From the IMG/VR virus record IMGVR_UViG_3300023174_000152, positions 8,066 to 72,065 of that record: a stretch of DNA of 64,000 bases, one strand, 5' to 3'. The position numbers and the translations under genes were made by a program. Origin of the DNA: a virus. The notes beneath the pieces are model-generated. The model was given only the letters and a program-made list of their open reading frames with translations. It was not told where the DNA came from and ran no database searches. Shown here piece by piece: positions 1 to 64,000 of this stretch (within the stretch, counting starts at the first letter, position 1; every line of letters begins with the position of its first letter).

Positions 1-1
1 G

Positions 2-328
2 ATTAGTCCCTGGGGATTTGAAGCCACTGATCCAAGATACTCGCCGGTGTTTACAATCAAGGACGGTGTTGATTATATGATGACGTACGAGGATTTTCAT
101 AAAATGGTTTATCCCAGTCACAAATCTGGGTACACACAATGGAAACAAAAAGGTCGCGCGGTACATCCATGGCATCAATGGTTAGCTGAAGAAATGCCAG
201 CAGAAGCCAAGGATTGGTACAAAGCATACATTTCAACATACTCTCAACTCCCTGACAGTTGGACCCAACATCGTGGCGGTCTAGAACAGAACATAGCTCG
301 TCTTGAAATAAAATATTTTGTTGAATAA
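2..328 (+). CDS. Hypothetical protein, 5'-truncated by the window edge
   Basis: The frame of ORF 47..328 is open from position 2 (ISPWGFEATDPRYSPVFT...). Its stop overlaps the start region of the next gene. Confidence 0.7.
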   Translation: MSPWGFEATDPRYSPVFTIKDGVDYMMTYEDFHKMVYPSHKSGYTQWKQKGRAVHPWHQWLAEEMPAEAKDWYKAYISTYSQLPDSWTQHRGGLEQNIARLEIKYFVE

Positions 329-923
329 CATGTTTACACACTTATCATTGTCACTGCCGTTACCGCCACAGGCCCTTGTAGATCAGCTGGTATCATATCA
401 CCAAGATCAAAAACTTGCATGGGATCCAGCTCAACGAGAAAGATTTAAAAAACACGAAACTGGCTACTTGGAAAGAAAACTAACATGGCAGAATCAAGAG
501 TATCAAACTAGAGTTCAATACAGATACGTTTTACCGCAAGAAATTTTACAGTGGATAGATGATCATTTTCCCAAGGACTATCTTGCCGCAAGTCTGGCAG
601 TAAGCTCAGGACAAGGTCCTTTGCACGGCCCGCATATTGATTTTAACAGGCACTATATATTCTATCTAAGTTTGGACACAGGTGGCCAAGATGTTACTAC
701 TAGTTTTTGGCGAAGGCCCAACAATCCTGTTGAGTTTCTCAGTCCAGAATGGCCCGGTACATCTCAGGACTATCCCGGATTGGAACACATAGAGTCTGTG
801 GTACTTCAACCCAACCAATGGTATGTACTCAATGGATGGGTGTATCACAGTGTAGAAAATATGACTGGCACAAGACTCAGTCTGCAAGTTGATTACGATC
901 GCATAAATCTCACAGTCAAATGA
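318..923 (+). CDS. 2OG-Fe(II) oxygenase / cupin-fold protein
   Basis: HxD motif (GPHIDFNR), distal His (YHSVEN) and a C-terminal Arg (TRLSLQV), matching the double-stranded beta-helix facial-triad pattern. Confidence 0.6.
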   Translation: MLNNMFTHLSLSLPLPPQALVDQLVSYHQDQKLAWDPAQRERFKKHETGYLERKLTWQNQEYQTRVQYRYVLPQEILQWIDDHFPKDYLAASLAVSSGQGPLHGPHIDFNRHYIFYLSLDTGGQDVTTSFWRRPNNPVEFLSPEWPGTSQDYPGLEHIESVVLQPNQWYVLNGWVYHSVENMTGTRLSLQVDYDRINLTVK

Positions 924-1525
924 AACTAGGCATCACCGGAACCAGTCAAGGACTAGGACAACATCTCAAACAAGTGTTTGAACACCACGGCCACGAAGTG
1001 TTAGAGTTTAATCGTAGCAACGGATATGACATCAAACAACCACAGCGTATTGTTGATGCTGTCCAAGACTGTGAACTGTTTATCAACAATGCCTACGATG
1101 GGTATGGACAAGTAGATCTGTTGTATGCGCTCGTTGACCGTTGGGAACACAAAGAAAATCGTTTTATCATCAACATAGGTAGTGAACAAACACGGCGCTG
1201 GACCAATCACATGGCTGAAGGTATAACGCCGTTTGATTGGCGTGAAGGACAACGTGCTATCAACTATCGCACACACAAACTCAGCCTAACTGAAGCCACG
1301 CACTATCTGTATCAAATGGTCACATGGCCACAGCTCATGTTGGTTGACATTGGCATGCTCGATACACAGCCTGCGGGCTATTGGAGTCGACACAGAAAGA
1401 ATCGAGAACCGGTACGATGTGAGGACGCGGCTAGATTGATCTACAACTGTTTTGATCAACGACATTTGCACTTTGTCAGCGAACTAGCAATACGCCCGCT
1501 GAACTTTGCTCCTAAAAACCCTTGA
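920..1525 (+). CDS. Short-chain dehydrogenase/reductase (SDR)
   Basis: TGxxxGxG (ITGTSQGLG), INNA, INIGS and YxxxK (YRTHK). ATGA overlap with the upstream gene. Confidence 0.85.
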   Translation: MKLGITGTSQGLGQHLKQVFEHHGHEVLEFNRSNGYDIKQPQRIVDAVQDCELFINNAYDGYGQVDLLYALVDRWEHKENRFIINIGSEQTRRWTNHMAEGITPFDWREGQRAINYRTHKLSLTEATHYLYQMVTWPQLMLVDIGMLDTQPAGYWSRHRKNREPVRCEDAARLIYNCFDQRHLHFVSELAIRPLNFAPKNP

Positions 1526-1542
1526 AATACAAGGGTTTTTTT
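1514..1542 (+). terminator. Intrinsic terminator (potentially bidirectional)
   Basis: AAAAACCCTTG-AAATA-CAAGGGTTTTT(TT) hairpin with a U-tract, overlapping the SDR stop. Confidence 0.8.
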
Positions 1543-1568
1543 GTGGCTTTTTTACAACACAACAAAGG

Positions 1569-1597
1569 TTGACCAGAAACAGCCGTCATGCTATACT
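1569..1597 (+). promoter_or_regulatory. Sigma70-type (early) promoter
   Basis: TTGACC-17 bp-TATACT with an extended -10 TG, preceded by GG. AGGAG SD precedes the GTG at 1631. Confidence 0.8.
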
Positions 1598-1630
1598 ATA
1601 GGCTAAGTTAAACAAAACAGGAGCCCTACT

Positions 1631-1882
1631 GTGAAATCACTCAAAGCCTATGTAGATCAAAAGAATCAGTGGAATGCTATCTTTGGTGGCAAGCCTTTGG
1701 TCATTGGTCGAGACAATCAACGCATCGCCGACATGATCGACGGTGATCTTTCTCCAGAAAATCTCACTTGCGATGGCGAACTGCCTCGCAGTCAAGTTCA
1801 AGCTCGTTACCGCCAGCTCACTGCCGCGGCCACAGAACTCCGTCGTCTAGATCCCACAGTGAAGTTTTATGAGTTTTCTTAA
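1631..1882 (+). CDS. Hypothetical phage protein (83 aa)
   Basis: ORF with AGGAG SD directly behind a consensus promoter; contains an SPENLTCDGE motif. Confidence 0.75.
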   Translation: MKSLKAYVDQKNQWNAIFGGKPLVIGRDNQRIADMIDGDLSPENLTCDGELPRSQVQARYRQLTAAATELRRLDPTVKFYEFS

Positions 1883-1884
1883 GG

Positions 1885-1913
1885 TTGACGCAGAAATCAA
1901 CTTCGCATACAAT
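1885..1913 (+). promoter_or_regulatory. Sigma70-type (early) promoter
   Basis: (GG)TTGACG-17 bp-TACAAT upstream of the AAA ATPase gene. Confidence 0.8.
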
Positions 1914-1945
1914 AGTAGAATCATCAACAAAAAGGACCAAGCCCT

Positions 1946-3040
1946 ATGTCATTTGAACATCGCACCGTAACCGCGGTTGGTGCCCGCAAAGCCATCAAAA
2001 AGTGTTTCGCTAAAAAGCGTCCGCTGTTCCTCTGGGGTCCTCCCGGTATCGGCAAAAGTGAAGTGGTAGCAGATATCACTCGTGAACTCGGTGGTCTCAT
2101 GATCGACCTCCGTTTGGGCCAAATGGACCCTACCGACATCCGTGGTATTCCGTTCTACAACAGAGACAAAAACGTCATGGACTGGGCTCCTCCTATCGAC
2201 TTGCCTGATACAGAAACTGCTGGTCAGTATCCTGTTGTGGTATTGTTTATGGACGAGATGAACTCGGCGCCTCCGGCTGTACAGGCCGCGGCCTATCAGC
2301 TCGTGTTGAACCGTCGTGTTGGCAAGTATATACTGCCCGACAATGTGGTGCTGGTTGCCGCTGGTAACCGTGAATCAGACAAAGGTGTTACCTATCGTAT
2401 GCCTACTCCGTTGGCAAACCGTTTTGTCCACTTGGAGATGCGAGTTGACTTCCCTGTATGGCAAGAGTGGGCCGTGAGCAATGGTATCCACAAAGACGTT
2501 GTGGGTTACTTGAGTTTTGCCAAGCAGGACCTCTACGACTTTGATGCCAAGAGTGCAAGTCGTTCGTTCGCTACTCCACGTTCTTGGACTTTCGTCAGCG
2601 AGCTGTTGGCAGACGAAGACGTAGATGAGACCACTTACACCGATCTGATTGCAGGTGCTGTGGGTGAAGGCCTTGCTGTGAAGTTTATGGCGCATCGCAA
2701 GATTGCAGGCAAAATGCCCAAGCCCGAAGACATCTTGTCGGGCAAGGTCAAGGATCTGCAGATCAAAGAAGTCAGTGCCATGTACTCTTTGGTGATCTCT
2801 ATGTGCTATGAGCTCAAAGGTGCCATCGAGCGCAAGATTCCAGACAAAGAGTTCCATGCTATGTCTGACAACTTCTTTGCCTACATGATGGCGAACTTTG
2901 AAACTGAGCTCGTGGTCATGGGTGCCCGTATTGCACTGACCACATACAATCTTCCGTTCCAGCCTACCAAGCTCAAGAACTTTGACGAGTTCCATCAGCG
3001 GTATGGCAAGTACATCCTGAGCGCAAGCCAGAATGCCTGA
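1946..3040 (+). CDS. MoxR-like / AAA_5 family AAA+ ATPase
   Basis: Walker A GPPGIGKS, Walker B LFMDEMN, sensor AAGN, Arg finger LANRF and sensor-2 TPRSW. Confidence 0.9.
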   Translation: MSFEHRTVTAVGARKAIKKCFAKKRPLFLWGPPGIGKSEVVADITRELGGLMIDLRLGQMDPTDIRGIPFYNRDKNVMDWAPPIDLPDTETAGQYPVVVLFMDEMNSAPPAVQAAAYQLVLNRRVGKYILPDNVVLVAAGNRESDKGVTYRMPTPLANRFVHLEMRVDFPVWQEWAVSNGIHKDVVGYLSFAKQDLYDFDAKSASRSFATPRSWTFVSELLADEDVDETTYTDLIAGAVGEGLAVKFMAHRKIAGKMPKPEDILSGKVKDLQIKEVSAMYSLVISMCYELKGAIERKIPDKEFHAMSDNFFAYMMANFETELVVMGARIALTTYNLPFQPTKLKNFDEFHQRYGKYILSASQNA

Positions 3041-3048
3041 TAGGTCAA

Positions 3049-3108
3049 GGGTTGGGTCCACTATCGGTAACGAGACATAGGGCTATGTCGGATCCAACCC
3101 ATCTTTTT
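3049..3108 (+). other. Structured RNA element (three-way junction) between AAA ATPase and next gene
   Basis: P1 GGGTTGGGTCC(3049-59)/GGATCCAACCC(3090-3100); P2 TCG-GTAA-CGA (GNRA loop); P3 GACATA-GGGC-TATGTC; followed by ATCTTTTT. Confidence 0.55.
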
Positions 3109-3324
3109 GATCAACCACCCGTAAGGGTGGTTTTCGCACCCTACAGTCACAGCGATGTCCAAGACATGTTGCGAAAAGTAGTGCAAGACTTTGGTCGTCC
3201 CGGATCTAGATGGCGGTATCGTAGCCCTGACATAGGTCAAGCAGAAAACAATGTTTGGCAGTTAGATTTCCATTTCCGTGATCCGCATGATGCAGTCATA
3301 TTCGGCCTTAAATATCAACGATGA
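3085..3324 (+). CDS. Small hypothetical protein (C-terminal F-x-D-x-x-D-A-x-x-F-x-L-K-Y motif)
   Basis: ORF 3052..3324; ATG at 3085 is the first in-frame ATG. ATGA-coupled to the next gene. Confidence 0.65.
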   Translation: MSDPTHLFDQPPVRVVFAPYSHSDVQDMLRKVVQDFGRPGSRWRYRSPDIGQAENNVWQLDFHFRDPHDAVIFGLKYQR

Positions 3325-3674
3325 AATACAAGATAGTCAAACTCGATGGTCGCTGGAGTTACAGAAAATACTTTGAGTATGCTGTGATTTTTTCTGGCCG
3401 CATGAGTAACAGCCAAGGACCCATGCAGTTTGCTGAAGCTCAAAAGTATTTCTTTGACATCTATGGCTGGAGTGCCGAGATCCGCCAATGGGCCGACATC
3501 AAAGAATACACCGCAAACATTTTCAAATACATTGGGCCGAACCCACCGCCAAAGATGCCCGAGTGTGTGAACCCGTATTGGAGTTGGACCAATGGTTATG
3601 AAGACCTGCGTATCTACGTGAAAAGCCCGCAAGAACTCACGCTTTTCCAGCTGAAATATCCGGTTGACCAATAA
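3321..3674 (+). CDS. Small hypothetical protein (C-terminal ...LFQLKY motif)
   Basis: 117-aa ORF, ATGA-coupled to the upstream gene. Confidence 0.75.
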   Translation: MKYKIVKLDGRWSYRKYFEYAVIFSGRMSNSQGPMQFAEAQKYFFDIYGWSAEIRQWADIKEYTANIFKYIGPNPPPKMPECVNPYWSWTNGYEDLRIYVKSPQELTLFQLKYPVDQ

Positions 3675-3692
3675 TCCATTTTCCTGTATAAT
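3664..3692 (+). promoter_or_regulatory. Sigma70-type (early) promoter
   Basis: (GG)TTGACC-17 bp-TATAAT; AAGGAG SD before ATG 3717. Confidence 0.85.
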
Positions 3693-3716
3693 ATAAGATA
3701 TAGTTAAGGAGCACTT

Positions 3717-5003
3717 ATGTCTACAAAAACCGCAACTTCCACGCAAAACAAAGACGACGCTAAAAAGTTCGCCAATCTGATTGGACCCATGGATCCAAAG
3801 TTAGACAAGATTGTGCGTGAGAAACTGGTCACTGCCCGTGTGGGACTGTTACTCCGTGCTTCATTTTTTGGCAATCTTGCTACTCGCCTGAAGCTGGTCA
3901 ATGCCGACGAGTGGTGTGCCACTGCCGCCACAGACGGACGTCATTTCTACTACAATAGTCGCTTCATTGAACTGCTCAAACCCAAAGAGATTGAGTTCTT
4001 GTTTGGGCATGAAGTCTTGCATTGTGTATATGATCACTTCGGTCGTCGTGGAGATCGCGACCCGCAGTTATTCAATATCGCCAATGACTTCTGCGTCAAT
4101 GCAGATTTGAAGAAACATCGTGTAGGCGAGTTTATTACTTCGGTGCCTTGCTTGTATGATTCAAAGTTTGAAGGCAAGAGCTCTGAAGAGATCTATGATA
4201 TTTTGTATGAGAATGCAGAAAAAATCAGTCTCAGCGATCTTATCGACAAGTTACTAGACGAGCATTTGGATGGCGAAGGTGACGGAGATGGGTCAGATAG
4301 CCAGGATGGCGACAAGCCCGGCAAAGGACGTCCCAAGCTGTCAGCAGAAGAGCGTCAAAAGATCCGCGATGAAATCAAGGAAGCCATGTTGGCGGCCGCA
4401 CAAGCGTCAGATGCAGGATCGATTCCGTTGGGCGTCAAACGTCTGATCAGTGATCTCACCGATCCTAAGATGAACTGGCGTGAACTGCTCCGTATGCAGT
4501 TAGAGTCAACCATCAAGAGTGACTACACTTGGATGAAAACTAGCCGTCGTGGCTGGGACATGGATGCTGTGATGCCTGGTATGAATCGTACTGACGCCAT
4601 TGACATCGCTGTGTACATCGACATGTCAGGCTCCATTGGAGAAGCTCAAGGCAAAGATTTCCTTAGCGAAGTCAAAGGTATCATGGAATCGTTTGAATCT
4701 TACAAGATCCATGTCGCTTGTTTTGATACCGAAGTGTACAACCTGCAACAATACAACTCAGAAAATCTTGATTCAATCGAAGACTACGAGTTAGCCGGTG
4801 GCGGTGGTACTGATTTTGATTGCATCTTCAAGCACTTGAAAGACGAACAAATCGAACCCAAGCGTCTGGTAGTATTCACTGATGGTTATCCATGTGGTAG
4901 CTGGGGTGACCCCAACTACTGTGATACTGTATGGATCATCCATGGTGACAAGAATCCCAACCCACCCTTTGGTACGTTCGCCCTGTACGAGGAGGACAAA
5001 TAA
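3717..5003 (+). CDS. Putative metallopeptidase plus VWA-domain protein (DUF2201-like), partner of the MoxR ATPase
   Basis: TAATDG and HExxH (HEVLH) in the N-terminal part; acidic/Gly linker; C-terminal MIDAS DxSxS (IDMSGS), GGGGTDF and VFTDG. Confidence 0.85.
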   Translation: MSTKTATSTQNKDDAKKFANLIGPMDPKLDKIVREKLVTARVGLLLRASFFGNLATRLKLVNADEWCATAATDGRHFYYNSRFIELLKPKEIEFLFGHEVLHCVYDHFGRRGDRDPQLFNIANDFCVNADLKKHRVGEFITSVPCLYDSKFEGKSSEEIYDILYENAEKISLSDLIDKLLDEHLDGEGDGDGSDSQDGDKPGKGRPKLSAEERQKIRDEIKEAMLAAAQASDAGSIPLGVKRLISDLTDPKMNWRELLRMQLESTIKSDYTWMKTSRRGWDMDAVMPGMNRTDAIDIAVYIDMSGSIGEAQGKDFLSEVKGIMESFESYKIHVACFDTEVYNLQQYNSENLDSIEDYELAGGGGTDFDCIFKHLKDEQIEPKRLVVFTDGYPCGSWGDPNYCDTVWIIHGDKNPNPPFGTFALYEEDK

Positions 5004-5129
5004 ATGACCTTTGTGAACTTCTTATACCTTGCGGCAGGGTTTTGGTTGGGTTGGTTTATTGGTCAACCCATCATAGACTTTATTCCCAAACTTATTCGTG
5101 AGATTCGTGAAACACGCTGGAGGCAGTAA
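5004..5129 (+). CDS. 41-aa predicted membrane peptide (not in ORF track)
   Basis: MTFVNFLYLAAGFWLGWFIGQPIIDFIPKLIREIRETRWRQ. It exactly fills the gap between two genes, has GGAGG upstream, a hydrophobic N-terminus and a basic tail. Confidence 0.65.
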   Translation: MTFVNFLYLAAGFWLGWFIGQPIIDFIPKLIREIRETRWRQ

Positions 5130-5471
5130 ATGAAATGGTTTGATCGATACTTGTACCGCAAACTTCGCGATATGTGGGACAACAAAGAAAAGTACAATCA
5201 CTATCTTGAGGATGACGGTAGCATTCCTGTTAGTAAAATGAGAGGTGCAAGCATGGGACTGGTAGCAGTGGCAGAAGACTCAGTGGGTTGGGAAGACGGC
5301 CTGCGTATCAATGTCAAAAAAGTCATCGGTGGATTCATCGTAAGTTTCCGAAGCTATGATCGCAAAACAGATCGTAACAATGAGCGGCATTACATCATCA
5401 CTGACGATCAAGAGTTTGAAAAAGAACTAGGCAAGTTCATTACTTTAGAATCAATGCGGCAAACAGGATGA
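5130..5471 (+). CDS. Hypothetical protein (113 aa)
   Basis: GGAGG SD; coupled to neighbouring genes. Confidence 0.75.
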   Translation: MKWFDRYLYRKLRDMWDNKEKYNHYLEDDGSIPVSKMRGASMGLVAVAEDSVGWEDGLRINVKKVIGGFIVSFRSYDRKTDRNNERHYIITDDQEFEKELGKFITLESMRQTG

Positions 5472-5812
5472 TCAAAGGTATTTCAACTCAAAGCCCGCGA
5501 TGGATGTCAGTGTACAGTCCATCGCAAAGTCCGTACATTAGCCCAGGATCCATGAGTGCCGGGATGGTGCGCTACAATAGCAGTTCGCAGAATCTCGAAG
5601 TCTATGATGGTAATGCTTGGTTAAGTCTCAGCGGATCAGCAGATGTTGGACTTAGTCCTGAAGCACAGGCTACATTAGAGTGGGCATATCGGAAAATGAA
5701 AGAAGACGAAGAGCTGGAACTGCTGATGGCTAAACACCCCGGGTTGAAGGATCTACACGAAAAATTCACGCTGATGAAGGCCTTGGTAGCAGAAAACCAC
5801 AAAAACCCGTGA
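5468..5812 (+). CDS. Hypothetical protein (114 aa)
   Basis: ATGA overlap. Contains G-M-V-R-Y-N...L-E-V-Y-D-G-N-A-W, a motif resembling tail-fibre shaft repeats. Confidence 0.7.
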   Translation: MIKGISTQSPRWMSVYSPSQSPYISPGSMSAGMVRYNSSSQNLEVYDGNAWLSLSGSADVGLSPEAQATLEWAYRKMKEDEELELLMAKHPGLKDLHEKFTLMKALVAENHKNP

Positions 5813-5855
5813 AATAAAGATCAAAAAGGTAAAACTGATCTAAAACCTTTTCTAC

Positions 5856-5878
5856 AACCGCCGCAAAGGCGGTTTTTT
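5856..5878 (+). terminator. Intrinsic terminator
   Basis: AACCGCC-GCAAA-GGCGGTT followed by TTTT. Confidence 0.85.
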
Positions 5879-5924
5879 CTTGGCATAAACTACGTCTATT
5901 TCTTTTTTGCCATTAAATAGATGT

Positions 5925-6140
5925 ATGGAAAATCAAAACGTAAACCTATCAGTATCAGACCTTATTATGTTACAAAACATAGTACAGGTAGCCTGTGAAC
6001 GTGGTGCTTTCCGTGCTGAAGAAATGAGCCAGATTGGTCAATGTTATGATCGATTGTCAGCTTGGTTGGCGCAGATGCAACCAGCCTCTGAACAGCCCGA
6101 CTCACAACCACAGCAACCCGAACAACCTCAAGGAGAATGA
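5925..6140 (+). CDS. Hypothetical protein (Gln/Pro-rich tail)
   Basis: ATG 5925 (MENQNVNL...) lies 5 nt after TAAATA (5914-5919); contains an RGAFRAEEM motif. Confidence 0.7.
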   Translation: MENQNVNLSVSDLIMLQNIVQVACERGAFRAEEMSQIGQCYDRLSAWLAQMQPASEQPDSQPQQPEQPQGE

Positions 6141-6829
6141 CAATGTTCATCAAACACGTAGGCAAACATGGTGACCGTAAGGTTGCTATATTATTTAGAG
6201 AAGTACCCGGTGAAGACCACATGTGCTTGGTAGTGTATCCAGATGTGATGCCCAGCCATATGCACGATGCTCTTATCAAGGCCATCGAAACACCCGAAGC
6301 ACAACAAGCTGAACAGTTGGCCGATGCTGTACACAGCAAACTGTTCCCTGATGGTCGTCCCATGCTCACAGCATTACACGCCGAAGGCATGATCAAGAAA
6401 GTACAGACCGAACAGGTTGTAGTAACTCCTACACCCACTGCCACAGTCAAACTCAGCGAGCTCAACAATATCTTGAGAGAGATGAAAACAGGTGAGCAAG
6501 CTATCAGTAAGTTGGCTGAACTGGATGCTAACTCTGGCTATACAGGCAAAGCCATTCGTAGAGATGATTTTGGTCGCGAGCTACGTCCACCTCCAGCCGC
6601 ACGTAATAATCTTATGGGTAGCAATCAAGCATTGGATGACAGTGCTTTGGCTGCTAACTTCCGTCAGCAAGCCGCTAAGATGGAAGCCGAAGCCAAAGGC
6701 TTATTGGCCGAGAGTGCCAGATTAGCCAAAGAAGCCGCGGCTCTTGAAGGAGCTCCAGCAGAAACCACCACTGCGCCCAAGCGCGGTCGTCCAGCGAAAG
6801 CGAAGGTGGCGGATGCAACTCAAGGTTGA
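6137..6829 (+). CDS. Hypothetical protein (230 aa) with coiled coil and basic KRGRP tail
   Basis: AGGAG SD, phage-like composition, AT-hook-like PKRGRPAK at the C-terminus. Confidence 0.8.
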   Translation: MTMFIKHVGKHGDRKVAILFREVPGEDHMCLVVYPDVMPSHMHDALIKAIETPEAQQAEQLADAVHSKLFPDGRPMLTALHAEGMIKKVQTEQVVVTPTPTATVKLSELNNILREMKTGEQAISKLAELDANSGYTGKAIRRDDFGRELRPPPAARNNLMGSNQALDDSALAANFRQQAAKMEAEAKGLLAESARLAKEAAALEGAPAETTTAPKRGRPAKAKVADATQG

Positions 6830-7115
6830 TGAAATCGAAAAATGGGAAGATGTTGTAAGTTCGGTTGACAAAGAACATATTCCCATTGACTGTGTCAAGA
6901 AAGTTACGTTAAAATTACGTGGTGGCCGTCAAAAGACCATCAACTTAGAAACGCTGAGACGCAACGGTCTTGATGTCGAAGACATCGAAGGAGTGGTAGC
7001 ACGAGCCATGGCAGAACGTGGTCGTGATATCATCAACGTAGATTTTGTCATCGACGTCAAAACTGTAGCACAGCACATACAACCTTACACAGATAAAATC
7101 TTAAGTAAACTATGA
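6813..7115 (+). CDS. Hypothetical protein (100 aa)
   Basis: ORF 6744..7115; the ATG at 6813 (MQLKVDE) gives a short overlap with the upstream gene. ATGA-coupled to thyX. Confidence 0.7.
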   Translation: MQLKVDEIEKWEDVVSSVDKEHIPIDCVKKVTLKLRGGRQKTINLETLRRNGLDVEDIEGVVARAMAERGRDIINVDFVIDVKTVAQHIQPYTDKILSKL

Positions 7116-7786
7116 ATGTTAAACTTGTCTCTTACTCCCAGCCCACTGGTGAGTTTAGAGACATGGGCATCGCAGATGCGCAGGAACTCATTGCGTATTG
7201 CGCCCGTGTCTCCAATCCATCAAACCAACTCAACACTGAATCATCAGAAAAACTCATCCGATACCTCATCCGACACCAACACTGGAGCCCGCTCGAAATG
7301 GTCTCAGCCTGTTGCGAAATCACCACAACCAGAGATATCGCCCGACAGATCTTGCGACATAGATCTTTTAGCTTTCAAGAATTTTCTCAACGATACGCAG
7401 ACCCTACTAAAGACCTTAACTTTGTCACAAGAGAAGCCCGACTGCAAGACACCAAGAACCGTCAGAACAGCATTGCCGTGGATGATCAACTGTTACAAAA
7501 TGAATGGTATAGAGCTCAACAACGAGTCATCTATGCGGCCCAACGAGAATACGAGTGGGCTATCGCTAATGGCATAGCCAAAGAGCAAGCTCGTGCTGTG
7601 TTACCAGAAGGTCTAATAGAAAGCCGACTTTACATGAATGGTACACTGAGATCGTGGATACACTTTATTGAACTACGCTCAGGACACGGAACACAAAAAG
7701 AACACATGGAAGTGGCTCGTGCCTGTGCTGAAGTCATAGCTACCGTATTTCCCATGAGTGCCGAATTCGTAGATCAATCAACATAA
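7112..7786 (+). CDS. thyX: FAD-dependent thymidylate synthase
   Basis: ThyX signature RHRxxSFQEFSQRY, plus HWSPLE, AKEQARAVLP and TLRSWIHFIELR. Confidence 0.95.
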   Translation: MNVKLVSYSQPTGEFRDMGIADAQELIAYCARVSNPSNQLNTESSEKLIRYLIRHQHWSPLEMVSACCEITTTRDIARQILRHRSFSFQEFSQRYADPTKDLNFVTREARLQDTKNRQNSIAVDDQLLQNEWYRAQQRVIYAAQREYEWAIANGIAKEQARAVLPEGLIESRLYMNGTLRSWIHFIELRSGHGTQKEHMEVARACAEVIATVFPMSAEFVDQST

Positions 7787-7789
7787 ATC

Positions 7790-7798
7790 TGCTATAAT
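7790..7798 (+). promoter_or_regulatory. Extended -10 promoter element
   Basis: TG-C-TATAAT, 7 nt before the GTG start at 7806; no good -35 element. Confidence 0.55.
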
Positions 7799-7805
7799 CA
7801 TAGTA

Positions 7806-8054
7806 GTGCAAAAAATAGTATTTCATTCATTCTCCATGGGCGACGTAGACGATCCTGAACTCTACGCCGCCTTTCCTTTGGGTGAGTTTATGGCAACAGA
7901 AAAAGGCCAATGGATAAAATCTCACTGCCTAGATCCTTGCTACATAATACGTCCAGATCCAGACTCCTATGGAGTTCGATGTATAGTTTATGGATCTGTG
8001 GAAGACAAATCAGCAACGGAGTATTATCTAAGATGGAATCAAGAAAAATCATAG
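7806..8054 (+). CDS. Small hypothetical protein (C-terminal ...EYYLRW motif)
   Basis: 82-aa ORF with an FSMGDVDDPELYAA motif, filling the gap between thyX and the epimerase. Confidence 0.7.
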   Translation: MQKIVFHSFSMGDVDDPELYAAFPLGEFMATEKGQWIKSHCLDPCYIIRPDPDSYGVRCIVYGSVEDKSATEYYLRWNQEKS

Positions 8055-9010
8055 TAACAGGCGGACTAGGCCTGATTGGACACAATGTAGTTCAGCGGTT
8101 AATGGCGCAAGGCCACCAAGTTGCTGTAACAGATATCAAAACAAACTACGGTCTAGTTCCGCAGGACGAGCTGGATTATCTAATGTCTGAACGCAGGAAA
8201 AAAATACCCGATGCCAGGGTTCATGGCATTGACATCGCAGATCAGGATGGTATAGATTGGATGTTTAGAGAATACAAACCCGATACTGTAATACACCTGG
8301 CCAGCTTTCCTAGACAAAAAGTAGTCAATGTAAATCCTATGATTGGCTCACGTGCTATGAGTGAAGGACTTCTTAATCTACTAGAAGCTTCCAAACGCAA
8401 TAATGTGTGTAAATTCATATATATTAGTAGCAGTATGGTCTATGGAGACTTCACCGATGATGTCACAGAAGATGCTGTTTGCCGTCCACAAGGACAATAC
8501 GGCATCATGAAACTTGCAGGAGAATGGCTTGTCCGAGATTATAGTAGGCGTGGTCTTTTTGATCATGTCATTATTCGTCCTTCCGCTGTATACGGAGAAT
8601 ACGATGTTGAAGATCGTGTTGTTTCAAAGTTTCTGTTGACTGCTATGCGCAACGGTGTGATCAAGGTCAACGGTGCTAACGAAACACTTGACTTCACTTA
8701 TGTAGAAGATGCCGCTGATGGTATAGTAGCGGCCGCACTGAGTCATAATACATCAAACAAAACCTACAACATCACCAAAAGTCACAGCCGTACATTGTCG
8801 GATGCGGCCAATCTTGCTGTAAAGATTGTAGGCCAGGGAACCATAGAAGTCAAAGACAAAGATGCAGACTTTCCCAGCCGCGGCGCACTGAACATTGATG
8901 CCGCACGTAGAGATTTTGGCTACGATCCCAAGGTAGATGTAGAAGAAGGCTTCCAAAGGTACTATGAGTGGCTTAACCATTCCGTTTACTGGTCTAAAAA
9001 AACAGTATAA
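8033..9010 (+). CDS. NAD-dependent NDP-sugar epimerase/dehydratase (extended SDR)
   Basis: IVTGGLGLIG, VIHLAS, ISSSMVYG, YxxxK (YGIMK), RPSAVYG and DFTYVED. Start set at ATG 8033 (MESRKIIVTGG). Confidence 0.9.
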   Translation: MESRKIIVTGGLGLIGHNVVQRLMAQGHQVAVTDIKTNYGLVPQDELDYLMSERRKKIPDARVHGIDIADQDGIDWMFREYKPDTVIHLASFPRQKVVNVNPMIGSRAMSEGLLNLLEASKRNNVCKFIYISSSMVYGDFTDDVTEDAVCRPQGQYGIMKLAGEWLVRDYSRRGLFDHVIIRPSAVYGEYDVEDRVVSKFLLTAMRNGVIKVNGANETLDFTYVEDAADGIVAAALSHNTSNKTYNITKSHSRTLSDAANLAVKIVGQGTIEVKDKDADFPSRGALNIDAARRDFGYDPKVDVEEGFQRYYEWLNHSVYWSKKTV

Positions 9011-10058
9011 CAACCTCCGGCAGGAGATCTTAGACACCACTGATGAAGTGTTGCGCAGTGGCCAACTCATGAACGGTAACTTCACTGCCGAGTTTGAAAA
9101 CTGGTTGGCTAAAAAAAACAAAACCAAGTATGCGATCTGTGTTCATTCAGGAACTTCTGCGCTGGAAGCTATTGCTGAATATTGCATAGATGATCCTGGT
9201 ATGCCCGCTCCTCCTCGGGTGTTGATGCCTAGCCTAACCTATGCGGCCACGGCCAATGCGTTTATACGAGCCGGGTGGGAAGTACACTTCATTGACACTG
9301 ACCATCACGGTATATTTGATGTTAAAAAAATACCCGATATCAGTTACCAAGCTGTAGTTTTAGTTGGACTGTATGGTGCCAGCATAGCTCACATGGGTGA
9401 TATCAGCACATGGCGCCATTGGTCACATAACAACAAAATCATCATAGAAGATGCCGCACAACATTGGTTGGCCGCTGACTGTGCAAGGATTGGAAACGCG
9501 GCTGCCATTTCATTTGATCCTATGAAAAACTTACCCGCTTATGGCAACGGTGGTGCAGTGGTCACAAACGATAGAGACATGTTTGATTTTGTACGGGCCT
9601 GGAGAGACAACGGTAAAAGCACACACAACGAAACAGGCACCAATAGTCGTATGAGTGAGTTAGATTGTGCTCACATGTTGGTCAAAACAAAATACATCGA
9701 TACCTGGCAAACTCGTAGATCCAAGATAGCCGGTTACTGGCGCGAACGCTTAAACAAAACAGAAATACGTTGTTTGATAGATCAAGATAACTGCCACGAT
9801 CATGCCTATCATAAGTTTGTGATCGACGTCAACAACAGAGATATCTTACAAAAGAATCTTGCCATACGCAAAATAGAAACAAAAGTACATTATACACAGC
9901 CGTTACACGAGCTGGGCACCTTCCGCCAGTATCAAGGACCAGACATCCTTAGCTGTGCGTCGGCGCTGGCTCGACGTGTGCTGACGTTGCCTTTATATCC
10001 TGAGCTAACAGATCTCGAAGTTGAGTATGTTATTGATCAGGTTCTCGATTGCGTTTAG
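8964..10058 (+). CDS. DegT/DnrJ/EryC1/StrS family PLP-dependent sugar aminotransferase
   Basis: SGTSAL, TYAATANA, IIEDAAQ, SFDPMKNL (PLP Lys), GNGGAVVTND, GTNSRMSE and LTLPLYP. Confidence 0.92.
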   Translation: MSGLTIPFTGLKKQYNNLRQEILDTTDEVLRSGQLMNGNFTAEFENWLAKKNKTKYAICVHSGTSALEAIAEYCIDDPGMPAPPRVLMPSLTYAATANAFIRAGWEVHFIDTDHHGIFDVKKIPDISYQAVVLVGLYGASIAHMGDISTWRHWSHNNKIIIEDAAQHWLAADCARIGNAAAISFDPMKNLPAYGNGGAVVTNDRDMFDFVRAWRDNGKSTHNETGTNSRMSELDCAHMLVKTKYIDTWQTRRSKIAGYWRERLNKTEIRCLIDQDNCHDHAYHKFVIDVNNRDILQKNLAIRKIETKVHYTQPLHELGTFRQYQGPDILSCASALARRVLTLPLYPELTDLEVEYVIDQVLDCV

Positions 10059-10551
10059 CCCATCTGGCTAACTGAGAAGCTCGCATTTTTTCTTTAGTCT
10101 CTTCGGATCTGGGCTTGCCAGGTTTTCCTTTCTTTGCTTTGCTTATTTTTTGACCTGTTTCGGCACTGACTATTTTTCCTAAGTTACAATCTCTTAATTT
10201 TTGTTTCTGTTCAGCAGACATAGTTTTTCCAAGGTTAGTTGGTTTGCCCAATCTTGCCTGAGAGATTTTCTTTTTAGTTTCTGTAGAATGTTTGTGACCC
10301 ATGATTCCGTCGCCACCATCTGTCATATTTCTTAAGATACCTGTACCAATGTCTTTTCGGCCGTATTGCTGAATGTATTTTGTTTCTAGCCGAAGAGCTA
10401 GTTCTTTAGTTAAATTAGATTCTAAGATTAGGATTTTATCGTTACTAGGAACTCTATGATACTTGTGCTTTTGCCAAGCTCTATTATTTTGTCCTTTACC
10501 TATATAGTAAGGAGTTCCGTCGTCTCTTAAGTAAGCATATACATAATACAT
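10030..10551 (-). mobile_element. Free-standing GIY-YIG homing endonuclease with NUMOD3 repeats
   Basis: YYVYAY...PYYIGKG...R...E catalytic domain, NxTDGGDG linker, repeated HS/MS-xE-xKxKIS (NUMOD3) units. More AT-rich than the flanks. Start set at ATG 10551. Confidence 0.88.
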
Positions 10552-10562
10552 GCTCTTATTTA

Positions 10563-12164
10563 TTATTGATCTGGTGTTAGATTTCTCTTTAAAAGGGCAT
10601 AACTGGCCAACCATGACCACTCGTAGCTTTTCTTGAGCTCATCAAAATCGCCATTGACACTTTCATAGTATTCAACAGCATCCTCTGCACCATAGATTGA
10701 CCATTGCCCGTTGGGCTGGCCTATGGCCACTGTGAGCCATTTCTTAAGCCTGTGCTGGCTTTCGATATCTGATTGACCGCGCAGTTTGATACATTCGCGG
10801 AAGGCTGTGCGCCAGGCTGACCATTTGGTATCAGCATACTCCGCTGTGCCTGACAATATCGGTACCACTTCGTGTTCATCATCTAGTGTAAAGTCTAGTC
10901 CACGACCAGGGTTGGCCAAAACCAATCGTTTGTTATATGCGATCATGGCTTGGTGGCCATATGTCAGAGTATTGATAGGATTAAACGCATGGAAGATATA
11001 ATGTTTGGCCGCTTGCATGCGATCAGGCTGCCAGGACCAATCAAACTTGGAATCAACTCTGAGTTTAGCAAACACAGCAAAGAACCAATCAGTGGTTGAT
11101 GCTTCAGCCGCGGCATGATATGCGGCCGCACGACCGTTGACTCTATCGCTACGCACAAGATTGTTGGGTTTCATATACAATGCTTCTTGTAGCGTGGTCC
11201 AGTGTCGTTCGGCATTGGGCTCACCGTTTGAGATAAACACCACATCTAAGGGTTGGTCTTCTCCTAGCGTCTTATAAGTCTTGTCTATGTTGGGATAATC
11301 GTAGAGTTGCTTCTTAAGATAGTTCTTGGCTTCTCTGGGTACTAGCACACTACTGGCTCCCGGAGTAAGAGGTACTATGGTCTTCATCTTCTCTCGCCAT
11401 AAGTTAATGGCAGGAGGATTTTCTATTGCACCGTGTCTGACAAACTGTACCACAGGATACTGGAAATCATGTGCCCATACTGCAGGTACTTGGCTGTCTT
11501 GTTCGTGCTTGATGACAGGCACCGGTAGTCTAGGAACAGATTTATCTTCTATAAAATGTATGGTATCAAACCATTCAAGCAAGGCCAACTCATTGGTCTT
11601 GGCAAGAAAAGATTCTACATTCACATAAAACGTATCACCAAACTTTTGTTCGTTGCTGGCAAATACATGCAACATGTCTTGTTGCCATTCTGAAGGATGC
11701 CAGGTGAAATCAAAACGACTGTAATCACATACACTACTCACTATCCAGACATTTTTGTAAGTACATTTGCTGAGTATTCTTCGTAAGGTTCCTAGATAAT
11801 CTGAGATATATCTTGTTTTTTCTTTGCAAGCGATGCCAAGACCGTTGCCGTGATCTATGCCAATGCGTGGCACAGTACCGATGCGTGGCACCACTGGATG
11901 ATTACGATTGATTTCGCTGACACCTGTTTTGGGTATCAAGTATGTTCCACCATTTTCTTGGTGCTGGCTGGGCCATACATGAGTCTGATGACTTTCCCAA
12001 GGCACAGGTTCCCACAACCAATCGAAGTGAGAATAGTCATTGAGCCCATCAACTACCCATAAGTATCTTGTGCGACTAAGTTCGCAAGCATGCTCGATGC
12101 TGTCGGCCCGGCGTTCGTGAGGCCAACGATAGGTAGGAGTGGTTAGGTAAAAGACGTCAAACAT
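10563..12164 (-). CDS. Glycosyltransferase-like (GT-A-like) protein with three tandem degenerate domains
   Basis: The C-terminal domain is paralogous to 27114..28043 (DVVFISNGEP / DCIYLSYDEP; AWRTAFRECIK / AWRAGFREGVK). An FD(W/F)xWxP motif occurs three times. Confidence 0.55.
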   Translation of the reverse strand: MFDVFYLTTPTYRWPHERRADSIEHACELSRTRYLWVVDGLNDYSHFDWLWEPVPWESHQTHVWPSQHQENGGTYLIPKTGVSEINRNHPVVPRIGTVPRIGIDHGNGLGIACKEKTRYISDYLGTLRRILSKCTYKNVWIVSSVCDYSRFDFTWHPSEWQQDMLHVFASNEQKFGDTFYVNVESFLAKTNELALLEWFDTIHFIEDKSVPRLPVPVIKHEQDSQVPAVWAHDFQYPVVQFVRHGAIENPPAINLWREKMKTIVPLTPGASSVLVPREAKNYLKKQLYDYPNIDKTYKTLGEDQPLDVVFISNGEPNAERHWTTLQEALYMKPNNLVRSDRVNGRAAAYHAAAEASTTDWFFAVFAKLRVDSKFDWSWQPDRMQAAKHYIFHAFNPINTLTYGHQAMIAYNKRLVLANPGRGLDFTLDDEHEVVPILSGTAEYADTKWSAWRTAFRECIKLRGQSDIESQHRLKKWLTVAIGQPNGQWSIYGAEDAVEYYESVNGDFDELKKSYEWSWLASYALLKRNLTPDQ

Positions 12165-13212
12165 GATTCGTATCGATGAAATATATTATAACGTATTTGT
12201 GTCTGCTTTGCAACACCGACCTCGTGTAGGCTTGCATTGGTTTGATCCTTTTGGTTCCACATCATTTGGCGATATATGCAACGTTCCTCGAGTTGACAAC
12301 ATAGCAGAAAAACGACTGGTATTCTGGGATCAAGAACCTCTGCACCAAGAACGAGTCAAAGATTTCTTTGATCAGTATATCAAACATTACTGGGGCCCTA
12401 CCACTATAGTCACTTCTGAATACAATAGCAAGGCAGTAGACTGGGCATGTGATACTTATGGGCTTGATTGTTCTTACTATTTCTTTCATGCCTGGGCCGC
12501 CCTGGATTGGTACAGAGGCTACAATCATACTTTCCTTTGCAAACCATTCCAAGACAGGCAAATAGAGCGTACATTTTTGTGTCCAAACAATATCATTGGC
12601 GGAAAAAGACATCATAGACTGGCATTATTAAACGAGTTTGTTGATCGGGAACTTATTGACAACAACTTTATCAGTTTTCCTGAACGTTGCCCATATGAAA
12701 ACAAAACAGTCACAGAGTTATGCCAAGAATACGATATCCCATTGGGACATGTCGAACTGCCATTGATCATTGATCATGGGGCCAATCATGCTGGTAATAG
12801 TCATCGTATAGATATGTGGTCGTTGGCTGAAAAAAGTTTGCTCAATGTAGTAACCGAAACCCTGTATGATGGGCACAGACAACACCTCACTGAAAAAACA
12901 TTCAAACCCATCGTGATGCAACAGCCATTTGTGTTGGTATCATGCAAGGGCAGTCTTGAATACCTCAGACGCTATGGATTCAAAACCTTTGGTGAATTCT
13001 GGAATGAAGACTACGATGACAAAGACGATGACTTCCGTATCATTCGCATTGGGAAACTACTAGCCGACATTGATGCATTGAGTATCAAAGAAAAACAACA
13101 ACTACAGCAACACATGACACCGATAGTTGAACATAACTTCAACTGGTTCTATTCCAAAGAGTTTGAAAACTTGTTATGGCACGAACTAACTGATATGATC
13201 AAGCAATGGTAA
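12163..13212 (+). CDS. GT10-like ('TEKxxKP') glycosyltransferase-fold protein, paralogue 1
   Basis: C-terminal VVTET...HLTEKTFKPI..QPF...GFKTF..FWNEDYD block shared with three other genes in the window; resembles the GT10 E-N-S...Y-x-T-E-K motif. Confidence 0.5.
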   Translation: MIRIDEIYYNVFVSALQHRPRVGLHWFDPFGSTSFGDICNVPRVDNIAEKRLVFWDQEPLHQERVKDFFDQYIKHYWGPTTIVTSEYNSKAVDWACDTYGLDCSYYFFHAWAALDWYRGYNHTFLCKPFQDRQIERTFLCPNNIIGGKRHHRLALLNEFVDRELIDNNFISFPERCPYENKTVTELCQEYDIPLGHVELPLIIDHGANHAGNSHRIDMWSLAEKSLLNVVTETLYDGHRQHLTEKTFKPIVMQQPFVLVSCKGSLEYLRRYGFKTFGEFWNEDYDDKDDDFRIIRIGKLLADIDALSIKEKQQLQQHMTPIVEHNFNWFYSKEFENLLWHELTDMIKQW

Positions 13213-14390
13213 CTTTTTGTGTTGACCGTACGGTAGATGGTCGCCCGTATCCAAATCTAGCTCAGTGGGAGGCTCGCCCTTACACTCCAGAATGGTGGCA
13301 GTTCAGTAGGCAATGGCCTTACAGCGAGCCTGTGCATTTTTTTGACTATCTTGATCGACACAATGTTGAATATAAAATAGTTGAGTGGACACAAGCAACC
13401 AAGCACACCTTGTACCCCATCAGCCTGAGTTATTTTGATTTCAGTATAAACTGGTTTGAGCTGTTGCCAGTTTTTATTAGAGAAAAGCTCAGAACTAAAA
13501 GTTTGACCTTGTGGTTTTTCTACAGTGAAGGTGACAACCCACAACGCATACAGGAACATTTACTGGCACAGTTTGCTAATCAAGACATTGATCTTGATCG
13601 CATTAAGTTTACCAGTGCAAATAGTTCTGCAGAATCTATCAAAAATTTTTCTCACTTTGTTGATGATGAGTGTTTGTATCAACTACGTAATAAAGAATCT
13701 CCTATACCGTTTGACCATCAAACGATCCGTAGAAAAAAATACACAGCATTAGTTAGGACTCACAAATGGTGGCGTGCCACTACCATGGCCAGACTGTGGC
13801 GGCAAGGTCTTCACCAGCAAGGGTATTTTTCTTACAACACACAAGAGCTTATCAATGACGACGAGCACCTTGACAATCCCATTGAAGTTGATCTATTTGA
13901 TGGTTTACGTGCTGATACTCATAGATTCCTGGCCAGCGGTCCATTCCATGCTGATGAGCTAGATTCAGCCACGCACAATCTTTATGCTACTACAGTACAT
14001 CAACATTTCAATGACAGTTATTTGAACGTGATCTTGGAAACTCATTTAGATGCTGATCAAAGCGGTGGAACTTTTCTAACTGAAAAAACTTTCAAACCTA
14101 TCAAGAACTGTCAACCGTTTGTGCTGGTGGCACCAGCAGGCAGTATCGCACAACTGCAACAGCTGGGCTACCGTACATTTGATCACGTGATCAACCATGC
14201 TTACGATCGAGAAATGGATAACACCAAAAGATGGAACATGGCCTGTACCGAAATAGAAAGATTAATAACCAACGTTGATCTGCATCAGCTCTATATTGAT
14301 TGCAAGCAAGACCTACTACACAATCAAGCATTATTTTTAAGTGACAAGAAGGATCGTTTAAATAGTTTGATCGCAAAGCTCACACAATGA
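13206..14390 (+). CDS. GT10-like ('TEKxxKP') glycosyltransferase-fold protein, paralogue 2
   Basis: ILET...FLTEKTFKPI..QPF...GYRTFDHVINHAYD. Confidence 0.5.
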   Translation: MVTFCVDRTVDGRPYPNLAQWEARPYTPEWWQFSRQWPYSEPVHFFDYLDRHNVEYKIVEWTQATKHTLYPISLSYFDFSINWFELLPVFIREKLRTKSLTLWFFYSEGDNPQRIQEHLLAQFANQDIDLDRIKFTSANSSAESIKNFSHFVDDECLYQLRNKESPIPFDHQTIRRKKYTALVRTHKWWRATTMARLWRQGLHQQGYFSYNTQELINDDEHLDNPIEVDLFDGLRADTHRFLASGPFHADELDSATHNLYATTVHQHFNDSYLNVILETHLDADQSGGTFLTEKTFKPIKNCQPFVLVAPAGSIAQLQQLGYRTFDHVINHAYDREMDNTKRWNMACTEIERLITNVDLHQLYIDCKQDLLHNQALFLSDKKDRLNSLIAKLTQ

Positions 14391-15415
14391 CAAATATCGT
14401 AAACAGTTATACCAGTTGGCAACCTCTTGAAGAGGTCATAGTAGGTCGCGCCTACGACCCGGATTACTTTGATTTCATCGATGACTCCCAAGTCAGGAAT
14501 CAGCTACAACAGATTCTAGCAGAAACTGCTGAAGATTTAAACAATCTTCAACGCACCATAGAAAGTTATGGTGCTACAGTTTTGAGGCCCGAGTTACCCA
14601 ATCGAGATCAGTTCCAAACTTGGCAAACGTCTGGAGAAGGTGCTCCTCTCCCACCTCTTACACCAAGAGATTGGCAAATCACGCTGGGTCAAAAACTTCT
14701 GCGTGTCCTGCCTGTTGTAGAACTCGATGACATCTGTGCTCGCTATGGCGATCAAGTCATAGACCCGCACGGTGGTAAATGGGATCCCGACTGCATACTA
14801 AATGGTGCATCAGCTTCGTGTATTGTGCGTGTGGGTCGTGATGTGTTTTTTGACAACTCAGACTTTTTAAAACCCGAACAAACACGTTGGATCATAGACA
14901 ATGTACTGGGTCCAGAGTATCGAGTACACGAAGCCATCACCGACGGACATGGAGATGCTGTGTTTGCAATTCTAAAGCCTGGTGTCATCTTATCAAGTAA
15001 ACATGATGTTAACTTAGATCTTGCCGGAGACTTTCCTGGATGGGATGTATGCAAGATATGGGACAGCTCGATCTGGGCCGCTATGGAAGTTGGCAAGTTC
15101 AAAGAAGAAAACTTCAACGGTGCTTGGTATGTGCAAGGGCAGACCCCCACTGAACAGTTTACTAAGTTTGTAGATACCTATCTAAAGAGTTGGACTGGAT
15201 TTGTCAGCGAAACCGTTTTTGATGTCAACTGTCTTGTGTTAGATGAAAGTCATGTAATCTTTAGTGCTTATAACAAAGAAGTGTTTGACTTTTGTAAACG
15301 ACATCGGATTGAACCTATTATCTCTGAATTGCGTCACAGTTATTTCTGGGATGGCGGTGTTAGTTGTTGCACACAAGACATACGTCGACGTGGCGGTCTA
15401 GAGACTTACCTCTAA
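14387..15415 (+). CDS. Amidinotransferase (glycine/inosamine-phosphate amidinotransferase family, pentein fold)
   Basis: VNSYTSWQPLEEVIVGR, TPRD, GHGD, DVNCLVLDE and C-terminal DGGVSCCTQDIRRRG containing the catalytic Cys. Confidence 0.85.
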   Translation: MTNIVNSYTSWQPLEEVIVGRAYDPDYFDFIDDSQVRNQLQQILAETAEDLNNLQRTIESYGATVLRPELPNRDQFQTWQTSGEGAPLPPLTPRDWQITLGQKLLRVLPVVELDDICARYGDQVIDPHGGKWDPDCILNGASASCIVRVGRDVFFDNSDFLKPEQTRWIIDNVLGPEYRVHEAITDGHGDAVFAILKPGVILSSKHDVNLDLAGDFPGWDVCKIWDSSIWAAMEVGKFKEENFNGAWYVQGQTPTEQFTKFVDTYLKSWTGFVSETVFDVNCLVLDESHVIFSAYNKEVFDFCKRHRIEPIISELRHSYFWDGGVSCCTQDIRRRGGLETYL

Positions 15416-16899
15416 CTACAGACTTTTACTCCATACTGCTGTTCAAATCTGTCAGCATCTGCACGATCATTGACCATGGGCTCACCACGTATGTTGAGAC
15501 TGGTGTTGAGTAGCATAGGACAACCTGTTTCCACATACCAACGTTCTAGTAGTTGGCGGATACCAGACCCACAATCTTTGCTCACAGTTTGAACACGGCT
15601 GGTCTTATCTACGTGTATGATGGCAGGAAAGTGATCTGGATGGCGACAACGTGCCACTACTTGCATGTACGGACTATTGGTATATCCTTTGGGCATTTCA
15701 AAATAGTCGTTGACACATTCTTCCAATATCACAGGTGCGAACGGTCTGAACTGTTGTCTGCGTTTGATTTCATTGACTCGTTCCTTGATCGTGCTGCCTC
15801 TAGGGTCCGCAAGGAGGCTACGGTTTCCAAGTGCGCGGGGGCCGAACTCGGCTCGTCCTGATGCAACCCCCACAATCTGTTCAGCAAGTAGCCTAGCCAC
15901 AAGCTCATCAACGGGATAAGGCCCAGGAATATCATGCCCCAGATAAGCACTTCTCCAGTTAACTCTATGTCCATGAGCCAAAGCGGCAGCACCAAGGCTG
16001 CTACCAGCATCACCAGGATTAGGCATAATCCAAATATTTTCATAAATCTCTCCCAGGTTTCTATTGGCCAAACAGTTTAATGCGACTCCGCCCATGTACA
16101 CAAGATTGGTTTCGTTTGTTAGTTCCCAGGCTTTTTTCATCACACTCATTATGAGGTCTTCGGCAACTAACTGTGCGGCGCAGGCAATGTCTTCGTTGGT
16201 AGCAGATTCTAAAAAAGTTTTATCGACTCCTACATGGAAGTTTTCTGTCAATGTTATGTTATGATAGTCCTTGACCACTTGATTACTTAAACTTTGATAC
16301 CAACTATCTTTGCCCCAAGCGGCCATGCCCATGGTGATGTATTCTTCGTCCATGGGTCTAAGACCCACACGATCTGTCATGGCACTATAAAATAATCCAA
16401 TGCTGTGTGGGTAACCCTGGCGCCATACTCTCCGATACTGTGCTCGTCCTTGACTATCATACCAAGCACGATAGATACTGATAGTGTCTAACTCACCTAT
16501 AGCGTCGATCACGACAACCACTGCACGTTCAAATGGACTGGTTTGGAATCCAGCGGCCGCATGACTTAGATGATGATTGGCGCTGACTTCCCGCCGAGCA
16601 GGTGTTTGATACCAGGATCCTAGATGTTTTTTTAAAGCACCATGTGTGGTCCAAGGTCCAAAGTTGCGTTGTCCAGAAAATATTTGCTGTATGTTGTGCA
16701 TCCAAGGGCGTTCATAGAAGGCCACTGTGTCGTACTCCCACTCACACAGTTCCTTGAGTAGGTCAGGTGCGATGTCAGCATCATTTTTCTTTTTACTGTA
16801 GCGTTCTGAGTGGCCGGCAAAGACTATTTCACCATCTGATCTGATGACTGTGGCTGCCGCATCATGGAACCCTGCACTAATGCCAAGTATATGTTTCAT
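15412..16899 (-). CDS. Carbamoyltransferase (NodU/CmcH/TobZ family)
   Basis: ILGIS..FHDAAA, HHLSHAA, VIDAIGE, GGVALNC, PGDAGSSLG, GRAEFGPRALGNRSLLADP, FRPFAP and LLNTSLN. Confidence 0.95.
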   Translation of the reverse strand: MKHILGISAGFHDAAATVIRSDGEIVFAGHSERYSKKKNDADIAPDLLKELCEWEYDTVAFYERPWMHNIQQIFSGQRNFGPWTTHGALKKHLGSWYQTPARREVSANHHLSHAAAGFQTSPFERAVVVVIDAIGELDTISIYRAWYDSQGRAQYRRVWRQGYPHSIGLFYSAMTDRVGLRPMDEEYITMGMAAWGKDSWYQSLSNQVVKDYHNITLTENFHVGVDKTFLESATNEDIACAAQLVAEDLIMSVMKKAWELTNETNLVYMGGVALNCLANRNLGEIYENIWIMPNPGDAGSSLGAAALAHGHRVNWRSAYLGHDIPGPYPVDELVARLLAEQIVGVASGRAEFGPRALGNRSLLADPRGSTIKERVNEIKRRQQFRPFAPVILEECVNDYFEMPKGYTNSPYMQVVARCRHPDHFPAIIHVDKTSRVQTVSKDCGSGIRQLLERWYVETGCPMLLNTSLNIRGEPMVNDRADADRFEQQYGVKVCS

Positions 16900-16997
16900 T
16901 TATAGATAAATGGATCTCTTTTGCGTAGCTCTTTGAGTTTTTTGCGATAACGTATTTCTAGTTTGATCCTGTTGATCAAGTTGCGTAACCATTTCAT
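16896..16997 (-). CDS. 33-aa basic peptide ending DPFIYK (not in ORF track)
   Basis: MKWLRNLINRIKLEIRYRKKLKELRKRDPFIYK. ATGA overlaps at both ends and a GGAGG SD upstream. Confidence 0.75.
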   Translation of the reverse strand: MKWLRNLINRIKLEIRYRKKLKELRKRDPFIYK

Positions 16998-18094
16998 TTG
17001 TTGCCTCCTATGATCTCGATCTGACGTTGTGTATAATCCCAATCACTCCAGCAGTAATCATACACTGCCCGGGCGTCACTGGTACGCACACTGTACACAT
17101 CAAGATGTGTATTTAGGCGTTTCCAGATGGCTTGATGATCATTTGTCCAAAACGTATCTATCAGGTCGACTTGCCCGATCTGTGGATGACCAATGGTCAG
17201 GCTTTTGTCCTCGGGGTCAAACCCATTGACTGTTAACCATTCACGAAACTCTTGTAGCTTTATCTTTTGCCACTCGTAGTTGCCGGGATTGTTGGCCCAC
17301 TCTATGTCAAAATCTCCGGCAGCTTCTGTTTGACTGCGCAGGGTAGTTGACACTAACTCCCCTATCCTACTGTCTCGTCCTTCGTCTTGGAATACTTCCC
17401 AATGATGTTTGCCCACTGCTTTGTTTACTCCAACAAACACTCCGCCTAAGGGCCTATTGATAGTTTCGACTCCAAACAGTTCATAATCCTCTTCGTCTAA
17501 CAAGAATCGTGGAGCATTAAGCCAACACATCAGTTGGCTGGGTCGTTGCCATTCGGGTGCTTCTATCTGCTTGCGGTAACTCAATGCCCATGATTCAAAC
17601 TCATGACACAGCAAGTTGAGCTGTCGTATGTGCCAGCGTGTGGCAGGGTCAGCTCGCAGATAATATTCTTTTGGGGCACCACTGACTCCTTGCAGGTCTT
17701 CAAAGTATCTATGTAACCAGTTAAGTTTTTCTTGGCGTATGTTTCGACCTGCTGTGCGTCCATCGATAGGTTCGTCGGTGACAGTGTTGCTCATGTCAAA
17801 ATAATCATTGATACGATACCCAAGGTCAGCACGATTGATAGCATCAATGCTACGATTGACTTGATTTAGGATGTACCAACCATTGCGTTCATGATCAACA
17901 AAGCCAAAGAAACAGTAGTTCTTTTCCAAATGATAGTTTTGTTGTAAAAGCTCATTGAGAGCCGCGAGCCATTTACGACTCAACGAGTTGTCAAACACAT
18001 TGATATGTACAGGAAACAGTTCTTGTGTTTTCCTGTTTTTTAGTTCAATGGTTATCCGGTCTAATGTCTTGCCACCAGCGATATATGTCTGCAT
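16994..18094 (-). CDS. Hypothetical protein in the modification operon (366 aa; start uncertain)
   Basis: Long ORF coupled to its neighbours, with conserved-looking His/Glu motifs (LNWLHRYFE, LNLLCHEFE, VGKHHWE). Confidence 0.75.
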   Translation of the reverse strand: MQTYIAGGKTLDRITIELKNRKTQELFPVHINVFDNSLSRKWLAALNELLQQNYHLEKNYCFFGFVDHERNGWYILNQVNRSIDAINRADLGYRINDYFDMSNTVTDEPIDGRTAGRNIRQEKLNWLHRYFEDLQGVSGAPKEYYLRADPATRWHIRQLNLLCHEFESWALSYRKQIEAPEWQRPSQLMCWLNAPRFLLDEEDYELFGVETINRPLGGVFVGVNKAVGKHHWEVFQDEGRDSRIGELVSTTLRSQTEAAGDFDIEWANNPGNYEWQKIKLQEFREWLTVNGFDPEDKSLTIGHPQIGQVDLIDTFWTNDHQAIWKRLNTHLDVYSVRTSDARAVYDYCWSDWDYTQRQIEIIGGNK

Positions 18095-19343
18095 CTGTTG
18101 CCAATATGTCGTTCATAGTGAACGAATCATTCCTTATCTGTTCTAATTTTAACACACGAGCCTTGCCTCGAGCAAGACCTGTTTGATATTGATCGGGCCA
18201 TTGTTCTGCAAATGTAGGCCGCTGTTTGAGCTGTAGTAACACGTCACGTAGTGCGCCGCGAGTGGCAGGCACCAGCTCATCTATTTTCCGATCTAGTATC
18301 TCTCTTGGCAATGCCAGCGGACTCATCACGATGTCAGGTGTAAATGAGAACACCACTTTGGCCAATATATCCACTCCCAGTTCGTCTGCTGTGCGTTGCA
18401 TGGGTTCTACTTCAAACAAGCCTGGCAAGGTCAGAGTAAAATCTAATCGCATCTGTCTGCGATAACGAGCTATCTCTAGACCTCGTTTAAAGTTTTCTAA
18501 AAATACGGGCCAGGCCAGGCCTGTGCGGATGTATTCTCCGATTCTTCCTGTTCCGTCGATGCTTGCACAGATTTGGAAGTCACGTATATTTGCCAACAAA
18601 TCGCGATAAAGACTAATCCCATTATAATCCACGCGAGATAAGTTTGTATTGTATCTTGCATAAAGCTGTGGTCCATCCCCTAGTTCAATGATACGTTGCA
18701 TGTACCGCCAATGCTGTTCGTACATCAGTGGTTCACCGCCAACCCAATAAATCTCTTCAACTCTGTGTTCTTCGACTGCTTGGGCAAACTCTGCTTCTAT
18801 CTGGGTGTCCTGGAACTGTGTGATTTCACGTTTGACCTCGGGACGCATCCAGTTGTTTTTGGGATTTGACCAGTCCACCATGTCATGCTTCTTCTCTTCG
18901 GTTTCCCAAGAGCTCGATAGCATGTCACCACACATACGACATTTGAAGTTGCAAAGATTACTGAATCTGTAATCCCAACTCACTGGCTTCATTGTAGTGA
19001 AACCATTGGGTGTAGTTTCTCGCATGGCTTGCTCGTACTTGTGACCGAACAGTCCCCAAAAATAACTGCGATAGACATCTGTATTTAATAACTTGCTGTT
19101 GCATACATCACATTCTGGCAGTGTCTCTCCGGCTATCATGCGACGTCGCACACTCATCATGTGTTCACTGTTCCAGTGTTCATCCAGTGTGATGGGGATA
19201 TAACGACCTGTGCCAGCGGCTGTGTCTATGTATTGCTCAAAGTTTTGTGCAGGTTCTCTTGACGCACAGCACATACGTCTTTCTGTTTGTGGACTTAGAT
19301 AGGTATGTGTCCAGGGCGCCATACACAAGGTGTCAGGACGCAT
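18045..19343 (-). CDS. Radical SAM enzyme with N-terminal SPASM/twitch-like Cys domain (type B)
   Basis: CMAPW...MCC...CDVC at the N-terminus; CNFKCRMC, GGEP, YNTN and ASIDG. Confidence 0.9.
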   Translation of the reverse strand: MRPDTLCMAPWTHTYLSPQTERRMCCASREPAQNFEQYIDTAAGTGRYIPITLDEHWNSEHMMSVRRRMIAGETLPECDVCNSKLLNTDVYRSYFWGLFGHKYEQAMRETTPNGFTTMKPVSWDYRFSNLCNFKCRMCGDMLSSSWETEEKKHDMVDWSNPKNNWMRPEVKREITQFQDTQIEAEFAQAVEEHRVEEIYWVGGEPLMYEQHWRYMQRIIELGDGPQLYARYNTNLSRVDYNGISLYRDLLANIRDFQICASIDGTGRIGEYIRTGLAWPVFLENFKRGLEIARYRRQMRLDFTLTLPGLFEVEPMQRTADELGVDILAKVVFSFTPDIVMSPLALPREILDRKIDELVPATRGALRDVLLQLKQRPTFAEQWPDQYQTGLARGKARVLKLEQIRNDSFTMNDILATDADIYRWWQDIRPDNH

Positions 19344-20238
19344 CGATATACTCCTGCAAAGGATTGATTATGTCCTGTTTGATAAAGTTCTTCATGACAT
19401 TGGTACTAAAGAATCTGTTTTTGTTATAGGCCACACGATCTCTAGTTTCATCGTCAAACTGTGCTATTTCGTAGTTCTTTATGTTGTTGGCAATGATATC
19501 GAGTTTGCCTTGATTAAATTCAACATCGTCATAGCTCTCATCAAATAGATTATCAAAGGTTTCAAACCCCCAACTGCGAAGGTGCTTCAATGTTCCAAGA
19601 GTGCCCACTACCATGAAAGGGTGCATGTAAGCAATGGGTTTCCAAGTTTTCTCAGTGATAAAACCACGTCCAGTGACCAGGGTTTCTACTGCTATAGTAA
19701 ATGATGTGGAATCGTACCATTCAGGATTAAAGTATCTTTGCCAGTTGATAAAATCACCAGGTTCTCTCTGCTCCAATGGTAGATCGTTGGGCAACATCTT
19801 GTTATGGTAACTCCAGATAAATCTATCCAGCCACGGTGCAAACTTTTCCAACGTCATGTCTCTGTGTGGTCTTTTGCGACACATAGGCATGAGTGCAAGT
19901 TTGCTATAGTTTCTAGTGGGATAATATTTTTCGTATCCAAGATTGATATACCAAGGTGCTTCGTTGAACCAAAACCATTTGAGAGAACTTATGGTATGGA
20001 ATGTTGGATGAGGATCTCGATATTCCCATAACTCCTCTACTGCTACTTTATATCCTTGTTCCCACAGTTGTGTGGCCAATTCTTTGTCTGAGTTATGATG
20101 TGTCACAAACACACAGTTTTTTTGATAGGTCTTTGAAGCGTCCCATTGAGAAAACTTAAACCATTGAGAAAACACTGGCAACACATGTCGTGCCATGAAA
20201 GCAGATTTATATTCAGGAAGTAATACCAAATCAATCAT
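19333..20238 (-). CDS. GT10-like ('TEKxxKP') glycosyltransferase-fold protein, paralogue 3
   Basis: AVET...FITEKTWKPI..HPF...GFETFDNLFDESYD. Confidence 0.5.
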   Translation of the reverse strand: MIDLVLLPEYKSAFMARHVLPVFSQWFKFSQWDASKTYQKNCVFVTHHNSDKELATQLWEQGYKVAVEELWEYRDPHPTFHTISSLKWFWFNEAPWYINLGYEKYYPTRNYSKLALMPMCRKRPHRDMTLEKFAPWLDRFIWSYHNKMLPNDLPLEQREPGDFINWQRYFNPEWYDSTSFTIAVETLVTGRGFITEKTWKPIAYMHPFMVVGTLGTLKHLRSWGFETFDNLFDESYDDVEFNQGKLDIIANNIKNYEIAQFDDETRDRVAYNKNRFFSTNVMKNFIKQDIINPLQEYIDAS

Positions 20239-21443
20239 TGATATCCAATGGCCTGTGCTAGTTCTGGGAGGTAATCTCCAAGTCGTTGCTGGCGTTTAAA
20301 ATCTAGATCTTCGATCTTCATGCGCAACAACTGCCCGTCTAGACTAGCACCGTTGTTCATGAAATCAATGATTCGATCAACTTCGGCACGGAACTTGTCT
20401 GGTATTTTGGCTTGTTGCAACCGTTGAGTCGTCAGTTTTTTAGCTTCCGTGGGCATGGTTCCTATACTAAAATAGTAAGCATCATGCAACATGTTCCAAT
20501 ATACAAAATCAAAATCCTGGGTGTCGATCCACTGTGCCACGTCTTCAAGGTACATTACATTGAACACATTAATTGTACAACAAACTTGTAAAGTCATGTT
20601 GAGATTGCGCTCTCTCATGTCCTTAAAACGCTTGATGTTGTTGCAGACTTCTGACCATACAGCATTGGTGCGCTGATACTCAAAACGACTGCCAATATCA
20701 TCGATACTGAATGCAACTTCAACGTGCTTGAAATATTGCCAAATCTCTTCGGCCTGTTCAGGATACTGGGTGCCGTTGGTATTATAATGTATTTCAATCT
20801 GGTGTGCATGCCCTCGGTCAATCAATCGTTGTAACAAATCAAAATGTTCTCGGATCATGAATGGTTCACCGCCTGTGAACTCTATGTAACGTACTTCACT
20901 CATAGCCGAATCCAACTGCGACCAAAACTGCTCGCTTTCTCTGGGCCAGGCGCCATCTCGTAACATTTGATAATGGAAGGAGTTTTTCTTTTCTTCTTTG
21001 TCGATGATAAAATTTAGTTCTTCTGTGGCGAACTGACTAGAACTCCAGGATCCACAAATACGGCATTTTAGATTACAAATGTTACCTAGTTTAAGATCCA
21101 AGAACATAAGTGGTTTAGCATCTGTGGTCCAGTCTTCACTGATACCCATGTGCTTGAGTCTGTCTAGAGTGTGCATGCGTTTGCTGGTACGGCCTGCACG
21201 TTCCTCATTCCAGCAACGGCGACAGGTCTGTGGCTGTTTGCCTTGTAAAAACTCTTGGCGTAAACTTACCATGTGTTTGCTATTTTGTATTTCCTGGAAT
21301 GAGGCTTGATTGAGTTTGAACTTGTTGCCTGAATCATCTACTATTTCGTCTATGGCCAAACAACATGGCCGTACTGTACCAATGGGGCTGGCTTCTATTG
21401 ATACCCAAGGCAATACGCAAAACTTAGAATGTGGTATTTTCAT
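20235..21443 (-). CDS. Radical SAM enzyme with N-terminal SPASM/twitch-like Cys domain (type B)
   Basis: CVLPW...PCC...CRRC; CNLKCRIC, GGEP, YNTNGT and FSIDD. Confidence 0.9.
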   Translation of the reverse strand: MKIPHSKFCVLPWVSIEASPIGTVRPCCLAIDEIVDDSGNKFKLNQASFQEIQNSKHMVSLRQEFLQGKQPQTCRRCWNEERAGRTSKRMHTLDRLKHMGISEDWTTDAKPLMFLDLKLGNICNLKCRICGSWSSSQFATEELNFIIDKEEKKNSFHYQMLRDGAWPRESEQFWSQLDSAMSEVRYIEFTGGEPFMIREHFDLLQRLIDRGHAHQIEIHYNTNGTQYPEQAEEIWQYFKHVEVAFSIDDIGSRFEYQRTNAVWSEVCNNIKRFKDMRERNLNMTLQVCCTINVFNVMYLEDVAQWIDTQDFDFVYWNMLHDAYYFSIGTMPTEAKKLTTQRLQQAKIPDKFRAEVDRIIDFMNNGASLDGQLLRMKIEDLDFKRQQRLGDYLPELAQAIGYQ

Positions 21444-22795
21444 GCTTTTAAAATCCTATGTGTTCGGCCTGGGGGTAACTGAGCATCTTCTTTCCTATAT
21501 TGATATATCTCTTGGAGCTCTGGAACCACAGACATCAAACTTTCATTCCTCGCCCAGTCTAGATCTTCTACTGTTCGCCAAAACTCTGGCAGCAAATGGC
21601 TGTTGTCCGTAGACATCATGAAAGCAACAGCGGCTTGGAACCCACCGACTGCACGTTGGATAGGATCTCTAGGCATCAGCCACTCAATGTGTTCTTCGAA
21701 CTCTTTCTTGAATCTTAGTTTAATATCCATTGGCAATAGGTCAATGCGATAGTTCATAGGTCCTTGTAGGATATTGAGATTGAAGTCTTTGGGTTCAATG
21801 AACCCTTGGTCAATCATGTAACGATGATATTTTACAAAGTTCCAGATATTCATTAAACTCAGTGTGGGACTGATCATAAAATCAATGTGTGGGCATTCGC
21901 GTTTGATGTCTCGTATGTTTTGTTCCACATCAGCCCACTTGGTTCCTGAACGTATAACTGCGGCACGCTCACCCATGTCATCTAAACTAGCAGCCACACA
22001 AACATTGGGAAAGTGTTTCCAAAGATCTATTACACTTTCACGTTTAAATCGTAGTTCAGTTAAGTTAGTGTTGTAGATCAAACGTACATTGGTATTGCCT
22101 TTTTCAATCAAGAGCTTGAGAATACGATTATGCTCTTCCATGATCAAAGGTTCGCCACCGGCAAAATAGATCTGATCTAGGTGTGGGACATGCTCTTGCA
22201 TTTGTTCCCAAACGTCTTCTTCGTGGCGGCCAGCAAACTGTACACGAGGGCGAAGTTCTTTGCCCCACAGTTTGATGTCATCATCGTACCAACGACTTGA
22301 AAAGATTGATCCACAACTGCGACATTTCAAGTTACAGATGTTAGAAAAACGCACATCCCAATAGTGTAATCGCATGTCAGGTAACGAACCATCGGGCAAT
22401 GTTTGATCAACTAGGTCAATGTGTTGCCCAAAGTTCTTATTTGAGTTATTGCGCATGGATGCAAATCCTGCTGATTCTTGTTCGTAGCAGTCGCCGCATT
22501 CCTTGCAGGGCAGATCACTTAGCATGTTGCGGCGCATTTGTCGCATAGGCTCGTCGTTCCAGATTTCCTTCATTGACTTTTCTTTGAAGTTGCCCACAGG
22601 ATGTTCGGCCTTGCCCAAACAACAAGGATATGCACGACCATCGGGCCAAGCATGCAAGTGTATCCAAGGAATGATACAGAACGTATCTGAGTGCATGAGC
22701 CTGTGTTGTTGTTTTTCGGTCAGATGTTCCAGAGGAATCCAACTGGGAACACGGTCTTTCCAGTTATAGTTACTAAGATTACTTTTCTTTGTCAT
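21440..22795 (-). CDS. Radical SAM enzyme with N-terminal SPASM/twitch-like Cys domain (type B)
   Basis: CIIPW...PCC...CGDC; CNLKCRSC, GGEP, YNTN and ASLDD. Start set at ATG 22795 (ATGA overlap). Confidence 0.9.
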   Translation of the reverse strand: MTKKSNLSNYNWKDRVPSWIPLEHLTEKQQHRLMHSDTFCIIPWIHLHAWPDGRAYPCCLGKAEHPVGNFKEKSMKEIWNDEPMRQMRRNMLSDLPCKECGDCYEQESAGFASMRNNSNKNFGQHIDLVDQTLPDGSLPDMRLHYWDVRFSNICNLKCRSCGSIFSSRWYDDDIKLWGKELRPRVQFAGRHEEDVWEQMQEHVPHLDQIYFAGGEPLIMEEHNRILKLLIEKGNTNVRLIYNTNLTELRFKRESVIDLWKHFPNVCVAASLDDMGERAAVIRSGTKWADVEQNIRDIKRECPHIDFMISPTLSLMNIWNFVKYHRYMIDQGFIEPKDFNLNILQGPMNYRIDLLPMDIKLRFKKEFEEHIEWLMPRDPIQRAVGGFQAAVAFMMSTDNSHLLPEFWRTVEDLDWARNESLMSVVPELQEIYQYRKEDAQLPPGRTHRILKA

Positions 22796-24144
22796 AGTGA
22801 TCGATACCAAGAAGCCAACATTGGAAATGTGGCACAAAAATCTTTTCCTCTACGCTGATCGTATTGCTCATGGAACTTTTTAAAATCATTATACAAGCTC
22901 GCACGATCAAAGGTGTCTGAGTGTGGTGTTTTGACCACGTCTAAATAATCAATCAAGCGTTGAACTTGATTGAGTTCCATTTGATGTAAGAATTCATTGT
23001 CCTTGTTTTCATCGTACCACTCCTGTAGTTGTTGTCCGCGAGCTTGACGTATGTCTTCCGGCAATACCAGTGGGCTTTGAAAACTTGGAAAGCGTAATAT
23101 GTTCAATGTAAATGTTGGAAAGTCTCGACCATATTGTTTTTTAAACATCATCATGATGTCAAGGAAATCAGTTAAACTTTCCAAACAAAGAGCGTTAATA
23201 GTACACATTACATGTAGGCCCCGTAGACGTTTGCTACCAGCCAGCATGTGCATATTGGTCATCCATTGTGTCCAATCTAATCCATCTCGAATATATTCAG
23301 CATGCCCATTCACGCTTTCGTTGCTGGTGTACAGATCTAATGTAACACCTTCTGCACGATCCAATAGCTTGAGCACATCTTCTGTGGTCATGCCCAAGTT
23401 AGAGTTAATGGCTAGTCGTGTATCACTTTTGCCGCGATTCTCTTTGAACCAGTCCAACAGTTTCCAAGTGTAACCGCTCATCAATGGTTCACCGCCAGTT
23501 ATTCGGAGTTCTTTGAGTGTTCTGTGGAGGTCAGACTCCCACCAAGCGAAAAATGCGTCCACATAAGGATTCCGATCATTGAATGTATAGAGCTGACTGC
23601 TATCATGAGCGTGAGTAAAATGATTACGCCCGTCTGATACCAAGCCATGGTATGGACCGTGTTTGTTGATGTCTCGGACCCAGGTGCTACTAAAAGCAGG
23701 ATTACAATAAGAACAAGCGAATTGGCAAGTCCTATCAAAGGCGATTTCCAAGGTCTGTAGATCCACGTCTTGATCGCTGGCAGTATTGAAAGCATGATTT
23801 AAATCCTCGTCTGAGTATATAACAGTTTTATAGACACGGTCAGATATGTTATCGCGTCCGATATCTTCAATCTTCCAGCAATATTCACAGCCTGCTGGTC
23901 GTTGTCCCTGTTGCATCATTGCACGTTCTGATTTCTTTTTAGGGGTATTGTGCAAGGCCTTGGGATTGGCTTCTACTTCTTCTACACTTACTTTGTGTGG
24001 CAATGGGTGATGGCAACTTGTGGTCATGCCCGATCCTAACCAAATGGTAGCGTTGTACCATTTAGCTCCACAAAAGCTGGCCGACTTGATGTCAATGACT
24101 CTGCGTTTGTATTCTAAGTCTGTTTCGTTGTCTATTCTAGGCAT
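22792..24144 (-). CDS. Radical SAM enzyme with N-terminal Cys/His auxiliary domain (type A)
   Basis: CGAKW...SCHHP...CEYCW; CQFACSYC, GGEP and INSN. Start set at ATG 24144. Confidence 0.9.
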   Translation of the reverse strand: MPRIDNETDLEYKRRVIDIKSASFCGAKWYNATIWLGSGMTTSCHHPLPHKVSVEEVEANPKALHNTPKKKSERAMMQQGQRPAGCEYCWKIEDIGRDNISDRVYKTVIYSDEDLNHAFNTASDQDVDLQTLEIAFDRTCQFACSYCNPAFSSTWVRDINKHGPYHGLVSDGRNHFTHAHDSSQLYTFNDRNPYVDAFFAWWESDLHRTLKELRITGGEPLMSGYTWKLLDWFKENRGKSDTRLAINSNLGMTTEDVLKLLDRAEGVTLDLYTSNESVNGHAEYIRDGLDWTQWMTNMHMLAGSKRLRGLHVMCTINALCLESLTDFLDIMMMFKKQYGRDFPTFTLNILRFPSFQSPLVLPEDIRQARGQQLQEWYDENKDNEFLHQMELNQVQRLIDYLDVVKTPHSDTFDRASLYNDFKKFHEQYDQRRGKDFCATFPMLASWYRSL

Positions 24145-25147
24145 TGACAAAATCTTTCATTTGTTGTGTAAATGTATCACGTTGATTACTATGTATCGCA
24201 AATGCATGGCGCAGATTATATAAACGTGTTTCTTTGGATTCTTCCCAAAACTTTGGCAGATCTTGTTTGACCAGCCAGGCCACTTCATGCACTAGACGTT
24301 GTATTCTTTCTTGCCCATCTTCAATGTCATCAAATGATTCGTCGATCCATTGACCGTATGTCTGGAAACCAAGACGTTTTATGTCTCGATAAAACCCGCG
24401 ATTGGCACATACCAAGAAAGGATGTGTAGCCAACACAGGTTTGTAAAACTTTTCCGTCCTAAAACTCGAAGGATGTTCAAACACAGTTTCTGTGACCAAA
24501 GTAAACCAAGTGTCAAGGTGCTGTGCTGGAACTATGACACCATCGATCCATCCAGGATTTTCTACATCGTATCCTGGAGGTAAAGTTTGTGTTGGTACTT
24601 TGTGTTCGGAGTATATTCGATTAAAATCAGGATGGCCCCAGGTGATGTCTGCATCGTGATTACACCAGAGTGCGCGATCAAGAAGTTGTTGCTGTTGTAA
24701 AAGATGTATAAGATACTGTCTATGTGGTCTTAGTTTCCGATTGGTGAACAAAAAACTATATTTTCTCGAATGTCTATTGTAATCCATGAGTGGAACACCA
24801 TAGTTTTGGCTACCTAAAGTAGCGGACAGAAAATGTTCTGAATTTAGATTGACTATGTCGTTGGGTGCATCTCCACCAGTGATCCAACGTATCTGTCCTG
24901 ATTGCATTTTAGACAAATAGTGTGGACTAGATGCTATGTGCCATTGCGTTATTACACTTTCATCTGTCTTTTCAATCACTGCACGACCGCCCATGGACAG
25001 CATGTCATATACTCTAGGCCACTGTTGCACAAATGTTTTTAAACTCATGACATAGATATCCGCAGTCAATGCTAGATTTCCTGTTTCGATCTCATTGTCA
25101 GGTCTGAGATAGTTTAGGGCTACACCTGGTTCAACTATGATTCGCAT
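24137..25147 (-). CDS. GT10-like ('TEKxxKP') glycosyltransferase-fold protein, paralogue 4
   Basis: LVTET...FRTEKFYKPV..HPF...GFQTYGQWIDESFD. Start set at ATG 25147. Confidence 0.5.
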   Translation of the reverse strand: MRIIVEPGVALNYLRPDNEIETGNLALTADIYVMSLKTFVQQWPRVYDMLSMGGRAVIEKTDESVITQWHIASSPHYLSKMQSGQIRWITGGDAPNDIVNLNSEHFLSATLGSQNYGVPLMDYNRHSRKYSFLFTNRKLRPHRQYLIHLLQQQQLLDRALWCNHDADITWGHPDFNRIYSEHKVPTQTLPPGYDVENPGWIDGVIVPAQHLDTWFTLVTETVFEHPSSFRTEKFYKPVLATHPFLVCANRGFYRDIKRLGFQTYGQWIDESFDDIEDGQERIQRLVHEVAWLVKQDLPKFWEESKETRLYNLRHAFAIHSNQRDTFTQQMKDFVNA

Positions 25148-26558
25148 AATAACCGCATTGAGTCCACCACTCAACCATTTCAGGAAAAACTTTTAGAAAT
25201 CTTGTACCTCTACGTTGATCGTGTTCATTAAAGAATCTATAAAAATCTGCTTGTTGTCTGCGTACATAGTCTGGATCTAGTTTGGCACCATCACGCATCC
25301 AAGCTATGTCTCTGTCAAGCCTACTGAGTTCATAGTCTTTGAATCCTTTGAATCTTTTTTCTTCGGTCTCGATATTTTTTAACATCCATGCCCAGGTTTT
25401 TTCTAGTTCGTCGGCATAGCTCTCAGGTAACAGTTGCATACTTTGCCATGTTGGTGTGCGTAACACAGGAGTATCAAACCATACACGTTGATAGGTCTTT
25501 GAATATATCTGTCTTAGCCCCAGTATAGCTACCATGAGATCACCAAAACTGGTCACTGATAGGTTATTCATCGTGATAATAAAAGTGATAGAACTGCGAC
25601 TGGGTACCTCTGTTAGGAACTGGTTTACTCTATCCCATAGCAATCTAAAATCAAGTCCGTTGCGAATGTATTCGGCCTTGTCCATCCAGGCATCAAGACT
25701 CACATATTGCATGAAGTGTTCGACTTTTTCACCCTCACACAGCATCTTGACATAACCCAAATATCGTTGCCAAAGTTTTTCTTCCACTGAGAAGTTGCTT
25801 GTAACATTGAGATGTAATCGAGGATTGTGATTAGTCAGCACATAATCAAACACACGGTAGGTGTTTTTATCCATCATTGGTTCACCACCAGTCATACGGA
25901 AGTGTTCTAGTTCTGGATAGAGCCGAGGCCACCAACTCCAAAAAGCGTCAAGGTATGGATTATCATCTCGGGCAGGTATAGGCCTACGCTCACCAACAAA
26001 ATACTCAGGGGCATTGTGAGGTACACTAGTAGGGAAAGCGCCGAAAGTCTCGGCTTCTTGCATCCATGAACTACTAAACTGTGGACTACAGTAACTACAT
26101 TTAAGATTGCAAGCATTACTAAAATTAACTTCAACGTAACTGGGTAAAACATCTTCATCTCCTGTAGAGTTTACAATGCTATCAAAATCCTTGGCGGCCC
26201 ATGGCTCGCCTGATCTATAATGTCTATCGCTGAGCTTGCCATTGTCTTCCATGGTCCAACAATAACTGCATTCACTGGGTCTTGTTCCTGTCAGCATGAG
26301 TCGGCGCTGTTCTTTCTTGTGTTCAGTGTTATGAATGCCCGACGGGGATCTCTGGATATCTTCGATGCGTATTTTATGCAGTGGGGGGTGATAGCATGAG
26401 TTGGTGTGACCTGTGGTCAGGTGCAAACTTACTTGTTTCCACTTGGCCAAACACATGCTGGGACTCACCGAATCCAGTTTCTCTTTCATTATCTCAGCGT
26501 CACTGAGAAACTTTGATTTGAAATCTGTAGTCACTTCGTCGCCTTTGTTATTTGCCAA
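25131..26558 (-). CDS. Radical SAM enzyme with N-terminal Cys/His auxiliary domain (type A)
   Basis: CLAKW...SCYHP...CSYCW; CNLKCSYC, GGEP and VSLDA. Likely TTG start at 26558 with a GGAG SD. Confidence 0.9.
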   Translation of the reverse strand: MANNKGDEVTTDFKSKFLSDAEIMKEKLDSVSPSMCLAKWKQVSLHLTTGHTNSCYHPPLHKIRIEDIQRSPSGIHNTEHKKEQRRLMLTGTRPSECSYCWTMEDNGKLSDRHYRSGEPWAAKDFDSIVNSTGDEDVLPSYVEVNFSNACNLKCSYCSPQFSSSWMQEAETFGAFPTSVPHNAPEYFVGERRPIPARDDNPYLDAFWSWWPRLYPELEHFRMTGGEPMMDKNTYRVFDYVLTNHNPRLHLNVTSNFSVEEKLWQRYLGYVKMLCEGEKVEHFMQYVSLDAWMDKAEYIRNGLDFRLLWDRVNQFLTEVPSRSSITFIITMNNLSVTSFGDLMVAILGLRQIYSKTYQRVWFDTPVLRTPTWQSMQLLPESYADELEKTWAWMLKNIETEEKRFKGFKDYELSRLDRDIAWMRDGAKLDPDYVRRQQADFYRFFNEHDQRRGTRFLKVFPEMVEWWTQCGYYANHS

Positions 26559-27120
26559 CTTGATCTCCCAAATAATCAAATAGTTTTATCATTCCTTCTT
26601 TGTTAAGATGGCCATCAGGTAACCTGTCTAAAGGTCTTATATAGGGATAATGTATAGTTGATTTAACATTTCTTTGTTCCCAAGAAAAAGCAATCACCTC
26701 TTTGTTTTGTTCTAGCAAAAATGTTATTAAACAATCAACTAGCATGTCGCTGAGTTGATCACAATAAGGATGCCCAAATACTGTATAAAAATATTTGTAA
26801 ACTTCTAAATGTGCCTTGTCGAGTTCTTCTGGAGTTAAATCAAATCCTTTTCCATGAGATCCTGCAAAGAAGTCAAGATCCTGATCATTGTATTTGATAC
26901 CAAATCGAGAACTGAATGTAAACCCTAGAACAAAAACGTCATGCTCTGAAAAGTTTTGATACGCATCAAATACTATTGCTAGATTGCTTTTTCCTGGGCG
27001 AGATTTATCTTTGACATTATACCCACCGATGGTTTGATATAAACTACCTAAAGATTGATCTCGGGGCAAACCTTGACCGTATGTCATACTACATCCGTCA
27101 AGATAAAGTTTTTTTACCAT
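26548..27120 (-). CDS. SGNH/GDSL-like hydrolase or acyltransferase
   Basis: GCSMTYG (GDS-like block I), SRPGKSN (block II) and C-terminal DxH (DGHLN). Confidence 0.6.
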   Translation of the reverse strand: MVKKLYLDGCSMTYGQGLPRDQSLGSLYQTIGGYNVKDKSRPGKSNLAIVFDAYQNFSEHDVFVLGFTFSSRFGIKYNDQDLDFFAGSHGKGFDLTPEELDKAHLEVYKYFYTVFGHPYCDQLSDMLVDCLITFLLEQNKEVIAFSWEQRNVKSTIHYPYIRPLDRLPDGHLNKEGMIKLFDYLGDQVGK

Positions 27121-28043
27121 CCTTCTTGACTCCGTATAACATCAATCTCTCTGGTCATTACGCCGCGGTTATGCCAGTTTGATCTGTAATGATCTTTGAA
27201 GAATGCACTTTGAAACGGAGGCATAAACGCCATTGGTAATCCTAGCTGTGTGAGCAAAGGTTCATGATACTGATCAATGAGTTCAGCTGGTGCCCTGGGT
27301 GCTGCCACGGCTTCCCAGATATTTTTTAAACAGTCAAAGTTCTGCACTTCTCTGTGGTCCCATTCGCTGAGCATGGTCATGAATGTGCCTTGCCGTGCAC
27401 CGGCTATGGCCCAGAATCCATTTTCTACATCGCATCCCACGTTGTGCCAGATACTGAGATGATCGAAGTTGCGTTTGTGTACACGATCTTTAAATTCTGC
27501 CACTGTGGGTTTCTTGCCACGATCTAGACACATCTTTACACCTTCACGGAACCCTGCTCGCCAGGCCTGGAACGGCGAACCATTGGGATAGGTTGTTGAG
27601 TAACAATCATACATGGGCCAATACAGTGGATCAAAGCAAAACTCTACTTCGGTTTCTGTACGACCGTCGGTATTTTCGTGTGTTTTCATACGCCACACAA
27701 ACTCGCGTGTCCAAGAACTCAATCCGCCATTACCATACATCAGGCCATTGACATGATTTCGAGCTCGCCAACGATACACCGCCTGCTCCCATTCTTCGTT
27801 GGGATATTCTAATGTAAGGTTGAAAAACTTTTCATCAGGTAAGTTGTCACCGTCGATGAGTATAAAGCGTTCTGTGTCACTGGCATCAGCCGCGGCTTTG
27901 TGTGCGGCGTCTGATCCTTTGACTCCATCTACCCGTTTGGCCCAAGGCACCATGTTTTTGATTCGCACCCAGAACTCTTCTTTCTGTGGCTCATCGTAGC
28001 TCAAATAAATGCAATCTAAATCTGCTATGTCAATCTGATTCAT
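27114..28043 (-). CDS. GT-A-like glycosyltransferase
   Basis: N-terminal beta-strand DCIYLSYDE, helix AAHKAAA, then FILIDGDN (DxD) and YGNGG. Confidence 0.6.
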   Translation of the reverse strand: MNQIDIADLDCIYLSYDEPQKEEFWVRIKNMVPWAKRVDGVKGSDAAHKAAADASDTERFILIDGDNLPDEKFFNLTLEYPNEEWEQAVYRWRARNHVNGLMYGNGGLSSWTREFVWRMKTHENTDGRTETEVEFCFDPLYWPMYDCYSTTYPNGSPFQAWRAGFREGVKMCLDRGKKPTVAEFKDRVHKRNFDHLSIWHNVGCDVENGFWAIAGARQGTFMTMLSEWDHREVQNFDCLKNIWEAVAAPRAPAELIDQYHEPLLTQLGLPMAFMPPFQSAFFKDHYRSNWHNRGVMTREIDVIRSQEGW

Positions 28044-28374
28044 ATGTTGTTTTTACTTCCCAATGTTGTTTGTTTTCTGCGTTGTTGTCAACAACGATAG
28101 TGATATCTTTAGGATGGCAAGGTGTTCCTTGGTCCGCAGGAGCCAGCTTCCAACTGGCAGGGTGATTTAACTTTACTATTTTGCCATCTTTGATTCGGAT
28201 ATCAAATCGTTGTTGGTCGAATGTCAATCGATCAATCACTATAAACGTGCCAGGTAAATCTTCCATGCTATAGTGCAACACGTTGCCTGACTCATCGTGA
28301 TACAGTCTAAACTCTTGCTTGACTTCTGGTTGTTCCCAGTTGTGTGCGTTAGCGGCCTGCCAAAAGGCGTCCAT
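28030..28374 (-). CDS. Hypothetical protein (114 aa)
   Basis: ORF overlapping both neighbours within the operon; GAGG SD. Confidence 0.7.
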   Translation of the reverse strand: MDAFWQAANAHNWEQPEVKQEFRLYHDESGNVLHYSMEDLPGTFIVIDRLTFDQQRFDIRIKDGKIVKLNHPASWKLAPADQGTPCHPKDITIVVDNNAENKQHWEVKTTYESD

Positions 28375-29179
28375 AGTGTTCCTCTAAATCTTGGGCAAAT
28401 GATTTGTGATGATAGTGTACAATGCCCTGTTGCTCCACTGTGTTGATGCGAAGACGTCCTTCTATCAACTCCCAAACCATTTCTGCTGTCCACGGTCTGG
28501 CATCGGTTTTTAAAAAGTTTACAGCTGGTTTCATGTGTGTCATAGCGGGCCAGGTATAGGGTAATGTAACTCTTTCGACCCCCATGTACTTGGCTGCCAT
28601 GGCATAGATCATGTCTGTGTTGGCAGATATCGAATCACAATATTTCAATGTTTGTCTTGCTGTAGACCACTGTTCAAAAAAACTTCTCACAAGATAAAAA
28701 AACTCTGCGGCAGTTTGACTCAGTCTCCAATATGTCACAGCATTATACACATCAGGCAAATCGTTGTCATCAAACAGTCTGCGATACACTCTACATTCGC
28801 TGGTCTCATTGAGATAGTTTTTTATCCCACGGCTGATTACAACATCTCTATGTTCGAACCAAGACCACCAATGATCTATGTTTTCAACTATCACAGTATC
28901 GGCTTCCAGTTTGATAGTTTCTCGGAAAGGTGAAGCATGAAATGCTTGCCAATCGTTGCTGAGTTTCCAGGTGCCGTTGGGATCTTGATCTCCGTAAGGA
29001 AAAGATCTAACAATATCAAACACCGGATCATGTTCGTCGGCGTCCGTGACCAAACATATCTTGCAGTCGGGCATCCACCAACGTAGACTTTTGGCCAAAG
29101 CTCTAGCGCAGGCCACGTAATCATCCTGTCCGTTGTTTGACGCTAAGATCAGATAGCCACGTTCAAATTCTACTGCCAC
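28349..29179 (-). CDS. GT-A fold nucleotide-diphospho-sugar transferase-like protein
   Basis: RGYLILA, ICLVTD, ASPFRETIKLEAD (ExD variant of DxD) and HMKP; paralogue of 29163..29984. Confidence 0.6.
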   Translation of the reverse strand: MAVEFERGYLILASNNGQDDYVACARALAKSLRWWMPDCKICLVTDADEHDPVFDIVRSFPYGDQDPNGTWKLSNDWQAFHASPFRETIKLEADTVIVENIDHWWSWFEHRDVVISRGIKNYLNETSECRVYRRLFDDNDLPDVYNAVTYWRLSQTAAEFFYLVRSFFEQWSTARQTLKYCDSISANTDMIYAMAAKYMGVERVTLPYTWPAMTHMKPAVNFLKTDARPWTAEMVWELIEGRLRINTVEQQGIVHYHHKSFAQDLEEHYGRLLAGR

Positions 29180-29984
29180 AGATTTTCCCCAAGTCAGGTT
29201 TGTTCATTACATGAAGATCGCAATCACGCAAGATCATTCTAAAGTGCTTGGCATGATTGTCGACCATGCGCACATAGTTGAGTTGGAACACATCTTCTTC
29301 TAGTTGATTTAAATACACGTCATAAAAACTAGTAAACAAAGGCCAAGGTATGTTTGGCACAGCGTTGGGCAAATGTCCATGAACTGTGTTAAGTGCTATG
29401 CTGATTGCATAGTCATTGCGATAAGGCTCTTGACTGAACTTATAGAGCCGACTGTAGTGATACCAGTTATCTTCGATCATGTTCATCATATCAAACACAG
29501 ATTCGGACAATCTTGTGCGGCGGAAATATAGCACAGTGGCCCACCACATAGGAAACTCAGTTTCTCCAAATCTTGTATCTCTAGCAAAGTTTCTGCGATC
29601 AGTGACATCTAACACATCTCTGTGGCAAAGCAAATCCTGCCCGCAATCAAATAAAACTTTTAATCGATCACAAGAAACAATGTAATCTGTGTCTAGCACT
29701 ATGGTTTCATTGTATGGTGATACATCAAATGCACGACAGCGTCCTCGATTAAACCATGTGGCCGACGAGTCAGCATTCATGTGGTCAAACTTGCGTGTGC
29801 CACCTGATTTACTCTCACGTATGATCACTTGATCAAACATGGATGTATCGTTGGGTGCTTGATCAGTGACCAAGGTAACTGGCAGCCCAAGATGCCTGGT
29901 GATACGAGGTGCAGACCACTGAGCTTGACTCACGTAATCTACCTTGTCATTGTTAAAGGCAAATAAAACAGCGCCACGTGTCAT
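29163..29984 (-). CDS. GT-A fold nucleotide-diphospho-sugar transferase-like protein (GT8/GT71-like)
   Basis: RGAVLFA, VTLVTD, SPYNETIVLDTDY (DxD), YRNDYA and HVMNK. Confidence 0.65.
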   Translation of the reverse strand: MTRGAVLFAFNNDKVDYVSQAQWSAPRITRHLGLPVTLVTDQAPNDTSMFDQVIIRESKSGGTRKFDHMNADSSATWFNRGRCRAFDVSPYNETIVLDTDYIVSCDRLKVLFDCGQDLLCHRDVLDVTDRRNFARDTRFGETEFPMWWATVLYFRRTRLSESVFDMMNMIEDNWYHYSRLYKFSQEPYRNDYAISIALNTVHGHLPNAVPNIPWPLFTSFYDVYLNQLEEDVFQLNYVRMVDNHAKHFRMILRDCDLHVMNKPDLGKICGSRI

Positions 29985-30292
29985 CTATTTTTGCTCAACG
30001 TTTCTAACTCTATCATCCAAGCAGTGAGTTGTTCTTGCCAGCGATCATGCGCTAGATGTTGTAATTCTAATACATTGATTTTTACTGGTGTGTCATACAT
30101 GTCTAACAAGACAGCATCTTCTGTGGGGCAGGATTGCAATAAAGCCAATAGTTCTGGCCCGGCACACCACATGCCGCCGCCGTGGGCAAAGGTCATTTTG
30201 CTTTGGTATTTTTCTTTGAGCAGTTTTTTCTGCGTGGCGTGATCAAATCGGCTTTTGATCTCTTGTGTTAGTTTTTCTGTGTCCATGGTCAT
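29981..30292 (-). CDS. Hypothetical protein (103 aa), first gene of the minus-strand modification operon
   Basis: Lies directly behind a sigma70 promoter; ATGA-coupled to the downstream GT. Confidence 0.75.
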   Translation of the reverse strand: MTMDTEKLTQEIKSRFDHATQKKLLKEKYQSKMTFAHGGGMWCAGPELLALLQSCPTEDAVLLDMYDTPVKINVLELQHLAHDRWQEQLTAWMIELETLSKNR

Positions 30293-30297
30293 ACTCC

Positions 30298-30326
30298 ATT
30301 ATAACAGAGTATGTACCAAAAGTAAA
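30298..30326 (-). promoter_or_regulatory. Sigma70-type promoter for the modification operon
   Basis: On the minus strand: TTTACT (30326-21)-17 bp-TATAAT (30303-30298), with an extended -10 TG. Confidence 0.75.
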
Positions 30327-30345
30327 GGGCCCGGAGGCCCTTTTT
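30324..30345. terminator. Bidirectional intrinsic terminator separating the structural and modification modules
   Basis: AAAGGGCC-CGGA-GGCCCTTTTT with T-rich tails on both strands. Confidence 0.8.
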
Positions 30346-30363
30346 GTTTGCCAATATTACCTA

Positions 30364-31335
30364 TTATGCATTCGAACCTGACATCGTTGGAGTTCCCCAA
30401 CTTGTAGTAGTCAAGTTTGTAGTTTCGCTTGGGATAAGAGTCATTGTAGAAGTCAGTGTACCATCAACTGTGGTTAAGCCACCTGATTTGGCTACAGTTG
30501 TGTACACAGTGATTACAGAACCTGTATCAGCATTTGAGCCTTGGGTACCATTTGATTTGACGTTAATAGTTATACTGTTGCCTTCATAACCATAGTAAGA
30601 ACTGGATGACTGAGTAAACACTTGTACGTTGGCCGTGGTAAGATCATAATAACCTGTAGTTGAAGCTATAGTTGGCGAACCAGAACCACCGGTTTTGTTT
30701 GTTCCTGTAAAGCTACCACCGGCGATTGTTGCTGTACCCGAGCCACCTGTGATAGTGATCGTTCCAACTGCTGTACACAAATCGGTAATGGCAGTGTTCT
30801 GTGAGTTTACGCTACCACCTGTACGGCTGTAACTCAATGTAACGCGGCCACCTGCATTAAAGAAATAACGTGCGGCATCGCCTGATGAAAAAGTAATAGT
30901 TTGAGTAAATATCGTGCTCGAAGTCCAACCAGTTGTTCGACTTACCGCACCACCTGTGGTAATCGATGTCCCTGATGACACACAGTTTAATCTGTTGTTG
31001 TAGATTGACGTGATGTTGGTTGACAACGCGGCATAGGCTGAAATGGTATCTCCAGCCACTGGACTGGAAATAGGAGTGATTGTGGTACTTTGATGCGTGG
31101 CTGCTGAAGAAATACGAGCCAACATTGTTGACCATTGTGTTGCTGTAACTGTCTGGCCTACTGTGACTGCACTCAATACCGGAAGAGTGGTCTGACCATA
31201 TCCTTTGTCACCGTTGCCAATGCCCCACACGGTGTTTACGTTTGCGACGTTGTTGTCACCTGTGCCAGAAGCATTGCCTGTGGCAAAAATGTTATAGTCG
31301 TCGTCTAATATTACTGAACCGGTTGAATAGGTCAT
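30364..31335 (-). CDS. Virion structural / tail-fibre-associated protein (Thr/Ser/Gly-rich)
   Basis: 323 aa, low-complexity T/S/G composition, ARYFFNAGG motif; last gene of the structural operon. Confidence 0.6.
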   Translation of the reverse strand: MTYSTGSVILDDDYNIFATGNASGTGDNNVANVNTVWGIGNGDKGYGQTTLPVLSAVTVGQTVTATQWSTMLARISSAATHQSTTITPISSPVAGDTISAYAALSTNITSIYNNRLNCVSSGTSITTGGAVSRTTGWTSSTIFTQTITFSSGDAARYFFNAGGRVTLSYSRTGGSVNSQNTAITDLCTAVGTITITGGSGTATIAGGSFTGTNKTGGSGSPTIASTTGYYDLTTANVQVFTQSSSSYYGYEGNSITINVKSNGTQGSNADTGSVITVYTTVAKSGGLTTVDGTLTSTMTLIPSETTNLTTTSWGTPTMSGSNA

Positions 31336-31345
31336 TGCTTAATCC

Positions 31346-32779
31346 TTAGTTAATGGTCACAATGGCTTCAACGGTTCCTTCATCTTCGGTATTCTTAGAT
31401 GTAAGGGCACGTCCTATGACATTGAACGCTGTAGCTTCACCTTGGCGAGCCGCCCTGGCCAACCCGTGTCCTGCGCTAATCAAGCGATCACCTTTGCGAA
31501 CTCGGCCAACAACCAATACTGGAACACGACCTGTCATAGCAACAGGTGGGTGTGTGGCATTGTCGCCGGCTGCACCATTCATGGTGTAAGCTGGTCTAGT
31601 ACTGATAACTCCAAATACTTCGTCGGTGGCTTCTTCCATTGCGGCTGTGATTTCTTTCGCTCCGCCTAACATAACAACTGTGCCAGGAGGATATGCGGCA
31701 TCTGCTTCAAAACGTTCTGCCAAGTCAGCGTATTCAGCTGATGTTGCTTTGGCAAATATGGTGTTGAAGTAACCACCTGTGCTACCAATGTTGCCAACAC
31801 CGTTGGCATTGTTATTGATGATACTACCCAGTGACACAGCGGCTGTGCCAAAGTTTACAGAACCACCAGTTGATGAAATGGTTCCGCCAACTGTTAGACC
31901 ATCTAGGATGGTAACGTTGCTGGTGGCACCGTCGATCACGATTGGGGATGTAGTTGATCCACCATCATTGACTTGTATGTAGATGTCGCCGTTTAGTGTT
32001 TGATTACGGAAATATACGTCAGTTCCTTGTACAAAGAATCTGCCGTCTGAATCGCCACCGACATATAAACCAGTGTCATTGAGAACGCTCAAGGTACCGC
32101 TGGTTGATGTATTTGTGTCTGAACGCATGAACTGACTGGATGTCAATCCATCAACTGTGTCAGCATTGGTAGCTGTACCGTTGAATACTGCACCAGCCAC
32201 TGTGGTGCTCATGTTTAGACCAGGACCTATTGTGGGGAATCCTGACAGTGCGGCAGCTGGAGTGAATGTAGCGTCTTTAGAGAATATAGAAACGATAGTG
32301 TTGTTGACAAACATTTTGACAACAACGTGATCGGCACCTGGTGATGAGTCAGTTACCGTGTCAACGATGGCACCGGACGTACCTGTGCCTGCTGTAAATG
32401 CAGGACCAACCAGGATGAATCCTGAACCATTATAAACTTTGAGCTGTGCGTTGACTGTGTCAAACCATAGATCACCGGTGACATTAGATGTTGGAGTAGT
32501 TGCACTGGCTGTGGTTGATGAAATGACCTTGAACTGTGTACCGTTGTACACTTTCATCTGTCCATTGGTCTTATCCCACCAAAGCTGGCCAATCAATGGA
32601 TCGCCAGGCGCTGTGGTATTGCTACTGTTTTCCAGTAAGTGGATGAAGTTTTCATCCAAGAATTCACCGTAACCAGCATAGTTTTTGCCCACCAGGGTCA
32701 TGCTGGAATCAGTGTTAATAGTACCGTCCGCGATTACCGCAAAAATAGTACCATCAGTTAGGTTGATTGTATATGCCAT
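31346..32779 (-). CDS. Tail fibre protein with C-terminal intramolecular chaperone/autocleavage domain
   Basis: LVGKNYAGYGE..ENF.HLLEN N-terminus; GQLWWD...KVYNG and GDLWFD...KVYNG repeats; C-terminal YADLAERF...GVIST.P...PVAMTGRVPV.V.G.V.KGD. Confidence 0.75.
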   Translation of the reverse strand: MAYTINLTDGTIFAVIADGTINTDSSMTLVGKNYAGYGEFLDENFIHLLENSSNTTAPGDPLIGQLWWDKTNGQMKVYNGTQFKVISSTTASATTPTSNVTGDLWFDTVNAQLKVYNGSGFILVGPAFTAGTGTSGAIVDTVTDSSPGADHVVVKMFVNNTIVSIFSKDATFTPAAALSGFPTIGPGLNMSTTVAGAVFNGTATNADTVDGLTSSQFMRSDTNTSTSGTLSVLNDTGLYVGGDSDGRFFVQGTDVYFRNQTLNGDIYIQVNDGGSTTSPIVIDGATSNVTILDGLTVGGTISSTGGSVNFGTAAVSLGSIINNNANGVGNIGSTGGYFNTIFAKATSAEYADLAERFEADAAYPPGTVVMLGGAKEITAAMEEATDEVFGVISTRPAYTMNGAAGDNATHPPVAMTGRVPVLVVGRVRKGDRLISAGHGLARAARQGEATAFNVIGRALTSKNTEDEGTVEAIVTIN

Positions 32780-32801
32780 CTGTTCTACTCCGCTTTAGAG
32801 A

Positions 32802-32832
32802 TATTTATGATATCTTAATATATCCATATTTA
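32802..32832 (-). promoter_or_regulatory. Tandem TAAATA late-promoter-like boxes
   Basis: CATAAATA occurs twice (32832-27 and 32807-02) upstream of the tail fibre gene; similar to the T4 late consensus TATAAATA. Confidence 0.55.
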
Positions 32833-33432
32833 TGTGCTACTTAGATTAGTCAGTGTTTGGATACGCACTGTGTAATCTATCTGGATCTGACGGTTCAAGC
32901 TCTTTTGCACAGGGTGAAAAATCACGTGTGTAATCAAGCGCAGATCCGTCGGGCTCCCGTTCCAAGTTTTTAAACCCAACTCATCAAACACATACTCACC
33001 GTTAAAGTTGGTTGAGTTATCAAATGCTTGCTGTCCTGCAGGCTCACCATAGTCCAGCAAACAACTGACCAGGATATCTGTATACACAGTTCCTGTGGTG
33101 TGTAAAACTGTAAGATTGTTTCTGCTAGGGTCGGTATTGGCCGCAGAATTATCATCTACTACTTTGGCGTAAGTAGGATTGTAAAGGTCTGCATTCTGAC
33201 CCGTGGTGTTGGGCGGAAGATAAGTGATCACTCCAGTGGGATCCACTGAGCTGCCGCCATTGCCAAATGCCATGAGATATATCTGTCCAATGCGCTTGTT
33301 GGCCAAACTGTTGGCCATGCTCACCGAAATGTTCTCATAGTGTATAGCGTTCTTTTTGTCCACAAACACTTCTTGGGTGTTTGGGTCAAATATCTTGACA
33401 AAACCTTCGATTTTTACTGGTACTTGCATCAT
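32830..33432 (-). CDS. Baseplate / tail-fibre attachment structural protein
   Basis: 200 aa within the tail operon; FDELGL...LITHVIFHPVQKS...IDYTVRI resembles tail-collar/fibre N-terminal domains. Confidence 0.55.
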   Translation of the reverse strand: MMQVPVKIEGFVKIFDPNTQEVFVDKKNAIHYENISVSMANSLANKRIGQIYLMAFGNGGSSVDPTGVITYLPPNTTGQNADLYNPTYAKVVDDNSAANTDPSRNNLTVLHTTGTVYTDILVSCLLDYGEPAGQQAFDNSTNFNGEYVFDELGLKTWNGSPTDLRLITHVIFHPVQKSLNRQIQIDYTVRIQTLTNLSST

Positions 33433-33581
33433 GCTCGTGTCTCCACAATCACTTCTTTGGTGTTAGGATCGAAGATTTTCACGTGACCCATCACAGCGAA
33501 ACCAGCCCGTTCATTGGGCTTGGTCTGTGGCTTTTTTTGCACTGGATCAACTTTGGGTTCTTGTACGGATTTATCGTTCAT
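33429..33581 (-). CDS. 50-aa microprotein (not in ORF track)
   Basis: MNDKSVQEPKVDPVQKKPQTKPNERAGFAVMGHVKIFDPNTKEVIVETRA. TAAATA lies 5 nt upstream; ATGA-coupled to the next gene. Confidence 0.7.
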   Translation of the reverse strand: MNDKSVQEPKVDPVQKKPQTKPNERAGFAVMGHVKIFDPNTKEVIVETRA

Positions 33582-33601
33582 AGAACTATTTAGCTCGTGC
33601 A

Positions 33602-36600
33602 TTATGCCCTTCCTTCTATAAACCTAGCGGCCTGGGTGTTTTGTTCCTGCAATGGCCTTCCATTGCTGGCTGTATCAATGCCCTGTTCATACATTACTCG
33701 TGCTTGCTCGATGTAGATTTCCACTTCAGATCCTTTGGCGGGCGCAACATTGAACGTTATGACGATTGGGTTCACAGACGATACTGAGTACGTGGTACTG
33801 TCTACCAGCGTTCCTCCTACTTTGACCTGCACCGGACGAGTCACAGATATGTCTGTGACAAATGTTGTTGTGGCAACATCTAGCTGACTGATAAAGAAAG
33901 TGTTGCTGTTTAAGTCGTTGATTACCACTACTCGTTTCACTGGCACAGGGGTGTCAAATACCACTGTGATTGGGTTGAGATTTGTTATGACGTAATCATC
34001 TTCGGACTGTAACACCAAATCTGTGGCAGAGAAAGTGGCCGCCCATTGGCTGGTTGAGCCAGTTGTTGGCACATTGAACACTGATGGTGATCCCACAGTT
34101 GGAGTATAAGTGATTTGGAATACTAGTCCTGGTGGAGGAATAAAATCAAGTTGCACAGTTATAGGATCCACACTGATGATACTGAAATCGTCTTGCGGGA
34201 TTTCAACCAGTGAGCCCAGTGTGTTACCAATGTAGCATCGTACAGATCCGCCTAGATATACATCGATATCGTTGACATACCCAATGTCTGTAGAGTAAGT
34301 CTGTGTGGTTCCATCTCCAAGGAACACATTTGATTTTGTTTGTTCTTGATATTGTGGTGGCAATAGTTCACCAAACCCAATGTCTATGACCACGCTGCCA
34401 ACTGTGTGAGAATCTATAGCAGTACCGGCTGTGCCACGACGCAGGCCGGATACGGTGTTGTTGACAACGTCTCGATTGCGATAAGTGATTCTTTCACCAT
34501 TGATCGTGAGCTGTCCAAAAATATTGGCAGCTGGATTGGGTTGGCTCAACTCGTTGGCATTCAACACATAGATCACATCGTCGGTCTCGCTCAGTGGCTG
34601 TGTCAATACTGTACTGTTTTCAGGTGTGATGCGATATATCCGTTGATTGCCCAACATGTCCTGGAAGATGCGGAAGGATATAGCTTCAGGAACCACGCTT
34701 TGTGTGAAGGAAGTAATCACTACCACATCAGCTGGGCCTATGATACTGCCGCCAATGGTAACAACGCTGCCGGATGTGGTAAAGTCTTCGCCTGGTACCA
34801 GTCTCCATCCATTGAGTGTTACCCACAATCTGCCAGAATCTACTATGATTCGTCCAGTGTCAAAGTTGTTGCTAGAAACCACTGTGCCTGTGCCATAGTC
34901 AAAAGATCCTGGATCTCCAGTGACATTACCTTCATCAAAGGTAGTGTCGTCGTAGGGTTGGCCAACACTGACTCCGCTCTGTGTAGGACCTTGGAACACT
35001 TGTGTCAATATACCTTGCTCTGAAGTATCGTTCCAGGTAGTCACAGCAAACACAGCACCAGTTGCGGCACCAACTCTCAATATGAGTTGATCATTGTTGA
35101 TTATGTAATCAGCGTCTGTGGTCACTGCTATTTTGATAACTGATCCTGTGGCAGGAGCTGTTGCAAACTCTACATAACGATCACTGCTGCCATCCCAAGG
35201 ACTCACGGTATAATCAACGCTGAGATTGTACAATACTTCGTCCACGTAGACCACAACGTCATTGTCAGATATCAGCCCTTGTGGAGTTCCACCTCGTGTT
35301 GGCAAATAGAAAGGTCCAGCAGAACTACCATCTCCAAGGTATTCAATGCTTTCGGGCGGACGTAAGCGAGAGCCTTCGCGTTCGACGATGGCGTCAATGG
35401 GGTTAGTTCCTTGCAAACTGTTTGTCAAGGTGTAATCTGTGGTGCTGCCATCGTATACTAGATATTGTGTTACAGGGAAACTCCAGCTCTTCTGCGGAGT
35501 TGTTGGACCCAGAGCAGTGACCACTACCCAATCGGTAGCATCGTATGTGTTGTCAAACAGTATTCTTGTTTCGTAGCCATTGATTGGCGCATAGGTGTAG
35601 TTGGTGATGATTTCACCGTTGACCAATATCAGCAGTTCTTCGAGTATGCTGTCTCCATCAATGATAGTGTAGAAAGCAACATCAAAAGATGAACCGCTGT
35701 TGATCGTCCTATTTACTCTGTAAACATTGTTGTTGAACTCAACATAGGTACCTTGTGCATAGATCGTAAATGTTGTCCAGGTCACAGCAGTGATCACTGG
35801 AATGACCAATGAGTTGCCGACTACATCGCCTGGATAACTTTCTTTGAACAGTTGGCTTCCGCCGCCTACGCCATACACATTGACCTCAACTATGTCTCCG
35901 TAGTTTGTAGCGGCTCCGTTGACAATGGTCAAAGTGCGGGCTGGCCAATCAACTGTGTAGTCAACTTCAGGCACCAGTGAAACACGATTTGTGACGTTGA
36001 CTGCACGTACAGCCACGGCATGAGCCATGACTTCTGAAAAATCTATCGAATCGTCTGTGGCTGTATATTCCAGATTGATCTGTTTGATGTTAAACCCGTG
36101 CCCATCCCCTTCCCAGTCTGCACCTGGACGAGTATAAACACGGAAATCCAGTGTGTCAAAAGTAGACCCAGGCACTAGTTCTTCAGGAGCATGGCTCGAG
36201 TATGTGTCAATGAATGCACCACCATCTACGTTGATATCTGTGGGTCTGGTTCCAAGATAGGTGTCAGTAAACGAGCTTTGATAGATCGCATCAAGTATGC
36301 TTTCAGCATAGGTTGGTTTGCCTTCAGGACCGTAGTCAATGTTATCATATGGGTTGACATCAAAGTTGCCCACATCATATCCGGTGTTCTGGTTAAAGTT
36401 GGGCCCCATGACCTGTACACCTGGGTAGTCAATGCCAACCATGACCTGCGCAAGTTCTCTACCTGGTTCGTTGGGAGATGGGGTGTATAAGCCAATCACG
36501 CGGTCTGCCGCGTCCAGTGTGGCTTGATCTACCAATGTATATTGCGCGGGGTTGAAAATAGATCCACTGTCTAGCTCAATGCTGTCATCAACTTGATTGA

Positions 36601-39600
36601 CACTGTAGACTTGATCGCGGAAACGAACCAGTTGTCCCTCAGTGTATTTGGTATTGGGCTGCCAATCTAATACCTGACTGGTGTAGTTGTAACGATCGTA
36701 CTTGAGTGTGGTAGTGATAGTTCTTACCAGCTGACTTTCTAACACCGCTACAGCTCGTGCGCCCACTCCGTTACCGCCTTCGATAGTGATGATAGGAGTG
36801 GTAGTGTATCCTGATCCAGAATCAATCACGATCAGTTCTACGACTTGTCCGGCAGTGTTTATTCTAGCCACTAGTTCAGCTTCTCTCACAGCATCACCAG
36901 TGACTGTGACCACTGGTGGTACTGTATATCCTGCACCTTGATCAATTATTGTGGCACTGGTCAACAACAGTTTGTAGTTGTCAAACCATTGTTGCCAAGG
37001 TATTTCTTGCCAAATCGGTGCTGTGCTTGGTTCGCTGTTTGAATACTTAGGAGGAACCGAATCATCAAGCGCAGGTGCTTCAAACTCTTGTAACTCACTG
37101 TCGTAATACGCAGGGCAGTCAAAGTCTGTGACATTGCCATCATAGGTATCAAAACCATCATAGCGTAGGTTAAACTCTTTGATCTTGACGTGATAAGGTT
37201 TGACTTCCTTGATGTAATCAAGCACAAAGTCCTGATTATCAGTGCGGAAGATTTGGTACGGCAACAGATCACGGATCTTGTGTGTGACATCAATCAGTGA
37301 GGTCTTAAACAACCAATCAGGTGCTATCTGCTCTGTGAGTATGAAATCAAACACCAGCAACAGCAATTCGTTGCGGAATATAGCCCATTCGTCGACTAAT
37401 ATTTCTTCGTTGATGGCCTTGATGATTTGGCGTGTTTCAATGGCTGGGTATTGATCGAATCGTTGGCTGTCAAAAGTTTCAACGTCAAATCCAAATCGTC
37501 CAAGATCATAGTTCCAGATTTCTTCTTTGATACGCACCGTACCATCTTGCAAGACCACACGAGTCCAAGTGCCGTTGAGGTACTGGTATATTTCATATTT
37601 GGCAAAACTATTACGGGTGACTTTGGCGCTGGCACCTTCGGGCACAGTGAGTCGTGATAGGTCGCTGAACGTAGCAACTTCGGCCACTGGCTTGACTCCG
37701 GCATTGTATCCAGGCTTCACCCAGTCGATGTATTCCCAGTATAGTTTGGTGTCATAGTTTTGCACACGGCTCAGCAATAGTTGTTTACGTATGCCATCAA
37801 GGCTGAGAATCACTGTGTAGATAGTCCATAGGCCGTCATTGGTAGAATCAGATGCTACCAAATACTTGTATCCCACCGGAACTTCTGACAGATCTTGGAA
37901 TGTGAGCTCTTGATAATCCAGTACTCTCTTGTTCCATGCACCCGATGCCGAAGTCGGTTCAGGTTCTGCACTGTTCAACAGATTAAAAGGACGACTATCT
38001 GTGATAGGGAACTGTGCCATTATGGCATTGGCACGTTTGAGATAGTTTTGCAAGGCCAAGAATCGATCAACAAAGAAGCTCTGGCGTGGGCGGAACTGCA
38101 CACCGTAACGATCTGCTGGGCTCAGTGTTGGGTCGGGAACTTTATTGCCCAGCGTATCTTCGCCACAGAAGCTGTCAAGCATTTTGCGGAACAAGCCAGC
38201 GACCAAGAAACTGTCAGGATTATTTGATGCTATCAAATCATACTCAGCGTGTACATTGTCATCGTTAGCGATCTTGTCAAACTCAACATTGAGTATGGTA
38301 TCTTGTGCGCTGATATATGGTCTACCGTTGTAGATTGCAATGGTGCTGGGTCCAAGGAAAGCCACGTATGGCAGTCCTGAACTACGAGGGTGCTCAATGT
38401 ACTGAGAGATAGCTTGAACACTCAAAGTTTTCTTGGCACGTGATACTACTTCTGGTATACCTTTGACCCAGAAAGAGTAAAGAGATGTAAACAATCCATC
38501 GGTATTGAGTTTGCTGGATACCACAAAACTTGTGGTGCTATAAACTGTACCAGGGCCAGTGTATTCTGCTGGTGGAACAGGACTTTCAATCCACTGATAT
38601 ACATCTACTGAGCTACCTGGGAATACCTGGCTCCAACGTTGGCTTTCATAAGCTATGGTTGATTGATGGTAATCGATAAAGCGCACTGTGGATAGATCCC
38701 ACCAGATTTGTCCAAGATGTGTTTCATTCCAAGTGTCACCATAGTTGTTGACCTCACCAACATTGTAAGCGGCAGGATCTACAGCGCCAATGTAATCGAT
38801 GTTTTGACGTGCTACTCCTAGGATTTTGCCTTGCAGTGGATCGATGAAATCAAAATACTGTGTCACTTTGCTTTCAAGCCTGTCGTACATGTACACAGAG
38901 TTGATCAACTTGACATCAACTATGGGTTTTTGTCTGTACACAATGTCCCAGGCCGCTAGACGATCTGGATTGTTGAGCTGTGATATTCTTCCATAGTCTC
39001 CTACAGAGTCGCCAAGGTCGTCTTGCGGACTACCAACCAATAATATACCATTGCGATAGCTCACAGCAGTACCAAAGTTATCCAAAGAGTTTACATCGTC
39101 ATCATAGATCTGAGCACCGAACACAAACTTGCTGGGGTTGCTCACGCTGGGGTTAGCGGCACTGAGTAAATCGTAGGTATAAGCAACACCGCTTTCGGGC
39201 AGTAGGTCAAAGAAGTTAGTGGCCTTGCTGTCAAAGAATGTGGTTCCACCGTCGAACGTTGTGGGTTTGGCCGCAGTTCCCTGTGGAGAACCCACGACCA
39301 ATGTTCTTGAATCATCACTGATATCCAGTGACGCTCCAAAGTGTGCATAGGCCAGTTGATTTGGGGCTTCCACTGTTTGTGCATAAACCTGTGGATTGAA
39401 TCCAAGATCATAGTAAGCTGTGCCCAGTCCTGGCAACACAGTCAACTGTGTAAACGGTACAGCGGCATCTGAATTCTTGATGCTGATTGTCAAGTATCCG
39501 TTGCTGACAATGGCCTGTACATTGGGTACTTCGACCAGTCCAATGTTGTTTGGCTCTGCTGCCACATTGATATCGTTGGCAAATAACTCAACCCAACTTG

Positions 39601-42600
39601 ACAGTTTCCAGTAACTGGTGTCGTTGATGCTGGTAGACACCGGAACATTTCTCAAGGCTTGATAGATTGTAGAACCACTGATCACGAATGTTCCTGACGC
39701 CCAATCTATTGAACTATTCCAAGGAGTTGGGGTCGACACTTCTACATCGACCTGCTGTATACGCACAGTATTGCCCGGTGTCAGTGTTGGATTTTGGCTG
39801 TCGCCGGTGATTATTCCATACAGTCTTGACTGATTGGTAAATCTTTCAACACTGCCGCCTTGTGGAACCACGCGAGAGTCATTGGGCTGACCAATGTACA
39901 AACTACAGTTGGTTGGGCATTGTTGTACCACTGAACCAAAACTTGCTCCTTCCGAAGGAGAGTTTGACGCAACTTCTTGTATCAAGGCGAATGTATTGGT
40001 GTCTATTTCAATGGTGTCACCGACATTTAGTACCACAGTGATATTGACAGTGTTTGCATCAACCTCTGAGAACTGTCCATTGTTGTTTGATCCATCAGGT
40101 ATGAGATAGGTAGCATTGACTTTTACACTAGCTGGTCCATTAAAATTTCTCAATGTTGAATATAAAGTTTGTGTGGTATCAGTGACAGTAAATCTTTCAA
40201 CGCTTCGGTCGATCGCATACACTTGTCCGGCTAAGAGTTTACCATTAGCTGTGTCGTTGGGGGCGCCGATCACAATCTGACGACCGTCTGTGGTTGTCGT
40301 TATCGACTGACCAAATCTTGCGCCTGTGATTGCACCCAATGTGTTACCGTCAACATAATCTACATACCGGAAATATGAACCGGCGTTTACCAACACAGTA
40401 CCTACTTGTCCTCCCAACACAAAAGTTATTATTTTGGTTGTAGGATTGAAAGAATAGTCCATGTTAGGACGTTGTAATATACTATTAACGTACACACTAA
40501 AACTGTCAATGTCCGAAACAGTATATAGATCTTCGAGAGGAAATGTAGTAGTTGGACTGGTAGGGAAGAATGTTTTACTTTGTAATCTTATAATTCTTAT
40601 TTCGTCGTCACCGTTTGGTGGTGAATTGAATATCACAGTACCATTGGCATAGTTATAATCTACGCCTGGTATTTTTGGCAGATCATTGACGGTTATACCA
40701 ATCTGTTGTTCACCAATACCCCCATCGGCTGAATCCTCATCTACTATGATTACATCAGCGATGTAAAAATCTGTTGTTTCACCGTCACCTACAAAGTTTT
40801 TGACCTGCGACTGTATGTCTACACGATTGTAAGCATACACGCGATTACCGGCAGGAGCACCCACGTACATCCAACGTTCATCGTTGCTGATCGTTACGCT
40901 ATATCCATATTCGTCGTAGTTGAAAATATTGATCAGTGATCCCGGGGCAGGCGGTGTTGTAAACACCACTGTGGATCCTATAACATTCCAGTCAGTACCT
41001 CTTGTTTTGACAACATCGCTGATCACTACACTGACTTTGTTAGGGTCTGCCAGAGTCACTCCACTGGGAGTATATGTAAATGTCACACCATTGCCTGTGG
41101 CTTGATACAATCTATAAGGTACTTCGGTAAGCAGTTGGCTCTGAATAAAGTCACCTGAGTTGAGATTGCGATTGACTGTTGCCGCATATCCTTGCTTGGC
41201 CCAAGAGTTACCTGCACCAACTACACCCCACTGACTGCCACCCGATGCCACTGCGGCACCATAGTTTACAAAGTTTGCGGCGCCCATGGTCAGTACACCA
41301 GTTTCTACATAGTCAACTGTGCCACCCTTGGTAAATGTGTAAACTGCACCAATCTCACCGCTATAACCAGGCGCACCCATCAGTGCGGCTAGGCCACCAA
41401 AGCCTTGAGAAATGGCAGCGCCAAATCTTGAACTGATCACTGGCTCGGCTGGAACGATTCCTGGTGTGGTGGTAAAGGGATTGATTTTTTCGTAGACTGT
41501 CCAGTGACCTGTACCGTCGTCGTCGACCCAGGCACGATTTCCTGGCAATAAACTGTTGGCATAAACCAGATTGGACACATCTGATGCTTGCTTTACTCGC
41601 ATGGTTTCGAGCACAAAGCAAATACCGGTGCCTGTGACTTGTGTAACAGCACCGCCCAATGTAAGCGCAACAGTTACCGTGGTAAGGCTGGGCACAGAAA
41701 GCACCGTGTATGCTCCGTCGATGCCTTGCCCAAAATACTTGATCACTATTTTTTCATTGATATACAGACCGTGTTGTCCTGCAAACTGCAAAGTGCAAGT
41801 CCCGTTGAGGTTATCACGCACTTGTACCAACGAATAGATCACCAAGTTGTTGCGATAGATATTCCAATCATAGGCATTGTCTTTGGCTACCCATACACTG
41901 GTACCTACATAGATATTTTCAATGTCATTGATTATGTTGTCAAGGTCGGTAAAGTTGAATAGCTTGATGTCAGCATCATCCCAGTTTACATAACCAGCAC
42001 TGGGCAACTGCACATCGGTCGCATCCAGGAATGTGGTGGGCAATATGTTGGGATTAGTTATAGGATAACTTTGTTTCCAAATATCACTGACTAAAACTGT
42101 CTGATCAGCGTCGCTGAACTGTTGAGGTTCTATGATCTGTATGGTCGATGGATTGCCCAACAAATCAGCTTCGTTGAGTCTGAGTTCAAAATAACTACGG
42201 TTGGCATTGGCACCATAGATAGCACGTTGGATAGCCCAGTTTTCAAATATCTCATACTCAGCGACTTCTTTGCCAAGGTTGGCCTTGGTGAATATGTCTG
42301 TGGCCTGCGTGGTTCCTTTGACCCCAATAAACTCTTGATAGAGATTGACTTGACTGATGTCATCAAGATTCAAGTTCTGCATGTAGCGACGTGGTCTAAA
42401 ACCAATCAAGCCAAATGCAAACAAGTCAGCGTCTCGCTCAAGATTAGCTTGATTAGTGTTGTAGAATCCACGTATTTGTTCTGAACTGGTGGCGGCGTTG
42501 GGCAACAGACCTTTTTGTATCTGTGCGTAGTCGCTCTTGAGCCAGAACTCAAAATCAAACTTTTCGCTGGGCGGAATGATTTTTACAGCAGACCAATATG

Positions 42601-45600
42601 AATCTTTATACTTGACGATCTGTCCTTTGGTATAGCTTCTGTTGGGCGACCATTGTTGTATGTTGTCCTGATTAAGTATGAAACCCTGTGCATCAAGGCT
42701 GCCGTTCCAGTCATAGGTTGTATAGCCCACAAATAACAGGCGACTCTGACGAGCACCTGTGATTGGATCATAGATCAAATCATTGAACACACTGGTATTG
42801 TCAAGCACGATGAGATGTTCGAACTCAGTAAACTTAGCTGCCAGATAGCTGAAGGTGCTGTTGTTGATACCACGCAAAGTGAGATCGTTTTCAAAACGTT
42901 CTACCACGTATTCTTGTGATTGCAATGGCTCTTTGTTTTGATTCAATAAAATATCTTCTGGTGCCACAGTGCTCAAAGGCTCAGCAACCAAGCCAGGTTT
43001 CAGAACATTCAGTATATTGGCAGCAGGATTGATGTTGATCAAGCTACCTGGGGCCCAGCCTTGCTGACTCCAGTAGATAAACTCTTGTACCATCTGGCTC
43101 CAGTTCAAGATACGTCCACGATCTTGATCATTGAATGTCATCCCTTGTCGAGTCAAGCAGGCACCATAGCTCATCAAAAAGTCTGCCACAGAGTTGATTC
43201 CGACAAACTCATATCCGTAGGGGATCTGTACCACGGTGTCACTGTAGTCATTGAGCACTCGAACTGTTTTATCCGCTACTGTGATCGTACGGTAGTTACC
43301 GTTGGGAATGCTAGACAATATTTCAAAATAAGGTCTGGTGGTTGAATAGCCGTAGACTGCGTAGCCTAACTCTGTTTTTTGTATTACCACCGAACTCCAA
43401 ACCAAAGTGTCTATGGTTGGGTTTTTATACAGCAGGATCTGATAGCTTTCGTCGGGCAATAGCAAACTGGTATTCAAGCTGTTGGGGCTTGATTTTTCTG
43501 TAAACAGTTTGATATACTGTTTGTCAGAGAACGCTGCCATACGATAGCAAAGTCTAACATCAGTCCATATCAATACCTCGCCAAGTTCTACTGAACTGTC
43601 TCTACCTTGTAGTTTGTTGTAGTCTACGATAAAGTTTAGGTACCCATGTTTTGCAGAACCTGTACCATAGATTTCATAAAATCCTGTACCGCTAGATCTA
43701 GACCGCCCAGCAAAAACAAACTGTTGCAATTCTGGATCTAAGCGGTAGTCATCTCGGAGAGCAAAATATGTAAAGAACTGTGCTGGTTTCGTCAACGCCA
43801 ACAATCGCATCACAGCAAATGGCCATGCGCTGGATTTCTGCCAAGACGCTTCAACTGGACCATCGTCGCCTACTGTCCAACTCTTACGGAAACTGTTAGG
43901 AGCATACTCTCCCACAACAACATCAAATGGTGACAGCAACATGCCTTCAGAATCACTTGGTATGACTTTGGTCAGTCCTGGGCGTATGTATTTTTCAACG
44001 ATGTAAGATCCTGCTGGATCCATCACGCGGCCAGCTTCAAGGTCTTGCCACAACACCAAGTTACCAGATGTATAAGGTGCCGGACCATACTCGTCCTCCC
44101 ACCACGATGGTTTTTCTGTGATGCCCAACATTTCCCAAGGTCTAGTGTTGGGAGCGTCTGTGTCGTAGAAATAGTTGTAGATACCTCGCCAGTTGCCCAA
44201 TAACTCTGTGCCGTCTAGCTTGCTTTGACATGCGGTATAGTTCCAGGTAAACTGATTGTTGGCATTGTATTCTTGCTCTCGATAGTTGAGTTTGTTTGCT
44301 CCCACCCAAGCCAAGAAGCTGACGGACATTATCTGTGTGATCTCTTCCTGGGTATAATCTGTTTTACGGAACTCTCCTGGAGACACATCTTCATAGACCA
44401 AAGGCACAGGATTGCCTACTAACTTGAGGTTGTTATAGATGCGTTTTTCAAACTCTAACAATACTTCATCACGGATATCTTGATAGGCCACTGTGATTGA
44501 CCCATCGTGCCCACGGATCACAGGAGTAGGATCAACGTATGTGTCATCAACAAATGCTTCAGGCACATAGGCTGGATACATTCCTAGTTTGGTTGGAGTT
44601 GAAGGTACGAAGTTACCAACTGTTGATGTATATTCTCTCAGTGTCACTGTGTCACCAAGTTGCAAAGGCACATCAATGGTCACCCGAGGACCATCCACGG
44701 CCACGGTGTATTCTATACCATTGCCCAATAGCTGTCGACCATTCAGATACACCAATATGGCTCTGTAGTTGGCTTCGGTGAAGTTGTAGGTGTACAGAGT
44801 GTCAAACGTGTTGCCAGTGATGGGAGTCACTGTGTAGTTTGTTTCCTGGAAGGTCTCGCCCGAAGGCACTGTGTCTGTCCAGTAAAATGCAGCCAGTTCA
44901 TTTTTGCCGTAGTTGATGATGGTCATACAATCATCAAGGATCTCAGCAGGAGTCATATTTTGGAAGTTGTTTCTGACCACAGCATCCATTATGAGATTCT
45001 TGTATTTTTCGTACTCTCTTGATGAAAACTCAAGAGCGCGGAAAAAATCATACTGTGAGTTATTGGCAAACAATGCAGATAAAATCACTGGAGCACTGTT
45101 TTGTATGATTGAGTCGCCGTAGGGTATGAGGTTACCAAGATCTCTTGTGTTATTTTGTCCGTTGATTGTGCCAGAGAATGTCTTTAAGTTTTGACAAATA
45201 CTGCCATAGTAGTTTCTCACAGTTCCCAAAGTAACTTCTGTGACTTGGTCATTGTTTGGATTGTTTTCAAGGTTCAGCGGAACGCTATAAAAACCAGTGG
45301 GGCTGGCCACATCACTGATCACGCTGACCTCCACAGTAGAATCCAGCGCAGGAGGATTTATAAATGTTATCACTGTGCTGTTATTGTCTTTGACTTCATA
45401 GGTGTAGTTGTCTGTGGTCAAAAACACAGCATTGACAAACACTTTGACTGGGACTGCTGTACTGTTTGTTTTTACAGGAATGTCAATGACCAGCGGAATA
45501 CCAGTATAGGTAAACGAGAAACTTTGTCTTGATACTGTAGTAGTATATGCTGTTTCCCAACCAATGAGCTTGTCAAACTCAAGACGACTGTAATATTGTC

Positions 45601-48166
45601 TTATAAATCCTGTGCCAATGGGCTGTTCCACTGTGATAGTATCTTCAACATAGTTGAAACTGTCTATGTAGAGATTGTTCTCAAATACAATATCGCCTAC
45701 GTTGTTGATTGTAAGGTATTTCAGTGGTTGCCCAATGATCTTGTCTGTGACGCCTTCACCTAACGCATAGCTAAACAGTTTGGTACCAGTGAACGATGTT
45801 CCAGGGTACACCATACGATCGCCAAAACTAAATCCATTGCCGTCAAACACATCAAACAATGGTGCTTGATTGATTCCGGTCTTTTGCTGTGCTGGCACCC
45901 AGACCTCGCCGTCGAACCAAAAAGTCTTGCCTTGCAAAGTGACACCACTGGTGACCACTGTGGTTTGCCCGTAGAGCTGGTCGGGAGAATTTAGGTCAGC
46001 AGGCTGTAAGTCAATGATAGGTACACCTGATCCGGTGGGCAATATAAACTCAACCACATAGACTTTGTTGCGTACTTCGGGATCGATGTCAGCGGCAAAA
46101 ATAACTCTTGTGCCATTGGTAAATGAGTACCCATCTACGCTGTAACCAATGGTTCCGTTGATGTTGCTGAGCGCATCAGTTTCACGGAAGTCAATGATAT
46201 TGACTGGAGCGATGGCTTCGGTTCCATAATCAAACAGTTTGAGATTGGGTATAAACTCTAAGATTGGTCGTTTGGCTCGGTATAAGTTGTCTAAGAACGG
46301 TACTGTGCCGTTGTATTCGGCAGTGGCGTTGATGATGTCTACGTGGAACCAGCGATTGCTACGGCTCCAGGAATTGTGATCTTGGCTGGCTCTGTTGATG
46401 GTAAGATAGTCAGGATCCAAAGGTGCATTCAATGATTCGTCAAATGGTGTAGCATCATACGGAACAGAATCATAGGGAACCGTGGTTGATCTTGTGTAGA
46501 GCTCAGGAGTAATAAAATCTGTTACTGGCAGTAACTGGATCGATGATCCTACCCCTTCTACATAGTAGGTATTTCCTGAATAGCTGGCCGGCACAGTTGG
46601 ACCTTCGAACTGTACTTTGAGACCATTAGAGAATACCACACCATTGGGGCTGGTATAATATCTTGATCCAATGATATCAACTATCTGTGCTGTGTTTGGC
46701 TGTCCAGTGGCTTGCTGGTTCAGCAACCAAGTGTTGTCGCCCAGTGAACTTACGAGATATGTGCCATCAGTGACGCCGCCGCCACTGAGCACCATTCCTG
46801 GCAAAAGTGTGCCACCCAGAGCTGTGGTAAAAGTCAATACATCGTCATTGATAGCAGAGTTGACCAGAGTAACCACCGGAATGGTTTCGTCGTTGACAAC
46901 AATGGGTGCGCTGTTGGGATTGTCAACCAATCGTATCAAGCCAAACAAAGCAGGATTGTCTTGATCCTGATAGTACAGCACGTCAAGATTGGCTGTGATC
47001 AACGGTACTCGTTCAAACAAACCCGAAGCGTTCTTGTAAAAGCTGATGTTTGAATACTGAGTTCCATACTCTACCAACAATCTGCTGAGATTGTTCACTG
47101 GCCGATCGACAGTGAGTTTTATGTAAGGGTTGGTTGGATCATCATAGATGTAGTTGATGCGCCACACAGAATATTTTTGGCTGTCCAGTGTTATTTCTAT
47201 GGTTTCATCAAATGGAGTTGAATCATAGGGTTGGCCAGCACTGTCATAGAGTCCGGTGTAGAACCACCCAGCATTGTTTAAGAAAATCAGTGTGCGGCCA
47301 TCAAGGTCAGTGACTCCGTCAATGCCGCCATATTTGGCAAAAAATTCACTGACATATTGATTGTTGATTTGATCAAACTCGATGTCTGTGGCAAAGGCCA
47401 CTGAACCTGCGTCAGCCAGTGTGTAGTAAAAGTTTTGTGCTGATTTCTCGGGCACATTGAAAGTTATAGTACCGTTGTCGTCACCGTTATTGACCACGCC
47501 CAGTACTTCGCGACTGCTTTGATTTGGGGTCTGTGGCAACACTCCGGATATTCCTGGTACTGCTTGGATCCAAAAACGATGGCCTGTTTGCTGTACATTG
47601 AACTCGTAGCTACCTTGTCTGGCCAAGGTAATGGTTGGATTCTGTCCCGGAACACCGCTGAATGTGTAGTTTGTGCTGTTGCGTGTGACTGTGAAATCAT
47701 CTGTGAGTGGAATAGGATCAGCAAATACGTCCACAGAATCTGGGCCGCCTGGCAACCAATAATACTGACTGAAGTTGATAAACTTGTCAAGATCTATAAA
47801 TGGATCCCAGCTGTAGTATTCACTTTCCCACAGGCGATCTTGTCTTGTGACATTGCCTCCTTTGACTTTGATAGAATCTATCAGGCCAGGATATGTCACT
47901 GCTGATTCTACTTCGTTGGTATTGGGTTTTAAAAATACCACACCTGGTTCTAACTGATAATCAGTTCTTGTCTTGGTAGGTTCTAGTACGTAGTTGTCAT
48001 TGGGGTTGACACCGGGGCCAACTCGTCGTCCAATGAACCCCTGCGTAGGTTTGAGTTTGGGGTCTTGTACCAGTTGATCCAAGGTCGCGCCAAGGAACTG
48101 CCGATTGGTAGCAGTGCGGAAAATCTCTGGTAGAAAATCTACAGTACGAATTCTTGTGTTAGCCAT
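33602..48166 (-). CDS. Giant (4854 aa) baseplate/tail-associated structural protein
   Basis: Uninterrupted 14.6 kb ORF directly after the gp6-like gene. Contains FG-GAP-like repeats (FGxSxx...xxxGAP/GSP), GDGxTxxF beta-sandwich repeats and W-x-x-N-x-x-Y-x-x-G-x-x-V-x-Y/F carbohydrate-binding-module-like motifs. Confidence 0.8.
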   Translation of the reverse strand: MANTRIRTVDFLPEIFRTATNRQFLGATLDQLVQDPKLKPTQGFIGRRVGPGVNPNDNYVLEPTKTRTDYQLEPGVVFLKPNTNEVESAVTYPGLIDSIKVKGGNVTRQDRLWESEYYSWDPFIDLDKFINFSQYYWLPGGPDSVDVFADPIPLTDDFTVTRNSTNYTFSGVPGQNPTITLARQGSYEFNVQQTGHRFWIQAVPGISGVLPQTPNQSSREVLGVVNNGDDNGTITFNVPEKSAQNFYYTLADAGSVAFATDIEFDQINNQYVSEFFAKYGGIDGVTDLDGRTLIFLNNAGWFYTGLYDSAGQPYDSTPFDETIEITLDSQKYSVWRINYIYDDPTNPYIKLTVDRPVNNLSRLLVEYGTQYSNISFYKNASGLFERVPLITANLDVLYYQDQDNPALFGLIRLVDNPNSAPIVVNDETIPVVTLVNSAINDDVLTFTTALGGTLLPGMVLSGGGVTDGTYLVSSLGDNTWLLNQQATGQPNTAQIVDIIGSRYYTSPNGVVFSNGLKVQFEGPTVPASYSGNTYYVEGVGSSIQLLPVTDFITPELYTRSTTVPYDSVPYDATPFDESLNAPLDPDYLTINRASQDHNSWSRSNRWFHVDIINATAEYNGTVPFLDNLYRAKRPILEFIPNLKLFDYGTEAIAPVNIIDFRETDALSNINGTIGYSVDGYSFTNGTRVIFAADIDPEVRNKVYVVEFILPTGSGVPIIDLQPADLNSPDQLYGQTTVVTSGVTLQGKTFWFDGEVWVPAQQKTGINQAPLFDVFDGNGFSFGDRMVYPGTSFTGTKLFSYALGEGVTDKIIGQPLKYLTINNVGDIVFENNLYIDSFNYVEDTITVEQPIGTGFIRQYYSRLEFDKLIGWETAYTTTVSRQSFSFTYTGIPLVIDIPVKTNSTAVPVKVFVNAVFLTTDNYTYEVKDNNSTVITFINPPALDSTVEVSVISDVASPTGFYSVPLNLENNPNNDQVTEVTLGTVRNYYGSICQNLKTFSGTINGQNNTRDLGNLIPYGDSIIQNSAPVILSALFANNSQYDFFRALEFSSREYEKYKNLIMDAVVRNNFQNMTPAEILDDCMTIINYGKNELAAFYWTDTVPSGETFQETNYTVTPITGNTFDTLYTYNFTEANYRAILVYLNGRQLLGNGIEYTVAVDGPRVTIDVPLQLGDTVTLREYTSTVGNFVPSTPTKLGMYPAYVPEAFVDDTYVDPTPVIRGHDGSITVAYQDIRDEVLLEFEKRIYNNLKLVGNPVPLVYEDVSPGEFRKTDYTQEEITQIMSVSFLAWVGANKLNYREQEYNANNQFTWNYTACQSKLDGTELLGNWRGIYNYFYDTDAPNTRPWEMLGITEKPSWWEDEYGPAPYTSGNLVLWQDLEAGRVMDPAGSYIVEKYIRPGLTKVIPSDSEGMLLSPFDVVVGEYAPNSFRKSWTVGDDGPVEASWQKSSAWPFAVMRLLALTKPAQFFTYFALRDDYRLDPELQQFVFAGRSRSSGTGFYEIYGTGSAKHGYLNFIVDYNKLQGRDSSVELGEVLIWTDVRLCYRMAAFSDKQYIKLFTEKSSPNSLNTSLLLPDESYQILLYKNPTIDTLVWSSVVIQKTELGYAVYGYSTTRPYFEILSSIPNGNYRTITVADKTVRVLNDYSDTVVQIPYGYEFVGINSVADFLMSYGACLTRQGMTFNDQDRGRILNWSQMVQEFIYWSQQGWAPGSLININPAANILNVLKPGLVAEPLSTVAPEDILLNQNKEPLQSQEYVVERFENDLTLRGINNSTFSYLAAKFTEFEHLIVLDNTSVFNDLIYDPITGARQSRLLFVGYTTYDWNGSLDAQGFILNQDNIQQWSPNRSYTKGQIVKYKDSYWSAVKIIPPSEKFDFEFWLKSDYAQIQKGLLPNAATSSEQIRGFYNTNQANLERDADLFAFGLIGFRPRRYMQNLNLDDISQVNLYQEFIGVKGTTQATDIFTKANLGKEVAEYEIFENWAIQRAIYGANANRSYFELRLNEADLLGNPSTIQIIEPQQFSDADQTVLVSDIWKQSYPITNPNILPTTFLDATDVQLPSAGYVNWDDADIKLFNFTDLDNIINDIENIYVGTSVWVAKDNAYDWNIYRNNLVIYSLVQVRDNLNGTCTLQFAGQHGLYINEKIVIKYFGQGIDGAYTVLSVPSLTTVTVALTLGGAVTQVTGTGICFVLETMRVKQASDVSNLVYANSLLPGNRAWVDDDGTGHWTVYEKINPFTTTPGIVPAEPVISSRFGAAISQGFGGLAALMGAPGYSGEIGAVYTFTKGGTVDYVETGVLTMGAANFVNYGAAVASGGSQWGVVGAGNSWAKQGYAATVNRNLNSGDFIQSQLLTEVPYRLYQATGNGVTFTYTPSGVTLADPNKVSVVISDVVKTRGTDWNVIGSTVVFTTPPAPGSLINIFNYDEYGYSVTISNDERWMYVGAPAGNRVYAYNRVDIQSQVKNFVGDGETTDFYIADVIIVDEDSADGGIGEQQIGITVNDLPKIPGVDYNYANGTVIFNSPPNGDDEIRIIRLQSKTFFPTSPTTTFPLEDLYTVSDIDSFSVYVNSILQRPNMDYSFNPTTKIITFVLGGQVGTVLVNAGSYFRYVDYVDGNTLGAITGARFGQSITTTTDGRQIVIGAPNDTANGKLLAGQVYAIDRSVERFTVTDTTQTLYSTLRNFNGPASVKVNATYLIPDGSNNNGQFSEVDANTVNITVVLNVGDTIEIDTNTFALIQEVASNSPSEGASFGSVVQQCPTNCSLYIGQPNDSRVVPQGGSVERFTNQSRLYGIITGDSQNPTLTPGNTVRIQQVDVEVSTPTPWNSSIDWASGTFVISGSTIYQALRNVPVSTSINDTSYWKLSSWVELFANDINVAAEPNNIGLVEVPNVQAIVSNGYLTISIKNSDAAVPFTQLTVLPGLGTAYYDLGFNPQVYAQTVEAPNQLAYAHFGASLDISDDSRTLVVGSPQGTAAKPTTFDGGTTFFDSKATNFFDLLPESGVAYTYDLLSAANPSVSNPSKFVFGAQIYDDDVNSLDNFGTAVSYRNGILLVGSPQDDLGDSVGDYGRISQLNNPDRLAAWDIVYRQKPIVDVKLINSVYMYDRLESKVTQYFDFIDPLQGKILGVARQNIDYIGAVDPAAYNVGEVNNYGDTWNETHLGQIWWDLSTVRFIDYHQSTIAYESQRWSQVFPGSSVDVYQWIESPVPPAEYTGPGTVYSTTSFVVSSKLNTDGLFTSLYSFWVKGIPEVVSRAKKTLSVQAISQYIEHPRSSGLPYVAFLGPSTIAIYNGRPYISAQDTILNVEFDKIANDDNVHAEYDLIASNNPDSFLVAGLFRKMLDSFCGEDTLGNKVPDPTLSPADRYGVQFRPRQSFFVDRFLALQNYLKRANAIMAQFPITDSRPFNLLNSAEPEPTSASGAWNKRVLDYQELTFQDLSEVPVGYKYLVASDSTNDGLWTIYTVILSLDGIRKQLLLSRVQNYDTKLYWEYIDWVKPGYNAGVKPVAEVATFSDLSRLTVPEGASAKVTRNSFAKYEIYQYLNGTWTRVVLQDGTVRIKEEIWNYDLGRFGFDVETFDSQRFDQYPAIETRQIIKAINEEILVDEWAIFRNELLLLVFDFILTEQIAPDWLFKTSLIDVTHKIRDLLPYQIFRTDNQDFVLDYIKEVKPYHVKIKEFNLRYDGFDTYDGNVTDFDCPAYYDSELQEFEAPALDDSVPPKYSNSEPSTAPIWQEIPWQQWFDNYKLLLTSATIIDQGAGYTVPPVVTVTGDAVREAELVARINTAGQVVELIVIDSGSGYTTTPIITIEGGNGVGARAVAVLESQLVRTITTTLKYDRYNYTSQVLDWQPNTKYTEGQLVRFRDQVYSVNQVDDSIELDSGSIFNPAQYTLVDQATLDAADRVIGLYTPSPNEPGRELAQVMVGIDYPGVQVMGPNFNQNTGYDVGNFDVNPYDNIDYGPEGKPTYAESILDAIYQSSFTDTYLGTRPTDINVDGGAFIDTYSSHAPEELVPGSTFDTLDFRVYTRPGADWEGDGHGFNIKQINLEYTATDDSIDFSEVMAHAVAVRAVNVTNRVSLVPEVDYTVDWPARTLTIVNGAATNYGDIVEVNVYGVGGGSQLFKESYPGDVVGNSLVIPVITAVTWTTFTIYAQGTYVEFNNNVYRVNRTINSGSSFDVAFYTIIDGDSILEELLILVNGEIITNYTYAPINGYETRILFDNTYDATDWVVVTALGPTTPQKSWSFPVTQYLVYDGSTTDYTLTNSLQGTNPIDAIVEREGSRLRPPESIEYLGDGSSAGPFYLPTRGGTPQGLISDNDVVVYVDEVLYNLSVDYTVSPWDGSSDRYVEFATAPATGSVIKIAVTTDADYIINNDQLILRVGAATGAVFAVTTWNDTSEQGILTQVFQGPTQSGVSVGQPYDDTTFDEGNVTGDPGSFDYGTGTVVSSNNFDTGRIIVDSGRLWVTLNGWRLVPGEDFTTSGSVVTIGGSIIGPADVVVITSFTQSVVPEAISFRIFQDMLGNQRIYRITPENSTVLTQPLSETDDVIYVLNANELSQPNPAANIFGQLTINGERITYRNRDVVNNTVSGLRRGTAGTAIDSHTVGSVVIDIGFGELLPPQYQEQTKSNVFLGDGTTQTYSTDIGYVNDIDVYLGGSVRCYIGNTLGSLVEIPQDDFSIISVDPITVQLDFIPPPGLVFQITYTPTVGSPSVFNVPTTGSTSQWAATFSATDLVLQSEDDYVITNLNPITVVFDTPVPVKRVVVINDLNSNTFFISQLDVATTTFVTDISVTRPVQVKVGGTLVDSTTYSVSSVNPIVITFNVAPAKGSEVEIYIEQARVMYEQGIDTASNGRPLQEQNTQAARFIEGRA

Positions 48167-48168
48167 TG

Positions 48169-51100
48169 TTATACAACACCACTGTTGGGCGCGGTTCTAA
48201 GTTCACTGCTGGTCAATGCATCGATCACGTCAATGTCTGTGACTGTGGCCGCATTGACAAATATTTCGTTGGCTTGACTGCGTATCTCGTACAGATCACC
48301 AAAACTCTTAAGCGGATCTTGTGGTACCAATACCACTGTGGAAATAATATCGCCTAGCTCTTTGTGTAGATATGCGGCCAACTCTGAGAAGTAAAAGGTC
48401 AATCCAAAATCCCATTTGTCAATGGTAAAGTATTCATTGAGAGCGGCAACCATGCGACTCTTGATTTCACTGACACTGACCACAGAGTTTGAACTGCGGA
48501 TTACCTTTAGTGTGGCACGTAGCTCAGGTGAGGATTTGATACCAAACAAAGGTTTGAATACCACGGAGTTAAGAATCACGTTGTCAGAAATCATCTTGTA
48601 CTTTTGCAGACTGTTGTAGGCCGCTGACAGCTCATCAATGGTGGGCGGTTGTGGCTCAGGCACTGTGTTGGTTGAATCTTTGATATAGTTTTGGTAAGCT
48701 GTGTAGTAGGCCTGGGTGACCAAGTATATGTCAATGATGTTGGATGAGCCAGGGTCGATGCGTCTGCTCAGTGGAGCATTATGTCTGTATTGGAACGACA
48801 GTCCTTGTCGACCGGTCCTGGCCAATAGATCCTTGACCTGTGTCAAAGTACGCACACCGTTGTAGGCGATGTCTAGTTCATAGAACACTAACTCGTTGGT
48901 GGCATAAAAGTATTGTCCGTCGGCGTATTCTGCTTTGACCAACTCGATCTGATCCAGGGTAGCATATTCGCTGACTACCTGTCCTGCCTCCAGGGGCAGA
49001 TATCTTTCAAGGTTGTCAAAGTCCACGGTTCTTTGGAAGAACACATATTTTTCTGTGGGGTTCACTGTGGGTGCCACAATGGTTTCAAAATAATCTGGAT
49101 CGTCGGCCACGCCGTCATTGTCAAAGTCTTTGAAACTGATCCGTACCTGGAAATCATCAATGTAGCCATCGCTTTCCACAGGCTGACCAATGATGTCCAT
49201 TACGATATCAGAGTTTTGTGGTAAGCTGACATCGGGTTTGTTGTTGGTCTTCAAGCAGTTGATAAAATCGTTGATCACTGTACCTGTGCGTGGATCGTAG
49301 ACTGCTTGTGATCCATCATAGAAGAACCGTGTCTGCAGAATACTGCCCCAAAAACGTTGCAGTGATCGATAGCTAACTGTATAAGTTACTCCGTCGGTTT
49401 CAAATGCCACTAACCAAGAGTTATCAAGTCCCTGTCCCGATTGGTCTTGCGCATAGTCAAGGCTAAATGTTGTTGCAGGGTTTAAGTTATTGGCAGTGAT
49501 CACGTACCAAGTGGCTGTGAGATTGTCAAAGCCTATGCCAAAGTTTCTATAAAGTTCTATCTGTTCAGTCATTGACTGCTCAACCGAAGTTGGCAAGTCT
49601 GTTACAAACTTGGGTATTACCTGCACAGGTATGGCATCTGTGGGTATAAAGTTGTTGAGTGTAACTGGCCCCACACCGTCAGCAAAGTTACCTGTGCCAA
49701 AGTTAGTGCCATCCAATACCAGTGCGCTCACTGTGGCCCAAAGTATTACCTTGTCATTGGGCTGTGAAGGAGTTCCTAACTTCAATCTGTTGTTTTGATC
49801 AAAGTAGTATCCAGCAGGTGGCACAAACTTGATCAATGACCCTTGGGTCATGTATTTTTTATTGTCACTGGTCTGCGGACCAATAGGAGCAGGAGCTCCA
49901 CTGGCTTTGAACTTGAAATAACCTGTGGTTTCGTTGGCTGCTGTGGTACTTTGTTGCCACTCTATGTTTATTGTTGTTAAGTTGGGTCTTGGAAAGTTTT
50001 GATAGTAAAACTCCAGCATGCCTCGACTGCCCAGTGCAGGTTCAACTTCATTGATGATGGCATTGGCAATGTCATTTTGATCAATAAAGGTAAAAGTAAA
50101 ACTTGGAGTGGCTGTGTTTTCCCAAATCAATCCGTCACTGGCAAAAATGTTTGTTGATGAGTATTTGCCTGTGATGTCTACTAAGTCAAGATACCGGCTG
50201 GTACCAATGGAACTGCGATTCACTGCCTTTGATTTGATGATAGTGCCAAACAGTGTGTAAGGCAAGTTGCTGTAGTCTTCGCCGTTGACCATGCGATTCT
50301 GTGTGTAGTAACGGGCAGGAGCTCGTTGCTTGATGGCTGCAATAGTTTCTCTTGAGGCAGCATTGGATACGGGTTGGCTCAGACCACAGGTAAATGTGAT
50401 ATTTTCGAGACGTCCTGTGCGGCTCACATAACCAATGGATATCTGTACGGCTTGCATTTCATCAGGCGTGATGATATACTGTAGACCATTGGATGCTCGC
50501 ACATAGCTACGGAACTGTCCCACTGGGATTTCTGTAAACACACCATCACCAAAGTTGAGATTGATTTGGTCATTGGCTCTTGATGTCACTGAAAAGAATT
50601 TTCTAGCATCTGGGGCCAGTTGCTCTACAGCCGCTGAATAGATTGAGTCAACTTTGTCCCACTCGTACTGTATATTACCAACGTCATCGAGTTGATACAA
50701 CCACACGTCATCGTTGTTGATACCTTCAATGTTGACTGCTACCACGCGATTAGAAATACGCTCGCCGAGATTGAAGTCTTGATTTTGTAATGTGCCTTGT
50801 TTGAAATAGAAAAAGAATCCGGTGTTAGGGCTACCAAATCCTAATCTGTCATTGCGGAAAAGGATGTTAAACACACCCGATGGACGTGGAGGTGGTTCAT
50901 ACACATAATCTTCGTTTTGGAAAGTAGAACTCACTGCCTCAAAACTCATCGATGTTCCGTCTACAGTGGCAGTGAATGGCACCACTGGCAAATAACCCGG
51001 CACAAGATTTAAACTGTATTCTTGTGTTTCAATACCTAGGATATTTTTTGTAGCGCCTGGCTTGCCAAATCGTTGGCTGTCTGCCAAGGCCGCGTTGATG

Positions 51101-51576
51101 ATCACTGTGAACTGTTCTTGCCAGTTGGGGTTTGTGACGTCATTCCAGTTGATGGTAACGCCACTGAGATTTTGACCGTTGTAGTCTACCACATTTTCAG
51201 TGGTGCTGACGTTGAAAACTTTGAGATATCCTTGAGCTTCTTGGTTACGCTTGGGAGTGTAGCTCACCAGATTGGCCAGTTGTACTACAGAATCTCTGCG
51301 TTCGGCTGTGTCTAAGAAGTTTTCACGGATGTTTAAATCGTTGCGGAAAGCCAGGGCCTGGCCCATGAACGCCATGACGTCCAACAGAGCCACGAACTCT
51401 GAAGATTCAATGTAGTCATTGAAGGTTTCGGGATAATAGATCCGAATATAGTCAACAAAACTCTTGCGTAGCGTTTCAAAATCATAACTTTGAAAGTCAG
51501 CTTCGCGGTAAGTCGTGTAGATCCGTTTCCAGTCTTCTACCCCAAATATTGCTGTTTGTCTAGTAGTCTTGGCCAT
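48169..51576 (-). CDS. gp6: Baseplate wedge subunit (T4 gp6-like)
   Basis: DFETLRKSFVDY, FLDTAERRDSVVQLANLVSYTPKR, FGDGVF..P, and ETIAAIKQRAP..Y.TQNRMVNGEDY; adjacent to a gp25-like gene. Confidence 0.8.
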   Translation of the reverse strand: MAKTTRQTAIFGVEDWKRIYTTYREADFQSYDFETLRKSFVDYIRIYYPETFNDYIESSEFVALLDVMAFMGQALAFRNDLNIRENFLDTAERRDSVVQLANLVSYTPKRNQEAQGYLKVFNVSTTENVVDYNGQNLSGVTINWNDVTNPNWQEQFTVIINAALADSQRFGKPGATKNILGIETQEYSLNLVPGYLPVVPFTATVDGTSMSFEAVSSTFQNEDYVYEPPPRPSGVFNILFRNDRLGFGSPNTGFFFYFKQGTLQNQDFNLGERISNRVVAVNIEGINNDDVWLYQLDDVGNIQYEWDKVDSIYSAAVEQLAPDARKFFSVTSRANDQINLNFGDGVFTEIPVGQFRSYVRASNGLQYIITPDEMQAVQISIGYVSRTGRLENITFTCGLSQPVSNAASRETIAAIKQRAPARYYTQNRMVNGEDYSNLPYTLFGTIIKSKAVNRSSIGTSRYLDLVDITGKYSSTNIFASDGLIWENTATPSFTFTFIDQNDIANAIINEVEPALGSRGMLEFYYQNFPRPNLTTINIEWQQSTTAANETTGYFKFKASGAPAPIGPQTSDNKKYMTQGSLIKFVPPAGYYFDQNNRLKLGTPSQPNDKVILWATVSALVLDGTNFGTGNFADGVGPVTLNNFIPTDAIPVQVIPKFVTDLPTSVEQSMTEQIELYRNFGIGFDNLTATWYVITANNLNPATTFSLDYAQDQSGQGLDNSWLVAFETDGVTYTVSYRSLQRFWGSILQTRFFYDGSQAVYDPRTGTVINDFINCLKTNNKPDVSLPQNSDIVMDIIGQPVESDGYIDDFQVRISFKDFDNDGVADDPDYFETIVAPTVNPTEKYVFFQRTVDFDNLERYLPLEAGQVVSEYATLDQIELVKAEYADGQYFYATNELVFYELDIAYNGVRTLTQVKDLLARTGRQGLSFQYRHNAPLSRRIDPGSSNIIDIYLVTQAYYTAYQNYIKDSTNTVPEPQPPTIDELSAAYNSLQKYKMISDNVILNSVVFKPLFGIKSSPELRATLKVIRSSNSVVSVSEIKSRMVAALNEYFTIDKWDFGLTFYFSELAAYLHKELGDIISTVVLVPQDPLKSFGDLYEIRSQANEIFVNAATVTDIDVIDALTSSELRTAPNSGVV

Positions 51577-51591
51577 AATACCTTCCGTGAA

Positions 51592-51621
51592 GTATTTATG
51601 GTTTGAATAAACGGCTTAGTT
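51592..51621 (-). promoter_or_regulatory. Candidate bipartite late promoter
   Basis: On the minus strand: AACTAAGCCGTTT-N10-TAAATAC; near-identical to 59501-59530. Confidence 0.65.
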
Positions 51622-51996
51622 TTAGATGTATGAAGCTTGTCGTGTCTGTTGATCAAAGAACACTGACAATAGTTCGGCTGTGGTGCCTTGCACGGTCTGT
51701 ATTTCTAGCTCAACCAAGATACCATTGACCTGTGGATACGCTTCGGCGCTGGAAAGATAAATCCTTGGATCTTGACCGACTATTCGTTGCATTTCTTGCA
51801 CAATAAGGGCCGCTGTTTGTTCGGTCTGTGGTTCAAATATCAAGTTCCACATGGTAGTGCCCACACCAGGGCGGCCCACGAGTTGACCTTGTGGTATATT
51901 AAAATAGTTTAATAAGTCTCGCTTGATCAGAGCAAAGTCCACAAGAGTAAACTTCTTGTACTGATCAACTGTGCTGAATCCGATAAAAGTGGCCAT
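51622..51996 (-). CDS. gp25: Baseplate wedge subunit / sheath initiator (gp25-like)
   Basis: GFST...LIKRDLLNYFNIPQGQLVGRPGVGTTMWNLIFEP...DPRI pattern of the GPW/gp25 family. Confidence 0.8.
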   Translation of the reverse strand: MATFIGFSTVDQYKKFTLVDFALIKRDLLNYFNIPQGQLVGRPGVGTTMWNLIFEPQTEQTAALIVQEMQRIVGQDPRIYLSSAEAYPQVNGILVELEIQTVQGTTAELLSVFFDQQTRQASYI

Positions 51997-52006
51997 GGTC
52001 TAGTAT

Positions 52007-54337
52007 TTAAGCCGTTTGGATGGGCGGTAATCCGCGGCGTCGACGTTCAGCATTGATATTGGCCAATATTATAGGGTCGCTGCCGGCATAGGTCAAATCT
52101 GCATCGACTACATTGGAGTATATGTTAAACTGCGTTGTATAGTTGGGTGTGGTGATTTTGGCATCGCCGATCACTGCTGACACAGCGGCATCAACTCCAC
52201 TGCGATTTATCGTTGAAGTAGATCCTATGCCCGCGGTGCTGTAGCCTTTGAGAGCGTCACTGATTTTTTGGTTGGCTAGGTCTACAGCATATTGTGCCCC
52301 ACGCACCAGTTGGCTGATATTTGAATTCAATGCTGAGTCGCCCACTGTTCCTTGCACCCATTTTTTGACTACTTCTGCACCGTATTTGGATCCTGCTTGT
52401 ACTAGTCCTGCAAGTTTGGCAGGATCTTCGCCACCGGTGACCACTCCTGCGGATCTCAGTTGTTGCAAAGACAACGTGTACAGGTCTGTTTGCACCGCGG
52501 CCTGTAGTTTGGGGTCGGCCAACAACGAAGTCACATTGTTGACTCCGGCCTGACCTGTCCAAACTGAAGGGCTTTTTAATATGTCTACTGCGGTGGCAGT
52601 TCCATCTGTGAGATAAAACTCCACTGTGCCGGGCTTGAGATAGCCCGCGGCTTCTAACTGTCTTGGGGTGAGCTTGTAGGCGCCGACTCCTTCATCGCTG
52701 AGCTCCAATGGATCTTGATTGGCCAACAGTTTGGTCTGTGCCAACATGCCAGTGACTTGTTCGGGTTCTATCGATCCCACGCTGACTGTAGCTGGCGTTT
52801 GAGTTTCATACTGTTCGGCCTGTATTGGGTCAAACTCAACGTTTTGTATTTCTGAGAACTTGACGTCTACTTCTCCAGAAACTGCCACTGGTGCTGCCGA
52901 AGCCTGTAGTTCTGTTTGATTATTGACTCCGCGGCTCTGCAATGGATAGGGTTGATGTGTGGGAGCTCGTGTGACGATGGTAGTCAACGCACCATTTTGT
53001 ACCACCCATCCCTGGCTTTGTTCGAACTTGACATCGGGCAAGCTCTGTTTGATTATATCGCTGGGTTTTGGCACATCTGGTGCGCTGCCGCCATTCAATG
53101 ATATGCACCCAGCACTGAGTACCATGTTGCTACCCGCATCCCAGGTTCCTGATTTTGAAGACTTCAGACTCAGTGTGCCGTCACTTTTGATACCCACATA
53201 ACTGTCACTGTATAAAAGCATGGCCTTGGTAGATTTGGCAGTGATCAACTCGGATTCCATGGCAATGGATCTTTCGCCTTTGACGTTGATCACTCCTTTG
53301 GCATTCATGTTGATGTTGCGATCGGCATGCAAGTTGATGTCGCCGTTGCTACGCAGGTTGATAGAGTTGGTACTATAGATATCTACTGTGCCTTGGCTGC
53401 CAAACTCCAACCAAGTTTGTCCATTGGCATGTATGATAAAGAAACAGTCTCCCGAATCACTCATGGTGATTTGATGACCTTTGGCTGTGCGCAAACGTAC
53501 TAGAGCATCGTTGCCTGATAAATCACCATCATCCATGACAAATGAGTGCCCGCCACGACGTGCAATGACTGTGGCATCTTGAGGAGTCAAACTGCCCGAT
53601 TGTGCTCGCTGGCGCACATCAGCATCTGTCATTCCGCCTAGATAGATGGGTCTGCCTGGAGTGCTGATGCCATATACTGTGCTGGGACTTTCACGTTGCG
53701 CATTGGATCCAATGGGTCCACGTACAGGATCTTTGATGAGACCTTGCTGTAGCAACACTGCGGCCACTACACTATGCACAGGTTTTTTGCTGTCATAGAA
53801 CTTGGGATTTTCAGCTATTTGCTGATTGTTGACGTTGAGCTCGACCACTGGCAGTTGAGGAGCGCCATTGAAGTAAGGTTGTTGTGCGCTGTTGTCAAGT
53901 TTGTAGTTACGCGAAGCACCAATGGCTGGTAACATATGATTCACGCCGGGCTCAATCACTGCACCAAGATAATATCCATAGTTAGAATCTCCTGATGCAA
54001 AAAAACATATCAGCTGTGTACCAATGTCAGGTGGAGTAAACCACATTCCATAGCTCTGTTTGTTGAGTATGTAGGATCCTTCACCACTTTGTTGGTCTGT
54101 GGGAGGATTGGTGGTGCCATAAAACGGACTGACCGGGCTCACTGTTCTCCAAACATCTGGATTGGTTTTGTCAGGGCCAGCAAAATCTTCAATGTAGACT
54201 TTGACTTGTCCACTGCGAGTACCGTCTAATACCTGACGTACTTCGCCCACATACATGCCCACTTGTGTAGGAGCATTGCCTCGATCTAGTTTATAGGCAC
54301 CCGGGGTGCCTGCGGTGCGTTGTTGATTGTCTGCCAT
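52007..54337 (-). CDS. Baseplate hub / central spike (gp5/VgrG-like) with additional C-terminal domain
   Basis: OB-fold region (G.V....D..RSG.VKV...SYGMWFTPPDIGT.LIC.F), GHSFVMDD..RLRT..GHQI, beta-helix repeats (INLHADRNINMNA) and RAPTHQPYP. Confidence 0.75.
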   Translation of the reverse strand: MADNQQRTAGTPGAYKLDRGNAPTQVGMYVGEVRQVLDGTRSGQVKVYIEDFAGPDKTNPDVWRTVSPVSPFYGTTNPPTDQQSGEGSYILNKQSYGMWFTPPDIGTQLICFFASGDSNYGYYLGAVIEPGVNHMLPAIGASRNYKLDNSAQQPYFNGAPQLPVVELNVNNQQIAENPKFYDSKKPVHSVVAAVLLQQGLIKDPVRGPIGSNAQRESPSTVYGISTPGRPIYLGGMTDADVRQRAQSGSLTPQDATVIARRGGHSFVMDDGDLSGNDALVRLRTAKGHQITMSDSGDCFFIIHANGQTWLEFGSQGTVDIYSTNSINLRSNGDINLHADRNINMNAKGVINVKGERSIAMESELITAKSTKAMLLYSDSYVGIKSDGTLSLKSSKSGTWDAGSNMVLSAGCISLNGGSAPDVPKPSDIIKQSLPDVKFEQSQGWVVQNGALTTIVTRAPTHQPYPLQSRGVNNQTELQASAAPVAVSGEVDVKFSEIQNVEFDPIQAEQYETQTPATVSVGSIEPEQVTGMLAQTKLLANQDPLELSDEGVGAYKLTPRQLEAAGYLKPGTVEFYLTDGTATAVDILKSPSVWTGQAGVNNVTSLLADPKLQAAVQTDLYTLSLQQLRSAGVVTGGEDPAKLAGLVQAGSKYGAEVVKKWVQGTVGDSALNSNISQLVRGAQYAVDLANQKISDALKGYSTAGIGSTSTINRSGVDAAVSAVIGDAKITTPNYTTQFNIYSNVVDADLTYAGSDPIILANINAERRRRGLPPIQTA

Positions 54338-54350
54338 GGTCGTCTACTTA

Positions 54351-57314
54351 TTATGGTCCGCCGGGAACAGGAGTAGAAGTGTCGGTGGCATCTTCCCCGT
54401 TGCCAGTGGCCGATCTTCTCAACAGTTGTAGCGCATTCTGTCTCAATGCAGATGTGTCGTTTGTGGTAGTTGCTGGCGGATTTGGTGTGCGCAAAGTATT
54501 GGTGCTGTATTTTGCCCGATCTGCGGCTGTCCTATTTCCCAGTGCCAGCATGGCAGCGCCTGTGTCTGCATCTTCTTGATCGGCCGCTGTCCATAGTCTA
54601 TTGCGTTCGGCTGCAACAGACACGGTGGCCTTGGCAGCATTGAACTGGCGTAGTGCGCCATTTATTCGTTGCGTAAATTTTCCTTGTCGAAAGTTACTGT
54701 CTACGGTCAGCGCATTAAACACTGTGCTCTGTGGTTCCAATATGATATTTGATGTGTTTTGTCCATACAATCCACCATTGGAGTTGATCGTGGCCAACCC
54801 ATCAAGAAGATTATAGTCATTGACTGGGTTAATCTTGATTTCGTACAGCACTTCGCTGGCAGCGGTGTTGACTGATCCATCAGGCATGAAAGGGCTGAGA
54901 TATACTGTGGTTGGATCGGTATAAAAAACTTCACTTTGCTGTATCCAATCTGGATCGCCTAATATGGTTACTGTGGATTTCTGGAGATCTTGATCCTGAT
55001 ACAGTCTGGCGGCCAATTCTGCGGCTGGAGTGGTTGTGTCACCTTGGCCGCCCGTGCCTTCAGAGTTAGGTTTGGTTTGGAAATAGCGTTTTTCATAGAT
55101 CCTGGCGCTGGAAGTCCATTCGTCACCTTGAGGCAGTCCGCCTTGATTGGCCGCGAAACTCATGGTATAGTTAAAGTTTGTTTGTATTTCGAGATCTAAC
55201 AGCTCGGCATTTTCTCCGGTGAACCAATAGTTATAAACTTTGTGAGTTCCTCTAAAAGCTGCCGTCGGAAATGCAGGAACCTTGGGATCATTGATTTGAT
55301 AAGGTGTCACTGTGTAGACTATTTTGTAAGAGTTGGTGCGTCTTATGTTGTCATATTCCAAGGGTGTGGATTGGCATTGTATCCGATACCACTGCACAGT
55401 GGCCACTGGTGTTTGGGTATACCATTTTTGTGTGGTTTCATCTTGTCGTATATTTTGTTGGCTAGTGATATAAGAACTGTTGCGCATCACTAAGTCAATC
55501 AACTGGACTATCTGAGTACCACGTGTGACATTCCATGTTTTTGAATTATTGTTATAACTACTGGCCTGTGGATTCAATGTCTGATTGGCCGTGGCAGGCG
55601 GTGCTGTGGACGCTCGTTTTTTATCTTGCCTGCCAGGGCGAGCTACTTTGGCGTCAGCCAGTCCTTTGACATTGGCCAAAATGATTTCATACTGGTCTGC
55701 TTTTTCTTGTTGTTTTTTTGCCACTAGTTCTCGTTGATACTCATTGAGTGCTTCGGCTAGACCATTGGTATATTGTTTTATAGCAGAAAGAGGTACAGCG
55801 TTGGGCGGTGGTTGGCTTGATCCTTCTCGATCTCTAACTTCATCTTCTGTGGCATTGGCTTGTCTAGTCAAGCTGGTTTTGCCATTGAGCAAGGTGGCCA
55901 CATCTGGAGCTTGTAGTTCAAAGTCAAAGGGAATGGTAGCAGTCATGGTGCTGAATCCCAGCACAGTTTGTGGGACTGTGGCAGTAATGTTGTATTCTAC
56001 CTGGCGATTTGTTAACTTGTATTTTATATCTGCAATCTGGAAAGGTATCCATTTTTCCACGATCGAATTAGTATCACTGCCAACTTCTTTGATACCAAGT
56101 TCACTGCTGTTGACTATTTGCCCGTTGGCATCGTAGCCATAGAATCTAATGATCATGAGAAAGTTTTGATTGCCTTCACTGACAGAGTTTCCACCTGCTT
56201 GGTGTTCACGCACTGCTTTTCTTAGTCGTTGTATGAAAGTCACGCCAGTGGGTTCAACCACTGTGAACTGCATGCTCAGTGTGTTGTGCGCTCGAGTTCC
56301 ACCTTGTGTACCTATGGAACTTTGTATTTTGACGTCGTCAAGATAAAAATCAACATCAAAGTATTTGTTGCGTTGTCCAGTGTTGAATCCGGCTCCTTGA
56401 TCCATGCCACCACTTTGTATGATCAACTGCTGTGATGGTAAAATTTTTTTTCCTTTGTTTTCCAGCATCCTTTTGTATTCTTCGATGTTGAGCATGTAGA
56501 TGCTGAAACTATAGTTCATTGAAGCCAGTTTAGACAACGGATTAGGAGTTGGAATGATAGGAGCCAAGAACTCTGGTGCTATGGCTGGTCTTCCGCCATC
56601 TGTCACTCCTGCGCCTGACACTGCCGATGTCTGGTCTCTTTGATCATCTGGTGGCGACTGCGATGCAAAAGGACCTTGTGTCTGTGTCAGGGTACGTACT
56701 GGTCTATTGGCACCAACCACCGTGGCACCATCGTCGTTGCCTAGGTCTTCGGGTCCACCCAACAGTCTAGGTAAGTTGGCGTTGTTTTCGTCAGACACAT
56801 TTTCAGGTACGTCAATCAGTCTACCTTCGTCATCAAAGGTCTGCAATGGTGCCGAAGGATCTTGTGTTCGAGCACCTTCACTGGCTGCTTTTTGGGCTTC
56901 CACCGCATCTGCTGCCGATGAAGTCACTGGAGGACGAGGAGTGTTGTTTTCTAAGTTATAGGTATCTCGTTTGAGTTCGCCAATGAGTCTATTAGATGTA
57001 TTTCGTACAGATTCTACTCCAGTGTCAATGTCTCTGCTTCTTGCACTATATGTCTGTACCAGTTGACGTTCGGGTTCAACTTTGGCATCTCTGGCCATGT
57101 CATTGATTTCGCTTTTGGCCGAGCTGTTGCTGGTGGTTGCTAAGCCAAGGAATGTGTTTACTTGGCCGTATAAGTTTTCTGCTCGTTGTGTGTTGTTTAC
57201 GGCCACAGCCGCTGCCAGCTCGCCGTTGACTTTGCGAGCAGTTTCAAGTTGTCGTTCAGCTTGATTTAAAAATCTATCGGCGGCCTGTGAACTTAAAAAA
57301 AATGTCGATGCCAT
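54351..57314 (-). CDS. Baseplate hub / tail-associated protein (gp27-like)
   Basis: PNPL..LASMNY, FTVVEPTG.TF, and TVTILGDPDWI...SNFRQGKFTQRI; located between the gp53-like and gp5-like genes. Confidence 0.55.
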   Translation of the reverse strand: MASTFFLSSQAADRFLNQAERQLETARKVNGELAAAVAVNNTQRAENLYGQVNTFLGLATTSNSSAKSEINDMARDAKVEPERQLVQTYSARSRDIDTGVESVRNTSNRLIGELKRDTYNLENNTPRPPVTSSAADAVEAQKAASEGARTQDPSAPLQTFDDEGRLIDVPENVSDENNANLPRLLGGPEDLGNDDGATVVGANRPVRTLTQTQGPFASQSPPDDQRDQTSAVSGAGVTDGGRPAIAPEFLAPIIPTPNPLSKLASMNYSFSIYMLNIEEYKRMLENKGKKILPSQQLIIQSGGMDQGAGFNTGQRNKYFDVDFYLDDVKIQSSIGTQGGTRAHNTLSMQFTVVEPTGVTFIQRLRKAVREHQAGGNSVSEGNQNFLMIIRFYGYDANGQIVNSSELGIKEVGSDTNSIVEKWIPFQIADIKYKLTNRQVEYNITATVPQTVLGFSTMTATIPFDFELQAPDVATLLNGKTSLTRQANATEDEVRDREGSSQPPPNAVPLSAIKQYTNGLAEALNEYQRELVAKKQQEKADQYEIILANVKGLADAKVARPGRQDKKRASTAPPATANQTLNPQASSYNNNSKTWNVTRGTQIVQLIDLVMRNSSYITSQQNIRQDETTQKWYTQTPVATVQWYRIQCQSTPLEYDNIRRTNSYKIVYTVTPYQINDPKVPAFPTAAFRGTHKVYNYWFTGENAELLDLEIQTNFNYTMSFAANQGGLPQGDEWTSSARIYEKRYFQTKPNSEGTGGQGDTTTPAAELAARLYQDQDLQKSTVTILGDPDWIQQSEVFYTDPTTVYLSPFMPDGSVNTAASEVLYEIKINPVNDYNLLDGLATINSNGGLYGQNTSNIILEPQSTVFNALTVDSNFRQGKFTQRINGALRQFNAAKATVSVAAERNRLWTAADQEDADTGAAMLALGNRTAADRAKYSTNTLRTPNPPATTTNDTSALRQNALQLLRRSATGNGEDATDTSTPVPGGP

Positions 57315-57317
57315 AGA

Positions 57318-57620
57318 TTAAAATCCCAAGGCGGCTCTTAGAGTGTCTATTTTGGGAATATAAATGGTCACGCCTTGTCTGAAGTCGCCCAGGGGATCAG
57401 GCAAAGCATTGGGGTTACGTTGTGCAAACACCCACCATAGACCCGAATCGCCATACAAGTCATAAGCCAACAGATCAGGGCGTAGGTTATAGGTTTGATT
57501 GATAGTAAACACCAAATCATCAGCTTGCTTGGGTATGGGTCTATTGACTCTGGGTCCAAGATAGATTCCATTGACCACGGGTGTGGCATAATAAGCACTG
57601 TTGGCAGCATAGATACTCAT
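57318..57620 (-). CDS. Baseplate wedge subunit (gp53 / LysM-like)
   Basis: RPDLLAYDLYGDSGLWWVFAQRN...G.TIYIP. Confidence 0.8.
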   Translation of the reverse strand: MSIYAANSAYYATPVVNGIYLGPRVNRPIPKQADDLVFTINQTYNLRPDLLAYDLYGDSGLWWVFAQRNPNALPDPLGDFRQGVTIYIPKIDTLRAALGF

Positions 57621-59485
57621 TACCAGAATCCTCCTCTCAACAAGTTTCCATTGGCATATTTTTCAAGACTGAACTGCTGGCTGATCTGACTGCGTGTGGG
57701 CATGGGCAACAAGGTCAATGACATTGACATCTTGGTAGGCACATAGCTGGGAGTGTTTAAACCAAGATTAGGCGGAGCCGGAGGAATATTCATACCACCT
57801 TGCGGAAGATTGGCTCCGGTGAGTCGGCTCCATATACTGCTTAAACTATAACTGGGCGCAGTAGAACTGGCCAATGTTCTGCGGAACATCAGGCCATTGC
57901 CGCCTTGGGTGACTCCTGACGAAGTAGACTGCCGTCCACGTGAACGTATGTAGTCTACATCTTTGGGTAGATTATAGTTGAACTGTGAAATCACACAAGG
58001 ATGTTCGTTGAACTGGAAGGTGCCCAGACCTGATAAAAATACCAAAGGTGGCGGTGTACCACGCTGTTTGTCTTGACCATAGAACATCTTGGTACAGCTA
58101 CGGAAAAAATGTATTACCGCCAACAAATAATCTGCTTCGTTGGAGTCCTGGGCTGTGAAGTCAGCGTTGAGTACTACGTCACCAACTCTACTGCCTTTGT
58201 AGAAATATCCGCGATAGTTTGTGTGTACCAGATCATATGGAGTGTATTCAGCTGAATACTGTATGTCTATCTGGGGAGTATAAGGAAATACCACGCCGTC
58301 AGTTTGACGCAACGGTTCCATGATGCCTGCTGAGTTCAGCCCTGGTGATTTATAGAGATAGGTCGCATTGGGAGCCAGTCGTAGTCGAACACGCCAGTCT
58401 CCGTCGCCCACTGCTTTGCCATTGGCCTTGCGTTGAGCTGATACCGTGGCTTGATTTTGTGCCTGTTGCTTGAGTGCTTCGATGCGGCTGGCTTCAGCAG
58501 AAGCCGCTGTGGCTGGTTCAACAAAGTCTCCGCCAACATACACGGGGTCGTTATTTTCATCTAATGTGTAGCCTGGCAACAGGAATCCATCATCGTCGTA
58601 GGCCACGCCAATGTTACGTGCGGCCAAACCACCATAGCCAGGATCGCCTACAGAAAGATTTTCTGCGTCAAGTATGGCTGCTTGTTCTGACAGTCCACGC
58701 TTGATCGGTAGTCCTGTGGCCAGATCAACCACATCATACTTGCCAGTTTCTACATCATAGGAAGCCACATAGTCGCCGCCCACTGGTCTGGCCTGGGTTT
58801 GTATACTTGATGTTGCTATTGTATTGGCCGTGTTAAGCCCTGCAAATCCGTCAACATCATAGGGTGGCTGTACAATAGTTGATGCTGGTTGTGCTTGTAT
58901 CTGACTAACAGGTACGGTTGGATCTGTTGTCTGAGGTGCGGCAGCTGGCTCAGGAGGATCTGACTGTGCCACAGGAGCTCTGGTCAGCGGTGGCGGTGGT
59001 ACTTGGCTGGCTTTTAATTCTGCAAATACTTTCTGCGATTCAGGGTCGTCAGTTGTGTTATAAATCACATTGCCCGTGGTAACTGGAAAGTTATTGGGAT
59101 TAGCAAACCCACCTGAACCAAATGGCTGTACCGCCGGTGTTTGTGATCTTGGTGGGCCTAGCAAGCTGGTGTCAGGAGGACCTGACCCAAATGGCAGTAC
59201 CACCGGAGCGGCATTGGCTATGGGAAGATTGTTGGGATTGGTAAATCCGCCTGCACCTATACCTTGCACAGGAGTCACTACCCCGGGCTCAGAAACAAGC
59301 CCTGTGGTGGTGGCGATATCTTGTCGCACTGCCAATCTCACAGAGTCGGGTGTGACCACACCGCTTTTTACAAAGTTGTCAGCAACGTTTTTGTTGTCCA
59401 ACGCCACAACTTCAACACCGGCATCGATGTCGATGATTCTGTAAGTCCTTGTGGTTTCGTCGTAGATTGCTTCTAGTTTGGCCAT
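57620..59485 (-). CDS. Tail tube initiator / baseplate-tube junction protein (gp48/gp54-like) with long Pro/Ala-rich N-terminus
   Basis: C-terminal DWRVRL...GVVFPYTP..YSAEY...HTNY...FTAQ...GTPPPLVFL...YVPT..S.SLTLLP. Start set at ATG 59485. Confidence 0.6.
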   Translation of the reverse strand: MAKLEAIYDETTRTYRIIDIDAGVEVVALDNKNVADNFVKSGVVTPDSVRLAVRQDIATTTGLVSEPGVVTPVQGIGAGGFTNPNNLPIANAAPVVLPFGSGPPDTSLLGPPRSQTPAVQPFGSGGFANPNNFPVTTGNVIYNTTDDPESQKVFAELKASQVPPPPLTRAPVAQSDPPEPAAAPQTTDPTVPVSQIQAQPASTIVQPPYDVDGFAGLNTANTIATSSIQTQARPVGGDYVASYDVETGKYDVVDLATGLPIKRGLSEQAAILDAENLSVGDPGYGGLAARNIGVAYDDDGFLLPGYTLDENNDPVYVGGDFVEPATAASAEASRIEALKQQAQNQATVSAQRKANGKAVGDGDWRVRLRLAPNATYLYKSPGLNSAGIMEPLRQTDGVVFPYTPQIDIQYSAEYTPYDLVHTNYRGYFYKGSRVGDVVLNADFTAQDSNEADYLLAVIHFFRSCTKMFYGQDKQRGTPPPLVFLSGLGTFQFNEHPCVISQFNYNLPKDVDYIRSRGRQSTSSGVTQGGNGLMFRRTLASSTAPSYSLSSIWSRLTGANLPQGGMNIPPAPPNLGLNTPSYVPTKMSMSLTLLPMPTRSQISQQFSLEKYANGNLLRGGFW

Positions 59486-59500
59486 GGTAGTTCCTGTTGT

Positions 59501-59530
59501 GTATTTACCGGAAGTCAAAACGGCTAAGTT
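59501..59530 (-). promoter_or_regulatory. Candidate bipartite late promoter heading the tail/baseplate operon
   Basis: On the minus strand: AACTTAGCCGTTT-N10-TAAATAC, followed by an AGGA SD and ATG 59485. Confidence 0.65.
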
Positions 59531-59545
59531 AATACAACAAAAGGT

Positions 59546-59573
59546 TTGACAACGGCCCAGAGTGTTGTATAAT
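59546..59573 (+). promoter_or_regulatory. Sigma70-type promoter for the late sigma factor gene
   Basis: TTGACA-16 bp-TATAAT; AGGAG SD before ATG 59601. Confidence 0.8.
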
Positions 59574-59600
59574 AACTACACTATAGGAGAAGTTCAACTC

Positions 59601-60497
59601 ATGGCTACACTAGCTACCCCTACCCCTAAAAAGGTCAACTATCTCAACAACAGAGATATACTCAAAGAAATACACCTTAGCAAGAACACATATTGTAGTT
59701 ACAGAAATCCTGCAACAGATCACCAATATGATATAATCTTGCCTAGTCTGAGCAAGATAAATCAACGCACCATAGCCGAGGCGCGGCGCAATCGTGCTGA
59801 CCGTATCAAGCGTGAAACCGGCGAAGCAGTGAACGAAAAGAAGATACCTAACACTGATCTTGTTTTCCGCATCACTTGCTGGGATCACATACCCAAAGCA
59901 CCCAAAAAACCCACCAAAGCGCAGGCCAAAAAGCAGAAGTTAGACGAGCTATTGGCCTTGGAAGATGTGGAAGAAAACAGCGATTTAGACGATCTATTAG
60001 AGGTTCCTGTGCTGGATATGAATCATGTGAGATTGAACTTTCCACCGTTCTGGCACTATCGTTTGGACGAAAATAAACAGCCTTTTGTGGTGGGTAAATC
60101 ACACTGGCGGGGTACCTTAGATGGGGGCGAGTTCTGCAGAGATCATGGCAAAATGACCAACAAACTGGCCACAATGTTTATCAAACTGTGTGAAAGATAT
60201 GCTACAAGGAGTAACTGGCGTGGATACACATACAACGAAGAAATGCGGGGACAAGCCCTGCTACAGCTCAGTCAAATCGGATTGCAGTTCGACGAGTCAA
60301 AATCGCAGAACCCTTTTGCGTATTATACTGCCGCTATCACTAATAGCTTTACTCGTGTCCTGAACATCGAAAAGAAAATGCAGAACATACGTGACGACAT
60401 CCTGGAAATGAACGGACTCAATCCTTCCTGGACTCGTCAGTTTTCGGAGAGCCATAACAAAACAGCCGAAGCGGTTGCATCTAGCTCAGAAGAATAG
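59601..60497 (+). CDS. gp55: Late-transcription sigma factor (T4 gp55-like), with internal insertion
   Basis: NYLNNRDILKEI and ERYATRSNWRGYTYNEEMRGQALLQL...FDESKSQNPFAYYT...NSF; precedes gp47-gp46 as in T4-like phages. Confidence 0.85.
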   Translation: MATLATPTPKKVNYLNNRDILKEIHLSKNTYCSYRNPATDHQYDIILPSLSKINQRTIAEARRNRADRIKRETGEAVNEKKIPNTDLVFRITCWDHIPKAPKKPTKAQAKKQKLDELLALEDVEENSDLDDLLEVPVLDMNHVRLNFPPFWHYRLDENKQPFVVGKSHWRGTLDGGEFCRDHGKMTNKLATMFIKLCERYATRSNWRGYTYNEEMRGQALLQLSQIGLQFDESKSQNPFAYYTAAITNSFTRVLNIEKKMQNIRDDILEMNGLNPSWTRQFSESHNKTAEAVASSSEE

Positions 60498-60503
60498 TAT
60501 ACT
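60475..60503 (+). promoter_or_regulatory. Sigma70-type promoter for gp47-gp46
   Basis: (GG)TTGCAT-17 bp-TATACT, 8 nt before ATG 60512. Confidence 0.65.
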
Positions 60504-60511
60504 GCTATCAT

Positions 60512-61528
60512 ATGGCCAACTTATTCAAGAAGGCTATCGTTTTCACTGACATCCACTTTGGACTGAAATCGAATAGCCTATTACACAATCAAGATTGCGA
60601 AAAGTTTGTAGATTGGATCATTGCCCAGGGCAAAGAGCACGGTTGCGAAACCGGGATGTTTCTGGGCGATTGGCACCATCATCGTGCGGCGATCAACTTA
60701 CAAACACTAAACTTTAGCTTACAAGCCTTGGAGAAGTTGTCCCGGGCGTTCTCGCAGTTTTTCTTCATCCCCGGCAATCACGACTTGTACTATCGTGACA
60801 AGCGAGACATACATGGCGCAGCCTGGGCAAAACATTTGCCCAACATCCACATCTGCAATGATTGGTTTGAAGAAGGTGATGTCGTCATCGCTCCTTGGCT
60901 TGTTGGCGATGATCACAAGCGCATACAAAAAATGTCCAGCAAATACATGTTTGGACACTTTGAGCTGCCACACTTCAAGATGAATGCCATGGTAGAGATG
61001 CCGGATCACGGTGAAATACAGGCCGCACATTTTGGGCACTATGACAAAGTATTTTCAGGGCACTTCCACTTACGCCAGCACAAGAACAATATTAACTACA
61101 TCGGCAATGCGTTTCCGCACAACTTTGCTGATGCTGGCGACGACCAGCGAGGTTGTATGATACTAGAGTGGGGTGCTGAACCCGAGTATCATGCATGGCC
61201 AGATCAACCACTTTATAATGTTTTTGATCTGTCGACTTTGATTGATCGCGGAGATCAACTGCTACGACCCAACATGCATGTGCGTGTGCAGTTGGACATT
61301 GAAATCTCCTATGAAGAAGCGGGATTCATCAAGGATACATTTATAAGCAAACACAATCTCAGAGAGATGGCCTTGATCCCCAACAAGCGATCAGCTTTGG
61401 AGGAAGATCTATCACCTGGTGAAGTACGGTTTGAATCCGTGGACCAGATTGTGACAGATCAGATTACCAAGATTGAGTCAGAGTTTTACGATCCCAAACT
61501 GTTGTTACAAATATATCAGGCTCTATGA
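60512..61528 (+). CDS. gp47: Recombination endonuclease subunit (Mre11/SbcD-like metallophosphoesterase)
   Basis: FTDIHFG, LGDWHH, PGNHD, FGHFE and SGHFH. Confidence 0.92.
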   Translation: MANLFKKAIVFTDIHFGLKSNSLLHNQDCEKFVDWIIAQGKEHGCETGMFLGDWHHHRAAINLQTLNFSLQALEKLSRAFSQFFFIPGNHDLYYRDKRDIHGAAWAKHLPNIHICNDWFEEGDVVIAPWLVGDDHKRIQKMSSKYMFGHFELPHFKMNAMVEMPDHGEIQAAHFGHYDKVFSGHFHLRQHKNNINYIGNAFPHNFADAGDDQRGCMILEWGAEPEYHAWPDQPLYNVFDLSTLIDRGDQLLRPNMHVRVQLDIEISYEEAGFIKDTFISKHNLREMALIPNKRSALEEDLSPGEVRFESVDQIVTDQITKIESEFYDPKLLLQIYQAL

Positions 61529-63288
61529 TACAAATAAAAGATCTTACCGTAAAAAACTTCATGAGCGTGGGCAATGCCACACAGGCCATTAACTTTGACC
61601 GTAAGGATCTCACGCTTGTTTTAGGAGAAAATCTAGACCTAGGCGGTGACGGCAGTCGCAACGGCACGGGTAAAACAACCATAATCAATGCCTTGAGCTA
61701 TGCTCTTTACGGGCAGGCTCTTACTAATATACGCAGAGACAATCTGATCAACAAAGCCAACGGCAAGAACATGTTGGTCAGTTTGGATTTCAATATCAAC
61801 GGACGCGAGTATCGGATCGAGCGTGGTCGCAAACCCAACGTGCTCAAGTTCTTTGTCAACAACGAAGAACAAGCCGCAGACGATAACTCACAAGGCGACA
61901 GTCGAGAAACACAGGATGCCATCGAGTCTGCCATGGGCATGACACACGACATGTTCCGCCATGTGTTAGCATTAAACACCTACACAGAACCTTTTCTAAG
62001 CCTCAAAGCCAATGATCAACGGGCCATAATCGAGCAACTGTTAGGTATCACTTTACTCAGTGAACGTGCAGAACGTATCAAAGAACTCAATAGAGAAACC
62101 AAAGATGCTATCTCACAAGAAGAGATGCGCATCCGTGCTGTACAAGAAGCCAACAAGCGCATCGAAGAACAGATTGAAAACCTGCGTCGTAGGCAGACAA
62201 TGTGGAAAAACAAACATGAGGAAGAAACGAACAAGCTCACAGCCGCGCTGGAAGAGCTCCAGAGGATCGACATCGATACAGAAGTACAAGCACACAAAGA
62301 TCACCGTGCGTGGGATCAAAAGCGCAAAGACATTAACGATCTGGCGACCCAGATCTCACGTACGAAGACGGATCTTGGACGAGAGCAAAAAAATATTGAG
62401 AAGCTTGAAAAGGAGATTGCACAGCTTGAAGCCCACACTTGCCATACCTGCGGTCAAGCGTTCCACGACAAAAAGCACCAACAAGTGTTGGAAACAAAGC
62501 AGACGGAACTGGCAACAGCAAGAACGGCAAGCCAGGAACATAGCCGACTGCTATCAGAGCTGGAGGCTGCCCACACCTCCTTGGGCGTGTTAGGCAAACC
62601 TCCTAAGATGTTCTATGATGAAGAAGAAGACGCCATACAGCATCGAGCTAACTTGGATAACCTACAACGTCAGCTGGATGCCAAACTACAGGAAGTAGAT
62701 CCTTATGGTGAGCAGATTGAAGAGATGACTGGGCAAGCCTTACAGACTGTGACCTACGATACTTTGAACGAGCTCACCAGACTGCAAGAACATCAAGACT
62801 TCTTGCTCAAACTGCTCACAAACAAAGATAGTTTTATCCGCAAGAAGATCATTGAACAAAACTTGAGCTATCTCAATGCGCGACTCACACACTACCTGGA
62901 CCGGATTGGTCTGCCTCATCAGGTCATATTCCAAAACGATCTCACTGTTGAGATCACCGAACTAGGTCGCGACTTAGATTTTGATAATCTAAGTAGAGGT
63001 GAACGCAACAGACTGATACTGAGTATGAGTTGGGCATTCCGCGATGTATGGGAAAGCCTGTATCATCCCATCAATGTGTTGTTCATTGACGAGTTGGTAG
63101 ATTCAGGCATGGACACACAGGGTGTAGAAAACTCATTGGCCTTGCTCAAGAAGATGAGTCGCGAACGACACAAGAGTATTTGGCTGGTAAGTCATAGAGA
63201 TGAGCTTGCAGGTCGTGTGGAGAACATACTCAAAGTGGTCAAAGAAAATGGCTTCACTTCTTACAACACAGATGTTGATATCGCATAA
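61525..63288 (+). CDS. gp46: Recombination ATPase subunit (Rad50/SbcC-like)
   Basis: KNFMSVG, Walker A RNGTGKT, coiled coil with zinc hook CHTC, signature LSRGE, Walker B LFIDE and H-loop VSH. Confidence 0.93.
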   Translation: MIQIKDLTVKNFMSVGNATQAINFDRKDLTLVLGENLDLGGDGSRNGTGKTTIINALSYALYGQALTNIRRDNLINKANGKNMLVSLDFNINGREYRIERGRKPNVLKFFVNNEEQAADDNSQGDSRETQDAIESAMGMTHDMFRHVLALNTYTEPFLSLKANDQRAIIEQLLGITLLSERAERIKELNRETKDAISQEEMRIRAVQEANKRIEEQIENLRRRQTMWKNKHEEETNKLTAALEELQRIDIDTEVQAHKDHRAWDQKRKDINDLATQISRTKTDLGREQKNIEKLEKEIAQLEAHTCHTCGQAFHDKKHQQVLETKQTELATARTASQEHSRLLSELEAAHTSLGVLGKPPKMFYDEEEDAIQHRANLDNLQRQLDAKLQEVDPYGEQIEEMTGQALQTVTYDTLNELTRLQEHQDFLLKLLTNKDSFIRKKIIEQNLSYLNARLTHYLDRIGLPHQVIFQNDLTVEITELGRDLDFDNLSRGERNRLILSMSWAFRDVWESLYHPINVLFIDELVDSGMDTQGVENSLALLKKMSRERHKSIWLVSHRDELAGRVENILKVVKENGFTSYNTDVDIA

Positions 63289-63327
63289 AAATATAAGGTT
63301 TCGGGGTAAACAGATAACTACAACTCA

Positions 63328-63762
63328 ATGTCATGGCTATTCGAATCACAAGAAATCACAGAGTTACCCGAAGACTGTGCTGGATTTGTTTATTTGATCA
63401 CTAATAAACTCACCGGCAGAAAGTATATTGGCAAAAAACTGGCAAAGTTTAAGAAAACAACATACAAAGTAGTCAAACTCAAAAATGGCAAAAAGAAACG
63501 TAAAAAACTTCGTGGCACTATAGATTCAGATTGGCAAACATATTATGGCAGTTCTCCGGAGTTATCTCGAGATGTTGAACTGCTAGGCATAGAAAACTTC
63601 TCACGCGAAATCCTATACTATTGCAAAACCAAAGCGGAATGCAGTTACATAGAAGCTCGCGAACAATTCTCCCGACGTGTATTAGAAAGTGATGACTACT
63701 ATAACGGGCACATACAAGTGCGTGTGCATGGCAGTCATATCAAAGGCAAAGTTAATCAGTAA
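63328..63762 (+). CDS. GIY-YIG family endonuclease (Seg/DenA-like)
   Basis: GFVYLITN...RKYIGKK...YYGSS...ENFSREIL...E...YYN. Confidence 0.8.
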   Translation: MSWLFESQEITELPEDCAGFVYLITNKLTGRKYIGKKLAKFKKTTYKVVKLKNGKKKRKKLRGTIDSDWQTYYGSSPELSRDVELLGIENFSREILYYCKTKAECSYIEAREQFSRRVLESDDYYNGHIQVRVHGSHIKGKVNQ

Positions 63763-64000
63763 AGACTCGCACAGGTCAATATCGTGTGCCGAACAGTAGA
63801 AACCTGGTTTCATTACGCAGGGATCCGAAGACTCACCGCTGAAGTGAGCACTCAATCAGTATCCTTAACAGGACCACGATCGCGAACTCCCGCGGTTTGA
63901 TTGTTTGAATAGAGTAGACAAAGGGAAAAAGACGTAGCAGTGATGCTACACGGTTTGTATGTATGTTAGCGTATAGATACAAGCCCGCCGTTGTATAAAG
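63763..64000 (+). ncRNA. Candidate structured non-coding RNA, truncated by the window end
   Basis: No ORF in the track. Dense consecutive hairpins: GCACA/TGTGC, GAAAC/GTTTC, CTCAC/GTGAG, CAATCA/TGATTG enclosing two stems, GTAGCA-GTGA-TGCTAC and GGTTTGTAT/ATACAAGCC. Confidence 0.5.

Follow-up and report, generated by a model that had tools for sequence, protein, structure and literature searches.

The Ralstonia phage RsoM2USA carries, in its ORFs 355-348, a sub-block in the order fibre-like ORF, small ORF, two GT8 genes, small ORF, U309, radical SAM gene and U309-like gene. This sub-block adjoins ORFs 356, 359, and 361, and that phage's paper assigns these three ORFs to virion protein bands. 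The sub-block recurs, at 30-37% identity, within a larger gene block of the window analyzed here, a 64,000-nt stretch of viral DNA. The features of this block and its border are as follows.

8033..9010 (+): SDR, NDP-sugar epimerase/dehydratase (extended SDR); variable shell
8964..10058 (+): DegT, PLP sugar aminotransferase; variable shell
10030..10620 (-): HEG, NUMOD3 homing-endonuclease-like ORF (Pfam NUMOD3 38 bits, two stretches)
10563..12164 (-): U533, N-terminal repeats and a C-terminal U309-like (GT-A-like) domain
12163..13212 (+): FTa, putative glycosyltransferase with a TEKTFKPI..PF motif, by paralogy
13206..14390 (+): FTb, second of the FT paralogues (100 aa of it 40% identical to FTa)
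14387..15415 (+): AMD, amidinotransferase; variable shell
15412..16899 (-): CBT, NodU/CmcH/TobZ-family O-carbamoyltransferase; conserved core
16994..18094 (-): U366, conserved protein, function unassigned; in 55/55 loci
18045..19343 (-): RS1, N-terminal-twitch radical SAM; NF033640 282 bits
19333..20238 (-): FTc, third FT paralogue; variable presence
20235..21443 (-): RS2, N-terminal-twitch radical SAM; NF033640 336 bits
21440..22837 (-): RS3, N-terminal-twitch radical SAM; NF033640 411 bits
22792..24150 (-): RS4, N-terminal-twitch radical SAM; NF033640 298 bits
24137..25174 (-): FTd, fourth FT paralogue; variable presence
25131..26579 (-): RS5, N-terminal-twitch radical SAM; NF033640 321 bits
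26548..27120 (-): U190, divergent SGNH/GDSL-like protein, GCS replacing GDS; accessory here
27114..28043 (-): U309, GT-A-like protein of high conservation with a DxD-type DGDN motif, by fold alignment of a model
28030..28374 (-): U114, small protein, function unassigned; in 37/67 loci
28349..29179 (-): GTx1, GT8-like (glycogenin-like) glycosyltransferase, by profile match
29163..29984 (-): GTx2, GTx1 paralogue (paralogy E 3e-9)
29981..30292 (-): U103, opening gene of the operon, function unassigned; in 60/67 loci
30326-30298 (-): sigma-70-like promoter with an extended -10 (TTTACT-17-TATAAT, TG ahead)
30343-30324 (-): terminator-like hairpin (8-bp stem, 5 GC pairs, T-run)
30364..33432 (-): F323, F477, and F200, adjoining fibre/baseplate-type genes; candidate acceptors

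GTx1 and GTx2 showed 30% and 31% identity with RsoM2USA_352 and RsoM2USA_353, respectively, and RS5 and U309 showed 35% and 37.5% identity with RsoM2USA_349 and RsoM2USA_350, respectively. CBT and RS4 were 45% and 52% identical to RsoM2USA_199 and RsoM2USA_202, respectively. Unlike in this block, however, the carbamoyltransferase and the RS4 orthologue of RsoM2USA are located approximately 90 kb from the GT8/U309/radical SAM block, and the core is therefore divisible.

The initial annotation had counted about 21 tightly coupled genes, and the ORF listing bore this out, with 22 tightly packed ORFs of at least 100 aa at positions 8033-30292. Position 8033 corresponds to Met42 of ORF 7910-9010, directly ahead of the Rossmann motif, and position 30292 marks the start codon of the 103-aa minus-strand ORF. 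Adjacent ORFs of the block mostly overlap by 4-50 nt, and the widest gap in the minus-strand run from 30292 to 15412 is 94 nt (16900-16993). Searches of Pfam, NCBIfam, and PDB profiles confirmed the SDR, DegT, amidinotransferase, carbamoyltransferase, and five radical SAM genes named earlier. The block also holds ORFs that the annotation did not mention, namely HEG and three conserved proteins without an assigned function (366, 114, and 103 aa). HEG, which was absent from all 80 related loci (0/80), is a selfish insert outside the pathway.

Of at least 599 related viral contigs, 80 were compared for the block, and collinearity was counted over 55-67 loci. The viral lineage carrying it consists of abundant uncultured myoviruses of ca. 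300-375 kb, which are distant kin of RsoM2USA. The right-hand ca. 15 kb, from U103 to CBT (15412-30292), was collinear in nearly all of the 80 contigs, whereas the left-hand SDR, DegT, amidinotransferase, and GT10-like genes were variable. What had been described as a single 22-kb unit is better regarded as this conserved part together with a variable shell. In the order of minus-strand transcription, the core comprises U103, the GT8 pair GTx1/GTx2, (U114), U309, RS5, RS4, RS3, RS2, RS1, U366, and CBT. The shell contains 0-5 putative transferases of the FT family, the amidinotransferase, the amino-sugar pair SDR and DegT, extra radical SAMs, and others. Paralogy within the block reached E-values as low as 4e-68, and, judged from these values and from collinearity in 54-67 of 55-67 related loci, the gene block exceeds chance.

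RS1 to RS5 are paralogues, all of which belong to NCBIfam NF033640 (282-411 bits against a curated cut-off of 170). All five retain CxxxCxxC, GGEP, and four N-terminal cysteines, and their twitch is N-terminal, Pfam SPASM being found at residues 7-117 ahead of the radical SAM core. RS1 (ca. 72% identity), RS2, and RS3 each occur in 55/55 loci, and RS5 in 67/67. Of 8,000 candidates scored, 5,734 matched RS3 as homologues at E<=1e-10, and relatives of RS4 are encoded on at least 599 viral stretches. The closest solved structures, namely viperin (9e-6), BlsE, SkfB, and MoaA, are only remotely similar, and a literature search found no account of NF033640 chemistry. The twitch of RS1-RS5 had been likened to that of BtrN-type enzymes; this analogy is a loose one, since RS1-RS5 carry the twitch at the N terminus and hence are not of the BtrN type, belong to NF033640, and have only remote structural neighbors.

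A fusion survey of 61 longer radical SAM homologues, 14 of which were compared with the window proteins, bears on the substrate of these enzymes. Radical SAM domains were fused with GT2 in P0320, P0322, and P0323, and with a GT-A-like domain of the U309/U533 type in P0329, P0330, and P0331 (E 1e-21 to 1e-25). P0327 combines a radical SAM domain with TylF, which is sugar-type, and other methyltransferase Pfams, and P0271, P0278, and P0290 are RS3-RS2 tandem fusions. A protein substrate for the N-twitch radical SAMs would also fit, and the TPR-radical SAM fusions that occur among the longer homologues are compatible with it. The fusions with GT2, the U309-type domain, and the TylF-type methyltransferase, on the other hand, give added support to a decorated-glycan pathway. 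RS1-RS5 probably act on sugars, not on a peptide.

The four GT-A-like proteins of the initial annotation resolved into two GT8-like proteins, GTx1 and GTx2, and two proteins with a GT-A-like domain, U309 and U533. The GTx1 profile A3 matched glycogenin-1 over its N-terminal half (E 8e-5), and E92, D94, and H215 are invariant in GTx1, which occurs in 67/67 loci. GTx2, found in 66/67 loci, has an invariant DxD (D98, D100) and no PDB sequence match of its own. U309 occurs in 67/67 loci with a mean column identity of 70%, D64, G65, D66, and N67 being invariant. Residues 3-155 of its model (pLDDT 79) aligned with GT-A/NDP-sugar-transferase folds at Z 6-8, among them those of viral transferases (PBCV-1 A64R, mimivirus R655, and STIV A197); Foldseek gave no match at E<=1e-3 (best, RmlT at 5.8e-3), and the predicted fold match is only middling. 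Residues 306-515 of U533, for which no Pfam or PHROG match was found, showed 26% identity with residues 9-244 of U309 (E 4e-7). The paralogy of the four genes formerly described as GT10-like is real, as FTa-FTd share the TEKTFKPI..PF motif, but their GT10 likeness is at most putative: Pfam GT10 matched 0/15 family members at E<=1. None of 10 long representatives matched a Pfam glycosyltransferase family, no glycosyltransferase family was matched in the PDB profile search, and the nearest named cluster of FTa in the ESM Atlas was GT10 at only 0.80. At E<=1e-3, the FT family numbers 13,797 representative clusters.

Among the sugar and tailoring enzymes, SDR scored 147 bits against Pfam Epimerase and 120 bits against GDP_Man_Dehyd; its top NCBIfam match, dTDP-glucose 4,6-dehydratase (123 bits), was under the family cut-off. 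DegT matched DegT_DnrJ_EryC1 (212 bits), its PseC- and WecE-type NCBIfam matches likewise falling under their cut-offs. These genes were present in just 2/80 and 1/80 related loci, respectively. The AMD sequence alone had no Pfam or NCBIfam match; its profile A6 (11 sequences) matched AGAT (1.8e-26), HsvA, SxtG, and StrB1 (7e-18), with C327, H188, and D190 invariant, and the gene was located downstream in 10/55 loci. CBT, found in 54/55 loci, scored 174 bits against Carbam_trans_C and 124 bits against Carbam_trans_N, and in the PDB matched the NovN type (4.9e-51), GdmN, and TobZ (3e-35). The SGNH-like gene reported earlier is indeed a divergent GDSL-family member: at a best E of 1.8e-6, blastp tied U190 to a family with 98 ORFs, the profile of which matched the GDSL protein 4rsh (2.2e-5). 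This family was found in 45/80 related loci, U190 itself by tblastn in 1/80, and most relatives carry two SGNH/GDSL enzymes within the core. U190 was missing from the contig of one run.

Because this enzyme inventory was confirmed, the general proposal of a decorated-glycan pathway is supported, as it is by the natural radical SAM fusions, and the block quite likely encodes a glycan or glycoconjugate pathway. No membrane-spanning segment was found in the 25 proteins examined, which places the pathway chemistry in the cytoplasm. The fuller reading, of a soluble, cytoplasmic operon by which a glycoconjugate is built and tailored, we hold with slightly less than even confidence. In such a pathway, the GT-A-type transferases would add sugars singly to an acceptor, and each radical SAM, paired with a transferase, would abstract hydrogen at one particular sugar position, so that the sugar would be epimerised, oxidised, deoxygenated, or branched. 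O-acyl, O-carbamoyl, and amidino groups may then be added or trimmed by the SGNH enzymes and the carbamoyltransferase, joined by the amidinotransferase in loci that encode one.

DNA hypermodification had already been doubted as the role of the block, and this doubt was strengthened: the thymidylate synthases neighboring the block in relatives are of the ordinary Asn177 type, and the alternative is unlikely. A phage protein is the likeliest acceptor, the adjoining Ser/Thr-rich fibre-type protein F323 (34% Ser+Thr) being the first candidate. F477 has PHROG tail-fibre matches, and F323 and F477 are collinear in 63/67 and 57/67 loci, respectively. The fibre genes are separated from the operon by the terminator and promoter (30298..30343). 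A hairpin was found at the equivalent boundary in 27/60 related loci against 14/600 control windows, and hairpin and promoter together in 19/60 against 3/600. Since the terminator is followed by the operon's own sigma-70-like promoter, the operon does not merely share a transcript with the fibre genes, and their adjacency may reflect mere conserved gene order of the lineage. This boundary speaks against the earlier argument from adjacency to virion glycosylation. The GT8/U309/radical SAM genes next to fibre-like and virion genes in the distant cultured RsoM2USA speak for it. A virion protein is, tentatively, the leading candidate for the acceptor.

Neither U114 nor U103 had a Pfam match. U366 had no Pfam, PHROG, or PDB sequence match, and its model (pLDDT 82) gave middling fold matches to cyclophilin-like barrels (Z 7-8.8). 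In 7 related loci, a gene of the MTA/SAH-nucleosidase type (PNP_UDP_1, 48 bits) was located among the radical SAM genes, a position that fits high radical SAM turnover.

The region from 8033 to 30292 contained 22 ORFs in four strand blocks, namely SDR (NDP-sugar epimerase/dehydratase) and DegT (sugar aminotransferase) on the plus strand, HEG and U533 on the minus strand, FTa, FTb, and AMD (amidinotransferase) on the plus strand, and a 15-kb run on the minus strand. In this last run, which extends from U103 (a conserved 103-residue protein; start at 30292) to CBT (O-carbamoyltransferase; end at 15412), neighboring genes overlap or lie no more than 94 nucleotides apart.

A search of viral contigs with RS4, one of the five radical SAM paralogues RS1 to RS5, yielded at least 599 stretches encoding a relative, and the best 80 of these (66-85% identity) were compared by tblastn with 25 proteins of the window. 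The gene order F200-F477-F323-U103-GTx2-GTx1-(U114)-U309-RS5-(FT)-RS4-RS3-RS2-(FT)-RS1-U366-CBT was near-universal in these 80 loci; F200, F477, and F323 are fiber/baseplate-type genes, GTx1 and GTx2 are a GT8-like pair, U309 is a GT-A-like protein, and U114 and U366 are conserved proteins of 114 and 366 residues. Presence was counted only in loci whose relevant flank was 9.5 kb or longer. U309, RS5, and GTx1 were found in all 67 such loci, GTx2 in 66, F323 in 63, U103 in 60, and U114 in 37. Similarly, RS3, RS2, RS1, and U366 were present in 55 of 55 loci and CBT in 54, and AMD was present in only 10. Rare genes in the best 80 loci, as judged by tblastn, were SDR (2/80), DegT (1/80), and the divergent SGNH/GDSL-like gene U190 (1/80). 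HEG, a NUMOD3 homing-endonuclease-like insert wedged between DegT and U533 (10030-10620, minus strand), occurred in 0/80. The 42 loci with both flanks contained five (25 loci), six (15 loci), or seven (2 loci) radical SAM-like genes and from 0 to 5 FT-like genes. Since the 80 loci are the closest of at least 599, these counts describe the near clade only. The core was kept at 60-70% identity across many contigs. The biosynthetic cluster proposed in the initial annotation was confirmed and sharpened by these results, with 22 ORFs, matched families, and a gene order kept in relatives. Its conservation as a unit, however, holds for a collinear core of about 15 kb and not for SDR, DegT, AMD, and the FT genes, which form a fast-changing shell.

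RS1 to RS5 are full-length members of NF033640 (282, 336, 411, 298, and 321 bits, respectively, against a curated cut-off of 170). Matches above this cut-off occurred at five places in the record and in none of 14 control genomes. The five proteins are mutual paralogues, in which the CxxxCxxC motif (C168, C172, and C175), an N-terminal set of four cysteines for an auxiliary cluster (C54, C73, C114, and C117), and a GGEP motif are invariant. The SAM-cluster motif was found in 64/76, 79/79, 63/78, 80/80, and 78/79 of the relatives' best tblastn segments, where the misses may be segments that stop short of the motif. In all five RS proteins, the Pfam SPASM/twitch match is located at residues 7-117, ahead of the Radical_SAM core. 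The initial annotation had likened these enzymes to BtrN, which is a C-terminal-twitch radical SAM enzyme. The two types share a radical SAM domain and one auxiliary cluster domain, but the likeness did not hold beyond this, because all five RS proteins carry the auxiliary-cluster domain at the N terminus; five paralogues and a coupling to transferases also set the present enzymes apart from BtrN-type tailoring. BtrN was absent from the PDB profile matches of the RS family at E ≤ 0.1, and the nearest solved structures were viperin, a radical SAM protein annotated without a function, BlsE, SkfB, and MoaA (9e-6 to 7e-4). A literature search retrieved no characterized NF033640 member, nothing on an N-terminal-twitch family, and nothing joining jumbo phage, radical SAM, and carbamoyltransferase; the radical SAM component is thus without a characterized precedent that we could find. 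Homologues were abundant: of 8,000 candidates scored against RS3, 5,734 were homologues at E ≤ 1e-10, and the best 120, all metagenomic, were 78-93% identical. Single-protein scans of genome contigs with RS3 and with DegT gave no relative.

Sixty-one longer homologues of RS3 were found, and their domain compositions were examined. Forty-nine of them were 815-856 residues long, and Pfam recognized no domains other than SPASM and radical SAM in these; each of the five that were compared with the window proteins joined two N-terminal-twitch radical SAM units in a single polypeptide. The halves of three (P0271, P0278, and P0290) matched RS3 and then RS2, which is the genomic order, suggesting that RS3 and RS2 act as a pair. 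Other fusions carried GT2 Pfam domains N-terminal to the radical SAM unit (P0320, P0322, and P0323), a U309/U533-type domain in the same position (P0329-P0331; E values of 1e-21 to 1e-25 against U533), methyltransferase domains including TylF (P0327), or TPR repeats (P0321 and P0324-P0326). We read these fusions as the best available evidence that the N-terminal-twitch radical SAM enzymes may act within glycan assembly. A complex prediction of RS5 with U309 gave a score of 0.00, which speaks neither for nor against binding.

The same proteins bear on the alternative that the five enzymes cross-link, epimerize, or otherwise alter a phage protein or small precursor such as U103, U114, or a fiber protein, with the transferases being secondary. 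Twitch/SPASM domains are typical of peptide-modifying radical SAM enzymes, the RS proteins also weakly match peptide maturases in NCBIfam, and the TPR fusions, the two small conserved ORFs in the operon, and the adjoining fiber genes would fit such a role. However, the fusions with GT2, U309-type, and TylF-type domains point to sugars, neither Pfam nor NCBIfam reported an RRE/PqqD-like domain, and a Cys-rich or repeat core is absent from both U103 and U114. We consider protein maturation quite improbable.

The putative transferases of the core were assigned with differing degrees of certainty. The GTx1 profile matched glycogenin (E = 8e-5) over its N-terminal half only (profile positions 4-112), and an ExD motif (E92 and D94) and H215 were invariant. 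GTx2 is a paralogue of GTx1 with a DxD motif (D98 and D100); it had no PDB match by sequence profile, and neither protein had a Pfam match. U309 is paralogous to the C-terminal half of U533. A sequence-profile search of the PDB with U309 returned nothing usable. In a model of U309 (pLDDT 79, pTM 0.81), residues 3-155 aligned with GT-A transferases and nucleotidyltransferases (Z scores of 6-8, rmsd of 3.2-5 Å), including PBCV-1 A64R (Z 6.7), mimivirus R655 (Z 7.0), and STIV A197, and an invariant DGDN motif directly follows the strand at 59-64. A Foldseek search with this model gave nothing at E ≤ 1e-3, the best match being RmlT (5.8e-3). On the basis of the model, U309 is a probable GT-A-type enzyme. 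The N-terminal 300 residues of U533 (10563-12164, minus strand) contain three copies of the motif (Y/D)S(H/R/K)FD(W/F)xW(E/H/Q)P...H(V/I)(W/F) ahead of the U309-like domain, and these repeats matched no family in Pfam or PHROG.

The four FT proteins (FTa to FTd) share a TEKTFKPI..PF motif, and the TEK motif may resemble that of GT10. The GT10-like label that they had been given was not upheld, since none of 15 FT members matched Pfam PF00852 at E ≤ 1. No relevant Pfam domain was found in any of 10 sampled long representatives, the PDB profile gave nothing or noise, an ESM Atlas lead from FTa to GT10 had a score of only 0.80, and a tblastn search of phages with FTa gave no match. At E ≤ 1e-3, the family has 13,797 representative clusters; in the Atlas listing, it is mostly viral. 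Together with U366, this family, for which there is no Pfam model, makes up a sizeable annotation blind spot. Many of its members carry two FT units in proteins of 740-1,000 residues.

Among the sugar-tailoring enzymes, SDR and DegT scored 147 and 212 bits in Pfam, and both Carbam_trans_N and Carbam_trans_C (124 and 174 bits) were above the Pfam cut-offs in CBT, which places CBT in the NodU/CmcH/TobZ family. CBT scored below the NodU equivalog in NCBIfam (137 bits against a cut-off of 1000), and its closest solved relatives were a NovN-type enzyme (4.9e-51), GdmN (1e-48), and TobZ (3e-35). AMD alone had no match in Pfam or NCBIfam. A profile of 11 AMD sequences matched AGAT (1.8e-26), StrB1 (7e-18), HsvA, and SxtG over two to three stretches, which identifies AMD as an amidinotransferase. 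C327, H188, and D190 were invariant in the 11 sequences, and C327 probably corresponds to the catalytic Cys of AGAT. The same families are shared with aminoglycoside and aminocoumarin tailoring (TobZ, NovN, and StrB1), in which sugars or cyclitols are O-carbamoylated and amidinated.

In the 80 loci, 296 ORFs of at least 150 residues had no match to any window protein. The largest family among them (98 ORFs in 45 loci) mostly occurs as two tandem copies between U366 and CBT. Its members begin with GDSF(T/I)YG and have conserved S11, N47, and H194, and the profile matched the GDSL protein 4rsh (2.2e-5) and, weakly, thioesterase I and CE2 esterases. The GDSL match and the conserved Ser, Asn, and His together indicate that this family is SGNH. 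The window is without the two tandem copies; it has only U190, in which GCS replaces GDS and which is weakly similar to the family, so that an SGNH activity of U190 itself is uncertain. In run X2, a contig has 24 other letters in place of the stretch between 26526 and 27113. It represents a variant lacking the U190 gene, as would be expected if U190 is accessory. Other accessory genes of the relatives included additional radical SAM genes, an APS-kinase-like P-loop gene (29.7 bits) after CBT in 8 loci (e.g., L046:20342-21199), and an MTA/SAH-nucleosidase-type gene that matches PNP_UDP_1 (48 bits) and lies amid the radical SAM genes in 7 loci (e.g., L027:14546-15118). MTA/SAH nucleosidase removes 5'-deoxyadenosine. 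U366 was present in all 55 loci examined for it and gave a model with a pLDDT of 82. Searches with U366 by tblastn against phages, in the ESM Atlas, and by PDB profile returned nothing, and no longer or fused forms were found. The Foldseek rows for U366, mostly protein kinases, were rejected as noise (all E > 0.5, TM 0.1-0.16). A cyclophilin-like barrel was also obtained, but its Z scores of 7-8.8 are within the common range of a wide fold search, and no function was deduced from it.

The resemblance of these enzymes to antibiotic tailoring enzymes raises the alternative that the product is a diffusible or intracellular small molecule, such as a pseudo-oligosaccharide or an aminoglycoside-like or nucleoside-like compound, made during infection. 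The closest solved relatives of CBT (NovN-type, GdmN, and TobZ) and AMD (StrB1, SxtG, and HsvA) are natural-product tailoring enzymes, and BlsE, viperin, and MoaA, among the nearest solved relatives of the RS proteins, act on nucleosides or nucleotides. All the proteins are soluble, and the APS-kinase-like protein and the further tailoring genes in relatives are also compatible with such a product. PDB matches, however, reflect which enzymes were crystallized, and conservation is lowest for the most antibiotic-like enzymes (AMD, SDR, and DegT). Each locus has from four to eight transferase-like genes, and the window has no exporter or self-resistance gene, which likewise argues against a small molecule; we consider such a product quite unlikely.

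The boundary between the fiber genes and the core was examined for transcription signals. The gap between F323 and U103 contains the strongest terminator-like hairpin of the region (an 8-bp stem with 5 GC pairs, followed by a T-run). Downstream of it lies the sequence TTTACT-17-TATAAT preceded by TG, which is a σ70-like promoter with an extended −10 by consensus match only. A strict hairpin with a T-run was found before U103 in 27 of 60 relatives compared with 14 of 600 random windows, and a hairpin together with a −10-like hexamer in 19 of 60 compared with 3 of 600. The terminator and promoter suggest that the operon is its own transcription unit with a host-type promoter. In addition, none of 25 proteins contained a membrane segment (a 19-residue stretch with a Kyte-Doolittle mean of at least 1.6); the set is therefore without a flippase, polymerase, or polyprenyl-phosphate transferase. 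The core is a widely conserved, separately transcribed, and fully soluble operon of about 15 kb, in which putative GT-A-type transferases are interleaved with the five N-terminal-twitch radical SAM enzymes. Its predicted chemistry is completed by putative esterase/acyl and carbamoyl enzymes, and the surrounding shell consists of further transferase-like and amino-/guanidino-sugar genes.

In several relatives, including L013, L034, L048, L059, and L074, the region ahead of the U103 orthologue contains a TTGACA box and then a hairpin with TATAAT or TATACT in its loop region, which embeds the promoter-like site in a stem-loop. The T4 late-promoter word TATAAATA had no match. The word CATAAATA occurred at three minus-strand sites near 32802-32834 and 51593-51600, just upstream of structural genes; it may be a late-promoter word of the lineage, but this number is not above chance. 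In the sequencing runs, shares of only 0.05-0.15 of a 7.5-kb stretch were found. The only true metatranscriptome, X5, gave four short contig pieces, including 30028-30262 in U103, but these are no demonstration of transcription, and contigs give no RNA start, end, or level; runs X1-X3 are probably DNA.

Such a promoter would fit a remodeling of the host envelope, in which early expression provides unusual NDP-sugars or altered LPS, capsule, or glycoprotein precursors, for example for a superinfection block or a receptor change. The σ70-like extended −10 promoter after a terminator is enriched in relatives, and GT8, SDR, and DegT are typical LPS/O-antigen enzyme types. Carbamoyltransferases occurred in 136 phage records and are described as sporadic 'host-like' genes of T4-like cyanophages in the available part of one source (PMC3037559). 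On the other hand, the promoter is a consensus match only, from which early timing is deduced, and the lack of a membrane segment in all 25 proteins, and hence of a flippase, polymerase, or polyprenyl-phosphate transferase, does not suit envelope synthesis. Furthermore, the 60-70% identity of the core is more readily explained by a phage-internal target than by diverse host glycans. Envelope remodeling is rather unlikely.

The viral metagenome record from which the window derives (bases 8066-72065) is 72,065 bp long and, according to CheckV, 21% complete; by arithmetic, this completeness implies a genome of approximately 340 kb. Several relatives are records of 354-374 kb rated 100% complete. 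The genes flanking the cluster were as follows.

7112-7786: ThyX, adjoining the cluster
31346-32779: tail-fiber PHROG matches
60512-63288: SbcCD-type nuclease subunits
Flanking genes of the window: CobS-type ATPase and a VWA/DUF2201 protein

Matches to gp6-like and gp25-like baseplate proteins in the flank were weak and below the threshold. These flanking genes support a large myovirus with T4-like modules. The whole block had no match to GenBank phages by megablast, and a PHROG search with the ten proteins lacking an assignment returned only two weak families of 'unknown function'. In the baseplate module, the gp6-like gene is immediately followed by a single ORF of 4,854 residues (33602-48166, minus strand) with 16% Ser+Thr, an ordinary composition. 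A SegE-type GIY-YIG homing-endonuclease ORF (63328-63762, plus strand; 116 bits) follows the SbcC-like gene.

The adjoining thymidylate synthase gene, together with ThyA in 3 of 5 large relatives, is relevant to DNA hypermodification, in which carbamoylated or glycosylated hydroxymethyl-pyrimidines, for instance, would be formed. Carbamoylation of DNA 5hmC by a NodU-type phage enzyme is described in the portions available of two reports (PMC8670742; bioRxiv 10.1101/2024.12.05.627091), and that system likewise has a NodU/TobZ-family carbamoyltransferase near a gene of the thymidylate synthase family. In the sections available of Yang et al. 2021 (PMC8670742), however, carbamoyltransferases co-occur with Asp177 (dCMP-type) thymidylate-synthase homologues, the His147/Asn177 type is associated with unmodified DNA and dUMP specificity, and carbamoyltransferases on unmodified contigs are flanked by glycosyltransferases. 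The ThyA-family genes of all three complete relatives that have one carry PPCH and PFN(I/V)AS, corresponding to His147 and Asn177. None of these genes is of the Asp177 type, the window itself has ThyX, and the neighbors of CBT are transferases. In the window ORFs examined, Pfam and PHROG gave no match to a hydroxymethylase, TET/JBP, or a DNA glycosyltransferase; this holds for a record about 21% complete and for genomes partly inspected. The doubt about DNA hypermodification voiced in the initial annotation is reinforced by the Asn177/His147 ThyA of the relatives and by these window ORFs, and such a modification is very unlikely.

Taken together, the results are best read as a glycoconjugate pathway, which we regard as probable. 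A virion protein is the leading hypothesis for the acceptor, but this putative assignment is tentative. It draws on the Ser/Thr-rich neighbor F323 and on the virion ORFs beside the corresponding block of a cultured phage, RsoM2USA. A more specific proposal is possible but doubtful: with five NF033640 enzymes in series and GT-A partners, an aquatic jumbo-phage lineage would build an unusual cytoplasmic oligosaccharide on its own baseplate or fiber proteins. The NF033640 enzymes would then be glycan-tailoring radical enzymes and fixed partners of the GT-A transferases, and the oligosaccharide would be epimerized, branched, or deoxygenated and then acylated and carbamoylated. Should the fiber or baseplate be the target, the product might affect how the phage recognizes its host or how the virion is protected. 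This lineage abounds in metagenomes (at least 599 contigs with an RS4 relative and thousands of close RS3 homologues), and this abundance suggests that its product, of whatever kind, is made on a large scale in nature.

Read as a glycoconjugate pathway, the region is a form of virus-encoded glycosylation with radical SAM chemistry as the new element. Known examples of such glycosylation come mainly from giant viruses and from a small number of mycobacteriophages. The chlorovirus (PBCV-1 A64R and others) and mimivirus fibril systems use their own soluble GT-A transferases together with a dehydratase and a DegT-type aminotransferase to decorate their own particles. The present region resembles them in its viral GT-A-type and amino-sugar enzymes and in the alignment of the U309 model with A64R and R655, but it belongs to a bacteriophage, and for its acceptor there are only candidates. 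To our knowledge, these systems contain no radical SAM enzymes, carbamoyltransferases, or amidinotransferases. In mycobacteriophages, virion O-glycosylation involves phage transferases encoded near structural genes and Ser/Thr-rich acceptor segments; as far as we know, only a small number of transferases (one to a few) take part, and radical SAM, SGNH, and carbamoyl chemistry are absent. We know of no viral glycosylation system with such radical chemistry. The proposed pathway, if correct, would represent in a phage a parallel to the fibril glycosylation of giant viruses, one that proceeds via radical chemistry. At its conserved heart are five paralogous radical SAM enzymes of a family whose chemistry is uncharacterized and which natural fusions tie to glycosyltransferases.

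Part of the gene set is present in a distantly related cultured phage, Ralstonia phage RsoM2USA (343.8 kb), which makes the question experimentally approachable. CBT corresponds to ORF199 (45% identity) and RS4 to ORF202 (52%), and two proteins encoded between them share the N-terminal motif of U190. A second run, ORF348-355, is located approximately 90 kb from ORF199-202.

ORF355: fiber-like
ORF354: small
ORF353: GTx2 (31%)
ORF352: GTx1 (30%)
ORF351: small
ORF350: U309 (37.5%)
ORF349: RS5-like (35%)
ORF348: U309-like
ORF358, near ORF348-355: SDR

The homologous genes are in the same local order as in the window, but they are divided between two loci, and the examined stretches contain two rather than five radical SAM genes. 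In the available part of the RsoM2USA paper, virion protein bands are assigned to ORFs 356, 359, and 361 among others, and that part makes no mention of radical SAM or carbamoyl. Vibrio phages K566 and K567 each carry four clustered N-terminal-twitch radical SAM genes; in these phages and in RsoM2USA, the genes are annotated only as hypothetical or 'radical SAM domain-containing'.
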